IMG/VR virus record: IMGVR_UViG_3300028840_002702 | Span: 18,745-82,744 of that record | Reading direction: 5' to 3' (one strand) | From: a virus | DNA: 64,000 bases | Shown: piece by piece, positions 1 through 64,000 of the stretch | How positions within the stretch are numbered: position 1 is the first letter of the stretch | Layout: every line of letters starts with the position of its first letter | Made by a program: the position numbers and the translations under genes | The notes under the pieces: generated by a model | Told to the model about the DNA's origin: nothing | What the model saw: the letters and a program-made list of their open reading frames with translations, nothing else | Databases searched by the model: none

Positions 1-2
1 CC

Positions 3-311
3 GAAATTGCCGAGATATTAAATAACCAAGGATTTGATGTAATTTGTACGTTTATAACACCTCAATATTCACATCATAAGCTTTTACGTTCTCTTATTAC
101 TAGAATTAAATTAATTCATATTGATACTCCTGTAAAAATTTGTGAAGAAAGAGATATTAAAGGTATGTGGGCAAAAGCTAAACAGGGAAAAATTAAAGGT
201 TTTACTGGATATGATTCATGTTTTGAAATTCCCAATGCTGATTTACGTATAGATACAACACAATCGATCGAAAAATGTGTTAAAGAAATTTTTAAAATAT
301 ATGAAGGCTAA
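3..311 (+). CDS. cysC: Adenylyl-sulfate (APS) kinase, 5'-truncated by the window edge
   Basis: My translation of frame 3 gives ...DVICTFITP...HIDTPVKICEERDIKGMWAKAKQGKIKGFTGYDSCFEIP...; this matches the CysC C-terminal signature (CE.RD.KGL/M..A..G.I..FTG). Stop at 309-311. Confidence 0.88.
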   Translation, partial: EIAEILNNQGFDVICTFITPQYSHHKLLRSLITRIKLIHIDTPVKICEERDIKGMWAKAKQGKIKGFTGYDSCFEIPNADLRIDTTQSIEKCVKEIFKIYEG

Positions 312-313
312 AA

Positions 314-895
314 ATGAAAAAATATACAATTAAATTAGCAAATAAAAATGGAGAGATGTCACAAGACTCCATGCATGCTAATGATGAAAATGAATTACGT
401 ATGCTTGCAAAAATGCAGGGTATGGAACTTGTAGAAATTATGGATGAACAGGATTTAACTTTTGAAAATGTAGCTAATGTTAAATTAGATGAAAATCTTC
501 TCGATGAAAATGGTAAACTTAAACCAATGACCATCGAACAACAAGCTATGGCTGAATTAGCAGCTGAAACTAATCCTGAACTTGCAGCTCAGCTTCCACC
601 TGAAATGCGTCCTATGCAACGTGATTCTCAAGGAAATTTAATATCACCACCTCCACCACAAGTTACAGTTGCATCGAAAAAAGAAAAAGCAACTTTTTAT
701 ACTGACAAAACAACTGGTATAGAGTTTAAATTTGTTGGTGATACTGTCTATCGTAAAGATTGGATTGAAGCTGATACCGATGATTTCAAAATCATTAGAA
801 AAAAATCTAGTAGACAAATTCCAAATGAAGAAATTATTGTTTTTAAACACGATTGGATTGAAATAGAAGAAGAAAGCGGAGACGAAGATGAGTAA
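314..895 (+). CDS. Hypothetical protein; N-terminus weakly resembles the PilC/GspF N-terminal beta-beta-alpha module
   Basis: 193-aa ORF; begins MKKYTIKLANKNGEMSQDSMHANDENELRMLAKMQGM; has a Pro-rich linker. Confidence 0.6.
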   Translation: MKKYTIKLANKNGEMSQDSMHANDENELRMLAKMQGMELVEIMDEQDLTFENVANVKLDENLLDENGKLKPMTIEQQAMAELAAETNPELAAQLPPEMRPMQRDSQGNLISPPPPQVTVASKKEKATFYTDKTTGIEFKFVGDTVYRKDWIEADTDDFKIIRKKSSRQIPNEEIIVFKHDWIEIEEESGDEDE

Positions 896-1709
896 AATTG
901 GCATCGGAATAATTACATGTAACAGAGAAGATTTTTTACAGACTTCATATATGTCTGTTGCAGTATCTTCTGCTATTCAATTACATGATTGTTTCGTTGT
1001 TAATGATGGTGATCCACTTAGTGATGAAACAAGAAACATTATTGGACTAAGTGATGATAACCTTATTCAACATAAGAAAAATTGCGGTGTTGCAGTATCT
1101 AAAAATAACGCATTAAAACGCATGATGGATAATGGCTGTGATCATTTATTTCTAATGGAAGATGATATCAAGTTAACTAATATTTCAACTATTCCAAAAT
1201 ATATTGAAGTTGCAGAAAAGTCTGGTATTCAACATCTTAACTACGGCGGTCATGGAATTTATAATAGAACTAAACAAGGTGAAATTGTAACTCGTGCGAC
1301 TGTTAAAGTTAAAGATAGTGATATTAGTTTAAATCTTTACTATAATATTCTTGGTGCTTTTTCGTATTATTCAAGAGAAGTAATTGAAAAAGTTGGTTAT
1401 ATGGACGAAACTTTTCATAATGCTATGGAACATGTTGATCATACATATCAGATTATTAAAGCAGGATTTCATCCTCCATATTGGTGGTTTGCTGATCTTG
1501 CTAATAGCTGGGAATATATCGATGATATTAAACCATTCCATCAAGAAAGTGTAATTAGAAAAAATCATGATGAGTGGATGGAGAATTATAAAATTGCTTC
1601 AGAATATTTTGCAACTAAAAATGGTCACTTTCCAACAGCTGTTCCTGATCCTGGACAAGCTGTTGTTGGACAATCACTTAAATTTTTGAGAGATAAATAT
1701 GGAAATTAA
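888..1709 (+). CDS. Glycosyltransferase family 2 (GT-A fold)
   Basis: IGIGIITCNR, VVNDG, GVAVSKN, FLMEDDI, VGYMDETF..EHVD motifs. Confidence 0.85.
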   Translation: MSKIGIGIITCNREDFLQTSYMSVAVSSAIQLHDCFVVNDGDPLSDETRNIIGLSDDNLIQHKKNCGVAVSKNNALKRMMDNGCDHLFLMEDDIKLTNISTIPKYIEVAEKSGIQHLNYGGHGIYNRTKQGEIVTRATVKVKDSDISLNLYYNILGAFSYYSREVIEKVGYMDETFHNAMEHVDHTYQIIKAGFHPPYWWFADLANSWEYIDDIKPFHQESVIRKNHDEWMENYKIASEYFATKNGHFPTAVPDPGQAVVGQSLKFLRDKYGN

Positions 1710-2478
1710 AAGTAAAATTGGTGTTGGAATAATTACTTATAAACGTGAAAAAATGTTTAATGAAACATTAGACACAATTCCACGCGATAAAGTTCACCAT
1801 ATCGTAGCTGTTAATGACAGCCCTGATGTTAAATATAACTTTGAAGATAAAGATGTTCAGTATATAGAAAATAAAGTTAATCAAGGTGTTGGTATCTCAA
1901 AAAATATTGCTTTGACTAAGCTTATTAATGCTGGATGTACTCATCTTTTTATTATTGAAGACGACATTCTAATTAAAGATCCAGATGTATTTGAATATTT
2001 TATTAAATGTGCAGCAGAATCTGGAATTTGGCATTTGAATTATGGTCATACCGGATCAAAACAAATAATTCATAGAAAGAAATATGACGAACAAGAATTG
2101 ATATTCTATCCAGATCCTCAGGGTGGATTTCAATATTTTCATATCACATTGATTAATAAGTTTAAAGGTTTTGATCCAGTGTATAAGAATGCATTTGAAC
2201 ATGCAGATTATACTTATGTGTTAACAAAGGCTGGATTAATGCCACCATTTTGGTGTTTTCCTTGTCCAGCAGAACCTGAAAATTACATAGAAATTAATGG
2301 AGATTATGAAGAATCTACCATTACTGATAAACCTATGTATAAAGAAAATTATAGTACGTCGGCACAACACTGGGTTCAAAAACATGGATCTTTTGTCTCG
2401 GCAATTCCAAGACCAACTATAAATGATGTTGAAATAAGCCTTAAAAAAATTAAAGAAATGTATAGCGTGGGAAAATAA
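1699..2478 (+). CDS. Glycosyltransferase family 2, paralog of the upstream gene
   Basis: IGVGIITYKR, GVGISKN, FIIEDDI, GFDPVY..FEHAD. Confidence 0.85.
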   Translation: MEIKSKIGVGIITYKREKMFNETLDTIPRDKVHHIVAVNDSPDVKYNFEDKDVQYIENKVNQGVGISKNIALTKLINAGCTHLFIIEDDILIKDPDVFEYFIKCAAESGIWHLNYGHTGSKQIIHRKKYDEQELIFYPDPQGGFQYFHITLINKFKGFDPVYKNAFEHADYTYVLTKAGLMPPFWCFPCPAEPENYIEINGDYEESTITDKPMYKENYSTSAQHWVQKHGSFVSAIPRPTINDVEISLKKIKEMYSVGK

Positions 2479-2479
2479 A

Positions 2480-3940
2480 ATGATTGATTTTTCAAATGTA
2501 ACATTTATATATCACTATAGAAAAGACTGTGACGAACGTCTTGAAAATTTAAAGATTTCACTTGGATATTACAAAGAGCATTTTAAAGATGTTGAAGTAA
2601 TTTTAGTAGAAGATGATAAAGCATTAACTATTGATAAAGAAAAAGAACTTATGTCTATGATTGATAAAGTATTCTTTTTGAAAAATAGTGGTGTTTATGC
2701 TCGACCAGCTAGTTATAATGTTGCTGCTAAGTTATCTACTAGACCAATTATTATGACTATGGATACTGATGTTATTCTTAAACCTGAATATCTTGAAAAA
2801 GCTATTAAACTTCTTGATAATGAAAAAATTGGTATGATTATTCCTTATAATGGCATTGTGATTAATACTGATCAAACAATTAAAGATAAGTTTAAAGAAA
2901 ATGCTAATTATGATATTCTATTAGATTATGTTCCAAAGCAATTTGATATTCTTTATAAAGAAGAACATACTCAAATTCAACACAATAGAAGTGTTGGCGG
3001 TATTACAATTTTTAAGAAAGACCGTTACAATGATTTTGGTGGTTATAATCCAAACTTTCTTGGTTGGGGATTTGAAGACAATGAACTTGTTTGCCGTATT
3101 AAGAAAATGGGTTATGAAATTGGTCGTATTAATAATAAAGATGCTTGGATTTGGCATTTAACTCATCCTGGAACAATTAAAAATAATCATCCATTCTATG
3201 ATAATAATCAAAAAATTAATAATGCGGTTACTCGAATGAATAAAGAAGAATTGCGTTTATATATTGATTCTTGGATGAAAAATGCAAGTGCTGAATTTGC
3301 TGAAATGATTAAAGGAAAACGTGTTGCAGTTGTTGGTCCAGCACCTCATATTGTTGGATCTAAACAACGTGAACTTATTGATTCTTATGATATTGTTGTA
3401 CGTATCAATAAAGCTCTTCCAATTCCAGAACATTTACAAGTTGATATTGGAACAAAAACTGATCTTCTTTATAATTGTCTTAATACTTGGGATGAATGTG
3501 GCGGAGCATATAATATTGATCTTTGGAAAAAAAGTGGAGCTCAATGGGTTATTTGCCCATATCCACCAATTAAACCATTTGATGTTGATATCAAAAAATT
3601 TATAAATCATAATAATAATCGTATTCCATTTAGACATTTTCCAATTGGTCCATATAATGAGTTATTTAAAACTTTAGGTACACGACCAAATTCTGGTTAT
3701 TTGGCAATTCTTGATTTATTAATGTATGATATTGAAGAACTTTATATTACAGGATTTTCCTTCTTTAAAGGTGGCTATTATCCAGAATATAGACAAAAGA
3801 ATGAACAACAAGTAATGGACTTTATGTCTAAAGGATGTGGTCACAAACAAGGTCCACAGATTGAACATTTTAAAGCTTTAATGAGAAAAGATAGTCGAAT
3901 TAAAGTTGATGATTATTTAAAGGATATGTTAAATGATTAA
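2480..3940 (+). CDS. Fusion of a GT2/GT7-type galactosyltransferase and a GT29 sialyltransferase-like domain
   Basis: N-half has MDTD and GGYNPNFLGWGFEDNE; C-half has sialylmotif-L-like KRVAVVGPAP..IDSYDIVVRIN and motif-S-like RPNSG...LYITGF. Confidence 0.8.
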   Translation: MIDFSNVTFIYHYRKDCDERLENLKISLGYYKEHFKDVEVILVEDDKALTIDKEKELMSMIDKVFFLKNSGVYARPASYNVAAKLSTRPIIMTMDTDVILKPEYLEKAIKLLDNEKIGMIIPYNGIVINTDQTIKDKFKENANYDILLDYVPKQFDILYKEEHTQIQHNRSVGGITIFKKDRYNDFGGYNPNFLGWGFEDNELVCRIKKMGYEIGRINNKDAWIWHLTHPGTIKNNHPFYDNNQKINNAVTRMNKEELRLYIDSWMKNASAEFAEMIKGKRVAVVGPAPHIVGSKQRELIDSYDIVVRINKALPIPEHLQVDIGTKTDLLYNCLNTWDECGGAYNIDLWKKSGAQWVICPYPPIKPFDVDIKKFINHNNNRIPFRHFPIGPYNELFKTLGTRPNSGYLAILDLLMYDIEELYITGFSFFKGGYYPEYRQKNEQQVMDFMSKGCGHKQGPQIEHFKALMRKDSRIKVDDYLKDMLND

Positions 3941-4580
3941 AAATACATTAAAGATAAATATAGATTTATCAACAGCTACCAAATATGATAAACTTATAGG
4001 AAATTTAAGTAAAAATATGTATGGAAGAATATGTGAAGCCCCAGCAGTTCATATTCTTCCAATAATAAAAGATTATATGGGAGATAAATGTAAAGTTTAT
4101 GTTGAAACTGGATCTTTATTCGGAGGATCTTTAATATTATTAATGCAAGATGAAACACCATGTGAATTTATTGGTATTGATTTATTTGATGGTTATTACG
4201 ATAAAGATATAGATCCAGTATCAAAATTAACTTTATGTGTAGATGATGTTCATAAAAATATTGAAAAATATAATAAACATGAACATAAATATACTCTTAT
4301 TAAAGGAAGTTCATATGATCTAAACACTGTAGAAAAATTTAGAAGTTTAGGAAAAAGTATTGATCTATTATTTATTGACGGAGATCATTCTGAAATAGGT
4401 GTTCTTGGTGATTATAATTCTTATAAGGAATTTGTAAATAAAGACGGATTAATTATGTTCGATAATTATGAATCATGTTGGAAAGAAGTAAAACCAACAG
4501 TTGATTCAATTGATTTTGAAAATGATGGATTTCAAAAAATAGGTCAATATGGACAAGCATTAATAGTTAAGAAAAAATGA
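3933..4580 (+). CDS. Class I SAM-dependent methyltransferase (Methyltransf_24-like)
   Basis: VETGSLFGGS, IGIDLF, DLLFIDGDHS, LIMFDNY. Confidence 0.85.
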   Translation: MIKNTLKINIDLSTATKYDKLIGNLSKNMYGRICEAPAVHILPIIKDYMGDKCKVYVETGSLFGGSLILLMQDETPCEFIGIDLFDGYYDKDIDPVSKLTLCVDDVHKNIEKYNKHEHKYTLIKGSSYDLNTVEKFRSLGKSIDLLFIDGDHSEIGVLGDYNSYKEFVNKDGLIMFDNYESCWKEVKPTVDSIDFENDGFQKIGQYGQALIVKKK

Positions 4581-5275
4581 GTTATACATTAAAAATATAT
4601 GGTGAAAGATGTTCTGGTACTAATTATCTTAAAGAGCTTTTAAAGAAAAATATCAAAGAACAAGTTTATATGCATACAGATAAAAATCATATAGTTAATT
4701 ATTGGAAACATGCATGTCCTGAAGAAATTAAAAGTACCGAACGTTTTACAGTAAAAGGCGATAAAATTTTATATATTTTTATCATACGTGAGTTAGATTC
4801 ATGGTTAAAATCATTTTTCAAATATCAATATCATCTTGTAAAGAAAAAATATTTTAAACAATTTGTAAAAGATCCATTTGTTGTTAAACATACACATAAA
4901 GACTATTTTTCAAATAAGTCTATTAATTTTGATGATGAAGATAAAACAGTTTTTGAATTAAGATATTATAAGATAAATTCTTATTTAGAATTTGCAAAAA
5001 CACACGATTGTATTTTTGTTAATCTTTATTGGTTGCAACAAAATTATAAGAAATTTTTTGATATAATAAAAGAAAATTTTTCTGATATTAGAATTAATGA
5101 AAATATTGTAAATATTGATAAACATACAAAAACAAAAAATTCTATTAAAAATAGAACATATAATGATATTGATATAGAAGAAGTAAGAAATTTAATATCA
5201 AATCAGACTGATAAAATTATGGAAGATTTTGTAAATAATTTAACTTATAAAATAGAGAAAAATGGAGAGAAATAA
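4577..5275 (+). CDS. Sulfotransferase-like protein
   Basis: N-terminal PAPS-binding-loop-like IYGERCSGTNYL; 3'-phosphate-binding-like FIIRE..SWLKS. Confidence 0.6.
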   Translation: MSYTLKIYGERCSGTNYLKELLKKNIKEQVYMHTDKNHIVNYWKHACPEEIKSTERFTVKGDKILYIFIIRELDSWLKSFFKYQYHLVKKKYFKQFVKDPFVVKHTHKDYFSNKSINFDDEDKTVFELRYYKINSYLEFAKTHDCIFVNLYWLQQNYKKFFDIIKENFSDIRINENIVNIDKHTKTKNSIKNRTYNDIDIEEVRNLISNQTDKIMEDFVNNLTYKIEKNGEK

Positions 5276-6282
5276 TGAAACCAATTATTACATTATTGGG
5301 TTATACAGGATCAAATCATTCACATTATTGGCCACAGCTAAGATTTTTTGACGTTTTTAAACATGCTGGTTATGATGTTGAATGGGTAAATATGAATGAA
5401 GTTCGCCAGACAAATCGCCCAAGAATTTATATTACATGGAATCAACCTGCATGTGATATAGTCGTTGCAAGAGGTCTTTATAACCATAAGCGTGGAGATG
5501 TAATTATTCAGAAATTAACTTCACTTGGAGCTGGTGATGATCATGTTAATTGGGGAAATGATGCAATGGGTTTCTTCCAAAAATGGTCTTGGAATACTTA
5601 TAAACGTGTAGAATATTTTTATGATATGGGTGTAAATATTCATGCTTTTGGTTGTAAAACAGTATCTGAACCATTTCCTGAAAAACATCGTATAGTATCA
5701 AAACTTGGTGATAGAGTTCATTGGTTTAATTGGGGTCCTTGTCTTTATGATTATAATGAACTTCAAAATATGAAACCAATTATAACTGATTTTAAATATG
5801 ATATTGGTTATGTTGGAATGAAGTGGGGATCAGTTGGTCGTGGAAATATTGATTCATGGGAAACTTATATTGATCCATTAGTAAAAGAATTTTCAAATAA
5901 TGCTTTAGCTGGTGCTGGAAATCCAATGGGTCAAGTTAGTAATGAAGTTCATAAAGAAATTTTAACACAGTCTAGATTATGTCCAATTATGCACTGTCCT
6001 TCATGGATTGCAGAACAAGGTTGCCAAGATAGAACATATACTGTATTTGCATCTGGTAGATTTGGTGTTATTGATAATCCAGGAATTTACGAGTTCTTCG
6101 ATGAAAAAGAAGTTGTATGTGAAACAGATCCGGGTGAATATTTTGAGAAATCAAAATACTTTGCTAATAATATAGATGCACAGATTCCTTATATTGAAAC
6201 ATTCCAAAAACGTATTAAGGAAGAGCTTAATTTCTATGTCACATGGCCTAGAATTATAGAAAAGGTTTGGAAGGAAAATTAA
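5275..6282 (+). CDS. Glycosyltransferase (GT-B, CgeB/GT1-like C-terminal domain)
   Basis: YDIGYVG; DRTYTVFASG-F-VIDN; C-terminal GT-B pattern. Confidence 0.65.
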   Translation: MKPIITLLGYTGSNHSHYWPQLRFFDVFKHAGYDVEWVNMNEVRQTNRPRIYITWNQPACDIVVARGLYNHKRGDVIIQKLTSLGAGDDHVNWGNDAMGFFQKWSWNTYKRVEYFYDMGVNIHAFGCKTVSEPFPEKHRIVSKLGDRVHWFNWGPCLYDYNELQNMKPIITDFKYDIGYVGMKWGSVGRGNIDSWETYIDPLVKEFSNNALAGAGNPMGQVSNEVHKEILTQSRLCPIMHCPSWIAEQGCQDRTYTVFASGRFGVIDNPGIYEFFDEKEVVCETDPGEYFEKSKYFANNIDAQIPYIETFQKRIKEELNFYVTWPRIIEKVWKEN

Positions 6283-6283
6283 G

Positions 6284-7093
6284 ATGAGTTTAATAAGTCA
6301 AAAAGAATATGATAAACTTCCAAATAAAGAAGATTATACTGCTCTATCAGGTGTTATTCCATTAAATAACGAAATAGTTTATATACATAATGACGAAATT
6401 ATAGTAGATCAAGATACATATCATAACTGTAATTGTATGTCTGTTGCTACTGGTGACGAAACATTCGAAGAAGAATTTTCAATGAGAACTTTTCCTCCAT
6501 CATTAAACGATAATGAATGGTGGAGGATTGGTGAGGATCCAGATCCTATAAAACAAAAGTTAAAACTACATCTAGGTTGTGGTAATAAACATATTGACGG
6601 TTATACAAATATCGATTGTAGATATCAACCAGGTGTAGATAAAATTGATAATGTTCAATATCTTCGTAGTTATAAAGAATGTAGCATAGATGAAATTTAT
6701 GCTTGTCATGTTCTTGAACATGTTGGCAGATGGAATTATCTAGATACGCTTAAACGTTGGTTTAATCTTTTAAAACCTGGTGCTAAACTTTATATTGCAG
6801 TTCCTGATTTTGAAGCGATTGCCGAATATTATATCAAAAATAAGAAAAGTCAACAAGATATTATTGGTCTTCTTTACGGCGGTCAAGATTACGAAGGTAA
6901 TATTCATACATACTGTTGGGACTTTAAACAACTTTCAATTGATTTAGCTTCTCTTGGATTTAAAGATATTAAACGTTATGATTGGCGAGAAACTGATCAT
7001 GCACATATTGACGATTTTTCTCAATGTTACTTGCCTCATATGGACAAAGAAAACGGAACATTAATGAGTTTAAATGTGGTTGCAACAAAATGA
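6284..7093 (+). CDS. SAM-dependent methyltransferase with N-terminal extension
   Basis: KLHLGCG, YTNID, HVLEH, LKPGAKLYIAVPD. Confidence 0.85.
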   Translation: MSLISQKEYDKLPNKEDYTALSGVIPLNNEIVYIHNDEIIVDQDTYHNCNCMSVATGDETFEEEFSMRTFPPSLNDNEWWRIGEDPDPIKQKLKLHLGCGNKHIDGYTNIDCRYQPGVDKIDNVQYLRSYKECSIDEIYACHVLEHVGRWNYLDTLKRWFNLLKPGAKLYIAVPDFEAIAEYYIKNKKSQQDIIGLLYGGQDYEGNIHTYCWDFKQLSIDLASLGFKDIKRYDWRETDHAHIDDFSQCYLPHMDKENGTLMSLNVVATK

Positions 7094-7950
7094 TTAGAGT
7101 AGCACTTAAAAATTTTTGGAAAACATGTCCAAATGAAAAGTTTGCGATGGATATGTTGGCACCAATGCAAAATGATTTCGATATTGTTTACGACGAAGAA
7201 AATCCTGATATCGAAATCTGCTCTACTTTTGGCACTGAACCTCTTAATCCAAAAATTATTAGTGTTTTTTGGGCTATGGAAGGTATCTGGGATATTAAAA
7301 AGTTCGATATATCAAAGTATGATTATGCATTTTACTTCTTTCCAGAATCTATGGTCAATGATCCTAAATATTGTAGAATTAATATGGTTTCACCAGGACT
7401 AGTTGGTCCACGAAATATTAATATTAACGAAGTAAAATTAACACATACTAAATTTTGCAATTTTATTTATAGTCATCCTGTTCCATTTAGAAACGAAATG
7501 TGTGGGGTAATATCTCAATATAAACGTGTAGATGCACCCGGATGTTGTATGAATAATATGGAACCAATTGGAAAACATAGTGATCCATGGACAAGTAGAA
7601 ATTCTAGTTCTTGGGTAAATGAAAAATTTGAGTTTCTTAAGCAATATAAATTTACAATTGCATGTGAAAATCATAGTCTTCCAGGATATGTTACTGAAAA
7701 AATTATTCAACCATTAAATGCAAATAGCATTCCGCTATATTGGGGTAATCCATATATCGCTTTAGATTATAATCCAAAAGCTTTTATTAATTATTATGAC
7801 TTTGGAAATATGATTGATTTTGTCAAAAAAATCAAAGAAGTCGATAATGATAATAAATTGTATGAAGCAATGCTACATGAACCAAAAGCATTTCAGCATA
7901 ATCAACAACGTAGTATAGATCATTGGGCAAAAATTTTGTTATCAGTTTAG
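7090..7950 (+). CDS. GT10 alpha-1,3/4-fucosyltransferase-like protein
   Basis: FCNFIYSH, YKFTIACEN..PGYVTEKI, IPLYWG; ATG at 7090 overlaps the upstream stop. Confidence 0.85.
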   Translation: MIRVALKNFWKTCPNEKFAMDMLAPMQNDFDIVYDEENPDIEICSTFGTEPLNPKIISVFWAMEGIWDIKKFDISKYDYAFYFFPESMVNDPKYCRINMVSPGLVGPRNININEVKLTHTKFCNFIYSHPVPFRNEMCGVISQYKRVDAPGCCMNNMEPIGKHSDPWTSRNSSSWVNEKFEFLKQYKFTIACENHSLPGYVTEKIIQPLNANSIPLYWGNPYIALDYNPKAFINYYDFGNMIDFVKKIKEVDNDNKLYEAMLHEPKAFQHNQQRSIDHWAKILLSV

Positions 7951-7978
7951 TTTACATTGAAAAAAATTAGATTATAAT
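7951..7978 (+). promoter_or_regulatory. sigma70-like promoter
   Basis: TTTACA-N16-TATAAT upstream of GAGG RBS and ATG 7995. Confidence 0.6.
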
Positions 7979-7994
7979 AATCAAAGAGGTTAAT

Positions 7995-8813
7995 ATGATC
8001 AAAATAAAATTTCATGCAAACTGGCGGCCAGATGATTATGTCTTCAACTGGATTTCTAAATATACAGCCAACGGTACAACGTGGGGAGATCTTCAACTTG
8101 TTTCTGGTAATGATTATGATTATTTAGTTATTATGAATTACCCAACTAGTGGATATAAATTCGATCCAAAACGTGCAATCTTTCTACAAACCGAAGCTCC
8201 TGATATTAGACGTAATTGGGGTAAATGGAATGATTCTATGGATAAATCTCCATACTTTTATGTCTATCCTTTCCCAACTGTATTTGGTTGGTCGATGAAT
8301 ATTTCTTACCAAGAACTTCAAGAAAAAGAATTTGATAAAATTTCCGTTATGTCTGGTGTTATTTCTAATAAGAATCACTTTTATGGACAAAAACGACGTC
8401 TTGAATTTGTTAACAAATATTTGAAAAACAAAGATTATTACACTGCATTTGGTCGTGGTAATGGACTACCAACTGTTGATAAAAGTGAAGCTTTATATGA
8501 TTACAAATATACTTTTAATGTAGAAAACCAATTTGAGAAAAATTTTATTACTGAAAAACTTCATGATGGATTTATTGCAGAATGTTTAACTTTTTATGAC
8601 GGTTGTCCAAATACTGAAGATTTTTATGATGACGACGCATATATCAGAATTGATATTTCCGATTATGATAAAACTATTACAATTATCGAACAAGCAATTG
8701 AAGATAATGAATGGCAAAAGCGTCTTGAAAAAATTAAACAAATGAAATATAGAATTATGAATGAATTACAACCAATGCCTTTGGTTGAAAAAATTATTAA
8801 GGAAAATCAATAA
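7995..8813 (+). CDS. GT10 fucosyltransferase-like protein
   Basis: YKYTFNVEN..NFITEKLHD, FYDGCPN. Confidence 0.8.
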   Translation: MIKIKFHANWRPDDYVFNWISKYTANGTTWGDLQLVSGNDYDYLVIMNYPTSGYKFDPKRAIFLQTEAPDIRRNWGKWNDSMDKSPYFYVYPFPTVFGWSMNISYQELQEKEFDKISVMSGVISNKNHFYGQKRRLEFVNKYLKNKDYYTAFGRGNGLPTVDKSEALYDYKYTFNVENQFEKNFITEKLHDGFIAECLTFYDGCPNTEDFYDDDAYIRIDISDYDKTITIIEQAIEDNEWQKRLEKIKQMKYRIMNELQPMPLVEKIIKENQ

Positions 8814-8814
8814 T

Positions 8815-9399
8815 ATGCATGGACATATTTTAATACTCGAAAATAAAGATACTATGAAAGACAATATTGTTGGTGGTATTTTGGTAGAAATTGGATCTGA
8901 TAGAGCATCTGGATCTACTAAAGCATTAGCTCAAATGGCTAAAGAATTTGATATGGATTTCTATACTGTTGATCCAGACGAAGGTGCGTATGAACGTTCA
9001 ACAAATATTCTTAAAAATATTGATGAAGATTTTAAAGCTGTACAAGATCTTGGTGAAAATTTCTTAGATAAATTTGATGGTGAAATTAATTTGATTTATA
9101 TGGATGCGTTTGATAATGTATTAGAAAATTGGCCACATAAACAAGCAACAATTGATACTTATAAGAAACGTGGTGTTGATCTTAATAATGAAAATTCTTG
9201 GAAAATGCATCTAGAGGCATGTCAAAATGCGATTGATAAAATTCCAGTTGGATGCTATATTTGTTTTGATGATACAGTTCAACGTGGCAATGAATGGGAA
9301 GGCAAAGGTAAATTAGCAATTCCATTCTTATTAAAAAATGGTTTTGATATTATTGATAATGACTATAATAATTGTCTAATACTTCAGAAGGAAAAATAA
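8815..9399 (+). CDS. Putative class I methyltransferase
   Basis: LVEIGS..GST, YTVD, LIYMDAFD, ICFDD..GKG. Confidence 0.7.
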   Translation: MHGHILILENKDTMKDNIVGGILVEIGSDRASGSTKALAQMAKEFDMDFYTVDPDEGAYERSTNILKNIDEDFKAVQDLGENFLDKFDGEINLIYMDAFDNVLENWPHKQATIDTYKKRGVDLNNENSWKMHLEACQNAIDKIPVGCYICFDDTVQRGNEWEGKGKLAIPFLLKNGFDIIDNDYNNCLILQKEK

Positions 9400-10061
9400 T
9401 GGCCCATAAAATTTTTATTCCAATTAAGGCGGAATCGCAAAGAGTACCTGGAAAAAATTTCAGAGATTTTCATGGTAAACCTTTATGGAAACATACATTA
9501 GATAAATTAGTAGATTATGATGTATACGTAGATACAGATTCTGGTGTTTTAGTAAGAGAACTTGAAGAAACATACGAAAATGTAACTGTAATTCCAAGAC
9601 GTCAAATGCATATAGGAAATGATGTTCCTGTTAATTGGTTGCTTGGTTATTTTGCAAATGAATGTCATGAAGACGATATCGTAGCACAAGTTCACGTAAC
9701 ATCTCCATTCTTAAAAGCTGAAACGCTTGATAAAATATTTAAAATGTTTGAAGGTGGTGGAGTTGATTCAGTAGCAACTGTTGATGTTATTCAAGCAAGA
9801 TGTTGGCGAACAGAAGCACCGAAAAGATTTATTCCAATTAACCATGATCCAGAGATTCTTGAACAAACACAAGATATTAATCCTGTTTATGTTGAGAATT
9901 CTTTAGTTTATGCGTTTCATGTTAGTCATTTTTTGAATACGCGAAATAGATTTAGTGGAGCTTATAAGCTCTTTTATGAAACACAATTTCCTGAAAGTTT
10001 AGATATTGATACAGAAGCAGATTGGGATTTGTGTGTTAAAATGGGAGAAATTTACAAATGA
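9399..10061 (+). CDS. neuA: Acylneuraminate (CMP-ulosonic acid) cytidylyltransferase, NeuA-like
   Basis: IPIKAESQRVPGKN..GKPL, VDTDS, HVTSPFL, SLDIDTEADW. Confidence 0.85.
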   Translation: MAHKIFIPIKAESQRVPGKNFRDFHGKPLWKHTLDKLVDYDVYVDTDSGVLVRELEETYENVTVIPRRQMHIGNDVPVNWLLGYFANECHEDDIVAQVHVTSPFLKAETLDKIFKMFEGGGVDSVATVDVIQARCWRTEAPKRFIPINHDPEILEQTQDINPVYVENSLVYAFHVSHFLNTRNRFSGAYKLFYETQFPESLDIDTEADWDLCVKMGEIYK

Positions 10062-12193
10062 ATAATGGTAATGGATTGAAATTTATTTTTGGCATTAAAG
10101 CTTTAGATCCATATAAGACAAGAAGATTAATAGAACAATTTGAACAAACACGTAGTAAAAATACTAATTGGCTTCTTATTGTAGCATATAATAGATTTGA
10201 TTCAGAAGTTTGTGAAATTGTTAGTATGCTTGATAATCTAACAAAAGTTGAAACAATCGCTCTAAATTGTATTAATAATCCAGGTCAAATGACTAATAAG
10301 ATTTTTAAAGAAGCCAGTAAATATGAATTTGATTATGGTTTTATTGCAAGTGATTCTGTTCAATTTAAAAAAGAAGGCTGGGATGGTCTTTATTATAATG
10401 CATCAAATTATACAAATTATGACTGCTTATATTTCTATGATCAAGAAAACCCAGTTTGTAATGAGACTCCTCGTAATTGGAGCCCTGTTATTAATAGATG
10501 TCAATTAAAGCATGTTAGAGATACATTTTTTACTTTTACAAAATATTCTCTTAACAAAGTTGGTTATTATGATTTAGAAAATATGCCAATATTAGCAGCA
10601 CACGATTTCTTTTTAAGAGCTGCTGATCTAAGTTTCAACGATAAATATGATCCTTATGATGCATTTAATAGTGAGCAATACGTAAAAGCTGATCCAGAAT
10701 TTCCACCATTTGCAGGCGTTGATTCACCAGAACTTAAGAGAATGAGTCAACCACGTACATCACATAGAGTCGAATTTAAAAGTATTTATGATAAACTTTT
10801 CGATTGTGATAAGATTGTAACATTTGTTATGTGTCTTAAAGAACGATCTGATCGTGCAATGAAATCTATTAAAAGTGTTGTAACAGCGGCAAATTTAAAA
10901 TATATGGATTTTATCATTGTTGAAGATAAAAGTCTTGATCAATTAGATCTTTCGAAGTTTAAATATGTTGATAAAATCAAACATTATGTTGTTAACACTG
11001 GTGATTCTTGGAATAGATCAAAGCTTTTAAATTTTGGATTTAAACGTGCAACAACACCATTAATCGCAAGTTGGGATTGTGACATTCTATTTCCTAAAGC
11101 TTTTGGGAAAAAATTAAAAGAAGTTTGTGATCCACTTGATTTTGAAAGAAATATTATGAAAATTAATTCAAAAGAATCTGCAGAATGTTTCGTTAATGGT
11201 ACTCTTTATGAAAAGGGAGCGATTAGAGGCGGAATGTGGTTATATGATAAAAATGTTCTTGAATCAGTTGGTGGATATGACGAAGCATTTGTAGAATGGG
11301 GTCATGAAGAAATGGATATTCATGAACGTCTTGAACGAGCTCGTCAAACTAATATTATTGAAATGAAAGATATTAATATAGATTTAATTCTTACTCATAT
11401 TTCTCATAGTGATTCTTTACGTGGTGATTGTGTTAATAATCATAGAAATCATGATATTCGCTGTGCTCATAAACATTATGGAATTACAAATGTTAATCAT
11501 AATGGTTGGGGTCAACTTCCAATTTTAAGAAAAAGAAGTACTGATACAGCGTATGCTAATTTTCTTAAAGGAAAACGTGTTGCAGTTGTTGGTCCAGCAC
11601 CTTCTATTATTGGATCTAAACAAAGAAAATTAATAGATTCTTATGATGTAGTTGTTCGTATAAATAAAGCAATGCCAGTTCCAAAGAATCTTTATAAAGA
11701 TACTGGCGGTCGATGTGATGTACTTTATAATTGTATGAATACAAGTGAAGAATGTGGTGGAACTATTGATTTTATCGCATTAAAAAAAGGTAAAACAAAA
11801 TGGATTGCTTGTCCTTATCCAAAAGCTGGTGAATTTGAAAAAGATGTAACTAAATTTGAACAAATAAATCCCAAGTTTCCATTTCATGTAATTGATACTG
11901 AAAGATACTTTGCTGTTGAAAATTATATTGGAACACGTCCAAATACAGGAATTGGTACAATTCTTGACTTACTTGATCACGACATTGAAGAACTTTATAT
12001 AACTGGATTTACATTTTTCCAAGGTGGTTATCATGAACATTACCGTGGTTATACTGAAGAACATGTAATGGATTTTATGGCTCAATATGGAAAACACGAT
12101 CAAGAACCTCAGAAGAATTTAATTAAAGAACTATATTTGTATGATCCTCGTATTAATGTAGATGAAACACTTAAAGAAATTTTGGAGAGATAA
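10058..12193 (+). CDS. Multidomain glycosyltransferase: GT-A, GT2/GT7 and GT29-like C-terminal domains
   Basis: WNRSKLLNFG, WDCD, GGYDEAFVEWGHEE; C-terminal KRVAVVGPAP..IDSYDVVVRIN and RPNTG closely similar to the C-half of 2480..3940. Confidence 0.8.
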   Translation: MNNGNGLKFIFGIKALDPYKTRRLIEQFEQTRSKNTNWLLIVAYNRFDSEVCEIVSMLDNLTKVETIALNCINNPGQMTNKIFKEASKYEFDYGFIASDSVQFKKEGWDGLYYNASNYTNYDCLYFYDQENPVCNETPRNWSPVINRCQLKHVRDTFFTFTKYSLNKVGYYDLENMPILAAHDFFLRAADLSFNDKYDPYDAFNSEQYVKADPEFPPFAGVDSPELKRMSQPRTSHRVEFKSIYDKLFDCDKIVTFVMCLKERSDRAMKSIKSVVTAANLKYMDFIIVEDKSLDQLDLSKFKYVDKIKHYVVNTGDSWNRSKLLNFGFKRATTPLIASWDCDILFPKAFGKKLKEVCDPLDFERNIMKINSKESAECFVNGTLYEKGAIRGGMWLYDKNVLESVGGYDEAFVEWGHEEMDIHERLERARQTNIIEMKDINIDLILTHISHSDSLRGDCVNNHRNHDIRCAHKHYGITNVNHNGWGQLPILRKRSTDTAYANFLKGKRVAVVGPAPSIIGSKQRKLIDSYDVVVRINKAMPVPKNLYKDTGGRCDVLYNCMNTSEECGGTIDFIALKKGKTKWIACPYPKAGEFEKDVTKFEQINPKFPFHVIDTERYFAVENYIGTRPNTGIGTILDLLDHDIEELYITGFTFFQGGYHEHYRGYTEEHVMDFMAQYGKHDQEPQKNLIKELYLYDPRINVDETLKEILER

Positions 12194-12194
12194 T

Positions 12195-12941
12195 ATGCCA
12201 ATACGTTCCGAAAATTATAATGCTCGTCAAGATATCAACTTATGGCAACAAATTCCATCTACGGTAGTAACTGAAATATATACACAATTTACTAGAGTAA
12301 ATGGAATCGTATTTGATTTAGAACATGGTTGTTTTAACGATGAAACTTTATATTCGTGTATTCAAGTTGCATGTCTTGGTAAAAAACGTCCAATAGTTAG
12401 ACTTCCTTATTTAGATAAAGGTAGATTAAGAATGTGTTTAGATGCTGGTGTTGGTGGTGTAATTCTATCAACAGTTGAAACTAAAAAACAAGCACAAAAA
12501 TTTCTTGATGAATGTCTTTATTCTAGAAAACGAGGTCAGGGACTTGTTCGTCAAAATATGTGGAATGATGCTATGATAGCAGATGGTAGAAATTATATTG
12601 ACAATCATTTACAAATTATTCCACAGATCGAAACTAAGAAAGGTGTAGAAAATATTGACAAAATTTATGATAAGCGATTTACTTATTATATGGTTGGCCC
12701 TTATGATCTATCCGCAAGTTATGGATGTGCTGGTAATTTTGAAGCTCCAGAATTTCAAAATGCAATGTCTAAATTGGGACAAAAATTAGGTGAGGATGGT
12801 AAATTAGCTTTCCATCTTGTTAAAGATATAACTAAATCAAAAGTATATGCTAAGGCTGATTGTGGAATGCTAGCACTTGGCATGGATACAATTTTTTTAA
12901 ATGAAGGAATGGAACAATGTATAAAGATAGTATCGCGGTAA
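12195..12941 (+). CDS. HpcH/HpaI family pyruvate aldolase
   Basis: DLEHG, LDAGVGGV, QIETKKGVENID, VGPYDLSAS. Confidence 0.88.
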   Translation: MPIRSENYNARQDINLWQQIPSTVVTEIYTQFTRVNGIVFDLEHGCFNDETLYSCIQVACLGKKRPIVRLPYLDKGRLRMCLDAGVGGVILSTVETKKQAQKFLDECLYSRKRGQGLVRQNMWNDAMIADGRNYIDNHLQIIPQIETKKGVENIDKIYDKRFTYYMVGPYDLSASYGCAGNFEAPEFQNAMSKLGQKLGEDGKLAFHLVKDITKSKVYAKADCGMLALGMDTIFLNEGMEQCIKIVSR

Positions 12942-13831
12942 CATCAAAAACATTATCAAATCAAGAAGGATTTGTTAAATGGCTTAAAAGACATTTTAAA
13001 GAAGTTAAATTAAATCAAAGTGATAAATTACGTGATGAAAAACTTATAGAGTTTTTATCTGATGTAGATTATGTTGTACTTGGTACTGAACCATTCCATA
13101 AAGATATTATCAAAAATACTAAAAATTTAAAGGCGGTCTTTAAATATGGAGTTGGTATTGATAACATCGATTTCTTTGTTGCTGGTAAAAATAATCTTCC
13201 TATTTATTATAAGAAAGGTACAAATAGTGATGCTGTTACTGAAATTGCTTTAAGTTATATTATTCAATTATTGAGAAATCAACATATTAGTTTTGCCGCT
13301 GCCCGAAATGGTTGTTGGGATAAACAAAAGGGTAAAGAACTATCTGAATCAATTATTGGAATTATCGGTTTTGGTAATATTGGTCAATGTCTAAATACTA
13401 AACTTACTAGTCTTTTATGTTATGATATCTTATGGCATGATAAAAACAATCATAAAAATTCAATTTGTAACAAAGATTTAGAATTTGTTTTAAGTAACGC
13501 TGATGTTATTTCAATTCATATTGATAATGAAGATAGAATGAATACTAATTTCTTTGACGATGAAAAATTAAGTCTTCTTAAAGATGGTGCATATATTGTC
13601 AATACAGCACGTGGTTCTATAATGGATTATGATGCGCTTGAAAAACATCTTCCAAGACTTGGAGGAGTTGCATTAGACGTTTATCCTTATGAACCTAATA
13701 TTCCTGAATTTTTATTGGATTCTGACAAAGTTATTTTATCATGTCATATTTGCGGAAGTTCAGAACAAGGTTTGAAGAATGGTGAAGAGTTTATTAAAGA
13801 AAGTATTAAAACTCATATGGAGAAAAAATAA
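12917..13831 (+). CDS. D-2-hydroxyacid (phosphoglycerate-type) dehydrogenase
   Basis: YGVGIDNID, GIIGFGNIG, VNTARG, ALDVYPYEP, SCHICG. Confidence 0.9.
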   Translation: MYKDSIAVTSKTLSNQEGFVKWLKRHFKEVKLNQSDKLRDEKLIEFLSDVDYVVLGTEPFHKDIIKNTKNLKAVFKYGVGIDNIDFFVAGKNNLPIYYKKGTNSDAVTEIALSYIIQLLRNQHISFAAARNGCWDKQKGKELSESIIGIIGFGNIGQCLNTKLTSLLCYDILWHDKNNHKNSICNKDLEFVLSNADVISIHIDNEDRMNTNFFDDEKLSLLKDGAYIVNTARGSIMDYDALEKHLPRLGGVALDVYPYEPNIPEFLLDSDKVILSCHICGSSEQGLKNGEEFIKESIKTHMEKK

Positions 13832-14106
13832 TGAAGTGTTATAAATATACTGCAATGGATGCTCAAGGAAAAGAGAAAAGTGGAAATATAGATGCTGAGA
13901 ATGAAAATGATGCTAATGCTAAATTGAAAGAAATCGGTCTTTTTCCTACAAGTATTTCTAAAATAAAAACACCTAAGCAACCATCTGAAGAAGATAAAAA
14001 ATCTACTATAGAACAAATTTTTGACAATTCCCTTATCAGAGAACCTGAAAAAATCAAAATTAAACTTTTCGGGTTAATTACAGTACTAACAATAGAGAAA
14101 AACTAA
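13831..14106 (+). CDS. Stand-alone PilC/GspF N-terminal-domain-like small protein
   Basis: YKYTAMDAQGKEKSGNIDAENENDANAKLKEIGLFPTSI matches the typical first ~45 residues of type II secretion F/PilC proteins; no membrane body follows. Confidence 0.65.
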   Translation: MKCYKYTAMDAQGKEKSGNIDAENENDANAKLKEIGLFPTSISKIKTPKQPSEEDKKSTIEQIFDNSLIREPEKIKIKLFGLITVLTIEKN

Positions 14107-14108
14107 AT

Positions 14109-14381
14109 ATGGAATGGATTAAAGAAGACGTAGAAAAAATATCTGAGATGTTTGATATTACCAAAGAAGAAGTTATGGATTTAGAATGTTTTAGTCTAGA
14201 CCTTACAGATGATGAAATGGAACAACTAACAGAAGATATTCGCGATCTTGAATATGATGTTGAAGAAGGTAAAGGAACGTGCAAATTATGTTTTGATAAT
14301 CCATCTTCATTTCTTACCGCAACAGAAGCTTATGATGAATTCTATGGTTATGAACCATCTGATATTTCATTTGACGAATAA
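14109..14381 (+). CDS. Small acidic hypothetical protein
   Basis: 90 aa, strongly D/E rich, one CxxC. Confidence 0.6.
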   Translation: MEWIKEDVEKISEMFDITKEEVMDLECFSLDLTDDEMEQLTEDIRDLEYDVEEGKGTCKLCFDNPSSFLTATEAYDEFYGYEPSDISFDE

Positions 14382-14464
14382 AAATATTAAAAAGTTTTGT
14401 GAAGAGTTTATTTTTACGAGATTTGGTTTATCTATAAACAATTAAAATATTTTTAGGAGTCTTT

Positions 14465-15652
14465 ATGCTTTCACAATATAATGTTATAACACACCCCGCT
14501 GATAACGGAGGTTGTGGACATTACCGAATGAAATTTCCAGCTTGGGCAGCACAATCTTTGCGTAAAGATATTAGCATAGTTGAATCACCCAAGCTAATTC
14601 ATATCCCAGGATTTTATCAAGACGTTAGAATGGTACGCATTCAGCGCCAATTAGCAGATTATTCATTTAAATTTGTACTTGAGTTTCTAAAGCCATTATC
14701 CGAAAAAATTGGATTTTGGCTTTCTTATGAAATTGATGATGTTGTTGGACGTCATGATATTCCACGCTATAATTCCGGTTGGCAAACATTTCAGAATGAT
14801 AAACTCATGATGAATATGAAATATATTTTGCAACTCTGCGATGTAGTTACTGTTACAACACCGGAACTTGGTAATTATTATCATAGAAAATTTGGTGTTG
14901 ATAAAAATAATATCATAGTAATTCCAAACTATCTTCCAAGATGGTGGATTGGTGAAAGTTATGATTTGGAAAAAATCAAAGCTAAAATTCAATCTGAACA
15001 TAAACCTAGAATTGGATTTATTAGTTCATCTACTCATTTTGATCTATTTAATAGAAATGATGGTGTTGATGATTTTACACATATCGTAGATTTTATTAGA
15101 GATACTGTTGATAAATATCGGTGGGTATTTATCGGTGGGGTTCCACAACAACTAAAAGATTTAGTTGAAGATAAAAAGATTGAATTTAATCCCGGTTTTG
15201 ATATTTTGAATTATACGCGAATTGTTAATAGTATGAAGTTTGACTTAATGGTTGCTCCTCTTCAAGATAATGTTTTTAATAGATGTAAATCTAATATCAA
15301 ATTTATTGAAATGGCCGCACTTGGTATTCCTTGTATTGTTCAAGATTTAACTCCATACAAAAAATATACTGATCTTCGCTTTACTGATGCAAATGATCTT
15401 CAAGATAAGATTGATTTTGTATTATCTAATAAAGAAAGATATCTTGACCTCGTTAAAAATAATCGTGACATCATTGATAATGGTGATTCTAACGCACCAA
15501 AAGGATGGTGGCTCGAAAATAATATGGATGTTTGGTTCCAACAATTTTGTGTTAATCAACGTTCATTACGTTTTGATTTAAGAGAAATTAATTTCGAAGA
15601 AATAACTCCGGAAAATAAAAATAACGCCGGTGAAATAACGTTTGAGGTTTAA
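14465..15652 (+). CDS. GT4-like (GT-B) glycosyltransferase
   Basis: GGCGHYR, YEIDD, VTVTT, APLQDNVFNRCKSNIKFIE..LGIPCI; AGGAG RBS. Confidence 0.85.
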   Translation: MLSQYNVITHPADNGGCGHYRMKFPAWAAQSLRKDISIVESPKLIHIPGFYQDVRMVRIQRQLADYSFKFVLEFLKPLSEKIGFWLSYEIDDVVGRHDIPRYNSGWQTFQNDKLMMNMKYILQLCDVVTVTTPELGNYYHRKFGVDKNNIIVIPNYLPRWWIGESYDLEKIKAKIQSEHKPRIGFISSSTHFDLFNRNDGVDDFTHIVDFIRDTVDKYRWVFIGGVPQQLKDLVEDKKIEFNPGFDILNYTRIVNSMKFDLMVAPLQDNVFNRCKSNIKFIEMAALGIPCIVQDLTPYKKYTDLRFTDANDLQDKIDFVLSNKERYLDLVKNNRDIIDNGDSNAPKGWWLENNMDVWFQQFCVNQRSLRFDLREINFEEITPENKNNAGEITFEV

Positions 15653-15653
15653 G

Positions 15654-16361
15654 ATGCAAGATATTTTATGTGGAATTTTAAATTATGGTAGAACCCATAA
15701 AGATATGAAAAAAGTACCCAATAAGATAAAGGGTGATGTCGTTATTTGTACCGATAATCCTGAATTTTGGGGTAAAAGAGAAACAATTGCAGCTGAAGAA
15801 TCTGTTGCAGCTAGTAAAAATAAGATTATAGATTTAGCTATTGAACGTGGTTATAAATATGTGTTTATTATAGAAGATGACATTATTCCAAAGAATAAAA
15901 GTCTTTTTCTTGAATATAAACAAATGATGCAAAAATATGATTTATGTGGTATTATGTATGGTTATGATACTCCAATGAATAAAGTATTTGGAAAAAGACC
16001 TAATGCATCACTTATAATTACTGATCATCAAGGACATATAGTAAATATTAATCGCTATCCTTGTTCATCTTTTATTGGCTTAAAAGTTAAACCTGACATG
16101 GTTAAATTTGATGAACAACTTTGTATTTTGGAAACAGATTTTTTGTTTATTGATATGCATAAAAAGGGTGATCACCCATTTAATGGCTTCTTTTTTGACA
16201 TATCAAAAAGCTGGGAAAAATTTAAGAAAATTGATGTTAAAAGTATTCGTAAGAAAAATCTTAATATGATTAATAAAGACCGTGAAGTAAGAAAAAAATG
16301 CGAAATTAAGCCAGATTTTTCTGCTGATGCAGTCCTCAAATATATGAACGAACACAGGTAA
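15654..16361 (+). CDS. Divergent GT2-like protein
   Basis: SVAASKN..FIIEDDI, as in the GT2 genes at 888 and 1699. Confidence 0.7.
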   Translation: MQDILCGILNYGRTHKDMKKVPNKIKGDVVICTDNPEFWGKRETIAAEESVAASKNKIIDLAIERGYKYVFIIEDDIIPKNKSLFLEYKQMMQKYDLCGIMYGYDTPMNKVFGKRPNASLIITDHQGHIVNINRYPCSSFIGLKVKPDMVKFDEQLCILETDFLFIDMHKKGDHPFNGFFFDISKSWEKFKKIDVKSIRKKNLNMINKDREVRKKCEIKPDFSADAVLKYMNEHR

Positions 16362-16365
16362 AAAC

Positions 16366-16746
16366 ATGGAAAACATGGAAGTAGAAATGCCGAAAGGTAT
16401 TGACTTCAATCCAGCAGGATTGGGTGGAGTCTACAGTAGAAAAGTTCATCTATCTGAAGATTCTACTGCACTCAATGATTTAGTAATTATTAAAATCATT
16501 GAACAAGATAGTAATAAACAAAAAGTTGGAGATATCTTTCTTCCTGATTCTACCATTACAAATGTAGAATTGTTGAAAGGCGAGATTATTAGTCTAGGTC
16601 CCGAAGCAGCGAGGGCAAACATCCAAAAGGGTGACATTGTTTTATATGACAAGTGGTCAACCTTCTATAAACCGCCGACCACTCCTGGAACATTTGTAAT
16701 CACAAAAATTGAGAATGTAATTTCTAAAGTTAAAAAGGAAAATTAG
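16366..16746 (+). CDS. groES: Co-chaperonin GroES
   Basis: ALNDLVII..GDIFLPD..GEIISLGP..GDIVLY. Confidence 0.8.
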   Translation: MENMEVEMPKGIDFNPAGLGGVYSRKVHLSEDSTALNDLVIIKIIEQDSNKQKVGDIFLPDSTITNVELLKGEIISLGPEAARANIQKGDIVLYDKWSTFYKPPTTPGTFVITKIENVISKVKKEN

Positions 16747-16747
16747 T

Positions 16748-19075
16748 ATGTCGCTTAGAGCGCTCTCCGACTATACAATCTACGCTAAATATGCCAGATA
16801 TTTACCTGACATGTTTAGACGTGAAACATGGGAAGAACAAGTAGAACGTGTATTTGCAATGCACGCTACAAGATTTACTGACGTTTTGGAAAATAATCCA
16901 GAATTTAAAGACGAATTTGAATTTGCAAAACGTCAAGTACTTAAGAAACGTGTATTAGGTAGCCAACGAAGTCTTCAATTTGGCGGGCCGCAGATAGAAA
17001 AACATAATGCAAAGATGTATAATTGCGCATTTGGATATATTGATAGACTAGAGGCTTTTAATGAAGCCTTTTATCTTTTATTATGCGGAGTTGGAGTAGG
17101 ATTTAGTGTTCAACAACATCATGTCAGTTGTCTTCCCGTAATTAATAAGATTTCAGATGATGCAGAAGAAGTTATATTTGAAATTGAAGATTCAATTGAA
17201 GGTTGGTCTGAATCTCTATCTGCACTTTTAAGTTCTTACTATAAAGAAGGTTTAATGCCTGAAATGTATGGTAAGAAAATTAAATTTGTATACGATAAAA
17301 TTCGTCCTGAAGGTGAACTTATTTCTGGTGGATTTAAAGCACCTGGCCCAAATGGTTTGGAAAAATCATTGGAAAAAATTAGAACACTTCTAAATAGAAC
17401 AGAAACAAAACTACGTCCAATTGATGCTTATGATATTCTTATGCATATGTCTGATGCAGTTCTTTCTGGTGGTGTACGTCGATCAGCAACTATTTGTTTG
17501 TTCTCTCCCGACGACGATGAAATGATGAATGCAAAAACTGGCAATTGGTTTAAAGAAAATCCACAGCGTGCTCGTTCTAATAACTCAGCTTTATTAGTTA
17601 GAGGTGAAACTTCTGAAGAACAATTTGCCAAATTAATGAAGTCAACAAAAGAATTTGGTGAACCTGGTTTTATTTGGGCTGAAGACAAAGATATCGGTTT
17701 TAATCCATGTGCTGAAATTGGTTTGTATCCAAGAACTTTAGATGGACGTTCTGGATTTCAGTTTTGTAATCTTACTGAAATTAATGGCAAATGGTGTTCA
17801 AGTAAAGATAATTTCTTGAAAGCTTGTAGAGCAAGTGCAATTATTGGTACAATGCAAGCTGCTTATACTGATTTTAAATACGTATCTGACGCTACTAAAG
17901 AAATTACTGAATACGAATCATTACTTGGTTGTTCAATTACTGGAATGATGGATAATCCAGATGTTCTTTTTGATCCAAAAATTCAGAAAGAAGGTGCCAA
18001 ATGTATAATTGAGGTTAATGAAAAAATTGCTAAAATGATTGGTATCCGTCCAGCAGCTCGTGTTACAGCAGTTAAGCCAGCTGGTACAACTTCTTGTGTT
18101 CTTGGTACAGCATCTGGTATTCACCCGCATCATTCTCGTCGTTATATGCGTCGTGTTCAAGCTAACTATTTAGAATTTCCAGTTAGACAATTCGCAGAAG
18201 TTAATCCATCTGCTGTTGAAGATTCTGTATGGAGCAATAATAACACCGATAAAGTTATTACATTCCTTTGTGAAGTTCCGCCAGGAGCTATTGTTAAGAA
18301 CCAACTAAAAGCAACTGATTTGCTTGAACGTGTTAAATTAACACAACAAAATTGGATTGAAGCTGGTACTGTAAAAGAACGTTGTCGAATACCTGAACTT
18401 CGACATAATGTTTCTAATACTGTTACTGTTCTTGATGATGAATGGGATGAAGTAGAAAATTATATCTTTGAAAATAGAGGTTGGTTTGCAGGTATTTCAT
18501 TACTTCCAGCTTCTGGTGATAAAGATTATCCACAAGCACCATTTACAACAGTACATACACCTCGTGAAATTGTACGTGAATATGGTGACGCATCAGTATT
18601 TGCTTCTGGAGTAATTGTAGATGGTCTTAAAGCATTCAATAATAATCTATGGGATGCATGTAACTGTGTTCTTGGTATTGGCGAAGTACTTCCAGAGAAA
18701 AAATCTCATCGAGAAGAACCAACACGACCACGTAAAAATGGTTATTCACCTGAAGAATTTAATAAGAAACTTGTTAAATATGCAAGAGACCTTGAAAAAT
18801 ATTATGCTTCTGTTGAAGAGTATGATAAATGGTGGTATAAGAAAGAATGGGTCCGCCGCGCGGAAGGTTTTGCTGAAAAATATTTTAATGGTGATCTAAA
18901 GCGTATGACATACTGTTTAAAAGATGTCAATAACTGGAAAGTTTGGTGTGATCTTAATAGAGAATATAAAGAAATTGATTGGTCTGAAGTTCAAGAACTT
19001 GAAGCACATTATGAATCAGTAGATACTATGGGCGCCCAAGCTTGTTCTGGCGGCAAATGTGAAATTAGCTTCTAA
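16748..19075 (+). CDS. nrdJ: Class II (adenosylcobalamin-dependent) ribonucleotide reductase, monomeric type
   Basis: RRETWEE, YNCAF, GGVRRSA, NPCAEI, CNLTEIN, VKPAGT, C-terminal ACSGGKCE; no small subunit adjacent. Confidence 0.9.
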   Translation: MSLRALSDYTIYAKYARYLPDMFRRETWEEQVERVFAMHATRFTDVLENNPEFKDEFEFAKRQVLKKRVLGSQRSLQFGGPQIEKHNAKMYNCAFGYIDRLEAFNEAFYLLLCGVGVGFSVQQHHVSCLPVINKISDDAEEVIFEIEDSIEGWSESLSALLSSYYKEGLMPEMYGKKIKFVYDKIRPEGELISGGFKAPGPNGLEKSLEKIRTLLNRTETKLRPIDAYDILMHMSDAVLSGGVRRSATICLFSPDDDEMMNAKTGNWFKENPQRARSNNSALLVRGETSEEQFAKLMKSTKEFGEPGFIWAEDKDIGFNPCAEIGLYPRTLDGRSGFQFCNLTEINGKWCSSKDNFLKACRASAIIGTMQAAYTDFKYVSDATKEITEYESLLGCSITGMMDNPDVLFDPKIQKEGAKCIIEVNEKIAKMIGIRPAARVTAVKPAGTTSCVLGTASGIHPHHSRRYMRRVQANYLEFPVRQFAEVNPSAVEDSVWSNNNTDKVITFLCEVPPGAIVKNQLKATDLLERVKLTQQNWIEAGTVKERCRIPELRHNVSNTVTVLDDEWDEVENYIFENRGWFAGISLLPASGDKDYPQAPFTTVHTPREIVREYGDASVFASGVIVDGLKAFNNNLWDACNCVLGIGEVLPEKKSHREEPTRPRKNGYSPEEFNKKLVKYARDLEKYYASVEEYDKWWYKKEWVRRAEGFAEKYFNGDLKRMTYCLKDVNNWKVWCDLNREYKEIDWSEVQELEAHYESVDTMGAQACSGGKCEISF

Positions 19076-19082
19076 TTAATAA

Positions 19083-19172
19083 GGAACTTGGAATTTCAAA
19101 TTTTAATTGTAATTCATAATCAGAAATATGGGTCCTGATGAATTTGTTACAATTAATGAAATTCCAAGTTCC
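19083..19172 (+). other. Long intergenic hairpin downstream of nrdJ
   Basis: Perfect 16-bp inverted repeat GGAACTTGGAATTTCA / TGAAATTCCAAGTTCC with further inner pairing (TAATTGTAA / TTACAATTA). Confidence 0.75.
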
Positions 19173-19201
19173 GAATTTTAACAAAAAAGAGAAAAAGAGA
19201 A

Positions 19202-19534
19202 ATGAAAAAAGAAAATTTATCAGCGGGGCATATTACGTTAGGATGTCTTTGGGTTTTAATGATATTTCCAATAGCAATATTTTTAAACGCATACACCTTA
19301 ATGAATATTTGGAATTGGTTTATTTCACCATTAGGTCTTACTACAATAAATTTAGTACACGCTATGGGGATCTCAACAGTTATTGGATTTTTCTTAATCA
19401 ATATTAAAACTAATGATTCTCCAGTAAAAACTAACGAAACTATTATTGAATTAATAACTAGATGTACAGCAAAAATAATTTTTGTTCCATTGTTCATACT
19501 TTTGTATGGTTATATTTTGTCAAAATTTATGTAA
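19202..19534 (+). CDS. Small membrane protein
   Basis: Three hydrophobic segments. Confidence 0.7.
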   Translation: MKKENLSAGHITLGCLWVLMIFPIAIFLNAYTLMNIWNWFISPLGLTTINLVHAMGISTVIGFFLINIKTNDSPVKTNETIIELITRCTAKIIFVPLFILLYGYILSKFM

Positions 19535-19543
19535 GGTATAATT

Positions 19544-19945
19544 ATGAAAGAATTAACTATTTATGATTTAGCTGAAACGTTATGGCGTGTAGATACCGAT
19601 CCTATTTTATTAGGTGTTTTCGATGGTTATGAAATTTTTAATACTCAATTTCATATTGAAATGAAGGATATAAATCCAAATGCCGTTATTGCATGTAATA
19701 TTGAAGAAGGTTGGATTGATATTGAACCAATTAAAAATGCACAAATACCGGCTCAACCATTTATGACAACACAAAATAGTATAGCTAATAAATTAGTGCA
19801 ACGACCTGATTTATATGATAAAGTTACTAAACGTCGCACACTTATTGGAAAAGTTATTATCTATGATTTAGAAGGTTTAAAACCACTTGTTGAATTTGAA
19901 AGAACAATTAAATCTCCAGGATTTTCTATTTATGAAGCAGGGTAA
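19544..19945 (+). CDS. Hypothetical protein
   Basis: 133-aa ORF with AAGG RBS. Confidence 0.65.
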   Translation: MKELTIYDLAETLWRVDTDPILLGVFDGYEIFNTQFHIEMKDINPNAVIACNIEEGWIDIEPIKNAQIPAQPFMTTQNSIANKLVQRPDLYDKVTKRRTLIGKVIIYDLEGLKPLVEFERTIKSPGFSIYEAG

Positions 19946-20858
19946 TAAAGAATATATTCAAGATTGTCAAAAACCATTTGGCACAAATAGTCATATTGTT
20001 AAAACTTTAATTAATTTGATGTCTACTGAGCCCCTTTTTGGGGTTCAGGCTATTAGTGATATCAATAAATGTGTATATGCTGTTGATACTCATACTGATA
20101 TGTACATTAATAATGATGTAAATCCAGTAAAAATTAATGATCATGATAAATTTACTATGACCGCTAGATCTATGGAAGAATTAGCTAAGAAATTAGATAA
20201 GTATATTGTAGAAGAAATTATAGATTGGGTTCAACATGTTGAGCCACTAGATCTAGATATTTCTAACGAAGATACAATTAAAGTTTGTCTAAGATCTAGT
20301 TATTTAAAATTGACACGAAGTCTTTCAAGACCAATTCAACCACAAGATTTAGTTGTTATTGGACCACCTCGTGTTACGTCATTTATTCCACCACTAAATC
20401 GTAGAATTAATAATGAATCTGATACTACCATTGTTACACATGGTGCTGAATCAAATCCATTCATGAGTCCTGTGATTTTGGCAATTGAACATATTGGTGT
20501 AAGTCATAGAGATTATGCTATTAGATGTGCTGTTAAAATTTTAGATCCTGATATTCATTTTTGTATAATGGAGAATACAAAAACTCCAATATATTCTAAA
20601 GATGAAGAAACTGATCTAAAAATTGATCCTACAATGGTTCCTAGAAAGATTAATACACCTGTTGAATTTAAGCAGCTAACACCAAATAATATAACTGATG
20701 ATGAAAAAGAAATGATTTTGAAAAAATGGAAACCACTTCTTGACGCTGATAAAATTCCAATGGATGATAATACGCGCGCAGCTACAGCAATGGTACTTGA
20801 AAATACACAACGTGCTTTTCAGGTTCCAGAACAAAATAAAAATAAAAAGAAAAATTAA
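19932..20858 (+). CDS. Hypothetical protein with a C-terminal segment resembling the T4-type gp23 capsid N-terminus
   Basis: C-terminal ILKKWKPLLD...TRAATAMVLENTQ. Confidence 0.6.
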   Translation: MKQGNKEYIQDCQKPFGTNSHIVKTLINLMSTEPLFGVQAISDINKCVYAVDTHTDMYINNDVNPVKINDHDKFTMTARSMEELAKKLDKYIVEEIIDWVQHVEPLDLDISNEDTIKVCLRSSYLKLTRSLSRPIQPQDLVVIGPPRVTSFIPPLNRRINNESDTTIVTHGAESNPFMSPVILAIEHIGVSHRDYAIRCAVKILDPDIHFCIMENTKTPIYSKDEETDLKIDPTMVPRKINTPVEFKQLTPNNITDDEKEMILKKWKPLLDADKIPMDDNTRAATAMVLENTQRAFQVPEQNKNKKKN

Positions 20859-20919
20859 GATTAGTTTACTTTGATATTTTTTGATTTATATACAAACATA
20901 AATTTATTTAGAGGATATT

Positions 20920-21243
20920 ATGGCTAAAAAACAAAAAGAATCAACCAAATTTTCTTTGGCATTAAAAGAACTCGGTTACGAATCAATCGGTGAATTTGTT
21001 GAACTAGTAGGTGGCTTTGCTGCTATGATTAGTGAAGGTAAAGATGCAAGTATTATGGCAAAACCACTTGCTGAACACTGTGGTGTTTTGATTGAACGTA
21101 TGGGACACCTTGATGCTGTTAAGAAAAAGAACCGCGATCTCAAAGAAATTGATGAACAAATTGAGAAAGCAAAAGAAGATAAACCAGCAATTACAATGGA
21201 TTTGGATCCTTCATTGATTGCAAACCTTAAAGGTCAAAAATAA
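20920..21243 (+). CDS. Hypothetical protein
   Basis: GAGG RBS; TTTACT-N16-TATATA promoter at 20865-20892. Confidence 0.7.
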   Translation: MAKKQKESTKFSLALKELGYESIGEFVELVGGFAAMISEGKDASIMAKPLAEHCGVLIERMGHLDAVKKKNRDLKEIDEQIEKAKEDKPAITMDLDPSLIANLKGQK

Positions 21244-21734
21244 TGATTAAATTTTCAAAAGTACGTGACGTAAAATCACCAACCCGAGCTAATACTACTG
21301 ACGCAGGTATTGATTGGTTTATTCCTAATGATCTTACTAACGAAGTCTTTGAAGAAAAGAATAAAGTTAGTAATGCTTATGTTGGTTTAGGCGGTATTGT
21401 AATTACACCACATGGTAGAGCGTGTATTCCAGCTGGAATACATATTAATATCGATGAAGGTTGGGCGCTTATTGCTGCTAATAAATCAGGCGTAGCTACT
21501 AAGAAAGGTCTTGTATTTGGTGCACAAGTTGTTGATAGTGATTATCAAGGTGAAGTTCACATTAGCGTAATTAATACAACTGATAAAGAAGTAATTCTTG
21601 AATTTGGTGCTAAAATTATTCAATTCCTTTATATGCCAGTTGGATTGGATATGCCAGAAGAAGTTCCATTTGAAGATCTTTATACTGAAGAAACTAATCG
21701 TGGTACTGGTGGATTTGGATCATCTGGAGTATAA
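21243..21734 (+). CDS. dut: Trimeric dUTPase
   Basis: DAGID, NKSG, VDSDYQGE, RGTGGFGSSG. Confidence 0.95.
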   Translation: MIKFSKVRDVKSPTRANTTDAGIDWFIPNDLTNEVFEEKNKVSNAYVGLGGIVITPHGRACIPAGIHINIDEGWALIAANKSGVATKKGLVFGAQVVDSDYQGEVHISVINTTDKEVILEFGAKIIQFLYMPVGLDMPEEVPFEDLYTEETNRGTGGFGSSGV

Positions 21735-21737
21735 TAA

Positions 21738-22037
21738 ATGTCTATAACCAAACAAACTGTGTATATATGCGATAATTGTAATGACAAGAAAACATATAAT
21801 GAAGATACGTTTGGTGGAGCTCGCCCCTATGTGTACAATTTAGAATGTACTGGGGGTGGAGTTCTAAGAGATTCTAAACAGACTAAATACAATTTTTGTT
21901 CTCTTCAATGTGTGGGTGAGCATGTGCATAAACAAATTGAATTAGAATCTGTAAATAAAAACCAAGACACACGTGTACAGGATGCTTTAGATGCCCTCAA
22001 AGGAAATTATAGATCAGACGTTTCTACGGATAGCTAG
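21738..22037 (+). CDS. Small Zn-finger-like hypothetical protein
   Basis: CDNC...FCSLQC. Confidence 0.6.
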   Translation: MSITKQTVYICDNCNDKKTYNEDTFGGARPYVYNLECTGGGVLRDSKQTKYNFCSLQCVGEHVHKQIELESVNKNQDTRVQDALDALKGNYRSDVSTDS

Positions 22038-22479
22038 AGAAATAGCTAACTTTTCAAATTGTGTTTCATTTAATGTTGGTTGTGTTATCGTAAAAGATGG
22101 TCGCATAATTTCAATGGGTTACAATGGTACACCAAAGGGATTTCAAAATTGTTCAGAACGATTTCCAAATTTAATTGAACGCCCTCGTAAAACATGGTCA
22201 ACTGATGAACGTGACGAACATCATGCTTTTTCAGAAGCTCATGAAATTCACGCAGAAGAAAATGCGATCAATTTTGCTGCTCGACATGGTTTAAGTATTG
22301 AAGGTTCAGATGTCTATTGTACTTTACAACCTTGTAATCGTTGTCTTAAAATGTTATGTGCACCAGGAATTAAGCGTATTATTTATAGTGAAGAATATGA
22401 TAAATGTAATCATTGTTCGGAAGTAAGGGAAATGGTAATAAATAGTGGAATTAAATTAGAATGGATCCCCTTAAAGTAA
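21991..22479 (+). CDS. dCMP deaminase
   Basis: GYNGTP, HAEENA, PCNRC. Confidence 0.92.
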   Translation: MPSKEIIDQTFLRIAREIANFSNCVSFNVGCVIVKDGRIISMGYNGTPKGFQNCSERFPNLIERPRKTWSTDERDEHHAFSEAHEIHAEENAINFAARHGLSIEGSDVYCTLQPCNRCLKMLCAPGIKRIIYSEEYDKCNHCSEVREMVINSGIKLEWIPLK

Positions 22480-22853
22480 TAATTGCTGGAACTAGATCAA
22501 TTGAAGATATCCAATTAATTTATAATGCTATTGAAGATTCTGGTTTTGAAATTTCAGAAGTTGTGAGTGGTTGTGCTAGAGGTGTAGATTCTCTGGGTGA
22601 ACAATGGGCAGAAGAAAATAATATTTCTATCAAAAAGTTTCCCGCTGATTGGAAAGATTTAGAAACTCCACCTGTACGAATTAAAACAAACGGATATGGT
22701 CAGTATAATGCATTAGCTGGATTTGTTAGAAATCAAAAAATGGCTAATTACGCTAATGCACTTATAGCAATAACTACAGGAAGTCCTGGAACTAAGGATA
22801 TGATAGATCGTGCAAAGAAAAATGGTCTATATGTATTTGTAAAATATGTCTAA
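22461..22853 (+). CDS. SLOG-superfamily (DUF2493/YspA-like) protein
   Basis: IIAGTR, VSGCARGVD, PADW, RNQKM, SPGTKDM. Confidence 0.8.
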   Translation: MDPLKVIIAGTRSIEDIQLIYNAIEDSGFEISEVVSGCARGVDSLGEQWAEENNISIKKFPADWKDLETPPVRIKTNGYGQYNALAGFVRNQKMANYANALIAITTGSPGTKDMIDRAKKNGLYVFVKYV

Positions 22854-23934
22854 AAAAGTATTTGTATCAGGTTGTTATGATATTATCCATGGTGGCCATG
22901 TAGAATTTTTTACTCAAGCTAAAAATCATGGTGGACCAAAAGCAAAATTAATTGTTAGTTTTGCAAGTGATGATGTTTTACTTAAATATAAAGATCGAAA
23001 ATCGTCTTTACCTCAAGAACATAAAAAACGAATTTTAGAATCACTTGCAGTAGTTGATGAAGTGGTTATAGGAACTAACGTGGACAGTGACGGGATAGAT
23101 TTCTATGATCATTTCATTAATTTAAAACCGGATTATCTTGTAGTTACTGAAGATGATAAATATGAAGAACAAAAAAGAGCACTTTGCAAAAAAGTTGGTA
23201 CTGAATATATAATTCTTCCAAAAACATTACATTATGAAAAGATCTCAACAACTGAAATTGTTAATTGGATTAAAGCTCCAAAAGAAGTTCCATTAAGAGT
23301 TGATTTTGCTGGTGGTTGGTTAGATGTTCCAAAATATTCAGATAAAGATGCATACATTGTAAACTGCTCAATCAGTCCTTTAGTATCACTTAAAGAATGG
23401 TCATACAACATTAAAAGTGGATTGGGTGGATCTGGCGCTTATGCAATACTCACAGGTGTTGATGGTGTTAAGAGTGAATTAGATATGGGTGTTGGGTGGC
23501 AAGATCCAGCAATTATTCAAGAAACTGGATTATGTGTTTGGCGATCTGGTGAAAAACCTGTATTAGAAGTTAAAGTTAATCCCGATTTTCTTCAAGGTAA
23601 GATGGCATTATTTTGGACTGGTTATGATCATGATACTCCATCAAATGTAAATAACAAACGTCCATTTGATAAAATTAAACGTGCATCAATACGTGCAGCA
23701 GACGCTGTAGTTGAAAAAGATTATAATCTACTTTGTATTGCTATAGATATTTCGTTTTCAGCTCAATTATCAGAAGGCATGGCTTGGCTTCCTATTACAG
23801 ATGGTTGTATAGCACGTAAATATTGCGGTGGTGGTTGGGGTGGCTATGCTCTATATATGTTTGATACAGAAAACAATAGAGATAAATTTTGTGAACGAAC
23901 AGATGTAATTCCAATAGAACCATTTATGCGATGA
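22846..23934 (+). CDS. Fusion of a cytidylyltransferase-family nucleotidyltransferase and a GHMP sugar kinase
   Basis: GCYDIIHGGH (HxGH), ISTTEI; PLRVDFAGGWLD, SGLGGSGA, WQD, CGGGWGG. Confidence 0.85.
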   Translation: MSKKVFVSGCYDIIHGGHVEFFTQAKNHGGPKAKLIVSFASDDVLLKYKDRKSSLPQEHKKRILESLAVVDEVVIGTNVDSDGIDFYDHFINLKPDYLVVTEDDKYEEQKRALCKKVGTEYIILPKTLHYEKISTTEIVNWIKAPKEVPLRVDFAGGWLDVPKYSDKDAYIVNCSISPLVSLKEWSYNIKSGLGGSGAYAILTGVDGVKSELDMGVGWQDPAIIQETGLCVWRSGEKPVLEVKVNPDFLQGKMALFWTGYDHDTPSNVNNKRPFDKIKRASIRAADAVVEKDYNLLCIAIDISFSAQLSEGMAWLPITDGCIARKYCGGGWGGYALYMFDTENNRDKFCERTDVIPIEPFMR

Positions 23935-24383
23935 AGTTTCAAACAACAGCTGATAGTCCAAATAGAATTCGAGATAAACAATGGGTTGAAGAAACTTATA
24001 ATCTCGACGAATTTGGCTGTTCAGCTTATGAAATTTATACGCTTAAACGAACGTTAATTGCAATAGGATATATTAGGATAGTATATGGTGATCATGGTCC
24101 ATATATTGAATTAGACGAGAAAAATCTAATTGAAGATAATTGGAAACCGATCATTAGAAAAAGTAAATATGCATATTACGACGAACGCTATCCAATAGAT
24201 GGTTCAGAATGTATGTTGTATATTCAGAAAAGACGAGTAACTGATCTTGCTAATCCTCCTAAAGGAAAAAGATCAGTTCGAAATGACAGAATTGGTGGAT
24301 ATGCAGATTACAGAGTTGGCAAATTGTATATCTCACCAGAATTTATTTTACCACAAAAGGCTGTAGATCTGAGTGAACTATGA
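23931..24383 (+). CDS. Hypothetical protein
   Basis: 150-aa translationally coupled ORF (RIVYGDHGPYIE). Confidence 0.65.
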   Translation: MKFQTTADSPNRIRDKQWVEETYNLDEFGCSAYEIYTLKRTLIAIGYIRIVYGDHGPYIELDEKNLIEDNWKPIIRKSKYAYYDERYPIDGSECMLYIQKRRVTDLANPPKGKRSVRNDRIGGYADYRVGKLYISPEFILPQKAVDLSEL

Positions 24384-24748
24384 AAATTACTAATACTTAT
24401 GAAGCAAAACTTTATATTGGTCTAAAAGAAGGTTATGAAGGCTGGGTACGTGATATTACTGAAATTGAAACAGTTTGTCAACAATATTGTAACGATATTG
24501 GTCTTGGAGTAACTATTACACCAACAAAATTTGTTTATACCGGTGGAAATGAAAATGGCGCAATTATTGGATTGATTAATTATCCACGATTCCCAAAAGA
24601 ACCAGAAGAAATAACTCAACATATGGCAAATATTGCTGCTATACTGATCCCAAAATTGAAACAACATAGAGCAACTATTGTTTGTACAGATAAAACAATT
24701 ATGATTGAAAAGGAAGATATTGAAGATGGAAATGAAAAAACAGATTGA
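24380..24748 (+). CDS. Hypothetical phage protein
   Basis: Coupled ORF with LINYPRFP motif. Confidence 0.7.
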   Translation: MKITNTYEAKLYIGLKEGYEGWVRDITEIETVCQQYCNDIGLGVTITPTKFVYTGGNENGAIIGLINYPRFPKEPEEITQHMANIAAILIPKLKQHRATIVCTDKTIMIEKEDIEDGNEKTD

Positions 24749-25178
24749 AGAACAATTTGACATAATGGTTGCATTTTATGACGCTTTTATTCGAAGCGAA
24801 CATAATAAAGATGTACATTTTATCACTGATTCAGAAAAAGCTAATGAAGCAATACCAGTTGCAAAACCAATGGAAAGACGATTTGGTTATGCATTTTTTT
24901 CAAAAGAATTTTATCGTGATATGATATTTCTTTATAATGGAATGCAATTTAAGGGTGATGTAACTCCTCTATTAATCATGCAAGATGAAGAAAAAGTTTA
25001 TGCTTTATTATACAGTCCGAGTTTTCGTAAACTGGAACCAGAAGAAATTGTTCCAAAATATATTTTTGCTGTTGAAAAATTAATCAATGAAGAACATTCT
25101 AAAGAAGGAAGTAAAATCGTTGGAGTGCGGTTCCTTTGTCCTTGGAATGAATTCGTTGAAGAAGATGATGTAAAATAA
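24726..25178 (+). CDS. Hypothetical protein
   Basis: Coupled ORF; start uncertain. Confidence 0.6.
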   Translation: MEMKKQIEEQFDIMVAFYDAFIRSEHNKDVHFITDSEKANEAIPVAKPMERRFGYAFFSKEFYRDMIFLYNGMQFKGDVTPLLIMQDEEKVYALLYSPSFRKLEPEEIVPKYIFAVEKLINEEHSKEGSKIVGVRFLCPWNEFVEEDDVK

Positions 25179-25198
25179 TTTTTCTGTCAAAATTTTAA

Positions 25199-25381
25199 TC
25201 AAAGTATATTAAGGTCGTAGAAGATTTATTCACTTATAAGTTAGGATTAGTTACTGAACATTCTGATTATCCAATAACACAGCATGTTCTTAATGTATGT
25301 GATTGGAAAACTATGAAATGTGGAGGAACTACCATAAGTGGTGGAGGAGGATCTAATTATGAAAAATTTGATGAATTATAA
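25199..25381 (+). pseudogene. Start-less 60-codon reading frame, possible gene remnant
   Basis: Open frame SKYIKVVEDLFTYKLG...GGGGSNYEKFDEL with a stop immediately upstream and no ATG near the 5' end. Confidence 0.35.
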
Positions 25382-25384
25382 ATA
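25377..25384 (+). promoter_or_regulatory. T4-type late promoter
   Basis: TATAAATA followed by AAGGAG RBS and ATG 25402. Confidence 0.7.
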
Positions 25385-25401
25385 TCTTAAAGGAGATTTT
25401 T

Positions 25402-25791
25402 ATGAACAAATTTAATAAAAAATACGAAAAATTACTTCAAGAATATCGCTATCATTCTGATTATGCAAAACTTGGAACTGAAAACAGAGCAACTTTAGAA
25501 GTTGAAAATTTACCTGCAGGTTATGTTTGGGAATTACTTAATAAAGATAATTTTCAAGCTGTAACAAAACAAATTGGCGCCCCACCCTCAACAGATGATG
25601 GACAAGAAATTTTTGTTTTGAAAAAAGGTTCTGAATATAAAGTTGCTTTTATTGTTAATCCAAAAGATGGTACTCCTGTTCTTCTTTTCCATAAATATGG
25701 TACTAAAGGATTAGAAAAACATGCAGAAGCATTAGATATAACTTTTGATGATATTGGAGCCGGTGATTGGCGAGAGTATATTCAAAAATAA
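25402..25791 (+). CDS. Putative internal head protein (divergent leader-family member)
   Basis: MNKFNKKYEKLLQE leader; late promoter upstream. Confidence 0.6.
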   Translation: MNKFNKKYEKLLQEYRYHSDYAKLGTENRATLEVENLPAGYVWELLNKDNFQAVTKQIGAPPSTDDGQEIFVLKKGSEYKVAFIVNPKDGTPVLLFHKYGTKGLEKHAEALDITFDDIGAGDWREYIQK

Positions 25792-25905
25792 TTTCTATCA
25801 AATTTATAAATCAAAGTATATTTCTTAGTATACTTTGATTTTTTCTTGTTTATATATCTATATCTGAAACGAAAGACGGTAATACCGCAACACGAGGAGA
25901 AATTA

Positions 25906-28575
25906 ATGTACAGAAATGTAGTGTACCGTGTCGGTCCTGACACTGGTTGGAAAGGTGAAATTACGCTTTACACCTGGGATGAAGATGGAATTCCCGAAGA
26001 AAGAGTTTACCCCCACAAATCAAGACTTTATTACGAACGCCCAAATGGACATTATAAATCCATGTATGGCACTCTACTCGAAAAGAAAGAATTTGATTCT
26101 ATTATTGAAAGATCTCGATGGATAAAAAATAATCCTGGTATTAAAATCTTTGAATGTTTTCATCCCGAACGTGAATTTCTAATTGATTACTTTGATGGTG
26201 AACAAGAAAAAGATGATTTTGCAAAACACGAACTTCGTACACATATTATCGATATTGAAATAGCGGTTGAAGAAGAATTCCCGCTACCAAGTAATCCAAT
26301 TTATCCAATTAATGTACTTACTGTGTATGACAATTATCTTGATGAATATCATACATGGATCTTTAAACATAAAAAATGGTGTAAGCCAGATACAGACTTT
26401 ACAATAATCCCAGATGATATTGATAAAAGCGTTGAAATTCCTACAAACGTTGAATTACATGTATTTGATGATGAAATGGAAATGTATATGGACTTTCTTC
26501 GTTGGTTCAAACATAATAGACCAGATGTTTTAACTGGTTGGAATGTAGAAGACTTTGATATTCCATATCTTGTTGAACGTATTGAAGTATTTCTTGGTGA
26601 AACTGTTGAACTATTATCTCCTGTCGGTACTATTAAGAAAGAAATGCGCGAACAACGTGGGTTTGATTCTCGTAAACTCTATTCTTATAAAGTTAAAGGT
26701 ATTTCTACGTTAGACTATTTACCAATTTATCGTTTTAAATTCGGCGCTAATCTTCCATCATATAAATTAGAAAATGTAGCTATGGAAGAACTTGGATATG
26801 GTAAAATTAGTTATGAAGGATCATTTAAGCAGTTCTATCGTAATCATTTTGTAAAATTTGTATATTACAATATTATTGACGTAAAAGTAGTTAAGGATTT
26901 AGATACAAAACTTAAATATATAGCTCTTGCTCGTAACATTTGTAATATTGGTTTAAGTGAATATGAATCAATCTTTAGATCTTCACCAGCTATTATCGGT
27001 GCTCTTTGTCTTCAAGCACATCAAATGGACGTAAAAATTATGACAAACGCTGGTGTTGAACCAGTTGAAGCTAGTTTTACAGGTGCGTTTGTGTTTGATG
27101 TTAAACGTGGTATTTATCATGGTGGAACAAGTTCATTAGACTTAAATTCGCTATATCCAAACTTGATGATTAACTTAAATATTAGTCCTGAGACTAAAAT
27201 AGGTAAGATAATTTATCGAGATGATGATGAAATTATGATTAAATTTCAAAATGGATCTATCAAAAAGATGCATCCATCGAAATTAGAAGAACTTCGTGGT
27301 AAAGTTACAATATCTCCAAATGGTGTCTTATACATTAATCCGAAGAAAAAGGTTGGATTAATGCCAGCATTCCTTGAACGTCTTTATAAGAAACGTAAAG
27401 AAGTTCAAGCTCGAGATAAAGTTGTACAAGATAAAATCGAGAAAATTAAAGCCAAACTTAAAGAACTTTCTAAAGAAAAAGTTGATATTGTTAAACCAAA
27501 ATTAGCTGAGCTTGAAACATTGCATCAAAATCTAAATAATAGACAACATGCTTATAAAATCTTTCTTAATTCTATTTATGGTCAGCTTGGTAACCGTTAC
27601 TTCCCACTATTTGATCTTGATAATGCTGAAGCTGTTACACTCTCAGGACAAAAAGTAATTAAAGAATCTGCACGTTTTCTACAAACATATTTTCAAAAGA
27701 AATACAAGCTTTCAGATTATGAAGCACCGCTTGCTGGTGATACTGACTCATTATATTTTGATTGTTCACCAACAACACAAGCAGTACTTGGCCATCTTCC
27801 TGAAAAATGGGATGACGAAATGATTCAACGAGTTTGTGACGAGCTTGATAAAGATCTTGTGAAAAAGATTAATGCCAATTGTGGTAGAATTACTGAACAA
27901 GAGTTTATGTCTCCGTTAAAAAATATTGTATTTAAACGTGAAACATTCTGTACTGAAGCAATGTTCCTTGCTAAGAAACGTAATATTCTACATGTTCGTA
28001 ACGATGAAGGTATTCCAGTAGATAAATGGAAATGTACTGGTGTTGATATTAAACGTAATGAACTTCCTGGAAAAATCAAAGATTCATTAAAGCATATTAT
28101 GTTTACTTCTCTTGTTGATAGATGGACAGCTGGTGATTATGCTGGTGAAATCAAAGAAGTTTGGCATAAATTTAATGAATTGACAGCTGATGATATTGCT
28201 TTTAATAAAGGTTATACAACTGAAAAGAAATCTAATGGATTTTTGAAAGCTGAAAAAGGATCTCTAATACATGCTAGAGGTGCAATCTATCATAATCATA
28301 TTATCGAAAATTTGAAACTTGAAGATCAATACGATAAAATTCAAGTTGGAGATAAAATTAGATTTGCACGAGTATTAAAAACTAATGTGTATGGTATAGA
28401 TGTTATCGCTTGGAAAGACGAATGGCCACCAGAATTTGATGAAATTTTTACTATTGATTATCAAATGATGTTTGAAAAAGTTGTTCTCGCTCCTCTTAAA
28501 AGGATTATTGAAATCAACAATTGGTCAAGAATGCACCCAGCAAACGAAGTAGAAACAGATATAATGAATTTGTAA
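25906..28575 (+). CDS. Family B DNA polymerase (T4 gp43-like)
   Basis: DIE, GWNVEDFDIPY, YNIID, DLNSLYP, KIFLNSIYG, GDTDS, KKR; GAGGAG RBS; promoter TATACT-N16-TATATA at 25829-25856. Confidence 0.96.
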   Translation: MYRNVVYRVGPDTGWKGEITLYTWDEDGIPEERVYPHKSRLYYERPNGHYKSMYGTLLEKKEFDSIIERSRWIKNNPGIKIFECFHPEREFLIDYFDGEQEKDDFAKHELRTHIIDIEIAVEEEFPLPSNPIYPINVLTVYDNYLDEYHTWIFKHKKWCKPDTDFTIIPDDIDKSVEIPTNVELHVFDDEMEMYMDFLRWFKHNRPDVLTGWNVEDFDIPYLVERIEVFLGETVELLSPVGTIKKEMREQRGFDSRKLYSYKVKGISTLDYLPIYRFKFGANLPSYKLENVAMEELGYGKISYEGSFKQFYRNHFVKFVYYNIIDVKVVKDLDTKLKYIALARNICNIGLSEYESIFRSSPAIIGALCLQAHQMDVKIMTNAGVEPVEASFTGAFVFDVKRGIYHGGTSSLDLNSLYPNLMINLNISPETKIGKIIYRDDDEIMIKFQNGSIKKMHPSKLEELRGKVTISPNGVLYINPKKKVGLMPAFLERLYKKRKEVQARDKVVQDKIEKIKAKLKELSKEKVDIVKPKLAELETLHQNLNNRQHAYKIFLNSIYGQLGNRYFPLFDLDNAEAVTLSGQKVIKESARFLQTYFQKKYKLSDYEAPLAGDTDSLYFDCSPTTQAVLGHLPEKWDDEMIQRVCDELDKDLVKKINANCGRITEQEFMSPLKNIVFKRETFCTEAMFLAKKRNILHVRNDEGIPVDKWKCTGVDIKRNELPGKIKDSLKHIMFTSLVDRWTAGDYAGEIKEVWHKFNELTADDIAFNKGYTTEKKSNGFLKAEKGSLIHARGAIYHNHIIENLKLEDQYDKIQVGDKIRFARVLKTNVYGIDVIAWKDEWPPEFDEIFTIDYQMMFEKVVLAPLKRIIEINNWSRMHPANEVETDIMNL

Positions 28576-28625
28576 CTATACTTTGTTTAAATCTAGGTTA
28601 TATTATTAAATAAGGTCATGCATTA

Positions 28626-28958
28626 ATGAATATAGGTGAATTGAAGGAGATGATCTGGTCAATTATCGACGTACATATTGGAGGGATTCCAGTTACGGAG
28701 AAAATTTACATAGACATCAGTAACAACTATTTGCAAGAAGATGAACTAGGATTCTGTGAAACAACTGATGATTTTAAATCAGCATTCATAACATTTAATG
28801 AATTAGAACTTAATTGTATGGATGATTCAGAACAAATTGACGTTATATGTCATGAAATAGCTCATTTAATTTGTGAAGATAAAGAAGAATTTGAAGAACA
28901 TGATCAACTATGGCAGAATGTTGTAGTTGCACTTGGTGGAATGCCAAATTATTATTGA
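28626..28958 (+). CDS. SprT-like zinc metalloprotease domain protein
   Basis: HEIAH...HDQLWQ...LGG; promoter TATACT-N16-TATATT at 28577-28604. Confidence 0.75.
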   Translation: MNIGELKEMIWSIIDVHIGGIPVTEKIYIDISNNYLQEDELGFCETTDDFKSAFITFNELELNCMDDSEQIDVICHEIAHLICEDKEEFEEHDQLWQNVVVALGGMPNYY

Positions 28959-28968
28959 GAGTTAAATA

Positions 28969-30171
28969 ATGAAAATCTGTTGTATTGAATATAATTTTGA
29001 TGCATTTAATGGTGGTGCAGCCACCTTTACCCGAGAGACAGTCAAACTATTTAATAAGTATTCTGATACGTTTGATGTAGATATTGTACAGTACGATCCA
29101 ATTGAAAAGAAGTGTGAAGTACTTGAAGTTAAACATATTGATGACGTTGATATAGAATCTTACGATATTGTAATGCATGGATGTGTAAACTGTGTTAATC
29201 GTGAGAATGACGAAATTCTTGATCTGTTAGTTAGCTTGAAGAATCCTCGTACTGTATTCTTTGAACATGACCGTTATCCTGTACAACGTGTATTTTGGCA
29301 TCAAAAGAAAAAAGCACGTACTGCAATGGCATGTGATTATATTATTACATGTCATCCTTTTATGTATAAAGAATTTGTTGAAGATAAAAGTAGAATCTTA
29401 GAATATAATACTTGGTTGAACTATAGAGATGTAACTGATGTTACTGAAGTTAAACCTTTTAATGAGCGCGAAATTGATGTTCTTTATCAAGCTCGTATTG
29501 CTCCCAAGAAAGGTTCTGATGGATATCTTGAATTTGCAACAACAACTAAAGAACTTGGTCTTTATGAAAATTATATGATGTATGGATTTACTGGAATGCC
29601 AGCAGAAATTTCTTGTAAAAAACATCCATCAGTATTTACTCGAATTCATAAAGATCCAAATAAACTGGTTTATAATACTCCAAAATCATTTATTGAACTT
29701 AATAAATTTGTTACCACAAATGAAGGTGTCTTAGATAATTTCAATAATGCTAAAATTACTTGGGCAGCTTATAAACTTGGTAAACAAAGTAAAGATGTAA
29801 ATGTTAAAATGCATAAAGGATGGGAAGGTGCTCAGCTCGAAGCTTTGGCTGCTGGAACTATTCTTATCTGTAATGGTTTACAACGTGATCTTGAAATCTG
29901 CGGTAAACGTCTCGAAGAATATGGTTGTTTTTTCTTTATCGACGATAACCAAATGGAGCCGCTAATTGAAGAAGTTAAGAATGCTAATCTTGAAGAAATG
30001 TATCAGAAGTTAATGGAATTTAGAAAGATTCTATTTAATGATAAGAATTTCGTTCAAGGTTGGGCTGATGTTTTAATTCCGATTTATAAAGGTGAAAAGA
30101 AAGAAACTTTTATAATTGAAGCAAGCACTTTTAAGGAATATAAAGAAAATAACAGTACAAGAACTAATTAA
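28969..30171 (+). CDS. GT-B glycosyltransferase resembling T4 DNA alpha-glucosyltransferase
   Basis: 400 aa; MKICCI..GGAATFTRE, VFFEHD, YQARIAPKKG, EGAQLEALAAG; lies next to the DNA polymerase. Confidence 0.65.
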   Translation: MKICCIEYNFDAFNGGAATFTRETVKLFNKYSDTFDVDIVQYDPIEKKCEVLEVKHIDDVDIESYDIVMHGCVNCVNRENDEILDLLVSLKNPRTVFFEHDRYPVQRVFWHQKKKARTAMACDYIITCHPFMYKEFVEDKSRILEYNTWLNYRDVTDVTEVKPFNEREIDVLYQARIAPKKGSDGYLEFATTTKELGLYENYMMYGFTGMPAEISCKKHPSVFTRIHKDPNKLVYNTPKSFIELNKFVTTNEGVLDNFNNAKITWAAYKLGKQSKDVNVKMHKGWEGAQLEALAAGTILICNGLQRDLEICGKRLEEYGCFFFIDDNQMEPLIEEVKNANLEEMYQKLMEFRKILFNDKNFVQGWADVLIPIYKGEKKETFIIEASTFKEYKENNSTRTN

Positions 30172-30193
30172 CATTTTAATAATTGAGGACTAA

Positions 30194-31480
30194 ATGAAAA
30201 AACATAAAGCTATCGCATATGCGATTTTTACCGGATCAAATTATATCGGCTGTATGAATACGGGTCGTTTTGAACAAGACACAATTCTTGAAAATTCTGA
30301 TGCATGTTTAGAAGGAAATTCGATGCATCTCGCTGGGTGTACTGCAAATTTAAAAATTGTCAAACCTAGTGAATGGAAAGAAGAAAATTATTTAGAAAAT
30401 CATCCAAGTTGTGGTTGTGATTATTTCTATGCTAATCCAAATTGTAGTGGATTAAGTCGAATTAATCGTAATGCTAATGCAGATCATTACAGAAATTTTT
30501 CTCTAAATGAATCTGTTGATATTATTGACAAGCTTGGTCCAAAAACTTTCTTTATTGAAAATGCTCCAACACTAAGTAGTCAAACTGGCTGGCCTATTCT
30601 TACTCGAATGGCAGAAGTACTTGGCGAAAATTACACATTCAATGTAACTCGTGATTATGGAAAATTTCACAATGTTCCAATGGGAAGACATCGTACTTTG
30701 GTAACTGGTTATCGCCGTGATGTTTTTGATAATAAAACTTTCAAACTTCCACATAAAGTTGTAACAACTAAAAAACTACTTGAAGAAGTTGGTTCAGATT
30801 TGATGCCACAAGATGTAGGTGTATTTAATTACGAACCATTTACTCATGATATGATTCAAATTGTTGAACAAAATTTCGAGATCTTTCAAGAAATTATTGA
30901 GAAGTATCAAAAGAAATTTACTATACTTTCTATTATTCTTTCAACTCATCCTCGTAATATCAATAAAGCGTTGGAAGAATCTTATGACTGGGATACAATC
31001 ATAAGAAAAACTAAGATGGAAAATGACAAGCATAAAGATAGTATTATTCGAGACATTGATCGTAAGATTGTGAAACTCGCTGGAGGCGGGGGTGTCTGGG
31101 ATAAGAGTCCAACACTGATTCATAAAGATGTTCAAATGGGAATTAGTCTGACTGCTATGGCAATTATGTATAATTACGAAGAACGTCGTTTGTTTAATAT
31201 CCGCGAATACGCAAACATGATGGGATATCCAAATGATTTCGTATTCAAACCTGGTGTTACAATTGGACATATTGCACAGGGTGTTCCAGCGAATTTTGCA
31301 CAATATGTTCATGAACATATCGCTAACGTTCTTGATAATCCTCAAGGTAATGTTGAATCAGTTGATGCTGATGCGGTTGTTCAATTGAATAATGCTAAAG
31401 AAGCAAGAACTGCAGCGGTTGATCTTGAAAGATTTAAAATACTCGGAAATATTAACTCAGCATTTGTAAAAGGAGAATAA
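30194..31480 (+). CDS. C5-cytosine DNA methyltransferase-like protein
   Basis: PNCSGLS (motif IV), IENAP (VI), VPMGRHR (VIII), RLFNIREYANMMGYP (IX), IAQGVP (X); motif I is degenerate (IFTGS). Confidence 0.8.
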   Translation: MKKHKAIAYAIFTGSNYIGCMNTGRFEQDTILENSDACLEGNSMHLAGCTANLKIVKPSEWKEENYLENHPSCGCDYFYANPNCSGLSRINRNANADHYRNFSLNESVDIIDKLGPKTFFIENAPTLSSQTGWPILTRMAEVLGENYTFNVTRDYGKFHNVPMGRHRTLVTGYRRDVFDNKTFKLPHKVVTTKKLLEEVGSDLMPQDVGVFNYEPFTHDMIQIVEQNFEIFQEIIEKYQKKFTILSIILSTHPRNINKALEESYDWDTIIRKTKMENDKHKDSIIRDIDRKIVKLAGGGGVWDKSPTLIHKDVQMGISLTAMAIMYNYEERRLFNIREYANMMGYPNDFVFKPGVTIGHIAQGVPANFAQYVHEHIANVLDNPQGNVESVDADAVVQLNNAKEARTAAVDLERFKILGNINSAFVKGE

Positions 31481-31483
31481 CAG

Positions 31484-32773
31484 TTGAAAAAGATCTGTGT
31501 ATTTAAAGTTGGTAAAAGTCCAAAGTTTTTCTGCAATGTAGATGTCAATGATCATCAATCGCGTATGATGGGTGACTGGGAGTTAGTCGAACTTATTCGA
31601 CTACTCTCAAATGAACATCCTGATGATCAAATTTATATTGTAGGACGAGCAAGACCTCAAAAGGGTTTTGATTTTAATGAACAATTCCCAAATGGTAATG
31701 TAAAGTATCTTCGTTTTGATAAAGATAAAGAAGATACTTCATTTGAGGCTGCACAATTCTATACTTCACATCCAGAGCTTGAAACAGTTGATGAATTCCA
31801 TTATCTTATGGGTCCACATGCCAGATATAATGGAAATATGAAACTCTGGGATGACGAAAAGGATAAACCAGTAAAAAGTATGATGTGTTTTGAAAATTAT
31901 GTAGCTCCTCTACATGCTTTAATGAACGCACATCCAAAAGCTGCCCATTTTCCATACATTTCTGACCGTCGATATGTATTTATTGGCCGAGATTTGGTTA
32001 CACAGCCCAAAATTATGCTTGCACAGAACGTCAAACCGTTCGAATTGGAGAATATTACCTTCAATAAAGCTGATGAAACGTCAAAACAGGGTTCTCAAGG
32101 GCCTAAAAAGTACACAATGGTACCATTTAGGTTCGATACATTGGTACTTTATGGTAAAAATAGGGACGAAATGACCCAAAATATGGTAAATTGGGAGTCC
32201 AGACCGTACGAAATATCAGTTGTAGCCAATCAAGTGGCCCCAAATATGGAAGGAAGTAGGTTCCAGGAGATCAAAAAGAACGTTCTGGACGTATATCCGG
32301 CCGAAAAAGTGGGTATAATTGGTCAGTGGAAGATAAAAGAAGTGGTAGAAGACCATATAGATTACGTTCATGAGGGTAGAACTGATGGTTGGGGTACTGA
32401 TTATTACGAAGAAATGAAGAAATTTAAGTATTCTATCATATTCTTTAACTGGAGAGACTGTTCTACTAAGACATCTAGAGCTCAAATTAAGGATAATTGG
32501 ATAACACCTAAGGTTTATGAAACAATGCTGCTTGGATGTGGTACTTTTATCCATGTAGAAGACCCTGAAATGCGTAAATGGTTCATTCCATACCTTGGAG
32601 ATAAACTACTTTTCAGCACACCTGAAGAGTTGAAGCATAAAATTGATACTTTTACTAAACAAGATATCATTGATGCTCAATTAGAAGTACTAAAACAGTC
32701 ATATTTTGATGGTTCTTACTTCAAAAAATTTATTGATAACGTAAGAAGTAAAATTTATGGCAATAGTAAATAA
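31484..32773 (+). CDS. GT-B protein resembling T4 DNA beta-glucosyltransferase
   Basis: SDRR resembles BGT TDIR; DNWITPKVYETM...STPEEL resembles BGT DNFITLRVWETM...NNRAEL; TTG start with AGGAG RBS. Confidence 0.6.
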   Translation: MKKICVFKVGKSPKFFCNVDVNDHQSRMMGDWELVELIRLLSNEHPDDQIYIVGRARPQKGFDFNEQFPNGNVKYLRFDKDKEDTSFEAAQFYTSHPELETVDEFHYLMGPHARYNGNMKLWDDEKDKPVKSMMCFENYVAPLHALMNAHPKAAHFPYISDRRYVFIGRDLVTQPKIMLAQNVKPFELENITFNKADETSKQGSQGPKKYTMVPFRFDTLVLYGKNRDEMTQNMVNWESRPYEISVVANQVAPNMEGSRFQEIKKNVLDVYPAEKVGIIGQWKIKEVVEDHIDYVHEGRTDGWGTDYYEEMKKFKYSIIFFNWRDCSTKTSRAQIKDNWITPKVYETMLLGCGTFIHVEDPEMRKWFIPYLGDKLLFSTPEELKHKIDTFTKQDIIDAQLEVLKQSYFDGSYFKKFIDNVRSKIYGNSK

Positions 32774-33140
32774 ACAATTTGAAGATTTTGTAGCATATGA
32801 TCCACACCAACTAATAAATTGCGGTCATAACTGGCTACCAGAGAAAAGTAATATGTATAAAGTAAACGATGTAATTAAATTTTCTAATACACAATTGGTT
32901 CATCCAGATATCATTAATAAAAAGTTTCTAATAACTGAACGATTAGTAGCTCATGTATCAATGATTTCTTTAGATGAAGATGAAATTGCACTTAATATCG
33001 ACTATCAAACTGTTCAAGATTTAGGTGGAGCAAAAATTGGATATCGTAGACAGAAAGCTGTTGGATTCTGGGCAAGTCTACGTAAAGATCCTGAATATGA
33101 AATTATTAATCTTGCAAATGAGAAAAATATAGATGGCTAA
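32757..33140 (+). CDS. Hypothetical protein
   Basis: Coupled ORF, 127 aa. Confidence 0.6.
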   Translation: MAIVNKQFEDFVAYDPHQLINCGHNWLPEKSNMYKVNDVIKFSNTQLVHPDIINKKFLITERLVAHVSMISLDEDEIALNIDYQTVQDLGGAKIGYRRQKAVGFWASLRKDPEYEIINLANEKNIDG

Positions 33141-33339
33141 TTTTGAAAATATCTCAAATGGAAAACACGGTGAAAATTCAAACGCATTTTGTGAACATTG
33201 TTATACACTTGAAAAGGGTATTGAATTATATATGGACGGATGTACTTGGTGTAGAGCTTGTATGATTGCAAATGGTTGGACTGATGAAAAACTTAATGAT
33301 ATGAGAGATAATGGTACTGAATATGACGATACAATCTGA
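33133..33339 (+). CDS. Small Cys-rich protein
   Basis: CEHC...CRAC. Confidence 0.55.
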   Translation: MANFENISNGKHGENSNAFCEHCYTLEKGIELYMDGCTWCRACMIANGWTDEKLNDMRDNGTEYDDTI

Positions 33340-33580
33340 ACCAGAACATCATAAACGTTATAGAGTAGCATGGGAGGCTCATAGAGATCCCGATACACCA
33401 AAATCTTGCTTAAAAGATATTGAAAATGAAATGGATAATGCTCAGAATGATTTTAAGTGGGATGAATTTCAAGAATTCAAACAAACACTTCCAGGTTATA
33501 TAGAACATTGGGAAAAAATGAAAAATGATCTTGATAAAAAATTGCTTGATATTATTGACAAAGAGATAAAAGATAAATAA
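33323..33580 (+). CDS. Hypothetical protein
   Basis: Coupled ORF. Confidence 0.55.
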   Translation: MTIQSEPEHHKRYRVAWEAHRDPDTPKSCLKDIENEMDNAQNDFKWDEFQEFKQTLPGYIEHWEKMKNDLDKKLLDIIDKEIKDK

Positions 33581-34197
33581 TGAAAAATACTATTGAACTT
33601 TTAGGAATTTATGGATCAGATTTAACACATGCACAATCGGCATGGACTTCAACTGAACGTGAATTAGATCAAAAGAAATTAAATCGTGTACCACAACTAT
33701 TAAAATATCTAGCTGAAAATAAACATGAAACTCCATTTGAGAAAAGTACATTACATTTCTTGGTAACATCAGAAATTGCTTCTCATATTCACATGCTTAA
33801 ACATCGAATTGGTGTTTCTATTAATGCTGAATCTGCTCGTTATAAAGAATTAAATGATGACAAATACTATATTCCTGACGATTGGCCAGAATTTCTACGT
33901 AAAGATTATATCAATTATATGGAAAAAGCATTTGAAAAATATCATGAAGTTTTAGCTCATTTAGAAATAATTGGATTTGATAGAAAACGTGCTAAAGAAT
34001 CTGCTAGATTTTATCTTCCATACGCTAATCAAATCAAATGTGATATAACATTTAACTTTCGATCATTTGTTCACTTTCAACGTCTTAGAAATGATGAACA
34101 TGCTCAATTAGAAATTAGAGAAATTGCGCAACAGATGCTTAAGTTAGTTAAAGATCATGGTGATTTTTTCCATACAATTAATGCGTTTAACTTGTAG
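33580..34197 (+). CDS. thyX: Flavin-dependent thymidylate synthase
   Basis: HETPFE, KHR-x8-SARY, ESARFYLP, NFRSF, HAQLEIR. Confidence 0.93.
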   Translation: MKNTIELLGIYGSDLTHAQSAWTSTERELDQKKLNRVPQLLKYLAENKHETPFEKSTLHFLVTSEIASHIHMLKHRIGVSINAESARYKELNDDKYYIPDDWPEFLRKDYINYMEKAFEKYHEVLAHLEIIGFDRKRAKESARFYLPYANQIKCDITFNFRSFVHFQRLRNDEHAQLEIREIAQQMLKLVKDHGDFFHTINAFNL

Positions 34198-34227
34198 ATA
34201 AATAATGATTTTAGAGGAAACAGAATA

Positions 34228-34845
34228 ATGAGTGTAAAAGTACAATTTTGGTCTTATAATGATCCTGATTTACATGTAGCATGGTTTCAAAATCTATCTG
34301 ATTTAGATTATGTAGAAATTAAAGAAGGTGACATTTTATCTGAAGGTTGTGATATTTTAGTAAGTCCAGCAAATAGTTTTGGTTTTATGGATGGCGGCAT
34401 AGATCTTCATTATAGAAATTTTTTTGGAATGGAGTTAGAAACCAGAGTTAAAAATGAAATTATTAATTATCGGGATGGTGAACTTCCTGTAGGAGATGCA
34501 CTAACAGTACCAACAATGAATGAAAAATTTCAATGGTTAATGGTACTTCCAACTATGAGAACACCAACTATTCTAAGACCTTCTGATCCAAATATTTATC
34601 TCGCGGCAAAAAGATTAGCATGGAGTATAAAAGGTTGGATGAATGAAGGTCGAGATAAGATTATTGCAGTCCCTGGACTTGGAACCGGTGTTGGTAAAAT
34701 GCCTCCAGATATTTGTGCTAAACATATTAGACTTGCTTTTGATAGGGTTATGAGTCCTAAAACTTGGTCTCCAACATGTTTTAGTGATGCTAAACTTCCT
34801 GGTGATACTCGTATGAGTATGCACGATTTCTTTCCTTCATTTTAA
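34228..34845 (+). CDS. Macro-domain (ADP-ribose processing) protein
   Basis: GDI, VSPANSFGFMDGGID, PTMR, PGLGTGVG. Confidence 0.9.
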   Translation: MSVKVQFWSYNDPDLHVAWFQNLSDLDYVEIKEGDILSEGCDILVSPANSFGFMDGGIDLHYRNFFGMELETRVKNEIINYRDGELPVGDALTVPTMNEKFQWLMVLPTMRTPTILRPSDPNIYLAAKRLAWSIKGWMNEGRDKIIAVPGLGTGVGKMPPDICAKHIRLAFDRVMSPKTWSPTCFSDAKLPGDTRMSMHDFFPSF

Positions 34846-34916
34846 TTAAAAAGATTTACACAAATGGTTTACTTAGAACTATTTGTGTTTATTTATTTTT
34901 AACAAAGGAAATTAAA

Positions 34917-35156
34917 ATGGATAAGAAAATTGTAAAAATTCCTTTACGTGATCGTTTTCGAAATGGAGGAAATCAAAGAACTAGTATTCTTGGTTATCTT
35001 GAAACAGACGAAATTGAATTATCAACTTTAGCATGGTTATTAGCCAATAAAATTGAATTGAAATTGGCTGGGGAAGTAAGACTTGATCAACATGGTCACT
35101 ATGAATTAACAGAAATTAGATTTGAAGCAATTCCACATGAGCGTAATAAAAAGTAG
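34917..35156 (+). CDS. Hypothetical protein
   Basis: 79 aa with AAGGA RBS. Confidence 0.55.
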   Translation: MDKKIVKIPLRDRFRNGGNQRTSILGYLETDEIELSTLAWLLANKIELKLAGEVRLDQHGHYELTEIRFEAIPHERNKK

Positions 35157-35700
35157 TATAATAGTAGAAGGTTTAGATTGTACAGGAAAAAGTACAATAA
35201 TCAAACATATTCAAAATGAAATTCCTCGATTAAAATATTATCATTTTGAATTCCCACAAGGTAATACTGATATTGAAAAGTATGCATTTCAATGGGGTCA
35301 GTTTGATATGATGTTTAAATTTATTGAATTGACAAATGGTAGTACACAGTTTATATTTGATAGAGCACATATCGGTGAATATATTTGGGGTCCAAAATAT
35401 CGAAAAATGTTTCCTGATTATATGCCAATGATTGAAGATAAGTATAAAAATCTTCCAATAGTTTTACTTCATGTTCATGCTCACCATTCAAAAATTTATC
35501 AACGTTTTGAACAACGTGAAGATGAGAAAACACCTGGTATTATGTATATTAAAGAATATCTAAATAAGTTTAGACTATTCTGTGAACGGAGTCCATTTTA
35601 TACAATATCACTTAATACGACCGATTTGGAAACACCAGATCAAATTAGCGCTGCAGTTAAAGATGTAGTTAGACAAATAGACGAATTCGAAAATAAATGA
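35137..35700 (+). CDS. Thymidylate-kinase-like dNMP kinase
   Basis: VEGLDCTGKST P-loop; FDRAHIGEYIWG. Confidence 0.85.
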   Translation: MSVIKSSIIVEGLDCTGKSTIIKHIQNEIPRLKYYHFEFPQGNTDIEKYAFQWGQFDMMFKFIELTNGSTQFIFDRAHIGEYIWGPKYRKMFPDYMPMIEDKYKNLPIVLLHVHAHHSKIYQRFEQREDEKTPGIMYIKEYLNKFRLFCERSPFYTISLNTTDLETPDQISAAVKDVVRQIDEFENK

Positions 35701-36431
35701 AAATTTTCAAAGACATACATAAAGCATATCGTGGCGTATTAATTGATGTTCGCGATAATTACGATCACATTTGTGCTCCACGTGAACAAGAAATTAGAGA
35801 AATCAGAGACTACTCATTTCGTATTGATAATCCAGTAGCTGAAGCTATTATTACAGCTGATGAAAAACGAAATGAAGTTATTGAAGATTATACTATGAAA
35901 GAATGGAAATTGTACGATTCATGTAGTAACCAAGTTCAGGATTTTGCAAAAGCATCCAAATTTTGGAATAAGCTACAAAATCCTGATGGTACAGTGAACT
36001 CAGCATATGGTTATTTGATTTGGAAGAAAAAATCTTTTGGAACCATAGCTTACGGTGATGGTCTGCATAGAACTCCATGGGAATGGGCTAAAGAATCTTT
36101 GATAAGAGATAAAGATTCTCGTCAGGCATTTCTTAAATTCTCTTTGCCAGAACACCAATGGTTTGGGAATAAAGATCAGACTTGTACGATGCATGCTAAT
36201 TTCCTCATTCGTGATGATAAGTTACATTTAACTGTTGTTATGCGTAGTAATGATGTTAAACTTGGCTTAGCTTACGATCTTCCATGGTTTGTATCTCTCT
36301 TGGATAGAATGCAAGATGATCTTATTGAGACTTATCCAGAATTGAAAATTGGAACTTATACTCATATTGCTCATAGTATGCATATGTACGAAAGAGATTT
36401 AGAAGATATTAGTAAGATGATCGGGGTTTAA
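35697..36431 (+). CDS. Thymidylate synthase homologue, dCMP hydroxymethylase type
   Basis: NSAYG, DSRQA, catalytic Cys in DQTCT, MRSNDVKLGLAYD (Asp at the dCMP-specificity position as in T4 gp42), SMHMYE. Confidence 0.82.
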   Translation: MKIFKDIHKAYRGVLIDVRDNYDHICAPREQEIREIRDYSFRIDNPVAEAIITADEKRNEVIEDYTMKEWKLYDSCSNQVQDFAKASKFWNKLQNPDGTVNSAYGYLIWKKKSFGTIAYGDGLHRTPWEWAKESLIRDKDSRQAFLKFSLPEHQWFGNKDQTCTMHANFLIRDDKLHLTVVMRSNDVKLGLAYDLPWFVSLLDRMQDDLIETYPELKIGTYTHIAHSMHMYERDLEDISKMIGV

Positions 36432-36444
36432 CTATCCTAAAATT

Positions 36445-36720
36445 TCATTTCTTGGCTAATTCATTTTTTTCATTAATGGAATCAAATTCAATACAAAGTT
36501 TAATCATTTCAGAATTTAGTTGTAGTTTTTGATTTTGTTTATTAAGAATTTTAACTAAACGTTTTCTTGTTGTTGAATCAACTGATTTACTTTTAAGAGC
36601 GTTTTCAATTTTAGAAATACGGACCATCTGAGATTGACGTTGAACATGAAGCTGTATCATTGTATCAGATGCCATTGTCACTGTAGAAACTAATAAAAGA
36701 GCCAAGATTAGAAATTTCAT
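36445..36720 (-). CDS. Small secreted protein
   Basis: Signal-peptide-like MKFLILALLLVSTVTMA; AAGGA RBS on the minus strand. Confidence 0.65.
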   Translation of the reverse strand: MKFLILALLLVSTVTMASDTMIQLHVQRQSQMVRISKIENALKSKSVDSTTRKRLVKILNKQNQKLQLNSEMIKLCIEFDSINEKNELAKK

Positions 36721-36895
36721 TAAAATTTTTCCTTTTGGTTTAAATTGTATAATATTATATAGAATTTTCTATGCCAAACTTGGAAAAAATGACACATTTA
36801 TTTATGACAGAATAACTTACGACTATCTATGATAGAAGCTAATGAGAATGTGTGACATTAATATCACATTATAATGAGATATAAAAGTACCAACT

Positions 36896-37180
36896 ATGAA
36901 TAAACAACAAATAAAAGAGACAATAATATCCCTTTATCCTGACTTAACGTCATCACAACTCAATGAAATAACTGAGTATATAATGATCTCTGAAGTTGAT
37001 TTTGATAAAGTATTAATTGAAGAATTTGCACAAAAAATACAAAATTATATTGATAGACAAACATGGAGTCTTTTAAGAAGTGCAATAATGGAACAAGATG
37101 AATTTGAAGAAACAAAAATGGTTACTCCGTTTAATCCGTTTGAAAATAACTTAAATATATTTGGTGATAATGATGATTAG
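36896..37180 (+). CDS. Hypothetical protein
   Basis: 94-aa ORF. Confidence 0.55.
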   Translation: MNKQQIKETIISLYPDLTSSQLNEITEYIMISEVDFDKVLIEEFAQKIQNYIDRQTWSLLRSAIMEQDEFEETKMVTPFNPFENNLNIFGDNDD

Positions 37181-37553
37181 TTTATGGAAAGATAAAAATA
37201 CTGGTGAGTGGATTACAGATGATGGTCAAATATTTGATATTGATGATTATATCTTAATAGATATATTTGATTTTTGTGGATGCGGTCATACAAAATCTGC
37301 AGTTGAACATATTATCGGTGCTCTAAAACTTATTAAAGAAAAAGATGAAATTAATAAAAATACTAAATTCGAAGATTGGTATGAAGAATGGGCTGAAAAA
37401 GTAAGTAATTTCTTTAATCATGATAGGGGTGCTCAAACAATTATGTGGTATTGTTTTGACAGAGCGGGACTTACTGACCATGGTGGCAGTGTTCCTGGTT
37501 GGTTAACTGAAAAAGGATATGATCTTATAGATCTATATGAAAAGGTAACTTAA
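37170..37553 (+). CDS. Hypothetical phage protein
   Basis: FCGCG and HGGSVPGWLTEKG motifs. Confidence 0.7.
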   Translation: MMISLWKDKNTGEWITDDGQIFDIDDYILIDIFDFCGCGHTKSAVEHIIGALKLIKEKDEINKNTKFEDWYEEWAEKVSNFFNHDRGAQTIMWYCFDRAGLTDHGGSVPGWLTEKGYDLIDLYEKVT

Positions 37554-37555
37554 AA

Positions 37556-37933
37556 ATGAAAAGTAGACAAGGATTTGTAAGTAATAGTAGTTCATCTAGC
37601 TTTGTTATAATTGGAGCTAAACTTAAACAAGATATTCAAAATATTTCTGAAGAAAAAATGATTGAAATTATGAAATCATTTAAACTTGAATATGATGAAA
37701 AATATCCTGAAGATTCTTTTTGGGATTATGCATATTGTGAAGATTTTGGTGGTATTGGTATCGTACATAATACTAATTGTGTTGGAAAAACAGTCGCAAC
37801 ATGGGATGATTGTACTAGTATCAAAGAATTTAATATGAAAAATTTTGATCCTGAAAAAATTAAAAAACAAATTAAAGATATATTTGGCGAAGATGTTGAT
37901 GTTAAAATGTATTGTGGAATGACATACGGGTAA
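37556..37933 (+). CDS. MKxRxGFVSNSSSSSF-motif protein
   Basis: N-terminal MKSRQGFVSNSSSSSF. Confidence 0.75.
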   Translation: MKSRQGFVSNSSSSSFVIIGAKLKQDIQNISEEKMIEIMKSFKLEYDEKYPEDSFWDYAYCEDFGGIGIVHNTNCVGKTVATWDDCTSIKEFNMKNFDPEKIKKQIKDIFGEDVDVKMYCGMTYG

Positions 37934-37938
37934 AAATT

Positions 37939-38625
37939 ATGAAAAGAAGAGACGGATTTGTAAGTAATAGTAGTAGCAGTAGTTTTATTCTTGGATCTCA
38001 TAAAACTGTTCTTCAATATGCTATTGATATGGTTCCCTATAGAGAATGGGAAAATATTGACTGTGAATTAATTGAACAACTACGAAGTCTTCAAGATGAT
38101 CCAACATGGAATGATAATGCGCCAATAATGTTTAATTCTTGTAATTATGATACATTAATTGCTAGACTTGGTGATCATGTTTATATAAGTACATGTAATA
38201 ATCATCAATTTTATAATGCCTTCGACCATGAAGATATAGTAAATGTTAATCCCGAAACTGCTGAAAAAGAACTTGGTATCATAATGAATCCAGGAGAAGC
38301 TACTGATTATGCATATGATCTTTATGACTTATATCTGGATAGCTATAGTTTCTACTTTACACATGTCAGTGAAGAATTTATAAACGAATCTAAAACTGAT
38401 ATTAGAGATCAACCAAAACGTATTAAATCTATGGTTGATAATGTTGCAAAAAGTACTGAAAAAGAAGACAGATGGGAATGTAATACTTCTGATCTATCTT
38501 TTGATGAAATGGTTGCTTTAATGTATCTTATTAAATCCGGTCAAGCAGATACTATTATTTGTATCTCAGATACAACATTCTCTCGACTTGATAATAAAAT
38601 GAAAGATAAATTCATTAAATACTAA
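37939..38625 (+). CDS. MKxRxGFVSNSSSSSF-motif protein
   Basis: N-terminal MKRRDGFVSNSSSSSF. Confidence 0.75.
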   Translation: MKRRDGFVSNSSSSSFILGSHKTVLQYAIDMVPYREWENIDCELIEQLRSLQDDPTWNDNAPIMFNSCNYDTLIARLGDHVYISTCNNHQFYNAFDHEDIVNVNPETAEKELGIIMNPGEATDYAYDLYDLYLDSYSFYFTHVSEEFINESKTDIRDQPKRIKSMVDNVAKSTEKEDRWECNTSDLSFDEMVALMYLIKSGQADTIICISDTTFSRLDNKMKDKFIKY

Positions 38626-38643
38626 TTGTAACTGCGAAACATT

Positions 38644-38670
38644 GGAGTCGGCTTTATGTCGGCTCCTTTT
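38644..38670 (+). terminator. Rho-independent terminator
   Basis: GGAGTCGGC-TTTAT-GTCGGCTCC followed by TTTT. Confidence 0.75.
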
Positions 38671-38678
38671 GTTGTTTT

Positions 38679-38686
38679 TATAAATA
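38679..38686 (+). promoter_or_regulatory. T4-type late promoter
   Basis: TATAAATA upstream of the four EAFK-family genes. Confidence 0.7.
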
Positions 38687-38708
38687 TTTCATAAAAAGGA
38701 TTTATCAT

Positions 38709-39260
38709 ATGAAATTTAACACAATAATGGAAGCATTTAAAATACCTTCTAAACAAAAACGTTTAGAAAAGATTGGTTTTAATGAAGAATTATTCCAACA
38801 AAATATTAAAGAAGCAAGAGATAATACTAGCTTCAATGATTTTGATATTAAACTAGAATCGGATTTAACACCTTATGGTCTTGAAAGTCTAGTAACACGT
38901 CAACTAATAAAATCTGCTGAATTATATGATGGATTTAAACATGAAAAAAATACAACATTCGACTCAGTAATATTATTCATAAAAGAAGCTGAAGACTATA
39001 AAATCGACCTCAAGTACATAATTAAATCTGATGATTATGAACAAGTCGAAATATCATTTTATGTATTCTTTGATTATCCTAATTATAAACTATCAAAAGG
39101 TACATTTGGTGCACGAAAATTTTATAACAGAATAACACATGAAGATGTTTTAGATCTAAGAAACTATATCTTAACACCAGATGATGTTAGTGTTAGTGAA
39201 AGTTGGGGTATTACAGTTGATACTTCTTATTTTAAACTTAGTGAGCTCAGAGATGAATAA
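38709..39260 (+). CDS. EAFKxP-leader family, putative internal head protein
   Basis: MKFNTIMEAFKIPSK. Confidence 0.7.
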   Translation: MKFNTIMEAFKIPSKQKRLEKIGFNEELFQQNIKEARDNTSFNDFDIKLESDLTPYGLESLVTRQLIKSAELYDGFKHEKNTTFDSVILFIKEAEDYKIDLKYIIKSDDYEQVEISFYVFFDYPNYKLSKGTFGARKFYNRITHEDVLDLRNYILTPDDVSVSESWGITVDTSYFKLSELRDE

Positions 39261-39777
39261 ATTTACAAACAAATATAATACTTTATTGGAAGCATTTAAA
39301 CTTCCACAATCTAATACACTAATTAGGCAGTATCAAAATTTATACGATTTAACAGAAGAACAAACTGAAAAATTCATAAAACATGCGGATTTTGTTGATA
39401 AATTAAAAACGATCAAATTTGAAATTCCTGTTAGTAAAGATCCAGATAATAATTATGATATGGTTGGTAAAATCCATAAAGTAATTGAAAAGGTCTTACC
39501 AAAAAATTATGAAATTGACGCAATGAATAATGTATTCTGGGGTAAACCAATGTTTTACACTAAAATAACAGTTGCTAATAGAGAAAATGATGGTACTGCT
39601 GCGATAGTTATTCATATAAATCAGGCCGCCAATGGTAAAATTATTGTTGATAATTTTATTTATTTTGATGATGTCAAATTTTTAAATTCAGAAGAAGTAT
39701 CTTTAATGGATGATACAATAACAGATAATATCTTTAATGATATAAGATCAGTACCAAATATTTTTTCAGTAAAATAG
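39253..39777 (+). CDS. EAFKxP-leader family, putative internal head protein
   Basis: MNKFTNKYNTLLEAFKLPQS. Confidence 0.7.
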   Translation: MNKFTNKYNTLLEAFKLPQSNTLIRQYQNLYDLTEEQTEKFIKHADFVDKLKTIKFEIPVSKDPDNNYDMVGKIHKVIEKVLPKNYEIDAMNNVFWGKPMFYTKITVANRENDGTAAIVIHINQAANGKIIVDNFIYFDDVKFLNSEEVSLMDDTITDNIFNDIRSVPNIFSVK

Positions 39778-39786
39778 GAATATAAA

Positions 39787-40332
39787 ATGAATAAATTTAA
39801 TAACAAATATAAACAATTGATAGAAGCATTCAAAGGTCCATCAAAAGACCAAATATTAAAATATTATGGGTTAAGTACTGGTGAATTTTTACAAAAGTAC
39901 AAACTATTTTTTCGCGATATAAGTTTTAAATCATTTGATATTTACATTTCTGAAAAATTTATGGAAGAAATAATTCAAATATTGATTAAATCATATATTG
40001 GTTCTAAAAATAAGATCTGGAGTGATACACCGGATCTTACATCACTTATAATTGAACGTAATTTTGATGATGAATCAGTTATTTGGTTATATTTTGACTT
40101 TATAAATCTTAAAGAGAAAAATATAATTGATGTTTCATTAATGTATGATCCTCATAATCAAAAAGTTGATAGATCTTTATTTATACGTGGAAATCAGGTA
40201 TTTAATATTGATGGTTCTATGTTAGATGAGCAAATATTGTATAAATTTATAGATAAAATGCAAAATATAAAATTAGATGTCGAATTAGGTAATAAAATTA
40301 TACATAGTCTTAATACGGAAGATTTAAAATGA
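39787..40332 (+). CDS. EAFKxP-leader family, putative internal head protein
   Basis: MNKFNNKYKQLIEAFKGPSK. Confidence 0.7.
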   Translation: MNKFNNKYKQLIEAFKGPSKDQILKYYGLSTGEFLQKYKLFFRDISFKSFDIYISEKFMEEIIQILIKSYIGSKNKIWSDTPDLTSLIIERNFDDESVIWLYFDFINLKEKNIIDVSLMYDPHNQKVDRSLFIRGNQVFNIDGSMLDEQILYKFIDKMQNIKLDVELGNKIIHSLNTEDLK

Positions 40333-40853
40333 AATTAGAAACATTTTTAGAAGCATTCAAAGTGCCACAACATGAAGATTTAATTAAAAAGTTCGAAGTA
40401 GAAGGTGCCGTAGAAATGTTCAAACTATTTGGACAAATCAAGTGGGATCCATTTACATTTGAATTTATAGATCAGATAAAACTTGATTATGAAAAACAAC
40501 AAAATCAATCATTTTCTCTCTTAATTACACTCTTTAAAAATATGAATTATGATACTAAAATATTTGAAGCAACATTAGAAAATAAAATATATGTTCGCCC
40601 ACTATCTGATGATTTAGTGCAATTTGATGGAACTAAATTTTCTATATCAGTTGCAAATTCTGGTAAAATTATATTCAATATTGAAGCAGTCGCTCAAAAT
40701 GAAAATTCGTTATCACGCTTTTCTCAAATAGGACCATTTGAAATCTACGATGAAAAGAAAATGAATACTGCTATTAATATCATTACTTCAGATTACGCTA
40801 CACTTCATCTCATTGACGATGGCGGTCAAGGTTCAAAAATTCAACTTCCCTAA
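40329..40853 (+). CDS. EAFKxP-leader family, putative internal head protein
   Basis: MKLETFLEAFKVPQH. Confidence 0.7.
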   Translation: MKLETFLEAFKVPQHEDLIKKFEVEGAVEMFKLFGQIKWDPFTFEFIDQIKLDYEKQQNQSFSLLITLFKNMNYDTKIFEATLENKIYVRPLSDDLVQFDGTKFSISVANSGKIIFNIEAVAQNENSLSRFSQIGPFEIYDEKKMNTAINIITSDYATLHLIDDGGQGSKIQLP

Positions 40854-41063
40854 AAATATTCCATCACAAGCATGGCGGCAGACTTACGATCATGCTCACC
40901 TTAAAACATTAATTGAATATAAATTTCGCTATTATATATCTTCATGGCAGTTCGAGATCATTCCGAAAGCCATGGGGATATACACTCATCCCTTAGGGAC
41001 GGATACGATTCAAAGCCTCTTCCTATATGATCCGAAGATTCCTATATAGGGGCTTCAAAAATA

Positions 41064-41113
41064 ATCAAAAGACGATCAAAAGACGATCAAAAGACGATCA
41101 AAAGACGATCAAA
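41064..41113. repeat. 11-bp tandem repeat ATCAAAAGACG, about 4.5 copies
   Basis: Read directly; unit junctions form GATC. Confidence 0.95.
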
Positions 41114-41159
41114 CAATCATCAATCATCAATCATCTATCATATCTTATCTTATCTTATT

Positions 41160-41215
41160 ATCATATCATCAATCATATCATCAATCATATCATCAATCAT
41201 ATCATCAATCATATC
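41160..41215. repeat. 12-bp tandem repeat ATCATATCATCA, 4+ copies, within a G-free tract
   Basis: Read directly. Confidence 0.9.
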
Positions 41216-41348
41216 TCAACAAACGGGTTATAACCTCAAGAACCCTTCCCATCCCAGAAACCCTCTATTGGCATTTTTCTACGAGCAGGTTATAACCAGT
41301 TGTACCGCGCTTATTAACCTCTGAAGTATATGGCTTTTTGTTACGAGC

Positions 41349-41805
41349 CAGTTGTTCTAAACAACTTTGGAAGTAAGTAATATACCCGTTGTTACGAGCT
41401 CTAATTAGATTAAAGTAATATACCAGTTGTTCTAAACAACTTTGGAAGTAAGTAATATACCCGTTGCTACGAGCTCTAATTAGATTAAAGTAATACACCT
41501 GTTGTTCTAAACATATACATTCTACGAGGTTGTGTACGAGTTGTTACGAGCTTGAATACATTCAAGTTATTCGCACGTTGTTCTAAACAACTTTGGAAGT
41601 AAGTAATATACCCGTTGCTACGAGCTCTAATTAGATTAAAGTAATACACCTGTTGTTTCAAGCTCTAATTAGATTAAAGTAATATACCAGTTGTTCCTAA
41701 CTATTTTGGGAGTAAGTAATACACCTGTTGTTCCTAACTATTTTGGGAGTAAGTAATATACCCGTTGTTTCAAGCTCTAATTAGATTAATGTAATACACC
41801 CGTTG
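41349..41805. repeat. 37-38 bp period array: 17-bp core AAGTAATAYACCHGTTG alternating with a few types of 20-21 bp linker
   Basis: Cores start at 41375, 41413, 41450, 41488, (41527 and 41564 degenerate), 41601, 41639, 41677, 41714, 41751, 41789. Confidence 0.92.
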
Positions 41806-41894
41806 CTTGGTACTTAAAAACCTTTAAAGTATTTGACTATTAGTAGGGAAACTAAGAATCAAAGCTATTAGCAAAATACTACATCCCAGCGTTG

Positions 41895-41975
41895 TTACGA
41901 GCCTTTTGCTACGAGCCTTTGTATACGAGCCTTTTGTAACCGGCTTTTAGATACGAGCTCTTTTGAACGAGACTT
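41895..41975 (+). repeat. 14-bp period ACGAG repeat, 6 units
   Basis: ACGAG at 41897, 41911, 41925, (ACCGG 41939), 41953, 41967. Confidence 0.9.
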
Positions 41976-42023
41976 AAAGCGAAAAAAAGTTTTAAAAAAG
42001 TAGTACTTTTTAATATTTATGTA

Positions 42024-42051
42024 TTTACTTATATCAGTTTTGAATTATATT
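42024..42051 (+). promoter_or_regulatory. Early promoter TTTACT-N16-TATATT
   Basis: The same consensus recurs more than 10 times downstream. Confidence 0.8.
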
Positions 42052-42149
42052 ATATATAGGTGGAGGGTAATATATAATGGATATATTAACCCTGCTGCCG
42101 CCCTTAATTAAAACGGGCATTGCGCCCAACACCAAAAAGGAGATCTACC

Positions 42150-42581
42150 ATGATCACCAAAAACGCCGCCACTCTGGCAATCCTGACCGAAGCCCTCAAC
42201 TCCCTGGCAGTCCGTGCGAAGAAGAACAAACTCCAAGACGGTGACACTAAGTTGCTCGAATCCATCTGGCGTTGCTCCTTCACATCCCACACCAAATACG
42301 ACCGCGAAGCGGTTGGCGAGTTCGCAAAAATCATCAACTACGGCGGAACACCTCCTACCAAGCCGGAAAACGATGATCAGGAACAATACGACTACGTCGT
42401 ATCCAACGCCCATAAGTGGATCGCAAAATGGGATATCTGCCCTAAGATAACCGCTAAGCTCGAAGAAGAAGCTGCCAAGAAGAAAGCTGAGGAGCAAGCC
42501 GCGAAGGAAGCTGAGAAAGCGGCTAAGGAAGCCGAAGCCGCCGCTCAGAAGGACGAATCCTCGGAAGAGAAATCCGCCTAA
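42150..42581 (+). CDS. GC-rich early protein with EAK-rich C-terminal tail; paralog of 60430..60927
   Basis: IWRCSFTSHT..NYGG..HKWI.KW shared with the paralog; AAGGAG RBS. Confidence 0.85.
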   Translation: MITKNAATLAILTEALNSLAVRAKKNKLQDGDTKLLESIWRCSFTSHTKYDREAVGEFAKIINYGGTPPTKPENDDQEQYDYVVSNAHKWIAKWDICPKITAKLEEEAAKKKAEEQAAKEAEKAAKEAEAAAQKDESSEEKSA

Positions 42582-42595
42582 CGGATAACCACCCT

Positions 42596-42625
42596 CCCCG
42601 GACCTCCATGGTCCGGGGACCTTTT
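42596..42625 (+). terminator. GC-rich hairpin, terminator-like
   Basis: CCCCGGACC-TCCAT-GGTCCGGGG then CTTTT. Confidence 0.65.
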
Positions 42626-42777
42626 GAGTCGCATTAATTGTCCAGAGCAAATAGTTGTACAGAGAAATTCTCGCGAGCTCGCCGCAATTAGTGGATTCAA
42701 GAGGTCCTCGGATACCTTGAAATCCGCAACTTAACCAAACAACGAGCTCCTTTCAACGAGCTCAAAGGAACGAAGAA

Positions 42778-43017
42778 ATGAGCATGATCATGGCAATGGT
42801 CCCTCACAAGACAACATCTGCCGGGGTACCAATCATCCCTCGTCAGCATCTCTCAACTGAAACTCGCTTTAACGCCCGTGAACGTGGTGGTGCGGTTCTT
42901 ATCACTGGGGAGAAGATCTCCTATAAGAAAGGTGTTGGTTACCTTTATACTCACTCCTACTCCCTCCGTGCAAAATTGGACACATTCCTCCACTGGTGGG
43001 ATGGCAAAGTACTCTAA
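42778..43017 (+). CDS. Hypothetical early protein
   Basis: AAGGA RBS; 79 aa. Confidence 0.6.
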   Translation: MSMIMAMVPHKTTSAGVPIIPRQHLSTETRFNARERGGAVLITGEKISYKKGVGYLYTHSYSLRAKLDTFLHWWDGKVL

Positions 43018-43052
43018 CGAGCCTTAACGAACGAGCATAAAGGAACGAGATA

Positions 43053-43781
43053 ATGTCTCACACTTTTCTTAAAACAAATTATGCCGATCATGGCATATGT
43101 CTAGGCGTTCCCTACTCTGATGGGAGCGGTTATACCACACCGCAAGTGGTAGAATACAACTTGGCGCGCCGAATGTTCTATAACTGGCGGGTAGCAGTAT
43201 ATCGCAACAGTGATAGTCAGATGCAAGTTTTGATCAATCCTACCGATCAAGAAGAAGCATCTGGATGGTTTAATGGTTCAGAAGAAGTCGAAGGACGAAT
43301 CATCGAATATGTTGCAATAGACTGTGGATCATTTTTTGATATGGATGATGGAACATGTCTTCGAATGTCACATCCAATGGAAGAATTGATTGAGTGGTCA
43401 TGCATCCTCAACGTATTCAAAGCTAAATTCTGCCCAGACATTGAATTGGCACCTAGTGCAGGATTCATTGGAGCCAAACGGAATGCGAGAGATTACAAGG
43501 TTCGATTAATAGAAGCAATCTCCTCGGCAGACTTTGAAGGGAAGGATGAGATGATCAGTAACGAGCCCTTTCCAACGACCACTTTTGATCATCAACTTGA
43601 TCAAAATGATCGCGATAAGATCATTACTAAGATCAATGAGATCTTAAAAGATGGTGTTAAAGTTGGTTGTGATTCAACGATCGTTGGCAATACTCGACAA
43701 ATCTGGAAAGCTCTTGGAATTGATCAACATCAAGAAAACCGAGTTGTTAACCTACTGAAGCGTGTAATTGATAACATCTAA
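43053..43781 (+). CDS. Hypothetical early protein
   Basis: 242 aa; AAGGA RBS. Confidence 0.7.
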   Translation: MSHTFLKTNYADHGICLGVPYSDGSGYTTPQVVEYNLARRMFYNWRVAVYRNSDSQMQVLINPTDQEEASGWFNGSEEVEGRIIEYVAIDCGSFFDMDDGTCLRMSHPMEELIEWSCILNVFKAKFCPDIELAPSAGFIGAKRNARDYKVRLIEAISSADFEGKDEMISNEPFPTTTFDHQLDQNDRDKIITKINEILKDGVKVGCDSTIVGNTRQIWKALGIDQHQENRVVNLLKRVIDNI

Positions 43782-43792
43782 ATACGAAGATC

Positions 43793-44059
43793 ATGTCAAA
43801 CAAAGAAATTATAACATGGAATACTGGGCGCCAGTATACGAGGGAAGGTCAACGAATTGGAGCAACTATCCATGAAGGAATAGTTCAATTCTCTGATTAT
43901 GACCGAATGGTATCGGGGACCTTCCCACATATACCTGGTATTGATCTGAAAGAACAAGTCATGGATCACTACGACAATAACAAATATAGTTGTAGTATGC
44001 CATATGAACACCGACAGGAGTTGGAAGAGTATATCAAGGAACATGCACCAACCCTCTAA
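43793..44059 (+). CDS. Hypothetical early protein
   Basis: WNTGRQYT.EGQRI motif. Confidence 0.7.
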   Translation: MSNKEIITWNTGRQYTREGQRIGATIHEGIVQFSDYDRMVSGTFPHIPGIDLKEQVMDHYDNNKYSCSMPYEHRQELEEYIKEHAPTL

Positions 44060-44076
44060 CAAGAAAGGAACGAGCT

Positions 44077-44256
44077 ATGATCAACGAGCTAGAACAACAA
44101 GAACGACCACCTCAAGTAGTAAAAGAAGAACTAATCAATCTTCTCCAGGAATTCTCAGATCATCTCTTCAGTGGAAACTATGATGGTGATTGGGATGAAG
44201 ATGATATCCAAGATATCAAGAATGCAACAGGAATCCTCCAAGACGAAATTGAATAG
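44077..44256 (+). CDS. Small acidic protein (59 aa, not in the ORF track)
   Basis: MINELEQQERPPQ...DGDWDEDDIQD...; AAGGA RBS. Confidence 0.65.
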   Translation: MINELEQQERPPQVVKEELINLLQEFSDHLFSGNYDGDWDEDDIQDIKNATGILQDEIE

Positions 44257-44264
44257 GACGAGCT

Positions 44265-44564
44265 ATGACGAACGAGAAATGTAAATGTAAATGGGGCCAG
44301 TATTATTCTGAGAATGAACATGGTCAATCCGTATGGGTCTGTGACGAATGTGGTGCAGTTCGTGATAAACCAAAAGAACAAGAATTCACCTGCGCAGAAT
44401 GTAATAAGGAGATTCATGGCAGAATCAATCTAGTGGATCCAGGATCCTATGGATTTGTTAGATTCAAAAATGAACCACATGAAGAGATCTGTGATGAATG
44501 CTGGGATCGCAGAGTCAATAACCAAGGAGATCGTTACTACCTAAATAGCGAGGCAGCCTACTAA
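44265..44564 (+). CDS. Cys-rich Zn-finger protein
   Basis: CKC, CDEC, CAEC, CDEC. Confidence 0.7.
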   Translation: MTNEKCKCKWGQYYSENEHGQSVWVCDECGAVRDKPKEQEFTCAECNKEIHGRINLVDPGSYGFVRFKNEPHEEICDECWDRRVNNQGDRYYLNSEAAY

Positions 44565-44753
44565 ATGAAATATGAGAAGATTAAAATCGTTATAGGTGCA
44601 TTGTGTCTAATAGCATCTATAGGAATAATTACATATATCAGTACGAGACCAATCAACGAGCTTGGCTTGTACGAGTTTGTAATCAATTCATTCTTTCTGA
44701 TACTATGTGCAATCATAGTAGATAAATGGTTGTTTATAAGGATGCGTGACTAG
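44565..44753 (+). CDS. Small two-TM membrane protein
   Basis: Two hydrophobic segments; GAGG RBS. Confidence 0.6.
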   Translation: MKYEKIKIVIGALCLIASIGIITYISTRPINELGLYEFVINSFFLILCAIIVDKWLFIRMRD

Positions 44754-44845
44754 TGTCACTCGGTGTCCCTCGTTAGCTATCACGCGAGCGAGAACACAAT
44801 TCCCAACAACCCAAACAAACCCTCCCTAACGGGTAGACCTATGTC

Positions 44846-44873
44846 TATATAATCACGTTTCGTTAAAAGTAAA
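44846..44873 (-). promoter_or_regulatory. Leftward promoter of the TTTACT-N16 class
   Basis: Minus strand reads TTTACT-N16-TATATA, the same variant as at 20865. Confidence 0.5.
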
Positions 44874-44903
44874 CTAAGAAAAGACTGGAGTTGAAAAAAA
44901 GTT

Positions 44904-45071
44904 ATGTTCAATAAGAATGCTCTAATTATAATAGGAGTAGTACTGTTCATTTATGGTGTTATCTTTCCCCCACCTAAATCAATTGAATTCATGCGTCAAC
45001 CAATGATTACTGCATCTATTATCCTATTAGTATTAGGTAGTACATATACAAACTTGGATAAAAAAGAATGA
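44904..45071 (+). CDS. Small membrane protein (55 aa)
   Basis: MFNKNALIIIGVVLFIYGVIFP...; GGAG upstream; a 34-aa hydrophobic ORF (45068-45172) is coupled to it. Confidence 0.5.
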   Translation: MFNKNALIIIGVVLFIYGVIFPPPKSIEFMRQPMITASIILLVLGSTYTNLDKKE

Positions 45072-45354
45072 AGAACTCAACAAAAGAACTTTTAATATTC
45101 ATTGCATTATTCCTTAGTATATTATTCATGATGACTGCACCTCTATGGATGTATTGGATTCTTGGAAAGTGATCGCAAATGATCATTTTCAGTAGAAAAG
45201 TTGGAATAACCCTAGGGAAGATTTACCTCGTTGTATAAAAATGATCACTTTTTGATCATATGATCACTATTTTTGATCATATGAGAGCTCATATGTATAC
45301 TCCAGATGCTGCTCGTGAACTCTTGTGTTTGAGAATGGGCTGGGATGATCAAAG

Positions 45355-45441
45355 AGATGGGGTGAGATGGCAGTAGATGGCAGTAGATGGCAGTAGATGG
45401 CAGTAGATGGGGTGAGATGGCAGTAGATGGCAGTAGATGGG
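45355..45441. repeat. 10-bp tandem repeat AGATGG(CAGT/GGTG), 9 copies
   Basis: AGATGG every 10 bp from 45355 to 45435. Confidence 0.95.
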
Positions 45442-45770
45442 AATAAACGCCCATAGGTTTGCATATAAAACAACTTGCATGAACATACCGTGATGCATGA
45501 GAGTCTTTGATGGCCGTGTCTGGGCATCTTACCTACCCACATAGTAGTATGTATCCCTATAAGAAGTGTTGTATTAGCATATGATTACCTATTGTATATC
45601 CTATTATTATTATGTGTATGTATACTAACGAGAGTTGTACTACGAGCTTTTTTATTTCTTTTATTTCTTGCCTGATTCTATATCTTTTGAGACGAGTTTG
45701 AGGAAGTACGATTGTTGTGGGGAAAAATTGCAATTTTTCAATAAATAGTTCTATACAAATGGAGTATAAA

Positions 45771-46250
45771 ATGAAATTTAAGAAATTAATTGAGGCGTTT
45801 AACTATACTACTTCTATAGAGAAAGCTAAAGAAAAGTGGTATAAAGATTTTAATGCAATCAAGTTTAGTGACTTTGAAGTGAGGTGGGATCCGGAAAAAG
45901 ACAATATTGAATCTGTGATGAAAGCTTTATATGATGCTGATCAGTATGATGAAGATTGGGATGACCATGGACCTCCATTCTGGGAAATTGACATGCCATT
46001 ACCTTGGAATGATAATATTCTTTTTACTATTAATCCGTATGAGAATGGTAACATTTCAGTTAGTGTATCTGGGTTTAAAGGACGTGATGGTGTAAGAAGT
46101 GGTGTAGCGGTTAGTGATATTTTCTTAGGTACTGGGCGATTTATTAAAGGATCTTTTACAAACAAGGATCTAGAAGAGATGATGGATGAAGTGTTGGAAA
46201 AGATTATAGATAGAGATCTCCTACACCCTGCATCAAAAGATGACAATTAA
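45771..46250 (+). CDS. EAF-leader family, putative internal head protein
   Basis: MKFKKLIEAFNY; AATAAATA at 45740-45747; GGAG RBS. Confidence 0.7.
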   Translation: MKFKKLIEAFNYTTSIEKAKEKWYKDFNAIKFSDFEVRWDPEKDNIESVMKALYDADQYDEDWDDHGPPFWEIDMPLPWNDNILFTINPYENGNISVSVSGFKGRDGVRSGVAVSDIFLGTGRFIKGSFTNKDLEEMMDEVLEKIIDRDLLHPASKDDN

Positions 46251-46301
46251 TATGTGATATATCCAGAACTTAAATAACGAGATGTCAACTACGAGATTTT
46301 T

Positions 46302-46327
46302 GGGAGCTTTTGGCTCCCATTATTTTT
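46302..46327 (+). terminator. Rho-independent terminator
   Basis: GGGAGC-TTTTG-GCTCCC followed by a T-rich tail. Confidence 0.65.
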
Positions 46328-46350
46328 GTTTAAAAAAGTTTAAGGATAAT

Positions 46351-46378
46351 TTTACTTTGTTAATTTACATGTTATATT
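46351..46378 (+). promoter_or_regulatory. Early promoter
   Basis: TTTACT-N16-TATATT with extended -10 TG. Confidence 0.8.
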
Positions 46379-46420
46379 ATAATAACAACTTATAATGGAC
46401 TTAATAAAAGGAACATTGTT

Positions 46421-46693
46421 ATGGGCAGGTATATTGAAGGCCCCGCAAAAGGTAAAGTTAATCACATCGTTGACATGGGCGCAACTGTTATCAGTGAAGA
46501 TGGTGCACGACAAATCATGGAATCAGGTGACGAAGACAATGGTGTAATTATTGTTGTTGATAATGGACCATTTGAAGCCGCTGCGTGGGCATTTGATCTT
46601 CGTGAGTTCAAAGTATTCACTAACCCTCGTGATCACCGTCCAAAAACTTTCTTAACCATGAACCGTGAAACTATTATGAAGGTAGCTAAATAA
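46421..46693 (+). CDS. Hypothetical early protein
   Basis: VVDNGPFEAA motif; AAGGA RBS. Confidence 0.75.
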   Translation: MGRYIEGPAKGKVNHIVDMGATVISEDGARQIMESGDEDNGVIIVVDNGPFEAAAWAFDLREFKVFTNPRDHRPKTFLTMNRETIMKVAK

Positions 46694-47058
46694 TGATTAC
46701 ACGGACTAAACTATCCGAAACAGCAATTGATGAGATTGCATACTGTATTGAACGTGGTAGTAAACTTACAGCAATTAAAACATTGCGTCAACACATCAAA
46801 ATTAGTCTTTTAGATGCAAAAGAACTAATTGAAGCGTATGATTGTCCAGCTAATTATAGTAGCAATAATGGAAGTCTTACTGTAATCCGTAGTGCAGAAG
46901 ATGAAAGACTTGCATATAAATCTGCAAACCGTTTCCGTGCTGATATGGCACGGTATGAATTTGTTACACATACCTTTGAAGAAATAATGGATGACGTAAT
47001 ACGTGAATTTGGTCACGTTCGAGCACTTCAATACATCGCAAATCAAATGGAGGTTTAG
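46693..47058 (+). CDS. Protein with a ribosomal L7/L12 C-terminal-like domain
   Basis: KLTAIKTLRQHIKISLLDAKELIE versus L12 KIxxIKxxRxxxGLGLKEAKDLVE. Confidence 0.6.
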   Translation: MITRTKLSETAIDEIAYCIERGSKLTAIKTLRQHIKISLLDAKELIEAYDCPANYSSNNGSLTVIRSAEDERLAYKSANRFRADMARYEFVTHTFEEIMDDVIREFGHVRALQYIANQMEV

Positions 47059-48177
47059 ATGCCGCGACGTACACAATCGTTACTTGGTGAACTGGTTGAA
47101 GGTTCATGGGAAGAAATCCAGAATTATAACCATGCTGAATTCTTTGATTTTGCCGCCGGAACAATCGATGATTTGACCGAGGAAGAAGCATGGGATTACT
47201 GGGAAGGTGTTGGACTTACACCTCATGCAGATAATGAACATGATCTTGACTGGGAAGAAACTAAAGATCTTGTAGGAGTTTGGGAGTATGAGTAAAGAAC
47301 TTATCGGGTATCTTGCCTTTTCTAAATCAGGCATTAAGTTCATCAAACCATCTAAACAACGTAAACCGAAAACACAATACAACTTCGGTGGACGAGATGC
47401 TACTATCGAGAAATGTGGTAGTCAATGGGAAGGTGTGTTTGATGATGATCATGGTCACACTTTCATTGCTGATCGGAAACGAGATGTAATTAATGATATG
47501 AAATGTCATGTTAATGTTTCGTAAAATTTGAAGTTGGAGAAAATCAATGAATATTTTACAAAAGCAACTATTGGATAAAAAGATTGTTGGTATTCATGAG
47601 ATCGAAGGATCATGTGTAGATCAATATCATTTGATATTGAATGATGGTACTAAAATTGTTATCAGTAACGAGCATCATACTGGTTCTTTTGAAGTTCATG
47701 AACCTGGAATGATTTGCGGGGGTACTGTTAAAATTCATCGCGATGAATTTGTAAAAGGTCGTACTGAAGATTTCTTTGATCCTTGTTGTATGGTATGTCA
47801 TGAAGAAATTGAAACAGCAATTCTTTATGAAGCTGGACATGAATCTACTTACGTATGTTGTCCAATGTGTTATGAACAAACGAAGTAAGTATTAAAGAAG
47901 ATACTAAAGAGGAAATATAATGTCAGGAAAAATTGAATGGTCAAAGTCTGGATCTTATTCAACAATTCATCCTGAGAAAATCGGGAAAGTCACTGCACCA
48001 AATGGTAAACAATATCGTGCCAAACCAACACTTAATTGTTGTGACTGTGCTTTCTCTTCAATGTTTTCACCATGTAATGATCGTCAAACATTACCATGTG
48101 AGACGGGTGATTTGATTACTATTGATGGCAAAACATATCGTATGGAACGAGATACTGCATGGGAAAAGGTTACTTAA
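47059..48177 (+). CDS. Four small early ORFs (47059-47295, 47288-47524, 47547-47888, 47920-48177)
   Basis: Closely packed ORFs with RBSs; acidic or Cys-rich; no function recognised. Confidence 0.6.
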
Positions 48178-48211
48178 GAAATCTTTTGTTCATTATTTTT
48201 ATAAAAATGTT

Positions 48212-48239
48212 TTTACTTTTATTAAAATGATGTTATATT
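48212..48239 (+). promoter_or_regulatory. Early promoter
   Basis: TTTACT-N16-TATATT. Confidence 0.8.
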
Positions 48240-48315
48240 ATATTAAACCGCAAGGAATATAATAAAGGATATTAAGTGAAAGACCAAATCAAATTTTTAA
48301 ACCTCTTTAAACCAT

Positions 48316-48627
48316 GTGGAGAATATTGTGGCTAAGATTACATTAGACTTTGCTGTTGTAACTGAAGAAGAAACGATGGCTTTGTATCAAGAGTTCATTG
48401 AATATCTCTTGGATTTCGGATGTAATAATCCTGATGTACGTGCAATGACGTACGAAGAATTAAAAGAATATCATGCTACAAGAAATCCTAATTCAAACGA
48501 CTTTACACTTACTGGTCATATTGACGACATCAAACTATATCTTAAAGAGAAATACTGTGTTGGTATGACTGAAGAAGATATTAAAGAAACAATAAATTCA
48601 ATTGAAGATAGCGGAGATGTAAAATGA
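48316..48627 (+). CDS. Acidic hypothetical protein
   Basis: 103 aa; start uncertain. Confidence 0.55.
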   Translation: MENIVAKITLDFAVVTEEETMALYQEFIEYLLDFGCNNPDVRAMTYEELKEYHATRNPNSNDFTLTGHIDDIKLYLKEKYCVGMTEEDIKETINSIEDSGDVK

Positions 48628-49058
48628 CTAAAGAAGAACGTGCCGCTTATATGAGGGAGTATCGAAAGAAAAATCCCGAATATGCTAAAAAATGTAGTGA
48701 ATATACGAGACAATGGCGGGAAAATAATCCGGAACGAAGCAAAGAATTATGTGATAAATCACGTGAAAAGAATCGTGATAAAATTAATGCACGGAAACGT
48801 GCAAAACGTGCAGCTGATCCTGAGAAAGAACGTGAAAAAGAACGTGCATATCGTGCACGTAATCCTGAATTAACTAAAGCACGGAACAAAATATCTAACG
48901 ACAAAGCTATTGAAGAACGTCGTAATGATGAAGAGAAACGATTGGCGTATAATAAACGTATGCGTGAATATCGTAGAAAGAATCCTGAAAAGATCAAAGC
49001 AATTAACGATAAATGCAGAAAGAAAAAATTGGAGGAAGAAAATGTCAAAGAAAGTTGA
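48624..49058 (+). CDS. Basic R/K/E-rich repeat protein
   Basis: Repeated MREYRxKNPE-type units; GGAG RBS. Confidence 0.7.
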   Translation: MTKEERAAYMREYRKKNPEYAKKCSEYTRQWRENNPERSKELCDKSREKNRDKINARKRAKRAADPEKEREKERAYRARNPELTKARNKISNDKAIEERRNDEEKRLAYNKRMREYRRKNPEKIKAINDKCRKKKLEEENVKES

Positions 49059-49647
49059 ATGGACTGAGAACATGATTGCTGATTATGTATCAGTTGATGA
49101 ACTCCAAGATGTCGAAGCTCCCGACGGGAAAAAGTATCGCGCAATTGAATCTAAAGAATGTGAAAACTGTGTATTCAAAAATACTACTAAGCCATGCCTA
49201 CCATGTGGTGTTGGTGATACAATTGTTATTGAAGGACAGGTTTATCGTCTTGAAACTGGTTTAGAATGGGAAGAAATAAAAATGATGAAATATCTAGTAA
49301 GTGAAGATTACCAACAAAATGTTTCAACTATGCAAATAATGTTTGATGATCTGTGTAAGAAGCACAAAATTAAAACAAAATTTGTAGCTGAAGCAGAACT
49401 CCCAAGTGATGGAATGGGTGATATCTATATTCATCCAAGCGAAGCAGGTCCTGGAAATGAAAAACCTTACTTTATGATTCTTGGTAATCGAGATGAAATC
49501 ATTTCATGTGAAGGATTGGATAAAGATGCTAAAGTCTATTACCCAGAACATTGTGCTTTAGCTTATTGTGCCGCAGATGGTGACACCGAAGATGTTTTTA
49601 AGACTGAAGAAGAAATTGTACAATGTTTAAAACAATTTGATAATTAA
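49042..49647 (+). CDS. Hypothetical protein whose N-terminal domain is paralogous to 47920..48177
   Basis: APDGKKYRA..CxxC.F..LPC..GD.I.I.G..YR shared; GGAGG RBS. Confidence 0.7.
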   Translation: MSKKVEWTENMIADYVSVDELQDVEAPDGKKYRAIESKECENCVFKNTTKPCLPCGVGDTIVIEGQVYRLETGLEWEEIKMMKYLVSEDYQQNVSTMQIMFDDLCKKHKIKTKFVAEAELPSDGMGDIYIHPSEAGPGNEKPYFMILGNRDEIISCEGLDKDAKVYYPEHCALAYCAADGDTEDVFKTEEEIVQCLKQFDN

Positions 49648-49703
49648 AAGTAATTAAAAACCTGTTTAATCTAATAAATAATAAAAACAAACAGGTTATT
49701 TTA

Positions 49704-50246
49704 ATGTCTAAATTTGATGACAAATATTTACAATTGATGGAAGCATTTAAACTTCCATCATCAAAAGATATGGCAAAGCTACTTACTGGGCGATTTGGTA
49801 AGTCAATGTATTTTGAACCATTCAATATTAAATTAGAAGATTATCTCTATTATAATAACGAAGGTTTACCAACTGGCTTTAAAGAAGAATTAAGAGATTT
49901 TCTTATAAGCAAAATATCTGGAGATTATGAACTAAAAGATACTAATTATGGATGGGATCCTGATTACAAAGAATATAGAAATCTAAGTATAGATGGTAAA
50001 GGTAGTAAGGGGAAAGAGAAAAGTTATCCTTCTATTTGGATGTCTTTGCCAAAGTACTCACATGGTAATCAACATGTTGTAAAAATTACGGTATATTATT
50101 ATAGTAAAAGTTATACACCTCTTGCGACACAAACTCTTGCAATACAGACAGACAATAACTTTACTGAAAAAACAATTAATGACCTTTTAACTAAAGTAGC
50201 AGGTAAAGCTACAAAAGAAAAAGAATTAAGGATTTATGGAAGATGA
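49704..50246 (+). CDS. EAFKxP-leader family, putative internal head protein
   Basis: MSKFDDKYLQLMEAFKLPSSK; AATAAATA at 49673-49680. Confidence 0.72.
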   Translation: MSKFDDKYLQLMEAFKLPSSKDMAKLLTGRFGKSMYFEPFNIKLEDYLYYNNEGLPTGFKEELRDFLISKISGDYELKDTNYGWDPDYKEYRNLSIDGKGSKGKEKSYPSIWMSLPKYSHGNQHVVKITVYYYSKSYTPLATQTLAIQTDNNFTEKTINDLLTKVAGKATKEKELRIYGR

Positions 50247-51298
50247 ATAAATTTAATGACAAATACAATAAATTAATGGAATCTTTTAACGTTCCTACAA
50301 TGGATAAAAGACTTGATAAATTTATTGATCGCTTACCTGTTCCAATTAAGGTAGGACCTTTTAGTATTAAAATAAACGAAGATTTTATAAGTAGAGAAAA
50401 CTTAGAAGTAATTAAAGATGCAATAATATTCCCAGAACATTCTGATGATGTGGAAATTAGGATAGTATCCAGACATTACGGTGTTCCGGGGACAAGCACA
50501 GAGGTTGGATTAGTTAATATGTATATTAAAACAACTGACGGTAAAAAGCTTCAATATAATTTTACTATATCACGTGATCTTGAACAAACTTTTGCAAGTT
50601 TCGCAATAGACGACGGTGTCTATCAATTTTATGATGAAATAACATTTGATGAAGAAGCCAAAGAATTAACTGATGATCATTTAAATGCTATCGTTATTAA
50701 AGTTGCTATTGATATTCCGGAAGAAGATTATGATTTAGAAGATTTAGAAGAAGCTTTTAAAATTCCTAAAAATGCTTTTGTTAAAAAAGCAACTGAAGGA
50801 CATGATATCAACTTAGATAAATTTGAAATTGATACTGAAGGAATGTCCAAAGTTAAAGCAGCTTTTGAATTTGCAGATGCTATTAAAAACAATTTATCAG
50901 GTGATTTTGAAATGTCGTTTCTATCTTGGCAACATCCTAGGAAAAAATCAAACGTATTACATACAATCAAGCTAATATTTGATGAAAATAAATCAATGAC
51001 TATTTTAGTTACAACGCTTGATCCAGCTACAATACAATTCCGAGGAGAAGGAAAACCTAAAACATTTAGAGATCTTCAAAAAAGACAACAAAGATACAAA
51101 AACGCTCGATCGAAATTTCAATCACCACAAGAGTTTATAACATTATTTATCTCAAGATTTGATGATGAAACTAAGAAAGCTGGTTCTGGACAAATACGAT
51201 TACTTAACGTTGGTAAAGATGGTAATGTATTAAAATCTGATGTTGTTGAAGAAGAAATTCATAATAGTGCTAAACAGTTTGTAACTGGCAAAAAATAA
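50243..51298 (+). CDS. Double-length EAFKxP-family protein
   Basis: MNKFNDKYNKLMESFNVP leader plus internal LEDLEEAFKIPK. Confidence 0.72.
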   Translation: MNKFNDKYNKLMESFNVPTMDKRLDKFIDRLPVPIKVGPFSIKINEDFISRENLEVIKDAIIFPEHSDDVEIRIVSRHYGVPGTSTEVGLVNMYIKTTDGKKLQYNFTISRDLEQTFASFAIDDGVYQFYDEITFDEEAKELTDDHLNAIVIKVAIDIPEEDYDLEDLEEAFKIPKNAFVKKATEGHDINLDKFEIDTEGMSKVKAAFEFADAIKNNLSGDFEMSFLSWQHPRKKSNVLHTIKLIFDENKSMTILVTTLDPATIQFRGEGKPKTFRDLQKRQQRYKNARSKFQSPQEFITLFISRFDDETKKAGSGQIRLLNVGKDGNVLKSDVVEEEIHNSAKQFVTGKK

Positions 51299-51307
51299 TT
51301 TAATTAA

Positions 51308-51336
51308 ACTCCCAGGTTTTCTTGGGAGTATTTTTG
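51308..51336 (+). terminator. Rho-independent terminator
   Basis: ACTCCCAGG-TTTT-CTTGGGAGT then ATTTTT. Confidence 0.7.
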
Positions 51337-51359
51337 TGTAAAATTTTTATAAAGATTAT

Positions 51360-51387
51360 TTTACTTTGAATAATTCTATGTTATATT
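51360..51387 (+). promoter_or_regulatory. Early promoter
   Basis: TTTACT-N16-TATATT; identical core to 56817-56844. Confidence 0.82.
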
Positions 51388-51423
51388 ATATTAACTTAGG
51401 AATATATTAATATAAGGAATAAC

Positions 51424-52005
51424 ATGAAAAACAATTTAACATCTACTATGCAACAAATTGATGTAAGTCCTAAAGATTTCATTAATACTCCAAAAGCAAA
51501 AGAATTAGGCTGGAATATACACAATCATTGTTTTCCTGAAGTTCCATATACATATTTTGCATATTTCCAAGATGTTGAAGATGCATTATCGCTTTCATGT
51601 CATCAAGAAAATTCTCTTAATTGGGAACTTAATATTAAGAAAGACACTGAAGTGGTCACCACATATTTCCTTTCCAAGAACGATGCATATCAATTTATTA
51701 AGATGTTCTTTGGAATTGAAGTCAATGAGTCTTTTGCACGAATTGAGGAACCGGTTAATTGTTGTGATGAACCATTTGTTCGAGATATTTTTTATATTTG
51801 GTCATGTCCAACATGTAAAAGTAGCTTTGATAAGGACGGATGGTATTGTGAGCCATCCCCTGATAAACGATGTCATTACTATTCAAGAGATGGAAAAATT
51901 TCTCTTCGAAATGGTAATACAGTTGATATTCCAACTGACCATGATCCTGAGTATGAAACAGATGATTGCTGCATTTTCTGTGGTGATCCAGATGAAAGGA
52001 AATAA
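51424..52005 (+). CDS. Hypothetical protein with Cys-rich C-terminus
   Basis: CPTC...CIFCGDPDERK; AAGGA RBS. Confidence 0.7.
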   Translation: MKNNLTSTMQQIDVSPKDFINTPKAKELGWNIHNHCFPEVPYTYFAYFQDVEDALSLSCHQENSLNWELNIKKDTEVVTTYFLSKNDAYQFIKMFFGIEVNESFARIEEPVNCCDEPFVRDIFYIWSCPTCKSSFDKDGWYCEPSPDKRCHYYSRDGKISLRNGNTVDIPTDHDPEYETDDCCIFCGDPDERK

Positions 52006-52006
52006 C

Positions 52007-52429
52007 ATGAAAACTAAAGTAAAAGCTGTAACGGTTAAGAATTCTAAGGAAGTTCCAGAACAGCTTATGGTCAAAGATGGAAAGCTTCTTTGTAAGGATG
52101 GATCTGAACCTGACTTTTCTAATTTTCCAGATGGTGATGTGAGTCTTATTATGACTGAAAGGTTTAAGAGAGATTTGGATGACGTATGGATGCTTAATCA
52201 TTGGGGTGCTTAAATGGTAATGACTATAAAACCAATAATACCATTTGAAGTATTCGTGATAAGTATGGTTGGTTTATTTATCATCAGTCTTTTATTCATT
52301 GCATGGAAGTCTGTTAATTCCAAGCTCGAAAAGGAATGGCTACTAAATGGTAGTATTATTATAGGTATCATGTGGTGTATTACATTTGTCGCAGTTGTGT
52401 ATGAAAACTGGGATAAAATGTTTCTCTAA
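52007..52429 (+). CDS. Two small ORFs (52007-52213; 52214-52429, membrane protein)
   Basis: RBSs present; the second has two hydrophobic segments. Confidence 0.55.
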
Positions 52430-52432
52430 AAT

Positions 52433-52460
52433 TTTACTTTATTATAATGTAAGTTATATT
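52433..52460 (+). promoter_or_regulatory. Early promoter
   Basis: TTTACT-N16-TATATT. Confidence 0.75.
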
Positions 52461-52500
52461 AAATTTTATGTGGCAATCTAGATGAAAGGAAATAATAAAG

Positions 52501-52800
52501 ATGAGCGACAACCAACAAATCGTACGATGGGCGAATGCTATCGCCCGGGCAACACAAAAAGTTGAATTCAACAATGAAGCTGCTGAGCTTGGTTGGGAAC
52601 ATGATGAATTTGGAATCATGGCACAAGTGTTGGTCGATGATGCAATGCTTGAAATGGATCCACAATGTATAGGCGAAGACGTTGAAGCTTATGGTGAATT
52701 CCTCGAAAATGATTCTGAAAATTGGTGGCATTGGATTGATCAAACAATCGGCACCGATTGGGGAAAAGTAGCTAAAGTGATTCACGAAGAAGGTTATTAA
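52501..52800 (+). CDS. Small acidic protein
   Basis: D/E- and W-rich, 99 aa. Confidence 0.7.
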   Translation: MSDNQQIVRWANAIARATQKVEFNNEAAELGWEHDEFGIMAQVLVDDAMLEMDPQCIGEDVEAYGEFLENDSENWWHWIDQTIGTDWGKVAKVIHEEGY

Positions 52801-52859
52801 TTTAGTAGAAAGAAATGACAATAATTTTGATTCTACCATATCTTAAAAGGAAAAAAGAG

Positions 52860-53033
52860 ATGCCAACAAAACCAACACTCAGAGATGACGCCGAACAAAT
52901 CGTTGATACTTATGGTATGAATGTATGTAGTGAAACCATTTACGAATGGGCAAATGAATTTCTTGTTGATTACTCAGATTTGCAAGATGAAGTATATAAA
53001 GTAATCAGAGAACGAAAAGAAGCTGAAGCTTAA
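52860..53033 (+). CDS. Small hypothetical protein
   Basis: AAGGA RBS, begins MPTKPTLRDD. Confidence 0.55.
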   Translation: MPTKPTLRDDAEQIVDTYGMNVCSETIYEWANEFLVDYSDLQDEVYKVIRERKEAEA

Positions 53034-53620
53034 CGCCAACTAAATGATTTGCCTGGAATAGTTTTAAAGCCGGATATGTCTACTTTAATGCTTGATAAAA
53101 TATTTAAGATTTCTTGTAATTTCTTAGAATCTAATTCATTCCATGGCAACTCAGTGTCAATAACCTCTTTAAATCCACCAACCAATTGTTTCGGTAATTC
53201 ATGACCAAGAACTTGACCAGTATCTAATGTTAGTTCTAAAATGATATCAATTATATCATAATTGAAATCAATAATCATTTTACAATTAGCTACATTACCT
53301 ACATTAATATCAAATGCTTTTGTTATTGTTCTGTTTTCTCTCCAATTATTTGGATCGAGTAAAGGAATTTTTTGACTAATATGTATTTCGTTACCAATTG
53401 GTTTAACTTTAGCACCTTCAGGTACACTGAGTGCATAAGTTAATGTACGTTTCAAATTAATTTTTCTTTTAATTGGACGGAACATTGTAGTAACTTTAAT
53501 ATTATTAAGAAAGTTTTTAAATGGTTCAGTTAAGAATGATACATTCTTTTTCTTTATAGCATCTTTTGGTATTTTAAATGCTTCTTTAAGAATATTATAA
53601 GTTTTAATAAATTGTTTCAT
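53030..53620 (-). CDS. EAFKxP-leader family, putative internal head protein (minus strand)
   Basis: MKQFIKTYNILKEAFKIPK; TATAAATA on the minus strand at 53645-53652. Confidence 0.72.
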   Translation of the reverse strand: MKQFIKTYNILKEAFKIPKDAIKKKNVSFLTEPFKNFLNNIKVTTMFRPIKRKINLKRTLTYALSVPEGAKVKPIGNEIHISQKIPLLDPNNWRENRTITKAFDINVGNVANCKMIIDFNYDIIDIILELTLDTGQVLGHELPKQLVGGFKEVIDTELPWNELDSKKLQEILNILSSIKVDISGFKTIPGKSFSWR

Positions 53621-53693
53621 AAATCACCGATTGACCTTTTTGATTATTTATAATCCGAAAGTAAACTTTTGTTAAATTTTTTAATGGGAACAG

Positions 53694-53721
53694 TTTACTT
53701 TGATAAAATCTATGTTATATT
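53694..53721 (+). promoter_or_regulatory. Early promoter
   Basis: TTTACT-N16-TATATT followed by a small hairpin (GGAAATA / TATTTCC). Confidence 0.8.
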
Positions 53722-53781
53722 ATAATAAGTTATGGAAATAGATATTTCCTTACATTCTTAAACTTAACCGTGGAGAGTAAC

Positions 53782-54243
53782 ATGCAGAATCAACTTATTT
53801 ATGTCTGCCACTTCGACATTATCTGGGAAGACTTCGCAGCTATCTTGGGAGAAATTCACAAGATTGGAGCTGGGAAACAAATCGTCGAAATCGAATGGCA
53901 TGGTCCAGCCGGCGGAAATCCTCTTCTTCAAATTGTTTTCAATGAAGAGCAACTTACAGAATTCTACAAAATCTATACTGGCGCTGATCCAGTTGTAGTA
54001 ATTGACGAAGAAACAACAACACCAATTGCATCTGATTATGATGAATTTCTAAATCTTCATACTATTTCATATTCAATTGATGCAATCAAAAATCATCTGA
54101 AACACGAACTGGTTCATAAGGTTGGCTTAGATGGAATTCCACTTAAAGAAATGTGCGAAGCGCTTGGAATTTCAGATAAATTCTATGAACTTGGTCGTGT
54201 ACAATATGAAGCAATGACTAACCATCTATTTACTGAGGAATAA
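53782..54243 (+). CDS. Hypothetical protein
   Basis: HGPAGGNP motif; GGAG RBS. Confidence 0.7.
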   Translation: MQNQLIYVCHFDIIWEDFAAILGEIHKIGAGKQIVEIEWHGPAGGNPLLQIVFNEEQLTEFYKIYTGADPVVVIDEETTTPIASDYDEFLNLHTISYSIDAIKNHLKHELVHKVGLDGIPLKEMCEALGISDKFYELGRVQYEAMTNHLFTEE

Positions 54244-54247
54244 ATAA

Positions 54248-54631
54248 ATGTCAACAAGGGCAATGGTCGGAATTTTGGACGTGGAAACGGGTAAGATCTC
54301 AGCATCTTATTGTCACTGGGCATCAGAGTTGGATGATGAACTCCCTAATTACTGGGATTCAGAACACGGTGCAGAACAATTAGCCTATCATGGTTATATG
54401 TCGGAAATTGATCGGGGTGAAATTGAAGTAACTCCTGGCGCAATTCCTGGTGAAGATACTGAGGAATACTCGGAGTATAAAAATATTACAGAGCTCATGG
54501 AAAAGATGGCAATCTGTGACTATTTTTATATTTGGGAAAATAACGATTGGACTGTGTATGGAGGTTATCACAGTTATCAACTCGGCAGAGATGTATGGGA
54601 TGATGATGAGGATGACGAATACAAAGACTAA
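54248..54631 (+). CDS. Acidic phage protein of the MSTR...YCHW type
   Basis: MSTRAMVG...YCHW, DYFYIW; GAGG RBS. Confidence 0.7.
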   Translation: MSTRAMVGILDVETGKISASYCHWASELDDELPNYWDSEHGAEQLAYHGYMSEIDRGEIEVTPGAIPGEDTEEYSEYKNITELMEKMAICDYFYIWENNDWTVYGGYHSYQLGRDVWDDDEDDEYKD

Positions 54632-54671
54632 TTCAAGGCAAAAATAAGTTAAAAATAATTTAATTATTGTA

Positions 54672-54699
54672 TTTACTTTTATTCGTTTTGAATTATATT
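54672..54699 (+). promoter_or_regulatory. Early promoter
   Basis: TTTACT-N16-TATATT followed by a hairpin (AATGGAA / TTCCATT). Confidence 0.78.
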
Positions 54700-54775
54700 T
54701 ATATTAAGGAATGGAATAATGGTTCCATTTTATAACTTAACCAAACTAAAACCAGCAACAACCGGAGGCTACGGG

Positions 54776-55462
54776 ATGCTGAAATTGACAAAAGATGAAC
54801 GCCATGAAAGAATGATCGCAATTCATGGATCGGGAAAACCACTGACTGACCACGTGGATGAAATACTTGCAATTAATGAACAGCTTGTTCAATCTCAAGC
54901 TCGCCACAATGCACGCTTTAACCGAACTGGTCTTGATGTAAATGACTTTATTCAAATTGGTTTATTGGCAATTACACATTGCTGCGATAACTTCAAACCT
55001 GAAGAACATGTAAATGATCTTAACAATCTTGATGAAATTCAAGAGGTTTGGAAATCCTACATGTACAAACGAATCAAAAACAAACAACGTAACTTGAACC
55101 GCCTCAAGAAATACGAAAACGAAAATGGACTTCCAACAAGTCTAGAAGTTGCAACCGCTTCTGATGACGACGATACAAAGCTCCATGAAGTTATCGAAGA
55201 TGAAGGTGCTGATAAGTTTGCTGATTTATTTAGCATGGATTACAAAATCATTGCTGAAATGATTGAATCAGAAACTGTTCTAACAGAACGTGAACGAACC
55301 ACAATTATCCACAAACTTGGATTATGGGATCAACCTATTCTAAAGAATGTTGAGATTGCTGATATTATCGGAGTTACTAAAGCCGATGTCAAAAATCAAT
55401 TTGATCGTGGAATCCGTAAATTGCGGGCACGGTTGATCGAACTTGATCCATCTTTAATCTAA
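54776..55462 (+). CDS. sigma70-family RNA polymerase sigma factor
   Basis: Region 2 NEQLVQSQA..DFIQIGLLAI..FKP; region 4 LTERER..EIADIIGVTKADV..RGIRKLR; GGAGG RBS. Confidence 0.85.
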   Translation: MLKLTKDERHERMIAIHGSGKPLTDHVDEILAINEQLVQSQARHNARFNRTGLDVNDFIQIGLLAITHCCDNFKPEEHVNDLNNLDEIQEVWKSYMYKRIKNKQRNLNRLKKYENENGLPTSLEVATASDDDDTKLHEVIEDEGADKFADLFSMDYKIIAEMIESETVLTERERTTIIHKLGLWDQPILKNVEIADIIGVTKADVKNQFDRGIRKLRARLIELDPSLI

Positions 55463-55474
55463 TGGAGGTACCAC

Positions 55475-56157
55475 ATGCCAACTAAAGAAACCACAAAACA
55501 CAAGAAAGATCAATACGAAGATTTTAATGATCCACGTATTGATACTAGTCGCCCATTGTATTTCCCGACTCCTGCCCACGAGGACATGATGCGAGACTTA
55601 CGTGACAAACAATTAATCGCCGGAATTGAAGGAGCAGACGACTAATGAATGCTGAAGACCTTGATAAATGTCATCTCACACATAATTTGATTGCACTCGA
55701 ATACCGAAGTTTTGATCAAAATTATCGTGGTGATGATCCAATTGAAGATACTAAACCACTTCAAGCACTTGAAGTAGAAGAAGCAGAAGAGTTTATAGCC
55801 GCAATTATGGGTGACGAAAATAATTCAATTGAAGATCAAATTCGTCATTTAGCAGTTCGTATTGAATACCTTCTACCAGGCGTCAAAGATCTTCCTGAAG
55901 AACAATACGAAGAAGTGATGGAAGCTCTTCGGATTATTAACGTAACAATCTGAGATCGAACAATGAATGATCCAGTTTTTGGGAATAGAAGTGTTGAGCA
56001 AATAATTAGTGAATTCAAAGATTATCTTGATAAAATGTCTGATGAAGAATTCAACGATATTGTAAAGTTTGCTGAAGCTCTCCCACCAGTCCAAATCATA
56101 TGTCCGTTTGATCACGAGAATGATATTAACGAGAGTTCATTAACGAGTAAAAAATAG
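55475..56157 (+). CDS. Three small ORFs (55475-55645, 55645-55953, 55963-56157)
   Basis: Closely packed, acidic, no function recognised. Confidence 0.55.
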
Positions 56158-56179
56158 TTAAAAAAGTTTTAAAGATTAT

Positions 56180-56207
56180 TTTACTTTGTTAAATAACATG
56201 TTATATT
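56180..56207 (+). promoter_or_regulatory. Early promoter
   Basis: TTTACT-N16-TATATT. Confidence 0.82.
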
Positions 56208-56246
56208 ATAATATGATTTGGAATACTTAACCAAAAAGGAGTACCA

Positions 56247-56798
56247 ATGAAAAACGCAACCGCAATGCAACTGGCTCAACTCTGTGATGCCAATACCTTT
56301 GAAGCCGCAATCGAATTTGTTGATAAGTTCAACATCACATTCGGAACAAGCATTTCACCAACTGAAGTTGTTCTCGAAATGAACAAGAACGGATACAAGA
56401 TTCCGGTGAACTTTGAATTCGATCACCTCGAAACTTTCTCTAAGGTTCTTCCATGCGGAGTGAAGGGAAAGAAAATGACTGTACTCGTTACAACAAAATC
56501 TGAAATTACTGTCGATCTTTCTAAAGATATTGACCTTCAAATTTTGGCAGAAGTAACTGCTAAGGGTACATCCGAGACCATTAAAAGCATGGTCAAACCA
56601 ACCAAGAAGAAACGAAAGAAATCAATTACCCGGAAAATTTGGACAGCTGAAGATGATGAACTCGTAATGAGTGATGAAAAAATCTCATTGCTGGCCGAAC
56701 TTCTTGGTCGGTCCCAACAAGCGGTTTATAATCGCCGCTATAACCTCCGCAAACAAGCTGCTAACGCAGCCGGTAATGGCCCAGTATTTTTGTGTTAA
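56247..56798 (+). CDS. Putative DNA-binding protein with a C-terminal Myb/SANT-like HTH
   Basis: WTAEDDELV...LAELLGRSQQAVYNRRYNL; AAGGAG RBS. Confidence 0.7.
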   Translation: MKNATAMQLAQLCDANTFEAAIEFVDKFNITFGTSISPTEVVLEMNKNGYKIPVNFEFDHLETFSKVLPCGVKGKKMTVLVTTKSEITVDLSKDIDLQILAEVTAKGTSETIKSMVKPTKKKRKKSITRKIWTAEDDELVMSDEKISLLAELLGRSQQAVYNRRYNLRKQAANAAGNGPVFLC

Positions 56799-56816
56799 AA
56801 AAATTATAAAGATGAT

Positions 56817-56844
56817 TTTACTTTGAATAATTCTATGTTATATT
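56817..56844 (+). promoter_or_regulatory. Early promoter
   Basis: TTTACT-N16-TATATT. Confidence 0.82.
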
Positions 56845-56882
56845 ATTATATCAAAGGAATAACTTAACTTAAGGAATGTTAG

Positions 56883-58428
56883 ATGCCTGATAAAATGACT
56901 GCAGAAGATCTCATTGCGCATGTTGGAACGGACATTGATCCGCTATTAAAAGCGGGATTATTTCTTGACACAACAGACTTAATGGCACGCAATGGAACAC
57001 TTAGATTCTGGGATCCAAAAACAGATGAGCTTTACACTCTTAACGAAGCAACTGGTTATGTTCGTCGCTTCACTACAACAAATTCTTACAAGAAACATTT
57101 ACCGTACCCACTTAATCCCCGTCCGAGTAAGACGGTTACCCACGGACAATTCTTTCAAACGAAGGAACGAGTACTAGGGGATTACATTAGACTTCATGAT
57201 ATTAAAGAACAAGTCAAACGAGTTTTACAAACATTAAGGAGGAGACATGCCGCGCTCAATAAAAACACCTGACGAAATAGCACAAAACGTGCTTAATCAA
57301 CTAACATGTGCATGTGGCGATATTGCTGCTTGTACTGTAGATTACGATGGTAATATTTTAAGACAATTACCTGGACTTGGAGACTCTCGCTGGACACGTC
57401 GAGCACGCCAAGCAAAGGCTGATGGAGTTATTGATCTTCATGGTTGGCTGGCGGATGAAATCTATAACGACTCTGATACAATTCGTGATTATTTAGGAGA
57501 CTGGATCCACGATAATTGTAATAATGACGTTGAACTCTATAACAAAGTTTGTATTGAGCTTATTCAAATTGGACACTCAGCAGTAAAATCTGCTGCACAA
57601 ACACTTATAAGGGATTAAGTTAATGAAAGCGCATGATAAACGTGATATCTTTAAAACAGTTGTTGCACGTCTCAACGATTGTAAAACCGAACTTAAAGAT
57701 ATCACGGAAGATCCAGACGATTCTCAATGTAAGGATGTATCATCCTTTAAAAACATGTTTAATGACATGATTGACGACGCTACTTGGTATATGAATCATT
57801 ATGAGAAAATTGCCGATGCTTGTTGCAAATCATGTGAAAAAGAATTAGATCAAAGATGGATTCATTGTCCATTTTGTGGAACCAAAAGAGCTGCCTAATG
57901 TTTATCGCAACAACCTTTATTATACCCGCAATTGTTTTAGCACTACTAGTTGTAGGAATCTTTAAAAGATCAAGACAATTACTTGAAATTAAAGAATTTG
58001 AAAAAGAATGTAGTTCATTACATTTCCGAGCGAAAAATATAATGAAAGTTGTTAACAATGATATTGAAATTATTAAGAATGAAAAACGACGAGTATTAGC
58101 TGCATGGTCAATGGTAGATCTTTATCACGATTCAGTTAAAATTGGTGATGAAGAAACTATCAAGAAGTGTGGCACTTGGTTTAAAAATTCTAAGAAAGAA
58201 AATCTCTTTGACGAGGAATAGATGATGCGAAATCTTTTTAAAGTATTATGGAAAGAGTTTAAAACTCTTGTTGCAATTGCAGGATTATTCTCAGTATTAA
58301 CTCTTGCTGTTTGGGGTACAGCATATGTTACAGCAAAGCATTGCCGAATACAAGCTGAGAAAGAGAAGCGTATACTTGCCAAAGTATTCTACGAATATCG
58401 GTTGAAAAATCCACCGAAGCAAAAGTAA
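56883..58428 (+). CDS. Operon of five small ORFs (56883-57272, 57247-57618, 57623-57898 Zn ribbon, 57898-58221 TM, 58222-58428 TM)
   Basis: Coupled ORFs; CxxC..CPFCG in the third; hydrophobic segments in the last two. Confidence 0.6.
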
Positions 58429-58446
58429 AATAATTTTAAAATAGTT

Positions 58447-58474
58447 TTTACTTTTTAACTTTTCATGTTATATT
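58447..58474 (+). promoter_or_regulatory. Early promoter
   Basis: TTTACT-N16-TATATT. Confidence 0.8.
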
Positions 58475-58510
58475 ATAATATCAAAGAAAATAAGAATAAG
58501 GATTATAAAG

Positions 58511-60313
58511 ATGTTCTGTGAAACATGTAAAATGAATGACCGCTTAGTTGAAGGCGATTTCTTTTGTGAAGAATGTAACGAAGCTAAATGCGAAGAGTGT
58601 ATGTTAAACTGTGAAGCATGTGGTTTCGATCTTTGTGATTCTTGTAATGAAGATTTGGATGTATGTCCACAATGTAAAGAACCTTTAAAATGAAAAATAT
58701 TGTTTGTTATCTCGTATTGCTCACCATCGCAATTGTAGGTCTTGTTAGATGTGAACAAGTTGAATCAATACTTGGAAGCTACGCATTTTTAATGAGTGCA
58801 ATTGCGATAGTGATTCTTATTTTTATGGAGATAATAACAATTGCAACTGGAGAAAATAAATGAGAATGCTTGTAACATTTGGTCAAGAACATGCTCATAG
58901 AATCAATAACCAAACTCTTGACAAAGATTCAGTGGCAGTAATTAATTGTGATAATTATGATCACGGTCGCAAACTTGCATTTGAATTTTTTGATAACAAA
59001 TTTCACAATACATATGAAGAAGGAAAAGAACCGTCTAACTTAATGTTCTGGTTCCCACGAGGAAAAATCGAGGTTAATTAATGCCTAAAGTACAAATTGT
59101 TAAATATGATATCACGGTTACTGAACCACCATTTACTTTAATTGTTGTTGGTGAGTTTGAATATGATGAACCAATAGATGATCATCTCGGAGAAAAACGC
59201 TCAATAATCTTGGCTCGTGAATGTAGAAAACAAGGTTTTGATATGCAGTTTATTACATCAAGTGATGCTGAAGGATATGATCATGATGTTTTTGTTCATC
59301 TAACACAAGAAGAATGGCCGCATTGTAGTGATGGTAAATTTAATTGTTTTTGTTCTCGGGATGAAAAACTCTATAATCGATATAACGAATTTAACTATAT
59401 TGATATTGAGAGTACCAATTTTCCTCCGTGTCCCATTTGTGATAATAATGCAGTTTATCCATCTGAATTTTTCTTTAATAAAGAAGAACCAAATCTTACT
59501 TGTATGAAATGTAATTTAAATCTACATTTAGCTGATTGGAAAATATTAGCGGAGCGAGTAGACAGAACAAAGGTTGCAACTATCTAATGGATTATTACGA
59601 ACAAGAACGCATTAAACAACAAAAATTTGATCGGCAATTTAAAGCTGCTCAACAACGTTACGATAACCAGCTTCCACCTGATTATGAAGATGGCCCTGAA
59701 TTTGAAGACTATCCCAGCGAATATCGTGGGTGGAAATGTCTTGAATGTCATGAAATTTATTTGGCATCAGAATATGATGATGAACCAACGAAATGTCAAT
59801 GTTGTTTTGAATGTGCAGATGAATATCCGGATCCTCATCCAGGATTTGAAGAGTACATTGATTATAATGGATTTAATCAGTATCAAAATGATGCTGAAGC
59901 CGAAGCTGCATTAGATGCAATGGATTGGTAACATGAAAAAACGAAATAGATATACTCATCGAAATATTTTTGGCAAGGTTATGGAAACTTTCTATAACTT
60001 TCATGGAACTGTTGAAGAAGCAGTAGAAATTCTTCGTCCACATCACTGGATCTTAAATGAAATTTATAAGAACAGTCTTGAAGAAGAAACCAAGCTTAGT
60101 AAAGAATATGGGTTTGATTCTAAACCTGATACTAGGAGTGGCGAAGAAACATATGGATATAAATCAGACGAAGATATCTTATGTAACCTCTTTTATATCT
60201 CAGATCGATGGGGTTGTGCATTTCGTGTCAGATGGATACTTGATTTAATTGATCGTTATGATGAAAACAAGAATAATTCTAAAGACAAAAAAAGTTTTAA
60301 AAAAATAATATGA
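58511..60313 (+). CDS. Operon of six small ORFs (58511-58693 Cys-rich, 58690-58863 TM, 58860-59081, 59081-59587, 59587-59931, 59933-60313)
   Basis: Translationally coupled starts and stops; many CxxC motifs. Confidence 0.6.
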
Positions 60314-60317
60314 AGTT

Positions 60318-60345
60318 TATACTTTTTAATGTTTGATGTTATATT
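60318..60345 (+). promoter_or_regulatory. Early promoter
   Basis: TATACT-N16-TATATT followed by a long 5' hairpin. Confidence 0.78.
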
Positions 60346-60429
60346 ATATTATCAAAGGAATAATAGTAAATCCATTATTATTCCCTTTAATTAAAACTGG
60401 GCCTCTGCCCACAACATGGAGTAACCACC

Positions 60430-60927
60430 ATGATCAGCAAAGCTGAAGCAATCCAAGCCATCCTGGCTGAAGCCGTCGCCTCCCTTGAGGCTCGTAAAGA
60501 CAACCTGACATCCGAAGACATCGCCCTCCTCGGCGCTATCTGGCGTTGCAGCTACACCTCCCACACCAACTTCAACAGTGAAGTGGTTGAATCCTTTGGC
60601 CGCATCACCAACTACGGTGGCGACCTTCCGATGATCGACGGTCTGACCGAAGAAGAAACCGAAGAGTACACCGCGATCGTTAAGAACGGTCACAAGTGGA
60701 TCGGTAAGTGGGGCGTAATGCCGGAAATTACCGAACGCCTCGAAGCTGAAGAAGCCGAACGGAAGCGTCTGGAAGAAGAAGCCAAGGCGGAAGCCAAGGT
60801 GAAAGCCGAGCAGGAAAAGAAGGAAAAGGAAGAAGCTGAAGCGAAAGCTGCAGCCGAAGCCGAAGCCGAAGAACAATCCGAGCCGGCCCAGACCACGAAG
60901 AAAGGCAGCAAAAAGAAGTCTGCCTAA
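60430..60927 (+). CDS. GC-rich early protein with EAK-rich tail; paralog of 42150..42581
   Basis: IWRCSYTSHT..NYGG..HKWIGKW; ends KSA like its paralog. Confidence 0.85.
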   Translation: MISKAEAIQAILAEAVASLEARKDNLTSEDIALLGAIWRCSYTSHTNFNSEVVESFGRITNYGGDLPMIDGLTEEETEEYTAIVKNGHKWIGKWGVMPEITERLEAEEAERKRLEEEAKAEAKVKAEQEKKEKEEAEAKAAAEAEAEEQSEPAQTTKKGSKKKSA

Positions 60928-60950
60928 CTTCCACACTACCCTGGAATAAT

Positions 60951-60978
60951 TACGGGGTCCAATTGGACCCCGTACTTT
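60951..60978 (+). terminator. GC-rich hairpin, terminator-like
   Basis: TACGGGGTCC-AATT-GGACCCCGTA then CTTT. Confidence 0.7.
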
Positions 60979-60983
60979 AATGG

Positions 60984-61131
60984 TATCTTAATAAGATATT
61001 ACTAGTTTTAAACTAGCGTCGCATCATCTTGACTAGTAATATCTTATTAAGATATCATAAGAAGTAGTAGGCTGGTCGAAGCTCTCCAATAGGATGACAA
61101 TCGCTGGTAAGACTCACTTATGATATCTTAA
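60984..61131 (+). other. Two overlapping long inverted repeats (structured intergenic RNA)
   Basis: 23-bp perfect IR 60984-61006 / 61032-61054; 15-bp perfect IR 61047-61061 / 61117-61131. Confidence 0.75.
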
Positions 61132-61159
61132 TTAAATCTTAATCAAAAGGAAAGCTACA

Positions 61160-63542
61160 ATGGCTACATGCTTTAGAGTCTATTCAGATGGTAGCAAGAA
61201 AAAATTCTCACCGCAATCATTAGCCGACCAAAATGACTGGATTGAATTTAATAAGATCCATCGTTTTGGTTGTGCTTTAGTTGTTGGTGATAGATATATT
61301 GATGGCACTGGATATCCAGCTGCTAGACAACATGCGGAACACTTTGTTGAAGAAATGAAAGGATCAGGGTGGTTAACATGACAAATTTAAACTGGCCTTC
61401 GACCAACGAACTATTTAACAATTGGTATAAAGGTGATGCTTTTATTGAACCTGCTCAACCTGCTCAACCTGATTGGATAAAGAAGTTTAATGACTTTTGT
61501 AATCTATTACCTGAAGCAGATGATTCAGTTCCATATAGTAAAGAATTATACAACCGTATTGAGAAGATTGTTCCCGAACAAATGATTGATTGGATGATTG
61601 GTGATGGACCAGGATTTTATGATTGGGCTTTACGTCATCAAACTGAAGTTGAGAAATATGTAGACTTAGTAATCGATACTAAGTTAGAATATGACAAATC
61701 TCAAGAAGATTTAAAGAAAGAAGATGTTGAAAGAATGAATAACAACGCTTGGCTACTTACGCAAGAACTTGAAGGATTGGAAGAACATCAATCTACATTA
61801 CGATCTGTCAATGAACAACTTCAAAGTTCTCATTTACAAATAGCAATTCGAGATATTGATGAAGCAATTGATAGTATCCGAGAAGTAATTGATGAATGTG
61901 AGGATGCAGATGAAGAAGCGAATTAAGAAAAAGATGGTCCGTGATGGAATATGTCCTTGTTGTAAAAGTGGTAATGGAATTGCGCATTTTGATTCTACCA
62001 CTTACAAACGGTTTATGAATGTTTGTACTGATTGTTTTACTTGTTCTATCATTAATGAAAATGGACATATTGAATATGAAGTAAATGAAGAATTTAAAAA
62101 GACATGGCAAGAAGCTGAAAAACAACCCATGTCTCCTCAGATGAAAAAGTTCCTAGAAAAATTGGAGGATAATAATGGAAGTAGCAACGACAATAACGAA
62201 GATCTTTAAACGTCGAGTTGAAGATATAGACTATGTATTGGATATTCCTCATTGCATGACAAAGGGTGAGTCTATTGGTTGCCCTTGTAATCACGAAACA
62301 GTTTGTAATGGTGATGGTGCAGCACGAGAGTTTAACCACGAAGATATGTATGAAATCAAAACAACAGGCTTTCCAAGCTGGTGTCCATTAGAGAATAAAA
62401 ATGATTGATAATACGCTTAAATTAATTGAACAGGGTAAACTACGAGAGAAAGAACTCTGTAAAGAACAAAAGCTCTGTGATATTTGTAAGCGTCATTTGG
62501 CGATTAAGCCACGTATTTGGTTTGGTATTTCATTAGATATTTGTACTGAGTGTATCAAGAGTCACAATATTATTCTTAACCAAAAGGAAAAGTGATATGG
62601 ACAACAAAACACATGCAAGAATGCGGCATTTTTATCTGTACGCAAAACATCATTACAAAGCTTCTGATGATGTAATGGCTGATCTTAAAGTTATCTATGA
62701 TGACTTTGTTGGTCACGATTGTGGTGAAGAACGAGACATCATGCACTGGCTTTTGAAACTCGGTTATCTACATATCAAATCTGAACGTGATTTTTCTGAA
62801 TTTATGAATGACATTCATCCAATGAATGCTTTCCGAGTTGGATGTAGTTCACCTGGATTTATGCAACCATCTGAAGATCCATATTGGACACGAGTAGCCC
62901 GAGCTATTCTTTCAAGACTTTTCAATACGACTGTTAATGAAATTGATTTTGATCTCGGTGAACCAGATGAAAGTCTTTTACCACTACGATTTAAACAAGA
63001 ATTCATTGATGAAATGAATGAAATCGGATTTGAATATGATGGTGATAGTACGTTCACACATAACTATCAATACGAATATACAATTGCTGGTCCAACTACC
63101 GCTTTTGTATGTGTCGATTGGATTAATCGTACTGCCAAAGCATATGATGATACTGAAGAAGATAACGAAGAAGTTTGGCACTATGCAAACCTTTACGATG
63201 CTATCAGGAATATTAAAGAAATAGCAGAATCAGGAACATTCGATATCAGACAATCATAATAACGAAGATAGTCTAGACTCTAGCACTTAAACTGACATAA
63301 ATAAAGGAACACATATTATGACAATCGGAGATGTCGTTAAACACAAAGAAACAACCAAGTATAACAATTGGATGGATCAAGTTGATAAACTTCTATCTAA
63401 GCAGTTTGGAGTTACTTCCCAACATCTAGAAGATTATATTTGGAGAAATTGTTTCGAAAGTGGATCTTCACCTGCTGAGGCTATTGATGATTTTATCTAT
63501 GATAATTATCCTGAATTGGCTGATGAAATGGGTATGAACTGA
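61160..63542 (+). CDS. Run of hypothetical early ORFs (61160-61381, 61378-61926, ~61910-62209, 62175-62408, 62401-62595, 62597-63259, 63318-63542)
   Basis: Closely packed ORFs with RBSs; no function recognised. Confidence 0.6.
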
Positions 63543-63629
63543 TCTTCATAAACTTCCAACTGTACATTTAACCGCTAAACAAAGAGCATTAGCAAAGCTA
63601 ACTGCTAAAGATAAAGAGGCACCTGGATT

Positions 63630-64000
63630 ATGATTATGTTTGCAAAGGGTGAAGCACGCTACGGCGGTAAAGGTAGTCCTACTGATGATATTACATTAGA
63701 AAATACACCAATAAACTGTGGAGAGTATTACTATTTTATGGGTCAAGAGCGTGTTTATGTAAAACAAGTACATCGATCGGAAATGTTTAGTAATCAAGTT
63801 ATGTGTTTAGTTGCACCTGATGGCGAAAGTTATACGTATATTATTGCTGAATCATTAACTAAGAACGCTGAAGACTTTGACCTTAAAGCTTGGGATGAAT
63901 ATCTTAAACCGTTTAAACAAGCTAGAGAACAGTATGAAGAAGAAAATAAAGACAACCCTGTTATACAGTTTCGTAAAGATTTGAGAGAAGTTAGTAAACA
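63630..64000 (+). CDS. Hypothetical protein, 3'-truncated by the window edge
   Basis: MIMFAKGEARYGGKGSP... open to the end of the window; GAGG RBS. Confidence 0.6.
   Translation, partial: MIMFAKGEARYGGKGSPTDDITLENTPINCGEYYYFMGQERVYVKQVHRSEMFSNQVMCLVAPDGESYTYIIAESLTKNAEDFDLKAWDEYLKPFKQAREQYEEENKDNPVIQFRKDLREVSK

Follow-up and report, generated by a model that had tools for sequence, protein, structure and literature searches.

A probable T4-style module for 5-hydroxymethylcytosine synthesis and DNA glycosylation in an uncultured phage

Synthesis of 5-hydroxymethylcytosine (5hmC) before replication, followed by glycosylation of the DNA as in T4, is the best explanation for a group of genes in the window (the whole 64,000-nucleotide stretch of DNA analysed), and on sequence grounds we consider it probable that this uncultured T4-like phage uses such a pathway. 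Support comes from homology, marker residues, predicted fold, gene coupling and conserved synteny. A first-pass annotation had already proposed glycosylated 5hmC in this genome; its synthase, kinase and transferases were borne out by homology, markers, fold and synteny, whereas neither its new sugar nor a complete replacement of cytosine gained support. All the genes that it listed were found in place on the + strand, and the transferases do follow the polymerase gene, since the gp43-type polymerase (25846-28575) is succeeded by a 110-aa SprT-like ORF and then by both transferase-like ORFs.

The proposed synthase is a thymidylate synthase (TS) homologue of 244 aa (35697-36431, + strand), assigned to the dCMP hydroxymethylase type by its PDB match and marker residues. 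It falls within the TS family (PF00303, E 1.5e-11, 44.4 bits, cut-off 24.3) and matches phrog_160 (E 7.9e-28). Its top PDB match in phmmer is T4 deoxycytidylate hydroxymethylase (1b49/1b5e, E 1.1e-15), thymidylate synthases ranking lower (E 1.9e-6 and worse). The motif RSND..LG..YD pointed out earlier is present, as M182-R-S-N-D186-V-K-L-G190-L-A-Y-D194. Within it, D194 occupies the position of E. coli N177, where the mutant chain 6l18 has Asn in place of the aligned T4 Asp, and D186 that of D169, with Asp kept; C163 corresponds to E. coli C146 and T4 C148 (the aligned T4 Cys is Ser in mutant 6a9a), and D160, three residues N-terminal of this Cys, to L143. These four residues are invariant in a 5-sequence alignment that includes gp42 of Aeromonas phage 25, and the canonical ThyA rows of the same alignment run read L/C/D/N. 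According to Lee et al. (2026, PMC13326640), N177D denotes dCMP, L143D/E hydroxymethylation and D169N 5-hydroxylation. All three residues published as markers for 5-hydroxymethyl-dCMP synthesis are present in the ORF, and the dCMP-selecting Asp of the earlier annotation is thus joined by two further residues, D160 and D186, that fit a hydroxymethylase.

Two other products of this enzyme have to be weighed. If it were a dCMP methylase, the DNA would contain 5-methylcytosine (5mC), with which the DNA of Xp12 is fully substituted, and the transferases would act on a target other than DNA. An Asp at the N177 position fits this as well, work by Liu and Santi from 1992 reportedly having turned TS into a dCMP methylase by that change, but the L143 position holds Asp rather than a bulky hydrophobic residue and the relationship of one transferase to T4 DNA beta-glucosyltransferase (BGT) is specific in both profile and structure (see below), which makes a methylase extremely improbable. 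The other product is 5-hydroxy-dCMP, to which sugars would be ether-linked directly at C5, as in the arabinosyl-5-hydroxycytosine pathway of RB69 and DLP3. The window resembles that pathway, as described by Lee et al. (NAR 2026, PMC13326640), in N177D, an acidic L143 position (L143E in the 5-hydroxy-dCMP synthases), a cognate TMPK-like kinase, and a cluster of GT-B transferases close to the polymerase. It differs in keeping Asp at the D169 position, and D186 excludes the RB69-type signature, for which D169N is diagnostic; the HY126-type phage chains (9iqu/9iqc) also score only E about 2e-4 in phmmer, against 1e-15 for the T4 enzyme. A 5-hydroxy-dCMP synthase is consequently very improbable. 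This alternative was absent from the first-pass annotation, and the candidate identity was rejected here on D186.

The putative hydroxymethylase gene is tightly coupled to that of a thymidylate-kinase-like dNMP kinase, presumed to act on 5-hydroxymethyl-dCMP (35122-35700, + strand; phrog_761 'thymidylate kinase', E 5.4e-19; Pfam and NCBIfam TMPK matches fall under their cut-offs). As the earlier annotation had indicated, the two go together: the TGA of the kinase overlaps the ATG of the TS homologue by 4 nt (ATGA), and in relatives kinase homologues adjoin the TS homologue (L007, L011, L025 and L028) or a BGT-like gene (L004), or form a domain fused to a BGT-like domain (P0007). The separate thymidylate synthase expected to supply dTMP was likewise found, a flavin-dependent ThyX (33580-34197, + strand; PF02511, E 2.2e-37; phrog_85, E 1.3e-35). 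A dCMP deaminase (21991-22479, + strand; PF00383, E 4.9e-24) could provide its dUMP, as cd does in T4, and has homologues in L011, L022, L023 and L032 and in gp317 of Bacillus phage G. A trimeric dUTPase-family enzyme (21243-21734, + strand; PF00692, E 9.4e-20; NCBIfam dut matches under their cut-offs) is the only candidate dUTP/dCTP pyrophosphatase seen, a role suggested by its family; its homologues adjoin a methyltransferase-like gene in L023, L027 and L029 and lie within the module in L011. A search for a dCTPase, suggested as a check in the earlier annotation, yielded none of the gp56 (PF08761) or MazG type, either in the 82.7-kb contig (36% complete) or in G002, a relative with a complete genome. 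The data thus fall short of showing that cytosine is fully replaced, and they leave the exclusion of dCTP unexplained.

The firmer of the two transferase assignments is that of a 429-aa enzyme (31484-32773, + strand), identified through profile and fold as a distant relative of T4 BGT. As a single sequence it matches neither PF09198 nor any PDB entry. However, with a profile of 21 relatives (A3), T4 BGT was the only match at E < 0.01 (1bgt/1nzd, E about 1e-9), over BGT residues 129-347, that is, the C-terminal domain and linker only. Its AF2 model (pLDDT 86.4) retrieved BGT (1j39) as the first Foldseek match, with a VIA-align Z of 21.4 (rmsd 3.8, 313 residues aligned); BGT chains scored Z 21.4, 21.3 and 20.9, the next non-BGT family 18.7. 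In a BFVD search the second match was named 'DNA beta-glucosyltransferase' (TM 0.71). R259, K343 and E346, by numbering counted by hand, align with BGT R195, R269 and E272, which we take to be the UDP-binding residues, and vary little or not at all among the 21 relatives; BGT R269 is thus replaced by Lys, and BGT R191 has no clear counterpart. The catalytic base of BGT is Asp100, in the N-terminal domain. D161 is invariant in the family of the window's enzyme, the profile-to-BGT alignment leaving the Asp100 region uncovered. The BGT-like gene proposed earlier is hence a real BGT relative.

Evidence for the 400-aa GT-B glycosyltransferase just behind the SprT-like ORF (28969-30171, + strand) is weaker, and it is best described as AGT-like, that is, resembling T4 alpha-glucosyltransferase (AGT). 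No Pfam match (PF11440 included, at E 0.1 or better) or PDB sequence match was obtained, and a PF11440 search of the contig gave 0 matches. Its best three feature matches in the ESM Atlas are PF11440 AGT clusters (0.98), and its Atlas model reaches TM 0.76 to an AGT cluster. Among 130 targets searched with an HMM of seven PF11440-matching proteins from related records it ranked first (E 9.5e-6, residues 132-348), and hhalign relates it to phage G gp306 (E 5.2e-4, probability 31%). The earlier label of AGT-like thus agrees with the Atlas clusters, the custom HMM and hhalign. The proposed comparison of structures with the T4 enzymes succeeded for BGT; for AGT it yielded only the Atlas TM value, the AF2 model being unusable (pLDDT 33.8). 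Neither transferase reaches a Pfam DNA-glycosyltransferase model by itself. The new sugar had been suggested solely from this divergence, and nothing here points to the donor.

Other glycosyltransferases are encoded nearby. A GT4-like GT-B enzyme (14465-15652, + strand; Pfam GT4/GT1 matches below cut-offs) shares 47% identity with a G002 ORF that lies in the same Cpn10-dUTPase-deaminase-polymerase block; it might, speculatively, be a third DNA glycosyltransferase. Upstream of the module the window also contains a glycan-assembly island of ~16 kb, with GT2, GT7C/GT29-like and GT10 transferases, methyltransferases, a CMP-sugar synthetase and an APS kinase, so that some of the glycosyltransferases encoded here may have acceptors other than DNA. 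One or both of the AGT- and BGT-like enzymes could then modify a virion protein, the host envelope or a small molecule as part of a large glycan programme, to which the lack of a direct Pfam or PDB sequence match for the AGT-like enzyme would also be suited. Yet both genes lie outside that island, in the replication and nucleotide block, relatives have the BGT-like family next to the pathway kinase or fused with it, and AGT- or BGT-type genes recur alongside the TS type with both Asp markers (Asp/Asp TS), all of which renders an acceptor other than DNA improbable.

Between the two transferase genes sits an ORF of 428 aa overlooked in the first-pass annotation (30194-31480, + strand), which encodes a C5-cytosine DNA-methyltransferase-like enzyme (PF00145, E 2.5e-15, 57.2 bits, cut-off 22), the match starting only at profile position 61. 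Catalytic motifs IV, VI, VIII and X are intact (C84, E122-N123-A124-P, R165/R167 and Q-G363-V364-P365) and invariant or nearly so in 23 aligned homologues, M.HaeIII also being aligned. The canonical SAM-binding motif I has the consensus F-x-G-x-G-G. In the motif alignment of the 23 homologues it was not found in this ORF, where the remodelled motif reads IFTGSNYIG (I-F-G-G-S-x-x-x-G in most of the family). The family has at least 230 homologues. The enzyme belongs to the module: its gene and that of the BGT-like protein are syntenic in L002, L003 and L011; L003 has the AGT-like/MTase-like/BGT-like order of the window, and G002 the order pol-MTase-like-BGT-like...kinase-TS. Its presence counts against the favoured pathway, as DNA fully substituted with 5hmC would offer a C5-methyltransferase homologue no obvious target.

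This gene brings in a post-replicative route, in which the MTase-like enzyme makes 5mC, an unrecognised oxygenase of the TET type converts it to 5hmC, the flanking transferases glycosylate it and the TS homologue serves otherwise. Clusters of C5-MT, TET (5mYOX) and GT genes, with the C5-MT homologue adjoining one or two DNA glycosyltransferases, are established (Burke et al. 2021, PMC8256090; Pyle et al. 2023, preprint), and the MTase-like gene of the window lies directly between the transferases; in L002, L003 and L011 it adjoins that of the BGT-like enzyme. L002 (155 kb, 65% complete) has, moreover, no PF00303 match. Against such a route, Tet_JBP (PF12851) is unmatched in the contig and in 23 related records, a weak argument since control genomes were equally silent; a looser-threshold PF12851 search matched 0 of 2 records and three controls, none above the family cut-off. 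The window has instead the pre-replicative TS homologue, with a kinase linked to both it and the BGT-like gene, and the Pyle et al. (2023) preprint places ThyS and 5mYOX together in six contigs only. Among 23 other viral records with the MTase-like family, 19 carry the Asp/Asp TS (7/7 of those at least 90% complete), and by hand-computed distances this TS and the MTase-like gene are no more than 2 kb apart in 10 of these 19 records and no more than 10 kb apart in 14. A BGT-like or PF11440 gene is present in 14 of the 23 records, including all seven complete ones (one only at E 9.5e-4). Taken with the gene linkage, this leaves a TET-type origin of the 5hmC distinctly improbable.

The T4 glucosyl-hydroxymethylcytosine pathway comprises gp42, the gp1 dNMP kinase, the gp56 dCTPase, the cd deaminase and the alpha- and beta-glucosyltransferases. 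The window shares with it a TS homologue with identical marker residues, T4 gp42 being the top solved relative, a dedicated kinase, a dCMP deaminase, and a BGT relative and an AGT-like enzyme near a gp43-type polymerase. It departs from T4 in that its kinase is thymidylate-kinase-like, no gp56-type dCTPase was found in its partial contig, ThyX stands in place of a ThyA-type td, the transferases have drifted too far to match the Pfam models and a C5-methyltransferase-like gene is present; T4 is not known to have one. The annotated, uncharacterised gp301-gp319 region of Bacillus phage G is also similar: gp301 shows 32% identity with the MTase-like ORF across 98% of its length, and within about 15 kb there are two annotated alpha-glucosyltransferases, a TMPK-like kinase, the dCMP deaminase and an Asp/Asp TS (gp319). 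In contrast with the window, phage G is a jumbo phage with a Gram-positive host, has its own glucose-1-phosphate thymidylyltransferase and HAD hydrolase and lacks a BGT-like gene by profile A3.

In the T4-style pathway favoured here, the TS homologue would convert dCMP into 5-hydroxymethyl-dCMP with methylene-tetrahydrofolate, the coupled kinase would phosphorylate it towards the triphosphate pool and the gp43-type polymerase would incorporate it, while ThyX, the dCMP deaminase and the dUTPase-family enzyme would keep up the supply of dTMP, the latter perhaps also draining dCTP and dUTP. Once the DNA is replicated, the two GT-B enzymes, BGT-like and AGT-like, would glycosylate its hydroxymethyl groups with a nucleotide-diphosphate sugar as donor. 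For the MTase-like enzyme, methylation of cytosines that escape replacement is the leading guess, chemistry on 5hmC itself being the alternative. In an unlikely but conceivable extension of the latter, no methylation would occur: the intact Cys/Glu/Arg residues and remodelled cofactor pocket would serve to attack C6 of 5hmC or its glycoside in DNA, making or editing an undescribed cytosine hypermodification, or the enzyme would target the transferases to flipped-out bases, and the ~16-kb island could extend the DNA sugar to a methylated or sulfated oligosaccharide.

The gene module at 28969-36431, in which every gene lies on the + strand and packing is close, belongs to a distant T4-like phage, since the adjacent gp43-type family-B polymerase (909 aa, 25846-28575) is ~30% identical to cyanomyophage gp43, and a gp55-like sigma factor, gp47/gp46-like nuclease subunits and a gp6-like baseplate protein are encoded upstream of it. 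The record comprises 82,744 bases with a completeness of 36% (CheckV), and the window has ~30% G+C. No close phage record was detected by megablast; a 206,884-base contig on record encodes identical proteins. After the polymerase, the + strand carries a SprT-like ORF (110 aa, 28626-28958), a glycosyltransferase resembling T4 alpha-glucosyltransferase (AGT; here GT1, 400 aa, 28969-30171), a C5-methylase-like ORF (428 aa, 30194-31480, start preceded by GAGGA), a second glycosyltransferase resembling T4 beta-glucosyltransferase (BGT; here GT2, 429 aa, 31484-32773, starting with TTG 3 nt past the preceding stop, behind AAGGAG), three small ORFs without matches, ThyX (33580-34197), a macro-domain protein (34228-34845), a thymidylate-kinase-like protein (35122-35700) and a thymidylate synthase (TS) homologue (35697-36431). 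The separate ThyX noted in the first-pass annotation is thus present. The macro-domain protein, located between ThyX and the kinase, matched PF01661 (E 9e-9) and phrog_2613 (E 4.6e-41), with a weak DarG-like match; no counterpart turned up among the related loci.

The TS homologue had been described as a dCMP-type enzyme bearing a diagnostic Asp, and its sequence bears this description out. Its top match by phmmer among all PDB chains was T4 deoxycytidylate hydroxymethylase (E 1.1e-15), followed by the CMP hydroxymethylase MilA (7e-12), with thymidylate synthases appearing only from 1.9e-6. Two short chains labelled thymidylate synthase, 9iqu and 9iqc, were found at ~2e-4 and are presumably the enzyme of phage HY126 to which Lee et al. 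refer. In the printed alignment, T4 mutant chains carry Asn for Asp opposite window residue D194, and Ser for Cys opposite C163. According to Lee et al. (NAR 2026, PMC13326640), N177D (E. coli numbering) selects dCMP, replacement of L143 by Asp or Glu accompanies a hydroxymethyl rather than a methyl product, and D169N identifies flavin-dependent 5-hydroxy-dCMP synthases, among them those of RB69 and DLP3. When aligned with MAFFT, the TS homologue has D160, C163, D186 and D194 at positions L143, C146, D169 and N177. Five canonical ThyA proteins have L, C, D and N there, spaced as the residues listed by Lee et al. would predict. The TS homologue therefore carries the T4-type 5-hydroxymethyl-dCMP signature. 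A 5-hydroxy-dCMP synthase was also considered, and this assignment fails because Asp (D186), not Asn, occupies the D169 position. The D/C/D/D pattern is common to Aeromonas phage 25 gp42, the TS of Enterococcus phage VPE25 and Bacillus phage G gp319, and is shared by the closest record, from an uncultured 462-kb phage (41% identical). In VPE25 (5001-8914 of that locus), the TS homologue with Asp at both the N177 and L143 positions (Asp/Asp) is 36% identical to that of the window and is followed by a dUTPase, a gene annotated 'b-gt beta glucosyl transferase' and a nucleotide-sugar-synthetase-like gene.

The kinase matched phrog_761 (E 5.4e-19) and fell below the cut-offs of the Pfam and NCBIfam thymidylate kinase models; no solved close relative was found. 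The proposed coupling of a dNMP kinase to the TS homologue holds, as the ATG of the latter overlaps the kinase TGA (4 nt) and a kinase homologue lies directly 5' of a TS homologue in four related loci (L007, L011, L025 and L028). In a further locus (L004) it adjoins a BGT-like gene, and in the 592-aa protein P0007, from the GT2 profile search described below, the two are naturally fused: its N-terminal 196 residues are homologous to the kinase (30% identity over 90 residues, pairwise E 4e-5) and precede a BGT-like domain. The overlap, the adjacency to TS or BGT-like genes in relatives and the fusion together tie the kinase to the pathway.

The first-pass annotation proposed two diverged DNA glycosyltransferases, of which GT2 is the more securely placed. 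As a single sequence, GT2 gave no informative match in Pfam or PDB, and a tblastn search of phage records returned one weak match (E 0.03). One relative was found in a word-indexed search and 21 proteins at E <=0.001 in an exhaustive profile search. No related loci were retrieved with GT2 alone or with alignment A1, and the smaller alignment A4 retrieved one viral locus and two short metagenome contigs. The profile built from the 21 relatives (A3) matched T4 BGT at E ~1e-9, the next best match being a fucosyltransferase at 0.016; Pfam Glyco_trans_1_2 was reached by 3 of the 21 members. Opposite BGT R195, R269 and E272 (numbered by hand from the profile alignment), which we take to be UDP-binding residues, the family has the invariant R259 and the almost invariant K343 and E346. 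An AlphaFold2 model of GT2 on A3 (pLDDT 86.4, pTM 0.88) allowed the comparison with the T4 BGT structure that had been suggested: in Foldseek, 1j39 (BGT with UDP-glucose) ranked first with many GT-B enzymes close behind, and for three BGT entries VIA-align matched 313-318 residues at an rmsd of 3.8-4.4, with Z scores of 21.4, 21.3 and 20.9 compared with 18.7 for the next family. The second BFVD match is named DNA beta-glucosyltransferase (TM 0.71). Judged by profile and modelled fold, GT2 is a relative of T4 BGT.

For GT1 the evidence is weaker. Searches of Pfam and PHROGs, and of PDB by phmmer and with a two-sequence profile, yielded no meaningful match, and tblastn against 50,697 phage records gave nothing at E <=1. 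A single relative was found (60% identical), and the AlphaFold2 model from the two-sequence alignment (pLDDT 33.8) was not used. GT1 is held in the ESM Atlas, where its three best feature matches (score 0.98) are clusters with PF11440 in 100% of members, and its Atlas model (pTM 0.71) aligns to an AGT cluster over residues 1-385 (TM 0.76). A custom AGT HMM was built from seven of the nine PF11440 matches in related records, leaving out one match outside the loci studied and one weak partial match. Searched against all 129 contig ORFs plus the GT1 relative, it matched GT1 best (residues 132-348, E 9.5e-6) and the GT1 relative next best (E 1.8e-4), with nothing else below 0.01 among these targets, the other GT-B ORFs of the window included. 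With hhalign, GT1 matched phage G gp306 at E 5.2e-4 with a probability of only 31%, and showed no similarity to the 470-aa transferase of locus L002. Profile and model thus suggest that GT1 is AGT-like.

Between both transferases lies the methyltransferase (MTase)-like gene, which was missed in the first-pass annotation, whose observations stand and whose interpretation holds in part. Its product reached PF00145 with 57.2 bits, from profile position 61 onward only, and has at least 230 homologues of ~400 aa each, including Bacillus phage G gp301 (32% identity). An alignment of 23 members shows little or no variation in the motif IV Cys, E-N-A-P, R-x-R and Q-G-V-P, and the same holds for an N-terminal pattern (F12, G14, S15, G19, E33, H45, N49) that replaces the canonical F-x-G-x-G-G, so the pocket is altered yet conserved rather than decayed. 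Gene order is AGT-like/MTase-like/BGT-like in L003, BGT-like/207-aa ORF/MTase-like/ThyX in L002, and pol/MTase-like/BGT-like...kinase/TS in the complete 164-kb relative (G002). Complex prediction for the MTase-like and BGT-like proteins scored 0.00 without control runs, which speaks neither for nor against binding. In vitro work from the Klimasauskas laboratory reportedly showed that, when SAM is absent, C5 groups of 5-hydroxymethylcytosine (5hmC) can be added, removed or substituted by C5-methyltransferases. A methylase for leftover cytosine would make sense if cytosine replacement were only partial; under full replacement the enzyme would have to act on something else. Full-text literature searches turned up no paper that assigns a C5-methyltransferase homologue a function in phages making 5hmC by the TS route, and the word 'methyltransferase' is absent from the main text of the MetaGPA paper, although supplements may bear on both points. 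In the available parts of Pyle et al., Burke et al. 2021 and Lee et al. 2026, no such homologue is described as regularly accompanying the TS pathway.

The association was surveyed in 23 MTase-like records, namely 22 viral loci from a pattern scan with the family alignment plus L002. PF00303 was present in 19, and in 7/7 at >=90% completeness (raw counts without a background rate); the four records lacking it are 3-65% complete. In each of the 19, a single divergent TS shows the D/C/D/D pattern; five of them encode a canonical ThyA as well. Distances calculated by hand from the coordinates place the Asp/Asp TS no more than 2 kb from the MTase-like gene in 10/19 records, no more than 10 kb from it in 14/19, and >100 kb away in two jumbo genomes. 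BGT-like profile matches occurred in 7/23 and PF11440 matches in 8/23, the own contig, searched as a 24th, having none of the latter; one or the other was found in 14 records, including all seven near-complete genomes, one at E 9.5e-4 only (again without a background rate). Tet_JBP gave no match in the census records, but control genomes were also silent and none reached the cut-off at a looser threshold, so this absence is uninformative. The L002 record (155 kb, 65% complete) is from a distant phage without a PF00303 match, and at 4061-14549 encodes in a row a Thg1-like ORF, the 470-aa glycosyltransferase, a HAD hydrolase, a radical SAM enzyme, an NTP-transferase, a BGT-like ORF, a 207-aa ORF, the MTase-like ORF and ThyX. 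In phage G, gp301-gp319 (~22 kb) comprise the MTase-like gp301, the Asp/Asp TS gp319, a dCMP deaminase, two TMPK-like kinases, two annotated alpha-glucosyltransferases, a glucose-1-phosphate thymidylyltransferase and a HAD hydrolase; this phage probably also makes glycosylated 5hmC.

The simplest account of the module is the T4 scheme, which we consider likely: the TS homologue would produce 5-hydroxymethyl-dCMP, the kinase would phosphorylate it, the polymerase would incorporate it, and the GT-B enzymes would then glycosylate the DNA. The dCTPase search recommended in the first-pass annotation came up empty, with no PF08761 (to which T4 gp56 presumably belongs, though this is uncertain) or MazG enzyme in the contig (36% complete) or in complete G002; a trimeric dUTPase-family gene is present in the module of both. 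No gene for sugar-donor synthesis was found inside 28969-36431, and elsewhere the window contains an ORF resembling cytidylyltransferases (22846-23934) and an extensive glycan island. The former (362 aa, cytidylyl/adenylyltransferase-like and resembling RfaE domain II below cut-off) lies with a SLOG/YAcAr-domain ORF at 22461-23934, between a dCMP deaminase and the polymerase. The island (~16 kb, 1-16361; also L010:18555-19055) encodes an APS kinase, GT2-like ORFs, two GT2/GT7C + GT29-like fusions (486 and 711 aa), two GT10 fucosyltransferase-like ORFs, CmcI-type methyltransferases, a CTP_transf_3 CMP-sugar synthetase, an HpcH aldolase, a 2-hydroxyacid dehydrogenase and GT-B ORFs. A GT4-like ORF (14465-15652), with no sequence relative found in PDB, is 47% identical to an ORF of G002, and both ORFs lie within the shared Cpn10-dUTPase-deaminase-polymerase block of their genomes; it might be a third DNA transferase. 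Similar translated leaders (M-N-K-F-N-x-K-Y ... L-E-A-F-K-x-P) were seen at the start of several ORFs at 25402-25791 and 38709-40853, and an R-x-G-F-V-S-N-S-S-S-S-S-F motif near the N-terminus of two adjoining ORFs at 37556-38625.

Sugar-coated hydroxymethylcytosine is the classic means by which phages resist restriction and CRISPR nucleases, and its enzymes also serve as tools for epigenetic sequencing. Pyle et al. (bioRxiv 2023.12.21.572611) catalogued ~25,000 viral contigs with GT genes and reported GT-B enzymes to associate mostly with ThyS, i.e., with pre-replicative pathways, so a module combining TS and GT-B is of an already known kind. The T4 scheme, if correct, would mean that its logic has been kept by distant marine T4-like phages despite very diverged transferases. 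The module also isolates a widespread, conserved MTase-like partner, which would lack its expected substrate if replacement is complete; cytosine may be only partly replaced and the rest methylated, or a C5-methyltransferase fold may have been recruited for new chemistry on 5hmC.

Follow-up and report, generated by a model that had tools for sequence, protein, structure and literature searches.

Background

Cytosine C5-methyltransferases (C5-MTases) and thymidylate-synthase (TS) homologues are the two enzyme folds that functionalise C5 of a pyrimidine by attacking its C6. Where a phage lineage keeps both folds for one base, the question is what remains for the methylase fold once C5 has been filled. 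The closest described systems are the T-even glucosyl-5-hydroxymethylcytosine (5hmC) system (gp42, gp1, gp56, and the alpha- and beta-glucosyltransferases), the phage C5-MT, TET/5mYOX, and glycosyltransferase pathway (PMC8256090; bioRxiv 10.1101/2023.12.21.572611), and the CmoX/CmoA/CmoY 5-carboxymethylcytosine pathway of Synechococcus phage S-B43 (PMC12783734; 8yf3). The canonical C5-MTase mechanism needs H5 for the final beta-elimination, as restated in the available text of PMC12783734, so unmodified C is the sole substrate for the whole of this mechanism. In the same available text, CmoX is marked by Arg at the M.HhaI Asn304 position and by an SPPC motif; in CmoX, the residue at the HhaI N304 position touches the group being transferred, and the ribose of the cofactor is bound by a motif II Glu in both CmoX and HhaI. 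The TS residue rules (an acidic residue at the L143 position, Asp in place of ThyA N177, and an unchanged Asp at D169) were taken from the available text of PMC13326640. No C5-MTase-fold family linked to a dCMP hydroxymethylase was found in the literature, where supplementary neighbourhood tables may bear on this claim; the word "methyltransferase" is absent from the text of PMC8670742.

The window is the whole stretch of 64,000 nucleotides analysed here (positions 18,745 to 82,744 of the IMG/VR virus record IMGVR_UViG_3300028840_002702). Its ORF 30194–31480 encodes a C5-MTase look-alike (below, the look-alike), which was compared with its relatives and with the systems above.

Features of the window

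The features are listed in Table 1.

Table 1. Genes and protein motifs around the C5-MTase look-alike, with positions in the window
Feature	Position	Strand	Evidence or remark
Trimeric dUTPase homologue; recurs near the look-alike together with dCMP deaminase	21243..21734	+	PF00692, E 9.4e-20
dCMP deaminase homologue	21991..22479	+	Clusters with L002:5031-5453 (PF00383, E 3.2e-21)
Family-B DNA polymerase, T4 gp43-like; heads the gene row	25846..28575	+	PF00136, E 4.9e-29; PF03104, E 5.3e-21
SprT-like zinc metalloprotease ORF; adjoins the AGT-like gene upstream	28626..28958	+	PF10263, E 5.2e-7
AGT-like GT-B glycosyltransferase (candidate DNA alpha-glycosyltransferase)	28969..30171	+	ESM Atlas, hhalign
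Phage G gp301-like protein (virus-only family) with the C5-cytosine-methyltransferase fold	30194..31480	+	PF00145, E 2.5e-15; model; Foldseek
Motif I region, AIFTGSNYIG, residues 10-19	30221..30250	+	Family signature I-F-x-G-S instead of FxGxGG
Motif IV, P82-N83-C84-S85-G-L-S, catalytic Cys84	30419..30457	+	PCS vs canonical PCQ
Motif VI, FFIENAPTL (IENAP, residues 121-125)	30548..30574	+	Glu122-Asn123 kept; Val of ENV replaced by Ala-Pro
Motif VIII, H-N-V-P-M-G-R-H-R-T (MGRHRT, residues 163-168)	30668..30697	+	vs DYGxxQxRxR
Motif X, IAQGVPANF (IAQGVP, residues 360-365)	31271..31297	+	Alignment with HaeIII, HhaI, and 3g7u
BGT-like GT-B glycosyltransferase; family is a recurrent partner of the look-alike	31484..32773	+	Model, Foldseek
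ThyX flavin-dependent thymidylate synthase; dTMP source apart from the TS-fold hydroxymethylase	33580..34197	+	PF02511, E 2.2e-37
dNMP kinase, candidate for the T4 gp1 role	35122..35700	+	PHROG 761 thymidylate kinase, E 5.4e-19; weak PF02223
dCMP-hydroxymethylase-type TS homologue (predicted)	35697..36431	+	Best PDB match T4 dCMP hydroxymethylase 1b49, E 1.1e-15

Gene call and predicted fold

The look-alike ORF codes for 428 aa, and a GAGGA ribosome-binding site lies 5 nt upstream of its ATG start. Its match to Pfam PF00145 (DNA_methylase) was above the gathering score and covered profile positions 61–321 only; NCBIfam TIGR00675 gave 51.6 bits, below the cut-off of 100.65, with the match beginning at profile position 65. 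The AlphaFold2 model had a mean pLDDT of 91.4 and a pTM of 0.90, and its best PDB matches were M.HhaI (top in Foldseek, E 2e-13, TMt 0.70), MET1/DNMT1, M.HaeIII, and CmoX 8yf3. By the model, this is an intact and confidently folded protein with the two predicted domains of the C5-MTase fold. The same fold had been claimed in an earlier reading of the letters alone (the sequence-only reading), and the PF00145 match, the model, and the PDB fold matches confirm it.

Motifs and their conservation

Conservation was counted in an alignment of 120 relatives. In motif I, F12 was kept in 115/120 sequences and G14 and S15 in 117/120 each; the canonical FxGxGG cofactor loop is not present in the window protein, the family consensus being IFxGS with two Gly missing. 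In motif IV, Cys84 and Ser85 were found in 119/120 each and P83 in 115/120, but position 83 is Asn in the subclade of the window, so that Cys84 is preceded there by Asn83 (P-N-C, PxC) instead of the usual Pro. The motif VI residues E122 and N123 were invariant (120/120), as were H159, M163, R165, and R167 of motif VIII; A124 and P125 were each seen in 119/120. In motif VIII, both Arg are kept, whereas the canonical Tyr has become His and the canonical Gln Met. The window protein thus has the motif VI Glu and the motif VIII RxR of Dcm/PF00145 proteins. Motif X was equally constant (Q362, G363, V364, and P365, 119/120 each): AQGVP aligns with GNAVP of HaeIII and with GNSV of HhaI and 3g7u, the canonical GN(A/S)V is absent, and Gln362 occupies the position of M.HhaI Asn304 and CmoX Arg350. 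Glu33 of motif II was kept in 118/120 sequences, motif IX is present, and two residues of the target-recognition region are fixed across the family (K304, 118/120; S318, 120/120).

The window protein therefore carries the whole family signature (IFxGS / PCS / ENAP / H..M.R.R / AQGVP) except P83, and the translation agreed with the intact PxC, EN, and RxR motifs and with the atypical IFTGS and AQGVP described previously. Decay as a reading of the odd motifs was rejected, since they are almost invariant among the 120 relatives and form a conserved family signature. The near-invariance of the catalytic and pocket residues at an overall identity of 30–40% argues for an active site that works and a pocket that is occupied.

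Family and distribution

The family is large, the word-indexed search having returned 230 relatives. Bacillus phage G gp301, annotated as "DNA cytosine methyltransferase", was 32% identical to the window protein over 98% of the query. The family is almost confined to phage contigs: 185,579 species genomes yielded three loci only, all on MAG contigs of 132–136 kb that also bear the hydroxymethylase, and the family is essentially virus-only. In each of the five complete genomes, the look-alike was the sole PF00145 match, and four of these five members matched the profile almost end to end (positions 6–323, up to 107 bits). The subclade of the window protein is more divergent and has P-N-C, T13, an insert of greater length ahead of motif IX, and a C-terminal tail unlike that of gp301.

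A sister clade (roughly 20–25% identity) has ENAP, PC[S/A], and xQxVP in common with the gp301-like family and is also tied to BGT-like and hydroxymethylase genes. Its genes lie directly 3' of BGT-like genes, beside the hydroxymethylase, and pairs of a BGT-like gene followed by a DNMT-like gene were found in L064, L071, L074, L096, and L105. Fused forms of the look-alike were not found among the proteins of 750–2140 aa searched, which is weak evidence.

A clamp-binding tail was considered for the window and was not confirmed there, the tails of the look-alike and the polymerase being unalike. In the related locus L002, the look-alike ends in a tail like that of the polymerase of the same locus (…FE.S..D[LI]). 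A search for a gp45-type clamp (PF02916) in the 82.7-kb fragment of the source record found none; the control profile was likewise silent there.

hmC pathway genes and their linkage

The TS-like gene lies 4.2 kb downstream of the look-alike. Its product has Cys163, with an acidic residue at position −3 from it, and Asp at the positions of both ThyA Asn177 and Asp169; the window and each of the 22 other carriers that encode a TS-like protein have the motifs MRSND...G...D and KD-x-x-C. These residues assign the gene, by prediction, to the dCMP-hydroxymethylase type. A 5-hydroxycytosine synthase was considered for the TS-like gene and rejected: D169N, which is diagnostic for it in the available text of PMC13326640, is absent from the window and the 22 other carriers. 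Because the TS-fold gene is of the dCMP-hydroxymethylase type, C5 is expected to be occupied in most cytosines of the phage, as the sequence-only reading had supposed. The dNMP kinase ORF overlaps the start of the hydroxymethylase gene, and in L011, L014, L017, and L018/L020 the kinase and the TS-like gene form a fusion.

A dCMP-hydroxymethylase-type TS was encoded on the same record as the look-alike in 23 of the 26 loci, including 5/5 complete genomes, and recognised DNA glycosyltransferases lay within 10 kb of it in 11/26. In L017, the order is kinase-TS fusion, AGT, and look-alike, with overlapping ends; in L011, a TET-associated glycosyltransferase (TAGT, PF20691) is followed by the look-alike. 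The neighbourhood survey of homologues proposed earlier thus gave a strong link to hmC genes. The phage, which is uncultured and T4-like, most likely builds its DNA with glycosylated hydroxymethylcytosine.

Glycosyltransferase neighbours

For the AGT-like ORF, no Pfam match and no PDB sequence match were obtained. In ESM Atlas, it fell among the AGT clusters of PF11440 (feature score 0.98, structure TM 0.76), and hhalign against an alignment of seven AGT-like proteins from related loci gave a probability of 53% (E 1.3e-4, 267 columns); BLASTP against the L017 AGT was not significant (E 0.87). The model of the BGT-like ORF showed a GT-B fold (pLDDT 77.7) with T4 beta-glucosyltransferase 1j39 as the top PDB match in Foldseek (E 5.8e-7, TMt 0.59). 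A homologue of this ORF is present in L002 (E 1e-10), and BLASTP against T4 BGT returned a 12-residue match only (E 0.052). Both assignments rest on fold and profile because the direct BLASTP comparisons gave no real match. The earlier description of a C5-MTase fold wedged between two glycosyltransferases holds at the level of predicted fold, with the AGT-like gene upstream and the BGT-like gene downstream.

The gaps between the AGT-like, look-alike, and BGT-like genes are 22 nt and 3 nt. In a consensus scan, no terminator-like site was found within these two intergenic gaps, and the two plus-strand sites of this stretch (29326–29355 and 31650–31670) fall inside the glycosyltransferase ORFs. 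The promoter scan was uninformative (58 sites vs 59.5 expected). A cluster of 347-aa neighbours without a Pfam match recurred in eight loci; judging by its zinc-finger and Toprim-like consensus, it is probably a primase, not a glycosyltransferase.

Searches for TET/JBP, CmoA, and dCTPase

Tet_JBP (PF12851) was matched neither in the genome fragment of the window nor in five complete relatives, in line with the absence of a TET/JBP oxidase noted before; the power of this search was low because its control matched in no genome. CmoA (TIGR00740) was found in 0/5 complete relatives, with the control profile matching in 10/14 genomes. A T4 gp56-type dCTPase gave no match in the 82.7-kb fragment of the source record (36% complete); it was not detected in 3/5 complete relatives, and the other two gave weak partial matches.

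Proposed role and alternatives

It is quite possible, if somewhat short of probable, that the look-alike is an active accessory enzyme of a pre-replicative 5hmC and glycosylation module, acting on residual cytosine, and not a stray restriction-modification methylase. In newly synthesised phage DNA, such an enzyme would turn a cytosine-type base out of the helix, as any C5-methyltransferase does; Cys84 would add to C6, and Glu122 and Arg165/Arg167 would hold the ring, roles suggested by conservation only. The substrate would be the minority of cytosines incorporated unmodified, and a one-carbon group would be placed on their C5, with the outcome that every cytosine is C5-substituted and safe from cytosine-directed nucleases. 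In the simplest case, the group would be methyl, with a nucleoside cofactor in the reshaped pocket; it could also be hydroxymethyl, which the neighbouring transferases could then glycosylate. Taken by itself, a plain 5mC product on residual C seems rather unlikely, and another C5 group on residual C distinctly so. The fold and catalytic residues (C84, E122, N123, R165, R167, Glu33, and F12) are under strong selection, which was counted in favour of the residual-C role, together with the hmC-gene linkage and gene couplings above, the sole PF00145 match per complete genome, and the near confinement of the family to viruses. Residual C is plausible from the non-detection of a gp56-type dCTPase, which is weak evidence, and the trimeric dUTPase homologue and dCMP deaminase could work against it by depleting dC nucleotides. 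In addition, a methylase for leftover C should also occur in phages without hmC, but none was seen there.

The look-alike may equally make no 5mC, a reading that comes close to being probable. It would then form a virus-only superclade with the sister clade, rebuilt around C5 and the donor site, and carry out an undescribed hypermodification step with BGT-like or AGT-like partners. Two forms of this are open: the exchange, removal, or substitution of the hydroxymethyl on 5hmC itself, or the attachment, after replication, of a one-carbon group other than methyl (e.g., hydroxymethyl), or of a larger group, to residual cytosine. The fixed changes at the cofactor and transfer sites, together with their recurrence in the sister clade, suggest adaptation beyond plain SAM and C. 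The sequence-only reading had offered a choice between methylation of residual C and a repurposed enzyme; its hmC context stood, the evidence favours neither branch decisively, and its carboxy-SAM variant was unsupported.

Action on 5hmC itself, in step with the glycosyltransferases, is on balance unlikely. Cys84 would add to C6 of the flipped 5hmC, and the hydroxymethyl would be exchanged (e.g., for methyl, with formaldehyde released), removed, or substituted, giving edited selected sites or an undescribed cytosine derivative. The strict dependence on the hmC pathway in the locus counts above fits this, as do the abutting or overlapping frames of the BGT-like and look-alike pair in two divergent clades (the window, L002, and the five loci with paired genes) and the residue changes, which line C5 and the transferred group. 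According to the available text of PMC11347137, canonical M.MpeI makes covalent complexes with 5hmC DNA and shows Cys-dependent methyl transfer, explained by formaldehyde loss followed by remethylation. However, H5 is required by the canonical mechanism, the gain for the phage is not evident, and 4/5 complete-genome members match PF00145 nearly end to end. No natural enzyme is known to act on 5hmC in this way, and DNMT3-type enzymes, which use SAM as ordinary methyltransferases in spite of aberrant motifs I, IV, and X, also count against it.

It is very unlikely that the look-alike is an ordinary motif-specific orphan 5mC methyltransferase directed against host restriction and present in the DNA-metabolism block by synteny, with no hmC tie. 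Orphan methyltransferases are common in phages, the PF00145 match exceeds the gathering score, and the available text of a jumbo-phage survey lists DCMs without an hmC link (PMC7824862); yet the co-occurrence holds for replication modules of unrelated kinds (PolA plus DnaB, PolB T4-like, and jumbo phage G), the look-alike is repeatedly coupled in translation to hmC and glycosyltransferase genes from locus to locus, the target-recognition region is conserved (K304, S318), unlike that of enzymes of diverse specificities, and cellular genomes hardly contain the family. The non-canonical motifs I and X, and the Asn in place of the Pro of the PC dipeptide in the subclade of the window, would suit a non-catalytic protein, no longer using a cofactor, that serves as a helper or regulator by binding DNA or flipping bases, but this is extremely unlikely with the nucleophile, general acid, both Arg, ribose-binding Glu, and pocket residues near-invariant in 120 sequences. 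Hardly tenable is a CmoX-type DNA cytosine C5-carboxymethyltransferase using carboxy-SAM. The fold and profile matches include CmoX 8yf3, and the altered motif X Asn is the cofactor-selecting position in CmoX (PMC12783734, available text), but the defining Arg350 is replaced by Gln362 (119/120 in the family), P-N-C-S or x-P-C-S stands in place of SPPC, and a search whose control did match found CmoA in none of the five complete relatives. Next to the L002 gene, the class-I methyltransferase resembles a sugar O-methyltransferase, not CmoA. The reading was rejected on Gln362 and on the lack of CmoA in those five relatives.

Were the mop-up of residual C true, it would show a route to full cytosine protection in phages without a T4-type dCTPase. 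An hmC-directed or non-SAM enzyme would represent a new reaction for the C5-MTase fold, for which CmoX set a precedent in 2025, and could be put to use in epigenomics for chemistry selective for 5hmC. The question is directly testable because a cultivable carrier exists (phage G gp301).

Comparison with known systems

With SAM-dependent C5-MTases (M.HhaI, M.HaeIII, and the CP-933R prophage enzyme 3g7u), the look-alike shares the fold, the catalytic Cys, the ENx Glu, RxR, motif IX, and the motif II Glu. It differs from type II and orphan C5-MTases in having IFxGS, PCS for PCQ (PNC in the window), ENAP for ENV, H..M.R.R for Y..Q.R.R, and AQGVP for GN(A/S)V, in scoring below the NCBIfam Dcm cut-off, and in being a virus-only, hmC-linked, predicted enzyme.

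The hydroxymethylase-type TS, dNMP kinase, AGT-like, and BGT-like genes are common to the window and the T-even system, and the window has a family-B polymerase beside them, in the order of T4 genes 43, 42, and beta-gt. T4 has no C5-methyltransferase-fold gene in this module, with Dam nearby, whereas the window has the look-alike; T4 has the gp56 dCTPase, whereas none was detected in the 82.7-kb fragment of the source record.

As in the C5-MT, TET/5mYOX, and glycosyltransferase pathway, as far as described in the available text of its sources, a C5-MTase-fold gene adjoins DNA glycosyltransferases, and the PF20691 neighbour in the L011 relative adds to this likeness. That pathway is post-replicative and uses TET, whereas in the window no TET/JBP was detected and the TS homologue would supply hmC as a nucleotide. 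CmoX, too, has another residue in place of the motif X Asn, and it is a precedent for phage repurposing of the C5-MTase fold for non-methyl chemistry (PMC12783734, available text). The family of the window has Gln, not Arg, lacks SPPC, showed no CmoA in five complete relatives and no amide ligase, and is partnered by a hydroxymethylase and glycosyltransferases.

In Bacillus phage G, the AGT-like gp306 ("alpha glucosyl transferase") lies about 2.6 kb from gp301, a second AGT-family ORF (L003:390-1796) about 8 kb, and a hydroxymethylase-type TS about 13 kb from it.

Fold, motifs and family signature

The look-alike, the C5-methyltransferase (C5-MTase) fold ORF of the window with its phage G gp301-like family, matched Pfam DNA_methylase PF00145 (E 2.5e-15) only from profile position 61 and scored 51.6 bits against the NCBI Dcm profile, under the 100.65-bit cut-off. 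Its AlphaFold2 model (24-sequence alignment; pLDDT 91.4, pTM 0.90) showed a C5-MTase fold, the nearest solved structures being M.HhaI, plant MET1, DNMT1, M.HaeIII, DNMT2, and the carboxymethyltransferase CmoX. The sequence-only reading had described intact catalytic motifs beside atypical motifs I and X, in a gene lying between two DNA glycosyltransferases. All motifs were re-read as described (residues 10–19, AIFTGSNYIG; P82-N83-C84-S85 around the nucleophile; 121–125, IENAP; RxR region, M163-G-R165-H-R167-T; 360–365, IAQGVP), and both flanking assignments were upheld at fold level (see table). The upstream ORF had no match in sequence-profile searches; ESM Atlas placed it among AGT (PF11440) clusters (feature score 0.98, structure TM 0.76), and hhalign against seven AGT-like proteins from related loci gave a probability of 53% (E 1.3e-4). 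The top solved match to the downstream model was T4 beta-glucosyltransferase (E 5.8e-7).

Features of the window around the look-alike
Feature	Position	Strand	Remarks
SprT-like metalloprotease ORF	28626–28958	+	Directly upstream of AGT-like gene
AGT-like ORF (candidate DNA alpha-glycosyltransferase)	28969–30171	+	ESM Atlas and hhalign; upstream of look-alike
Look-alike ORF	30194–31480	+	428 residues; GAGGA ribosome-binding site upstream
BGT-like ORF	31484–32773	+	GT-B model, pLDDT 77.7; downstream of look-alike
Macro-domain protein	34228–34845	+	Between ThyX and kinase
Thymidylate synthase (TS) homologue	35697–36431	+	

Relatives were collected by a word-indexed protein search (230 proteins of about 380–450 aa, many on 100–500 kb contigs); no fused forms were found among proteins of 750–2140 aa. 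When the best 120 of the 230 were aligned, E122, N123, H159, M163, R165, R167, and S318 were conserved in 120/120, C84, S85, L87, S88, A124, P125, Q362, G363, V364, and P365 in 119/120, E33 and K304 in 118/120, G14 and S15 in 117/120, and F12 in 115/120. At the altered motifs, canonical C5-MTases instead have PCQ.[FW]S, ENV, DYG..Q.R.R, and GN(A/S)V (profile aligned with solved enzymes). Judged from the alignment, the unusual motifs characterise the family and do not reflect decay. The counts, with the comparison to solved enzymes, show that the predicted nucleophile, general acid, both arginines, and ribose-binding Glu are kept; conservation extends to the putative catalytic residues and a pocket. 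According to the CmoX paper (PMC12783734), the Asn of motif X (Asn304 in M.HhaI) directly contacts the transferred group; this position and its neighbours were altered, then frozen across the 120 sequences.

The window protein belongs to a divergent subclade (72%, 55%, 42%, 40%, and 37% identity to its nearest relatives, 31–36% to the remaining ones), in which the residue preceding the Cys is Asn rather than Pro and the insert ahead of motif IX is longer. Most family members were covered by PF00145 almost end to end (profile 6–323, up to 107 bits), and DNMT3-type enzymes are SAM users despite their own departures at motifs I, IV, and X; a new cofactor is therefore not provable from sequence alone.

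Gene row in the window

The genes were ordered as family-B polymerase, SprT-like ORF, AGT-like ORF, look-alike, BGT-like ORF, small ORFs, ThyX, macro-domain protein, dNMP kinase, and TS homologue. The closest solved relatives of the last were T4 dCMP hydroxymethylase (E 1.1e-15) and the CMP hydroxymethylase MilA. By published residue rules (Asn177, Asp169, and the acidic residue before Cys; PMC13326640), its Asp at the ThyA Asn177 position denotes dCMP specificity, and an acidic residue three positions ahead of the catalytic Cys is a hydroxymethyl rather than methyl signature. Asp is kept at the Asp169 position; a 5-hydroxy-dCMP synthase was ruled out, the D169N form being absent.

Besides the SprT-like ORF of the window, a second SprT-like family precedes the look-alike by ~8 kb in a further five loci (L004:1178-1696 and its cluster-mates L012, L016, L019, and L021). 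SprT/Spartan-type proteases clear DNA–protein crosslinks, and an enzyme forming a covalent Cys–C6 adduct, as the look-alike may do, might need such a safeguard. The macro-domain protein weakly resembled, in NCBIfam, the antitoxin DarG, a DNA ADP-ribosyl glycohydrolase (E 1.6e-5), and may serve in counter-defence against DarT-type DNA ADP-ribosylation.

Neighbourhood surveys

The survey of homologue neighbourhoods proposed in the sequence-only reading covered 26 loci: the window, 22 from IMG/VR, and the only three found in 185,579 species genomes, each on a 132–136 kb MAG contig (near-duplicates: L004/L012, L009/L010, L018/L020, and L039/L040). The link to hmC genes was present. A hydroxymethylase-type TS was found in 23/26 loci: within 10 kb of the look-alike in the window and 14/22 IMG/VR loci, elsewhere on the same record in five further ones, and on the contigs of all three MAG loci. 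The three loci lacking it were fragments (estimated 3%, 5%, and 37% complete). All five records estimated as 99–100% complete had it, and each had exactly one PF00145 match, the look-alike. Every such TS had MRSND…G…D together with acidic-x-x-Cys; phage G (L003) carries a second TS of the ordinary ThyA type.

Recognised DNA glycosyltransferases lay within 10 kb in 11/26 loci: AGT-like (L003, L006, L008, L014, L017, L022, and L038), TET-associated (PF20691; L011), or BGT-like (window, L002, and weakly L013). Coupling was tight in L017 (kinase-TS fusion 7414–8727, AGT 8728–10002, look-alike from 10001) and L011 (TAGT 8982–10013, look-alike from 10010). The look-alike is specifically associated with genes for hmC and glycosylation, and simple whole-genome shared ancestry does not account for this, since replication modules differ between loci (T4-like PolB; PolA plus DnaB; jumbo phage G).

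In L011, L014, L017, L018/L020, and L038, dNMP kinase and dCMP-hydroxymethylase-type TS were fused in one ORF (~437–440 aa). A 316–350-aa neighbour without Pfam match, conserved in eight loci (L004:3952-4995 and cluster), is probably a DnaG-type primase, its consensus having a CHC2-type zinc finger and Toprim-like acidic pattern.

The reverse survey used the best 80 IMG/VR loci by tblastn against the window hydroxymethylase, from at least 590 relatives collected with a pattern from alignment A4. Seven of the 80 had a C5-MTase-fold gene within 10 kb of the hydroxymethylase, and none had a canonical C5-MTase there. One belonged to the main look-alike family (same contig as L005) and six to a sister clade of roughly 20–25% identity (L064, L071, L074, L085, L096, and L105; 408–423 aa). 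By its motifs (PLIGG, CPC[A/S]GLS, GENAP, HG.PQ.R.R, and [A/C]QNVP), this clade shares the ENAP, PC[S/A], His-for-Tyr, and Gln-for-Asn changes with the look-alike. Its gene directly followed a BGT-like gene, strongly homologous to that of the window (E 1e-62 to 7e-71), in all but L085, which ends just past the hydroxymethylase gene; the paired frames abut or overlap, 0.5–4 kb from the hydroxymethylase. Among the 80, the look-alike was present in 5/6 loci with a BGT-like gene. By these counts, it is an accessory in a minority of hydroxymethylase modules, glued to glycosyltransferase genes when there.

The closest complete relative, L002 (164-kb phage with terminal repeats), encodes a HAD-like ORF, BGT-like protein, PIG-L/BshB1-like de-N-acetylase, class-I methyltransferase, and WbqC-like protein between look-alike and kinase/hydroxymethylase (11298–15001). 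The methyltransferase resembles sugar O-methyltransferases, not CmoA, and its place beside the de-N-acetylase and WbqC-like protein suggests tailoring of a DNA-bound sugar, an amino sugar being deacetylated and then further modified. The last nine residues of the L002 look-alike (9995–11269) resemble the end of its own polymerase (7350–9980; FE.S..D[LI]), consistent with a shared clamp-binding tail; this resemblance was not seen in the window pair.

Possible reactions

Cys84 would form a covalent bond with C6 of a cytosine-type base flipped out of the phage DNA. Tentatively, the look-alike could move a one-carbon group onto cytosines that escaped replacement, the more favoured of two readings. 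Unreplaced cytosine would be its chemically natural substrate, and a gp56-type dCTPase went undetected in 3/5 complete relatives, with weak hits in the remaining two. Counting against this reading are strict reliance on the hmC module and a transfer site remodelled in a fixed way in two clades. Action on 5hmC itself is rated less likely: M.MpeI, reported to form covalent complexes with 5hmC DNA, with formaldehyde loss then remethylation (PMC11347137), is a partial precedent, but a natural one is lacking and the canonical mechanism needs H5.

Comparison with known pathways

In the literature searched, no description linked the look-alike family to an hmC pathway. A jumbo-phage survey names DCMs and hm-nucleotide synthesis separately (PMC7824862), and a glycosyltransferase preprint has methyltransferases only among generic neighbours (bioRxiv 10.1101/2023.12.21.572611). 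CmoX is described by SPPC, Arg350, and a co-encoded CmoA (PMC12783734). The carboxy-SAM chemistry raised in the sequence-only reading, and CmoX identity with it, was rejected: Gln362 occupies the Arg350 position, and CmoA was found in 0/5 complete relatives with a working control. The C5-MT/TET/GT pathway requires TET; as noted before, no TET/JBP oxidase was detected, here in the window's genome or the five complete relatives, although the control was silent. The gene row of the window mirrors the layout of genes 43, 42, and beta-gt in T4.

Follow-up and report, generated by a model that had tools for sequence, protein, structure and literature searches.

In an uncultured marine T4-like phage of lytic type we identified a short word, ACGAG, which recurs in a 14-nt phase in 13 arrays. 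All arrays and all 11 exact pairs lie on the sense strand, and they most likely form a docking code for a regulatory protein. Tentatively, we favor an RNA-level operator for a cooperative protein of fixed geometry that would shut off the first early operon. An RNA-level operator for early genes had been named as an alternative in the original prediction and ranks first among the readings weighed here. The window, i.e. the whole stretch of 64,000 nucleotides analyzed, belongs to a record of 82,744 bp which comprises 36% of the genome and of which about 60 ORFs were scanned. A T4 gp43-type polymerase and a gp6-like baseplate wedge identify the phage as a distant T4-type myovirus, and its DNA is probably hypermodified. 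ORFs make up 87% of the window. The region of the arrays is transcribed rightward with the + strand as sense strand, and the first early operon extends from the promoter at 42024 to the terminator ending at 46319.

The window contains 61 copies of ACGAG on its + strand and 31 on its - strand (read as CTCGT); for the whole record the counts are 66 and 35. Every coordinate listed in the original prediction (41281-62342) holds on recheck, and two copies were added to that list, one at 44656 (between 44643 and 44671) and one at 56114 (15 nt before 56129). A + strand-specific phase with peaks at 14 and 28 bp had been expected. Accordingly, we counted 11 exact + strand pairs at 14 nt, 4 at 28, 2 at 42 and 2 at 56 in the window, and on its - strand none at any distance up to 60. 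Ranking all 1024 5-mers at 56 spacings across the 82.7-kb record placed ACGAG at spacing 14 first among 57,344 word/spacing combinations, with 11 pairs observed versus 0.053 expected (Poisson P about 2e-22). In density-matched nulls, with copy number fixed per 100-, 200-, 500- or 1000-bp bin, the mean was 0.26-0.52 pairs at 14 nt and the maximum 4. Neighbor distances of at most 40 nt were exactly 14 in 11 of 17 cases and 13-15 in 14 of 17. Moreover, six one-mismatch copies lie exactly 14 nt downstream of an exact ACGAG, compared with 0-3 at the other offsets tested (6 to 42), and only one lies 14 nt upstream; the degenerate partners are real as a class. Codon-preserving shuffles keep 8-10 pairs, an uninformative test because most pairs lie outside ORFs or straddle their boundaries. 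Conservation is limited to W-ACGAG-M while the spacers vary, and therefore the arrays are not plain tandem repeats.

Coordinates of the ACGAG arrays and associated features (positions in the window)
Feature	Coordinates	Strand	Description
Eight single ACGAG copies	41281..41624	+	41281, 41343, 41394, 41469, 41524, 41536, 41546, 41620; within or adjoining 37/38-bp core array
A1	41897..41971	+	Six phased positions: ACGAG at 41897, 41911, 41925, 41953, 41967, degenerate AACCGG at 41938; non-coding
First early promoter	42024..42053	+	TTTACT, 16-18 nt spacer, TATATT/TATTAT
A2	42742..42774	+	ACGAG, ACGAG, ACGAA; third between SD AAAGGA and ATG 42778, 8 nt before A of ATG
A3	43017..43049	+	Three exact copies filling 35-nt junction; first overlaps stop TAA 43015-43017, third 8 nt before ATG 43053
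A4	43561..43579	+	ACGAG, ACGAC at +14; inside ORF 43053-43781
Lone ACGAA	43784..43788	+	9 nt before ATG 43793; no phased partner
A5	43838..43856	+	ACGAG, ACGAA at +14; inside ORF 43793-44059
A6	44070..44088	+	First copy between SD AAAGGA and ATG 44077 (7 nt before); second in codons 3-4 of 59-aa ORF
A7	44258..44276	+	First copy after stop TAG 44255-44257, 7 nt before ATG 44265; second in codons 3-4
A8	44643..44675	+	Three exact copies, spacings 13 and 15; inside ORF 44565-44753
A9	45628..45646	+	Two exact copies within roughly 1-kb stretch 44754-45770
A10	46277..46295	+	Two exact copies 3' of stop 46250, directly before terminator hairpin 46301-46319
A11	47392..47410	+	ACGAG, TCGAG at +14; inside ORF 47288-47524; weak alone
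A12	56114..56147	+	Three exact copies, spacings 15 and 14; 3' end of ORF 55963-56157
Candidate reader (DNA level)	56247..56798	+	183 aa, basic, pI 9.0
A13	62324..62342	+	ACGAG, ACGAA at +14; inside ORF 62175-62408; weak alone

The copies had been described as densest at 41-46 kb. This holds for 41000-46320, to which the excess is limited (32 copies versus about 5 expected; by sub-interval 13+14+5 versus about 0.5+3.2+1.0 from base composition). Beyond it the counts are near expectation (6 versus 6.7 in 46320-56000, 12 versus 6.2 in 56000-64000) except for the triplet 56114-56143. Thirteen of the 32 copies, including the largest array A1, are located upstream of the first early promoter; the other 19 lie outside the 0.95-kb non-coding region (41.05-42.0 kb) and spread over 4.4 kb. 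The majority of arrays consist of two or three copies placed precisely at gene junctions, and seven of the 11 exact pairs are wholly outside ORFs, three straddle an ORF boundary and one is inside. The stretch 44754-45770 contains no + strand ORF of at least 60 aa. As predicted, sites also occur in coding sequence. The intragenic pairs occupy two different reading frames, 14 not being a multiple of 3, which argues that selection acts on nucleotides.

An overlap with the RBS or start of four early genes had been claimed; the overlap was confirmed and the number is five. In five genes in a row (42778, 43053, 43793, 44077 and 44265) the ATG is preceded by ACGAR at a distance of 7-9 nt. Elsewhere in the window no genuine gene start has it: of 13 regex matches, the remaining 8 lead into ORFs of at most 23 aa or fall inside a longer ORF. 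The junction at 42778 measures 158 nt, thus a shortage of space does not explain the register there, and the single copy before 43793 keeps it as well. Two pairs of junction cassettes are near-duplicates, 42755-42780/43030-43055 and 44063-44088/44251-44276 (the latter those of A6 and A7), each 81% identical over 26 nt in the A6/A7 case. The predicted position of sites shortly upstream of three early promoters was also found, with arrays 17, 18 and 42 nt before the AAAAAGTTT element: A1 ends 17 nt before AAAAAGTTTT (41984) of the first early promoter, A12 ends 18 nt before AAAAAGTTTT (56161) of promoter 56180, and A10 lies 42 nt before AAAAAGTTT (46333) of promoter 46351. In all, 10 nearly identical promoters, the first early promoter among them, are spread over 42024 to 58447. 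The non-coding region adjoins the AT-rich promoter region and is rich in repeats, with four tandem-repeat families (11, 12, 37/38 and 14 bp). Palindromes and a 12-copy core array accompany its eight single copies, of which four share the left flank GTTGYT with the first copy of A1, and A1 itself is in part a 14-bp tandem repeat (family D3). Folding of eight array regions revealed no common RNA structure, as seven did not outperform shuffled sequences (z between -1.4 and +1.0) and the single exception (z -3.5) contains the intrinsic terminator.

The RNA reading is in line with the exclusive sense-strand location of the arrays, with the 10 of 11 exact pairs outside an ORF or straddling its boundary, and with the start-codon register in five consecutive genes. 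The array regions are mostly unstructured like natural RegA sites, as far as these are covered in PMC3014915. Degenerate copies 3' of exact ones (6 versus 1) are expected if binding nucleates on the site transcribed first, and the phage is of T4 type, T4 itself shutting off early messages post-transcriptionally. Against it, no recognizable promoter was seen in the region of the 13 copies that precede the first early promoter, so the model needs upstream read-through or an unseen promoter. Nearly as likely is a double-strand DNA-binding protein that docks head to tail on sites 14 bp apart, in the manner of stoperators. At about 10.5 bp per turn each step would rotate by 120 degrees and three sites would complete four turns; arrays upstream of promoters would modulate initiation, and junction arrays would stop elongating RNA polymerase in an orientation-dependent manner and shut off the first early operon. 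Such narrow spacing is seen more often with DNA sites than with RNA, which is flexible, the palindromes beside the non-coding copies and core array are typical of dimeric DNA binders, and the nearly fixed distance of A1 and A12 from the same element resembles a DNA-level module; three of the four promoters with a AAAAAGTTTT element have an array at most 45 nt upstream. Mycobacteriophage L5-type repressors provide a precedent, to the extent described in PMC9283540. A possible reader is the protein at 56247, the early region's only protein predicted to bind DNA, encoded directly behind A12. Its N-terminal module is conserved, and at its C-terminus it has a Myb/homeodomain-like three-helix module. 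The HTH call made for it earlier is borne out by its distant relatives, which pass the Pfam Myb_DNA-binding cut-off, and by an AlphaFold model (7-sequence alignment) with a confident C-terminal three-helix module; the protein has five full-length relatives. Its link to ACGAG is circumstantial and consists of the triplet before its own promoter. The 42150/60430 paralogs, also suggested as readers, are acidic (pI 5.6 and 4.8) and poor candidates. Nevertheless, a DNA-level reading gives no reason for the ACGAR register with five start codons, to which the lone copy at 43784 belongs, 14 bp sets neighboring protomers on different helix faces, and we know of no direct-repeat operator with a 14-bp period. 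The common orientation of all 13 arrays would need an extra assumption, and the probable hypermodification of the DNA may affect this kind of reading.

It was further proposed that the sites mark a polar domain for DNA entry, packaging or partition. This is unsupported because a translocase, packaging or centromere signal would not need two- or three-copy junction sets. The 0.95-kb non-coding region itself may have a role as an origin. In a related and improbable scenario the non-coding region is an iteron-type origin or a packaging/entry site, with ACGAG as iteron and satellites downstream. The gene-free stretch with its repeat families beside AT-rich sequence would fit, and the six phased positions of A1 would suit a hexameric loader; however, most excess copies lie outside it, in small junction sets, and cumulative GC skew tracks gene orientation only, without a switch at 41-42 kb. 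T4-type phages are generally packaged by headful and have no fixed ends. Contigs of two sequencing runs span 41729-45384 without ends, although Logan contigs cannot show molecule ends. Strictly sense arrays in the leaders and between the genes of transcription units would also suit a loading or pause signal on the exposed non-template DNA strand, read during early-region transcription by an elongation factor as RfaH reads ops. We consider this very unlikely, as a single transcription bubble cannot hold two copies 14 nt apart, A1 precedes the promoter, and the ORFs scanned showed no gene of the NusG/RfaH type. Least credible is the absence of any function. The near-duplicate cassettes and the partly tandem A1 could be remnants of duplication or slippage, but pentamer and phase are kept at 13 separate places where spacers are not, intragenic pairs hold the phase across reading frames, and density-matched nulls never reached 11 pairs (0/5000 in each of four bin sizes).

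A head-to-tail protein with fixed geometry remains the simplest reader. In TRAP and HutP the geometry of the protein imposes a strict period on short RNA words. CsrA/RsmA is a dimeric RNA binder that uses a site at the SD and another close to it, and is titrated by CsrB-type multi-site non-coding RNAs; it reads GGA in hairpin loops whose distances vary. The junction arrays together with the motif-rich non-coding region parallel CsrA/CsrB, whereas the word here is ACGAG, the context unstructured and the distance fixed at 14 nt. A strict period of short words was likewise described for VIPR vrRNAs, in which 9-16 tandem YNNGG units are coated by a helical Vipr filament (PMC13142463; 10.64898/2026.04.26.720927). 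The periods of TRAP, HutP and VIPR are about 5 nt in long uninterrupted tracts, in contrast to two to six copies every 14 nt at gene junctions.

Similar sites were described in mycobacteriophages. Cluster A stoperators and operators, bound by L5 gp71-type repressors, are asymmetric, lie in promoters and short intergenic spaces and follow transcription in orientation, and inversion abolishes their function. ACGAG sites share the asymmetry, scatter, promoter/intergenic location and orientation. According to the same account, stoperators are single 13-bp sites for a two-domain monomer in temperate phages with proven DNA action (PMC9283540), whereas ACGAG forms pairs and triplets of a 5-7-nt word every 14 nt in a lytic-type T4-like phage and may act at the RNA or the DNA level. 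The Cluster K SAS/ESAS, as outlined in PMC3203893, are non-palindromic, in one orientation, typically 3-7 bp upstream of the starts of a subset of non-structural genes, and in some cases extend over the stop codon of the preceding gene; at the time of their description neither function nor reader was known. ACGAG is likewise non-palindromic, in a single orientation, just before start codons and sometimes overlapping an upstream stop. However, SAS is one 13-bp unit with the SD core AGGAG conserved across a phage cluster (PMC3203893), while ACGAG, read in one genome, is phased, multi-copy, 3' of the SD and also present before promoters and inside ORFs. Closest in phage type is the T4 RegA/RegB system, which shuts off many early messages post-transcriptionally via short unstructured sites at translation-initiation regions. 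RegA sites overlap the AUG or sit immediately 5' of it, and RegB cuts GGAG mostly in intergenic SD sequences. Unlike ACGAG, RegA sites are in this description A+U-rich without a fixed word or phased repeats, and the RegB word is GGAG (PMC3014915). In the record, 36% of the genome, homologues of RegA (PF01818) and CsrA (PF02599) were not found, nor was a recognizable RNA-binding domain among the about 60 ORFs scanned.

For the RNA-level operator we infer three things, namely that the reader recognizes RNA, that its binding is repressive, and that transcription of 41.2-42.0 kb runs in sense direction. The arrays would be cis-acting operators read on the sense transcript by a sequence-specific protein, which would bind single-stranded RNA cooperatively, each subunit covering about 14 nt in fixed register, in the form of a ring or head-to-tail oligomer. 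Arrays in 3' untranslated positions (A10, A12), in ORFs and in the non-coding region (A1 and the eight singles) may act as stability, nucleation or decoy sites. The logic would be that of T4 RegA, which blocks translation initiation on early messages, and of CsrA with its SD site and helper site. In the first early operon one copy per junction array lies between Shine-Dalgarno and AUG, so that a bound oligomer would block 30S entry and silence five consecutive genes together.

On the plus strand of the window the pentamer ACGAG recurs at a fixed spacing of 14 nt. The autocorrelation by strand that had been suggested as a check showed the expected peaks on this strand only, with 11 exact pairs at 14 nt and four at 28 nt, followed by two each at 42 and 56 nt; on the minus strand of the window no two copies lay within 60 nt of each other. 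All positions listed in the original prediction were correct, and two copies, at 44656 and 56114, had been overlooked. The word is neither equally frequent on both strands (61 plus-strand against 31 minus-strand copies) nor evenly spread along the genome. Compared with the expectation from composition, 13 copies against about 0.5 were counted at 41000-42023, 14 against about 3.2 at 42024-44800 and 5 against about 1.0 at 44800-46320, and the remainder of the window was near expectation. The excess is local.

To assess the phase, all 1024 pentamers were compared at spacings of 5-60 over the full 82,744-bp record. ACGAG at spacing 14 was the top of all combinations (11 pairs against 0.053 expected, Poisson P 2e-22), and the next-ranked combinations not overlapping the motif came from ordinary tandem repeats with units of 10 and 11 bp. 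In 5000 randomisations per bin size, in which the number of copies was fixed per bin of 100, 200, 500 or 1000 bp, a mean of 0.26-0.52 pairs arose and never more than four. Therefore, clustering alone cannot account for the 14-nt phase, and chance was rejected as its source on both grounds. Moreover, six one-mismatch partners were found at exactly +14, compared with 0-3 at other offsets and one at -14. This enrichment indicates that the degenerate pairs reported earlier are real as a class, and the arrays therefore decay in the 5'-to-3' direction. Seven of the 11 exact pairs lie wholly outside ORFs, which make up 87% of the window, while three cross an ORF boundary and one is inside. A codon-preserving shuffle, the other control proposed with the original prediction, was run and decides nothing, since just one of the 11 pairs lies wholly within an ORF. 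A protein-coding origin was rejected because the phase is 14 and the positions are mostly non-coding. When 24 array copies were aligned, only W (A/T) at position -1, ACGAG itself and M (A/C, never G) at +5 were conserved, with at most 0.4 bit in the spacer columns. The arrays are therefore phased words and not repeated units. A plain tandem repeat of the minisatellite type was likewise rejected, as the spacer is not repeated along with the word; A1 alone, partly covered by the 14-bp repeat family D3, retains part of its spacer.

The source record is linear, 82,744 bp long (the window being bases 18745-82744) and 36% complete according to CheckV; the window has a G+C content of 32.5%. Tail and baseplate genes, including a gp6-like baseplate wedge, are directed leftward in the left 15 kb of the record. 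The window encodes a T4 gp43-type DNA polymerase with about 30% identity to cyanomyophage polymerases, and also an SbcCD-like nuclease, ribonucleotide reductase, dCMP deaminase, several glycosyltransferases and three thymidylate-synthase-like ORFs. One early ORF weakly resembled T4 Frd3 in Pfam, below the threshold, and no tRNA genes were found. We read this phage as a deep-branching, uncultured marine T4-type myophage. Besides, positions 1-36431 of the window hold a probable DNA-hypermodification gene set (table). From 42 kb onward small orphan genes are densely packed, every one rightward, and are driven by ten near-identical early promoters between 42024 and 58447 (TTTACT, a spacer of 16-18 nt and TATATT or TATTAT). 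An eleventh, variant early promoter was noted near 60330, and a terminator hairpin precedes several early promoters, an arrangement which we take to recall the promoter-early stem-loop cassettes of T4-type phages. Near-identical copies of the window were present in contigs of two DNA runs from seawater and sediment metagenomes, with three substitutions and two indels in 20 kb and none within arrays; being this similar, they carry no information on array conservation. The runs listed as holding the sequence were DNA runs, with no RNA run among them.

The 13 arrays, designated A1 to A13, consist of two to six phased positions each and occupy four placements (table). All of them, and all 11 exact pairs, lie on the sense strand. 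The first early operon extends from the promoter at 42024 to a terminator at 46301-46319. At four of its genes, with ATGs at 42778, 43053, 44077 and 44265, the gap between the Shine-Dalgarno sequence (SD, AAGGA) and the ATG holds one copy of ACGAR (ACGAG or ACGAA), 7-8 nt before the A of the ATG. Phased partners follow 14 and 28 nt upstream in A2 and A3, and 14 nt downstream, in codons 3-4, in A6 and A7. A lone ACGAA without a phased partner stands at 43784, 9 nt 5' of the ATG at 43793. From the end of the motif to the ATG there are 2-4 nt at these five consecutive genes, and ACGAR at that distance was absent from every other real gene start in the window. The claim that the repeats overlap ribosome-binding sites or starts of early genes thus holds, for five genes instead of four. 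The first copy of A3 overlaps the stop codon of the upstream gene, A7 directly follows a stop codon, and the four junctions filled by arrays are 7-158 nt long, the longest being that before 42778. The predicted location upstream of three early promoters was confirmed as well. A1, with six positions, ends 17 nt before the element AAAAAGTTTT of promoter 42024, and A12, with three, 18 nt before that of promoter 56180. A10, with two positions, ends 42 nt before the AAAAAGTTTT element of promoter 46351, and a terminator hairpin intervenes. The AAAAAGTTTT element occurs on four promoters only, three of which have an array, 17-42 nt upstream of AAAAAGTTT.

Positions of the ACGAG arrays (array starts, plus strand) and of ORFs in the probable hypermodification set
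Feature	Position	Remark
Arrays at gene junctions (A2, A3, A6, A7)	42742, 43017, 44070, 44258	
Arrays upstream of promoters (A1, A10, A12)	41897, 46277, 56114	
Intra-ORF arrays (A4, A5, A8, A11, A13)	43561, 43838, 44643, 47392, 62324	two copies necessarily in different reading frames
Array A9	45628	
Thymidylate-synthase-like ORFs	33580, 34228(?), 35697	hypermodification set
dCMP deaminase	21991	hypermodification set
Glycosyltransferase-like ORFs, at least three	2480, 10058, 14465	hypermodification set
Heptose kinase/adenylyltransferase-like ORF	22846	hypermodification set
Methyltransferase-like ORF	30194	hypermodification set

G+C reaches 43%, with a C>G skew, in the segment 42024-44800, where the five target genes lie, compared with 26-39% elsewhere (2-kb windows) and G>C on the sense strand. 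The genes with ACGAR before the ATG within this island are exactly those five, and the island may have been acquired horizontally as a module, together with its own control word. Its small proteins include a basic one of 79 aa (ORF 42778-43017) and one of 99 aa with four Cys-X2-Cys pairs (ORF 44265-44564), which, like the product of the ORF at 47288, are further candidates for binding the word. We found no shared RNA fold: seven of eight folded array regions did not surpass shuffles, and a terminator is part of the eighth. A known RNA family was rejected, since the Rfam 15 covariance models gave a best E-value of 0.45 on both strands of 40500-48500 and all matches were far below the gathering score. 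Words of the type AACTTAACC or ACTTAA were also seen upstream of several early ribosome-binding sites, at 42727 and 46268 and in the leaders after promoters 53694, 54672, 56180 and 56817; they presumably resemble the 'epsilon' translational enhancer of T7 gene 10.

Left of the first early promoter, a gene-free stretch of 0.95 kb (41.05-42.0 kb) contains eight single copies of ACGAG. Four of the eight are flanked as GTTGYT-ACGAG-C, as is the first copy of A1. The same stretch carries a core of about 17 bp (AGTAATAYACCNGTTGYT) every 37 or 38 bp at 41349-41805, in about 12 copies, 10 of which match the regular expression. Between the cores stand alternating linkers, which form palindromes or hairpins of their own (GTTGTTCTAAACAAC; TCTAATTAGA); in four of them the core is immediately followed by ACGAG, and TCAAG takes its place in later copies. 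Possible readings of this core array are an iteron-type origin, a protein platform and a repeat RNA. In metagenomes the core was found at 118 loci at least, and among the matches listed all were single chance matches, none of them similar to the window by blastn. Other repeats occur nearby. Just left of the core array, at 41057-41219, an 11-bp unit AAAGACGATCA and a 12-bp unit ATCATATCATCA are each repeated four to five times in tandem, both within doubtful small ORFs. A 10-bp repeat (AGATGGCAGT / AGATGGGGTG) runs in tandem for about 10 units at 45335-45464, within 1 kb that lacks clear ORFs; it is one unit shorter in a contig of run X2.

Relatives that would inform on conservation were scarce. 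Megablast of 41200-46400 and of 25846-32773 against 50,697 phage records gave no match. The early protein encoded at 43053 was alone among 5.8 billion proteins in a word-indexed search, and neither it nor the sigma-like ORF had a locus in a protein-seeded scan of IMG/VR. In the same database four loci matched the DNA polymerase at 30-31% identity and two matched a thymidylate-synthase homologue at 62% and 50%, the closer one (G001) lying in an unrelated 49%-GC phage. The triple-ACGAG pattern occurs at 117 or more IMG/VR loci. The strict three-copy ACGAGC pattern and its backward-read control both gave 23 loci; thus there is no virome-wide excess, and a virome-wide element was rejected. Hits of the array scan were mostly whole-unit tandem repeats of 7 or 14 bp. 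One unrelated record with 65-70% G+C, IMGVR_UViG_3300037461_001295 (loci L072, L102 and L109), has five or more separate ACGAG heptad arrays with variable 2-nt spacers, on a single strand and in several cases just upstream of ATGs. Variable-spacer heptads close to ATGs in a few contigs had suggested that such arrays favour start codons. This idea was dropped: among 64 arrays over which no long open frame runs, 15 lay sense-upstream and 10 antisense-upstream of an ORF start, although spurious long frames in high-GC contigs had removed some arrays from this set.

As a reader of the word, the original prediction had proposed the 183-aa protein of ORF 56247-56798, which is encoded directly behind A12. 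The word-indexed search of 5.8 billion proteins returned no relative of it but itself. Identical copies of this protein and of that from 43053 are encoded together on a contig of 206,884 bp. An exhaustive phmmer search yielded 42 proteins at E<=0.001, including five full-length relatives with 24-34% identity in the alignment; many of the other matches carry its C-terminal domain (about 45 aa) two to six times in tandem. In two of these multi-copy proteins the summed scores, 27.0 and 29.7 bits, pass the Pfam cut-off for Myb_DNA-binding (24.4 bits), and several also match sigma-70 region 4. This Myb-like domain, single in the 56247 protein, is present in two to six tandem copies in proteins P0004-P0008 and others, and a 73-member cluster of tandem Myb-like proteins includes ones named from Nanosyncoccaceae (CPR) MAGs. 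AlphaFold performed poorly on the single sequence (pLDDT 40) and reached pLDDT 67 with a seven-sequence alignment, predicting with confidence a three-helix module at residues 6-47 and another at 134-174. Foldseek of this model against the PDB gave no hit at E<=0.001; locally it came closest to GerE/LuxR-type and homeodomain folds, with TM scores of 0.5-0.6 over 45-64 columns, and the ESM Atlas gave sub-threshold leads only. Searches with the alignment found no relative in the GTDB species genomes or in IMG/VR, and the relatives obtained lie on metagenome contigs of 2.7-47 kb, the full-length ones being P0011 (47 kb), P0009/P0044 (14-17 kb), P0003, P0023 and P0033. A public 174-aa version corresponds exactly to residues 1-174 of the ORF, so that the gene calls differ at the C-terminus. 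We regard the proposed Myb/HTH label as reasonable. No other protein of the early region is predicted to bind DNA, but the link of this one with ACGAG is circumstantial and consists of its position behind A12. A six-frame search of the record, which is 36% complete, gave no match to RegA (PF01818) at E<=1. The CsrA family (PF02599) had no match in the record either, with 64% of the genome lying outside it, and scans of about 60 ORFs revealed no repressor-like protein.

In placement and orientation the arrays follow the logic of stoperators, of the Cluster K SAS and of RegA/RegB sites, but they lack a defining feature of each. Similar to the stoperators and operators of Cluster A phages, they are asymmetric sites oriented with transcription (no pairs on the other strand) and lie at promoters and in short intergenic spaces (PMC9283540). 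The Cluster A element is a single 13-bp site for a monomeric immunity repressor, unlike W-ACGAG-M every 14 nt in a T4-type phage (PMC9283540). The Cluster K SAS likewise have one orientation and precede the start codons of some non-structural genes by a few nucleotides; they are defined by a 13-bp consensus, GGGATAGGAGCCC, that contains the SD core, whereas here ACGAG is placed after the SD AAGGA. RegA sites are unstructured, A+U-rich and include or abut the AUG (PMC3014915); the sites here are unstructured and abut the AUG, but their conserved word contains G and C and is repeated, unlike RegA sites. The word ACGAG also differs from the GGA of CsrA/CsrB. The VIPR vrRNA is described as 9-16 tandem YNNGG units of period 5 followed by a structured tail (PMC13142463); a guide array of this type was rejected because the period here is 14 and sets comprise two to six copies. 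Literature searched directly for the word and for named systems, supplements aside, yielded no account of phased ACGAG copies or of a phage junction element with a 14-nt phase; the papers listed for ACGAG and phage repeats dealt with CRISPR type III tags, primers and similar subjects. We place the arrays among the dispersed, orientation-specific regulatory words of phage early regions, with an unusually clean signal.

Five features call for explanation: the word is 5-7 nt long, its 14-nt register is rigid to within one nucleotide, all arrays are in sense orientation, gene junctions are preferred and the copies there keep register with the start codon, and other arrays keep register with the promoter-upstream element. 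The word and its rigid register point to a fixed-geometry protein oligomer with one word per subunit. The start-codon register and the promoter-element register pull toward opposite readings. We tentatively rank first an RNA-level operator, at which a translational repressor would be seated at the SD-AUG position of early genes. Sense orientation then follows without extra assumption, and binding might nucleate on the site that emerges first, which would fit the 5'-to-3' decay of the arrays. The SD-AUG register is kept where room does not force it, in the 158-nt junction before 42778, and without a partner at 43784; the unstructured sites are counted in favour as well. Post-transcriptional shut-off of early messages via RegA and RegB is described for T4-type phages (PMC3014915). 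An RNA-level operator is weakest at the 13 copies that precede the first early promoter, for which transcription from the left genes or an unrecognised promoter would be needed. These copies and the promoter register would be explained naturally by stoperator-like operator sites in DNA, for which the L5-type operators and stoperators are a precedent (PMC9283540). We consider this possible and rank it close behind, but the start-codon register must then be a side effect of short junctions, and orientation-dependent action must be assumed.

Unlikely, in our estimate, is a new post-transcriptional switch in which a ring-forming or helical RNA binder, taking one ACGAG per subunit every 14 nt, would silence the five consecutive early genes at their SD-AUG spacers and be titrated or loaded by the motif-rich non-coding region immediately upstream. 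Such a switch would combine a repressor/decoy circuit of the Csr kind with a fixed geometry as in TRAP, its parts being related to neither. A role in replication origin, packaging or DNA entry seems more improbable still, as it leaves the junction arrays unexplained and no cumulative GC skew switch was seen at 41-42 kb. The original prediction is partly supported, in its oligomeric reader and its early-gene operator but not in its domain for DNA entry, packaging or partition. The mechanism is a ranked guess, whereas the observation itself is confirmed.

Orientation-specific dispersed words at gene junctions are known in few phage groups only, and for one of them, the SAS, the reader had not been identified at the time of the 2011 description (PMC3203893). 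The present case adds a sharply defined example, in which a 5-nt word recurs with a phase of 14 nt, the statistical signal leaves no doubt and the five target genes are clear. It is set in the early region of what we take for a deep-branching marine T4-type phage, two of whose early proteins, when searched, had no word-sharing relatives. To our knowledge, a period of 14 nt matches neither the DNA helical repeat nor any known RNA-binding ring. Since it fits no such geometry, finding the reader would probably reveal an unfamiliar binding geometry.
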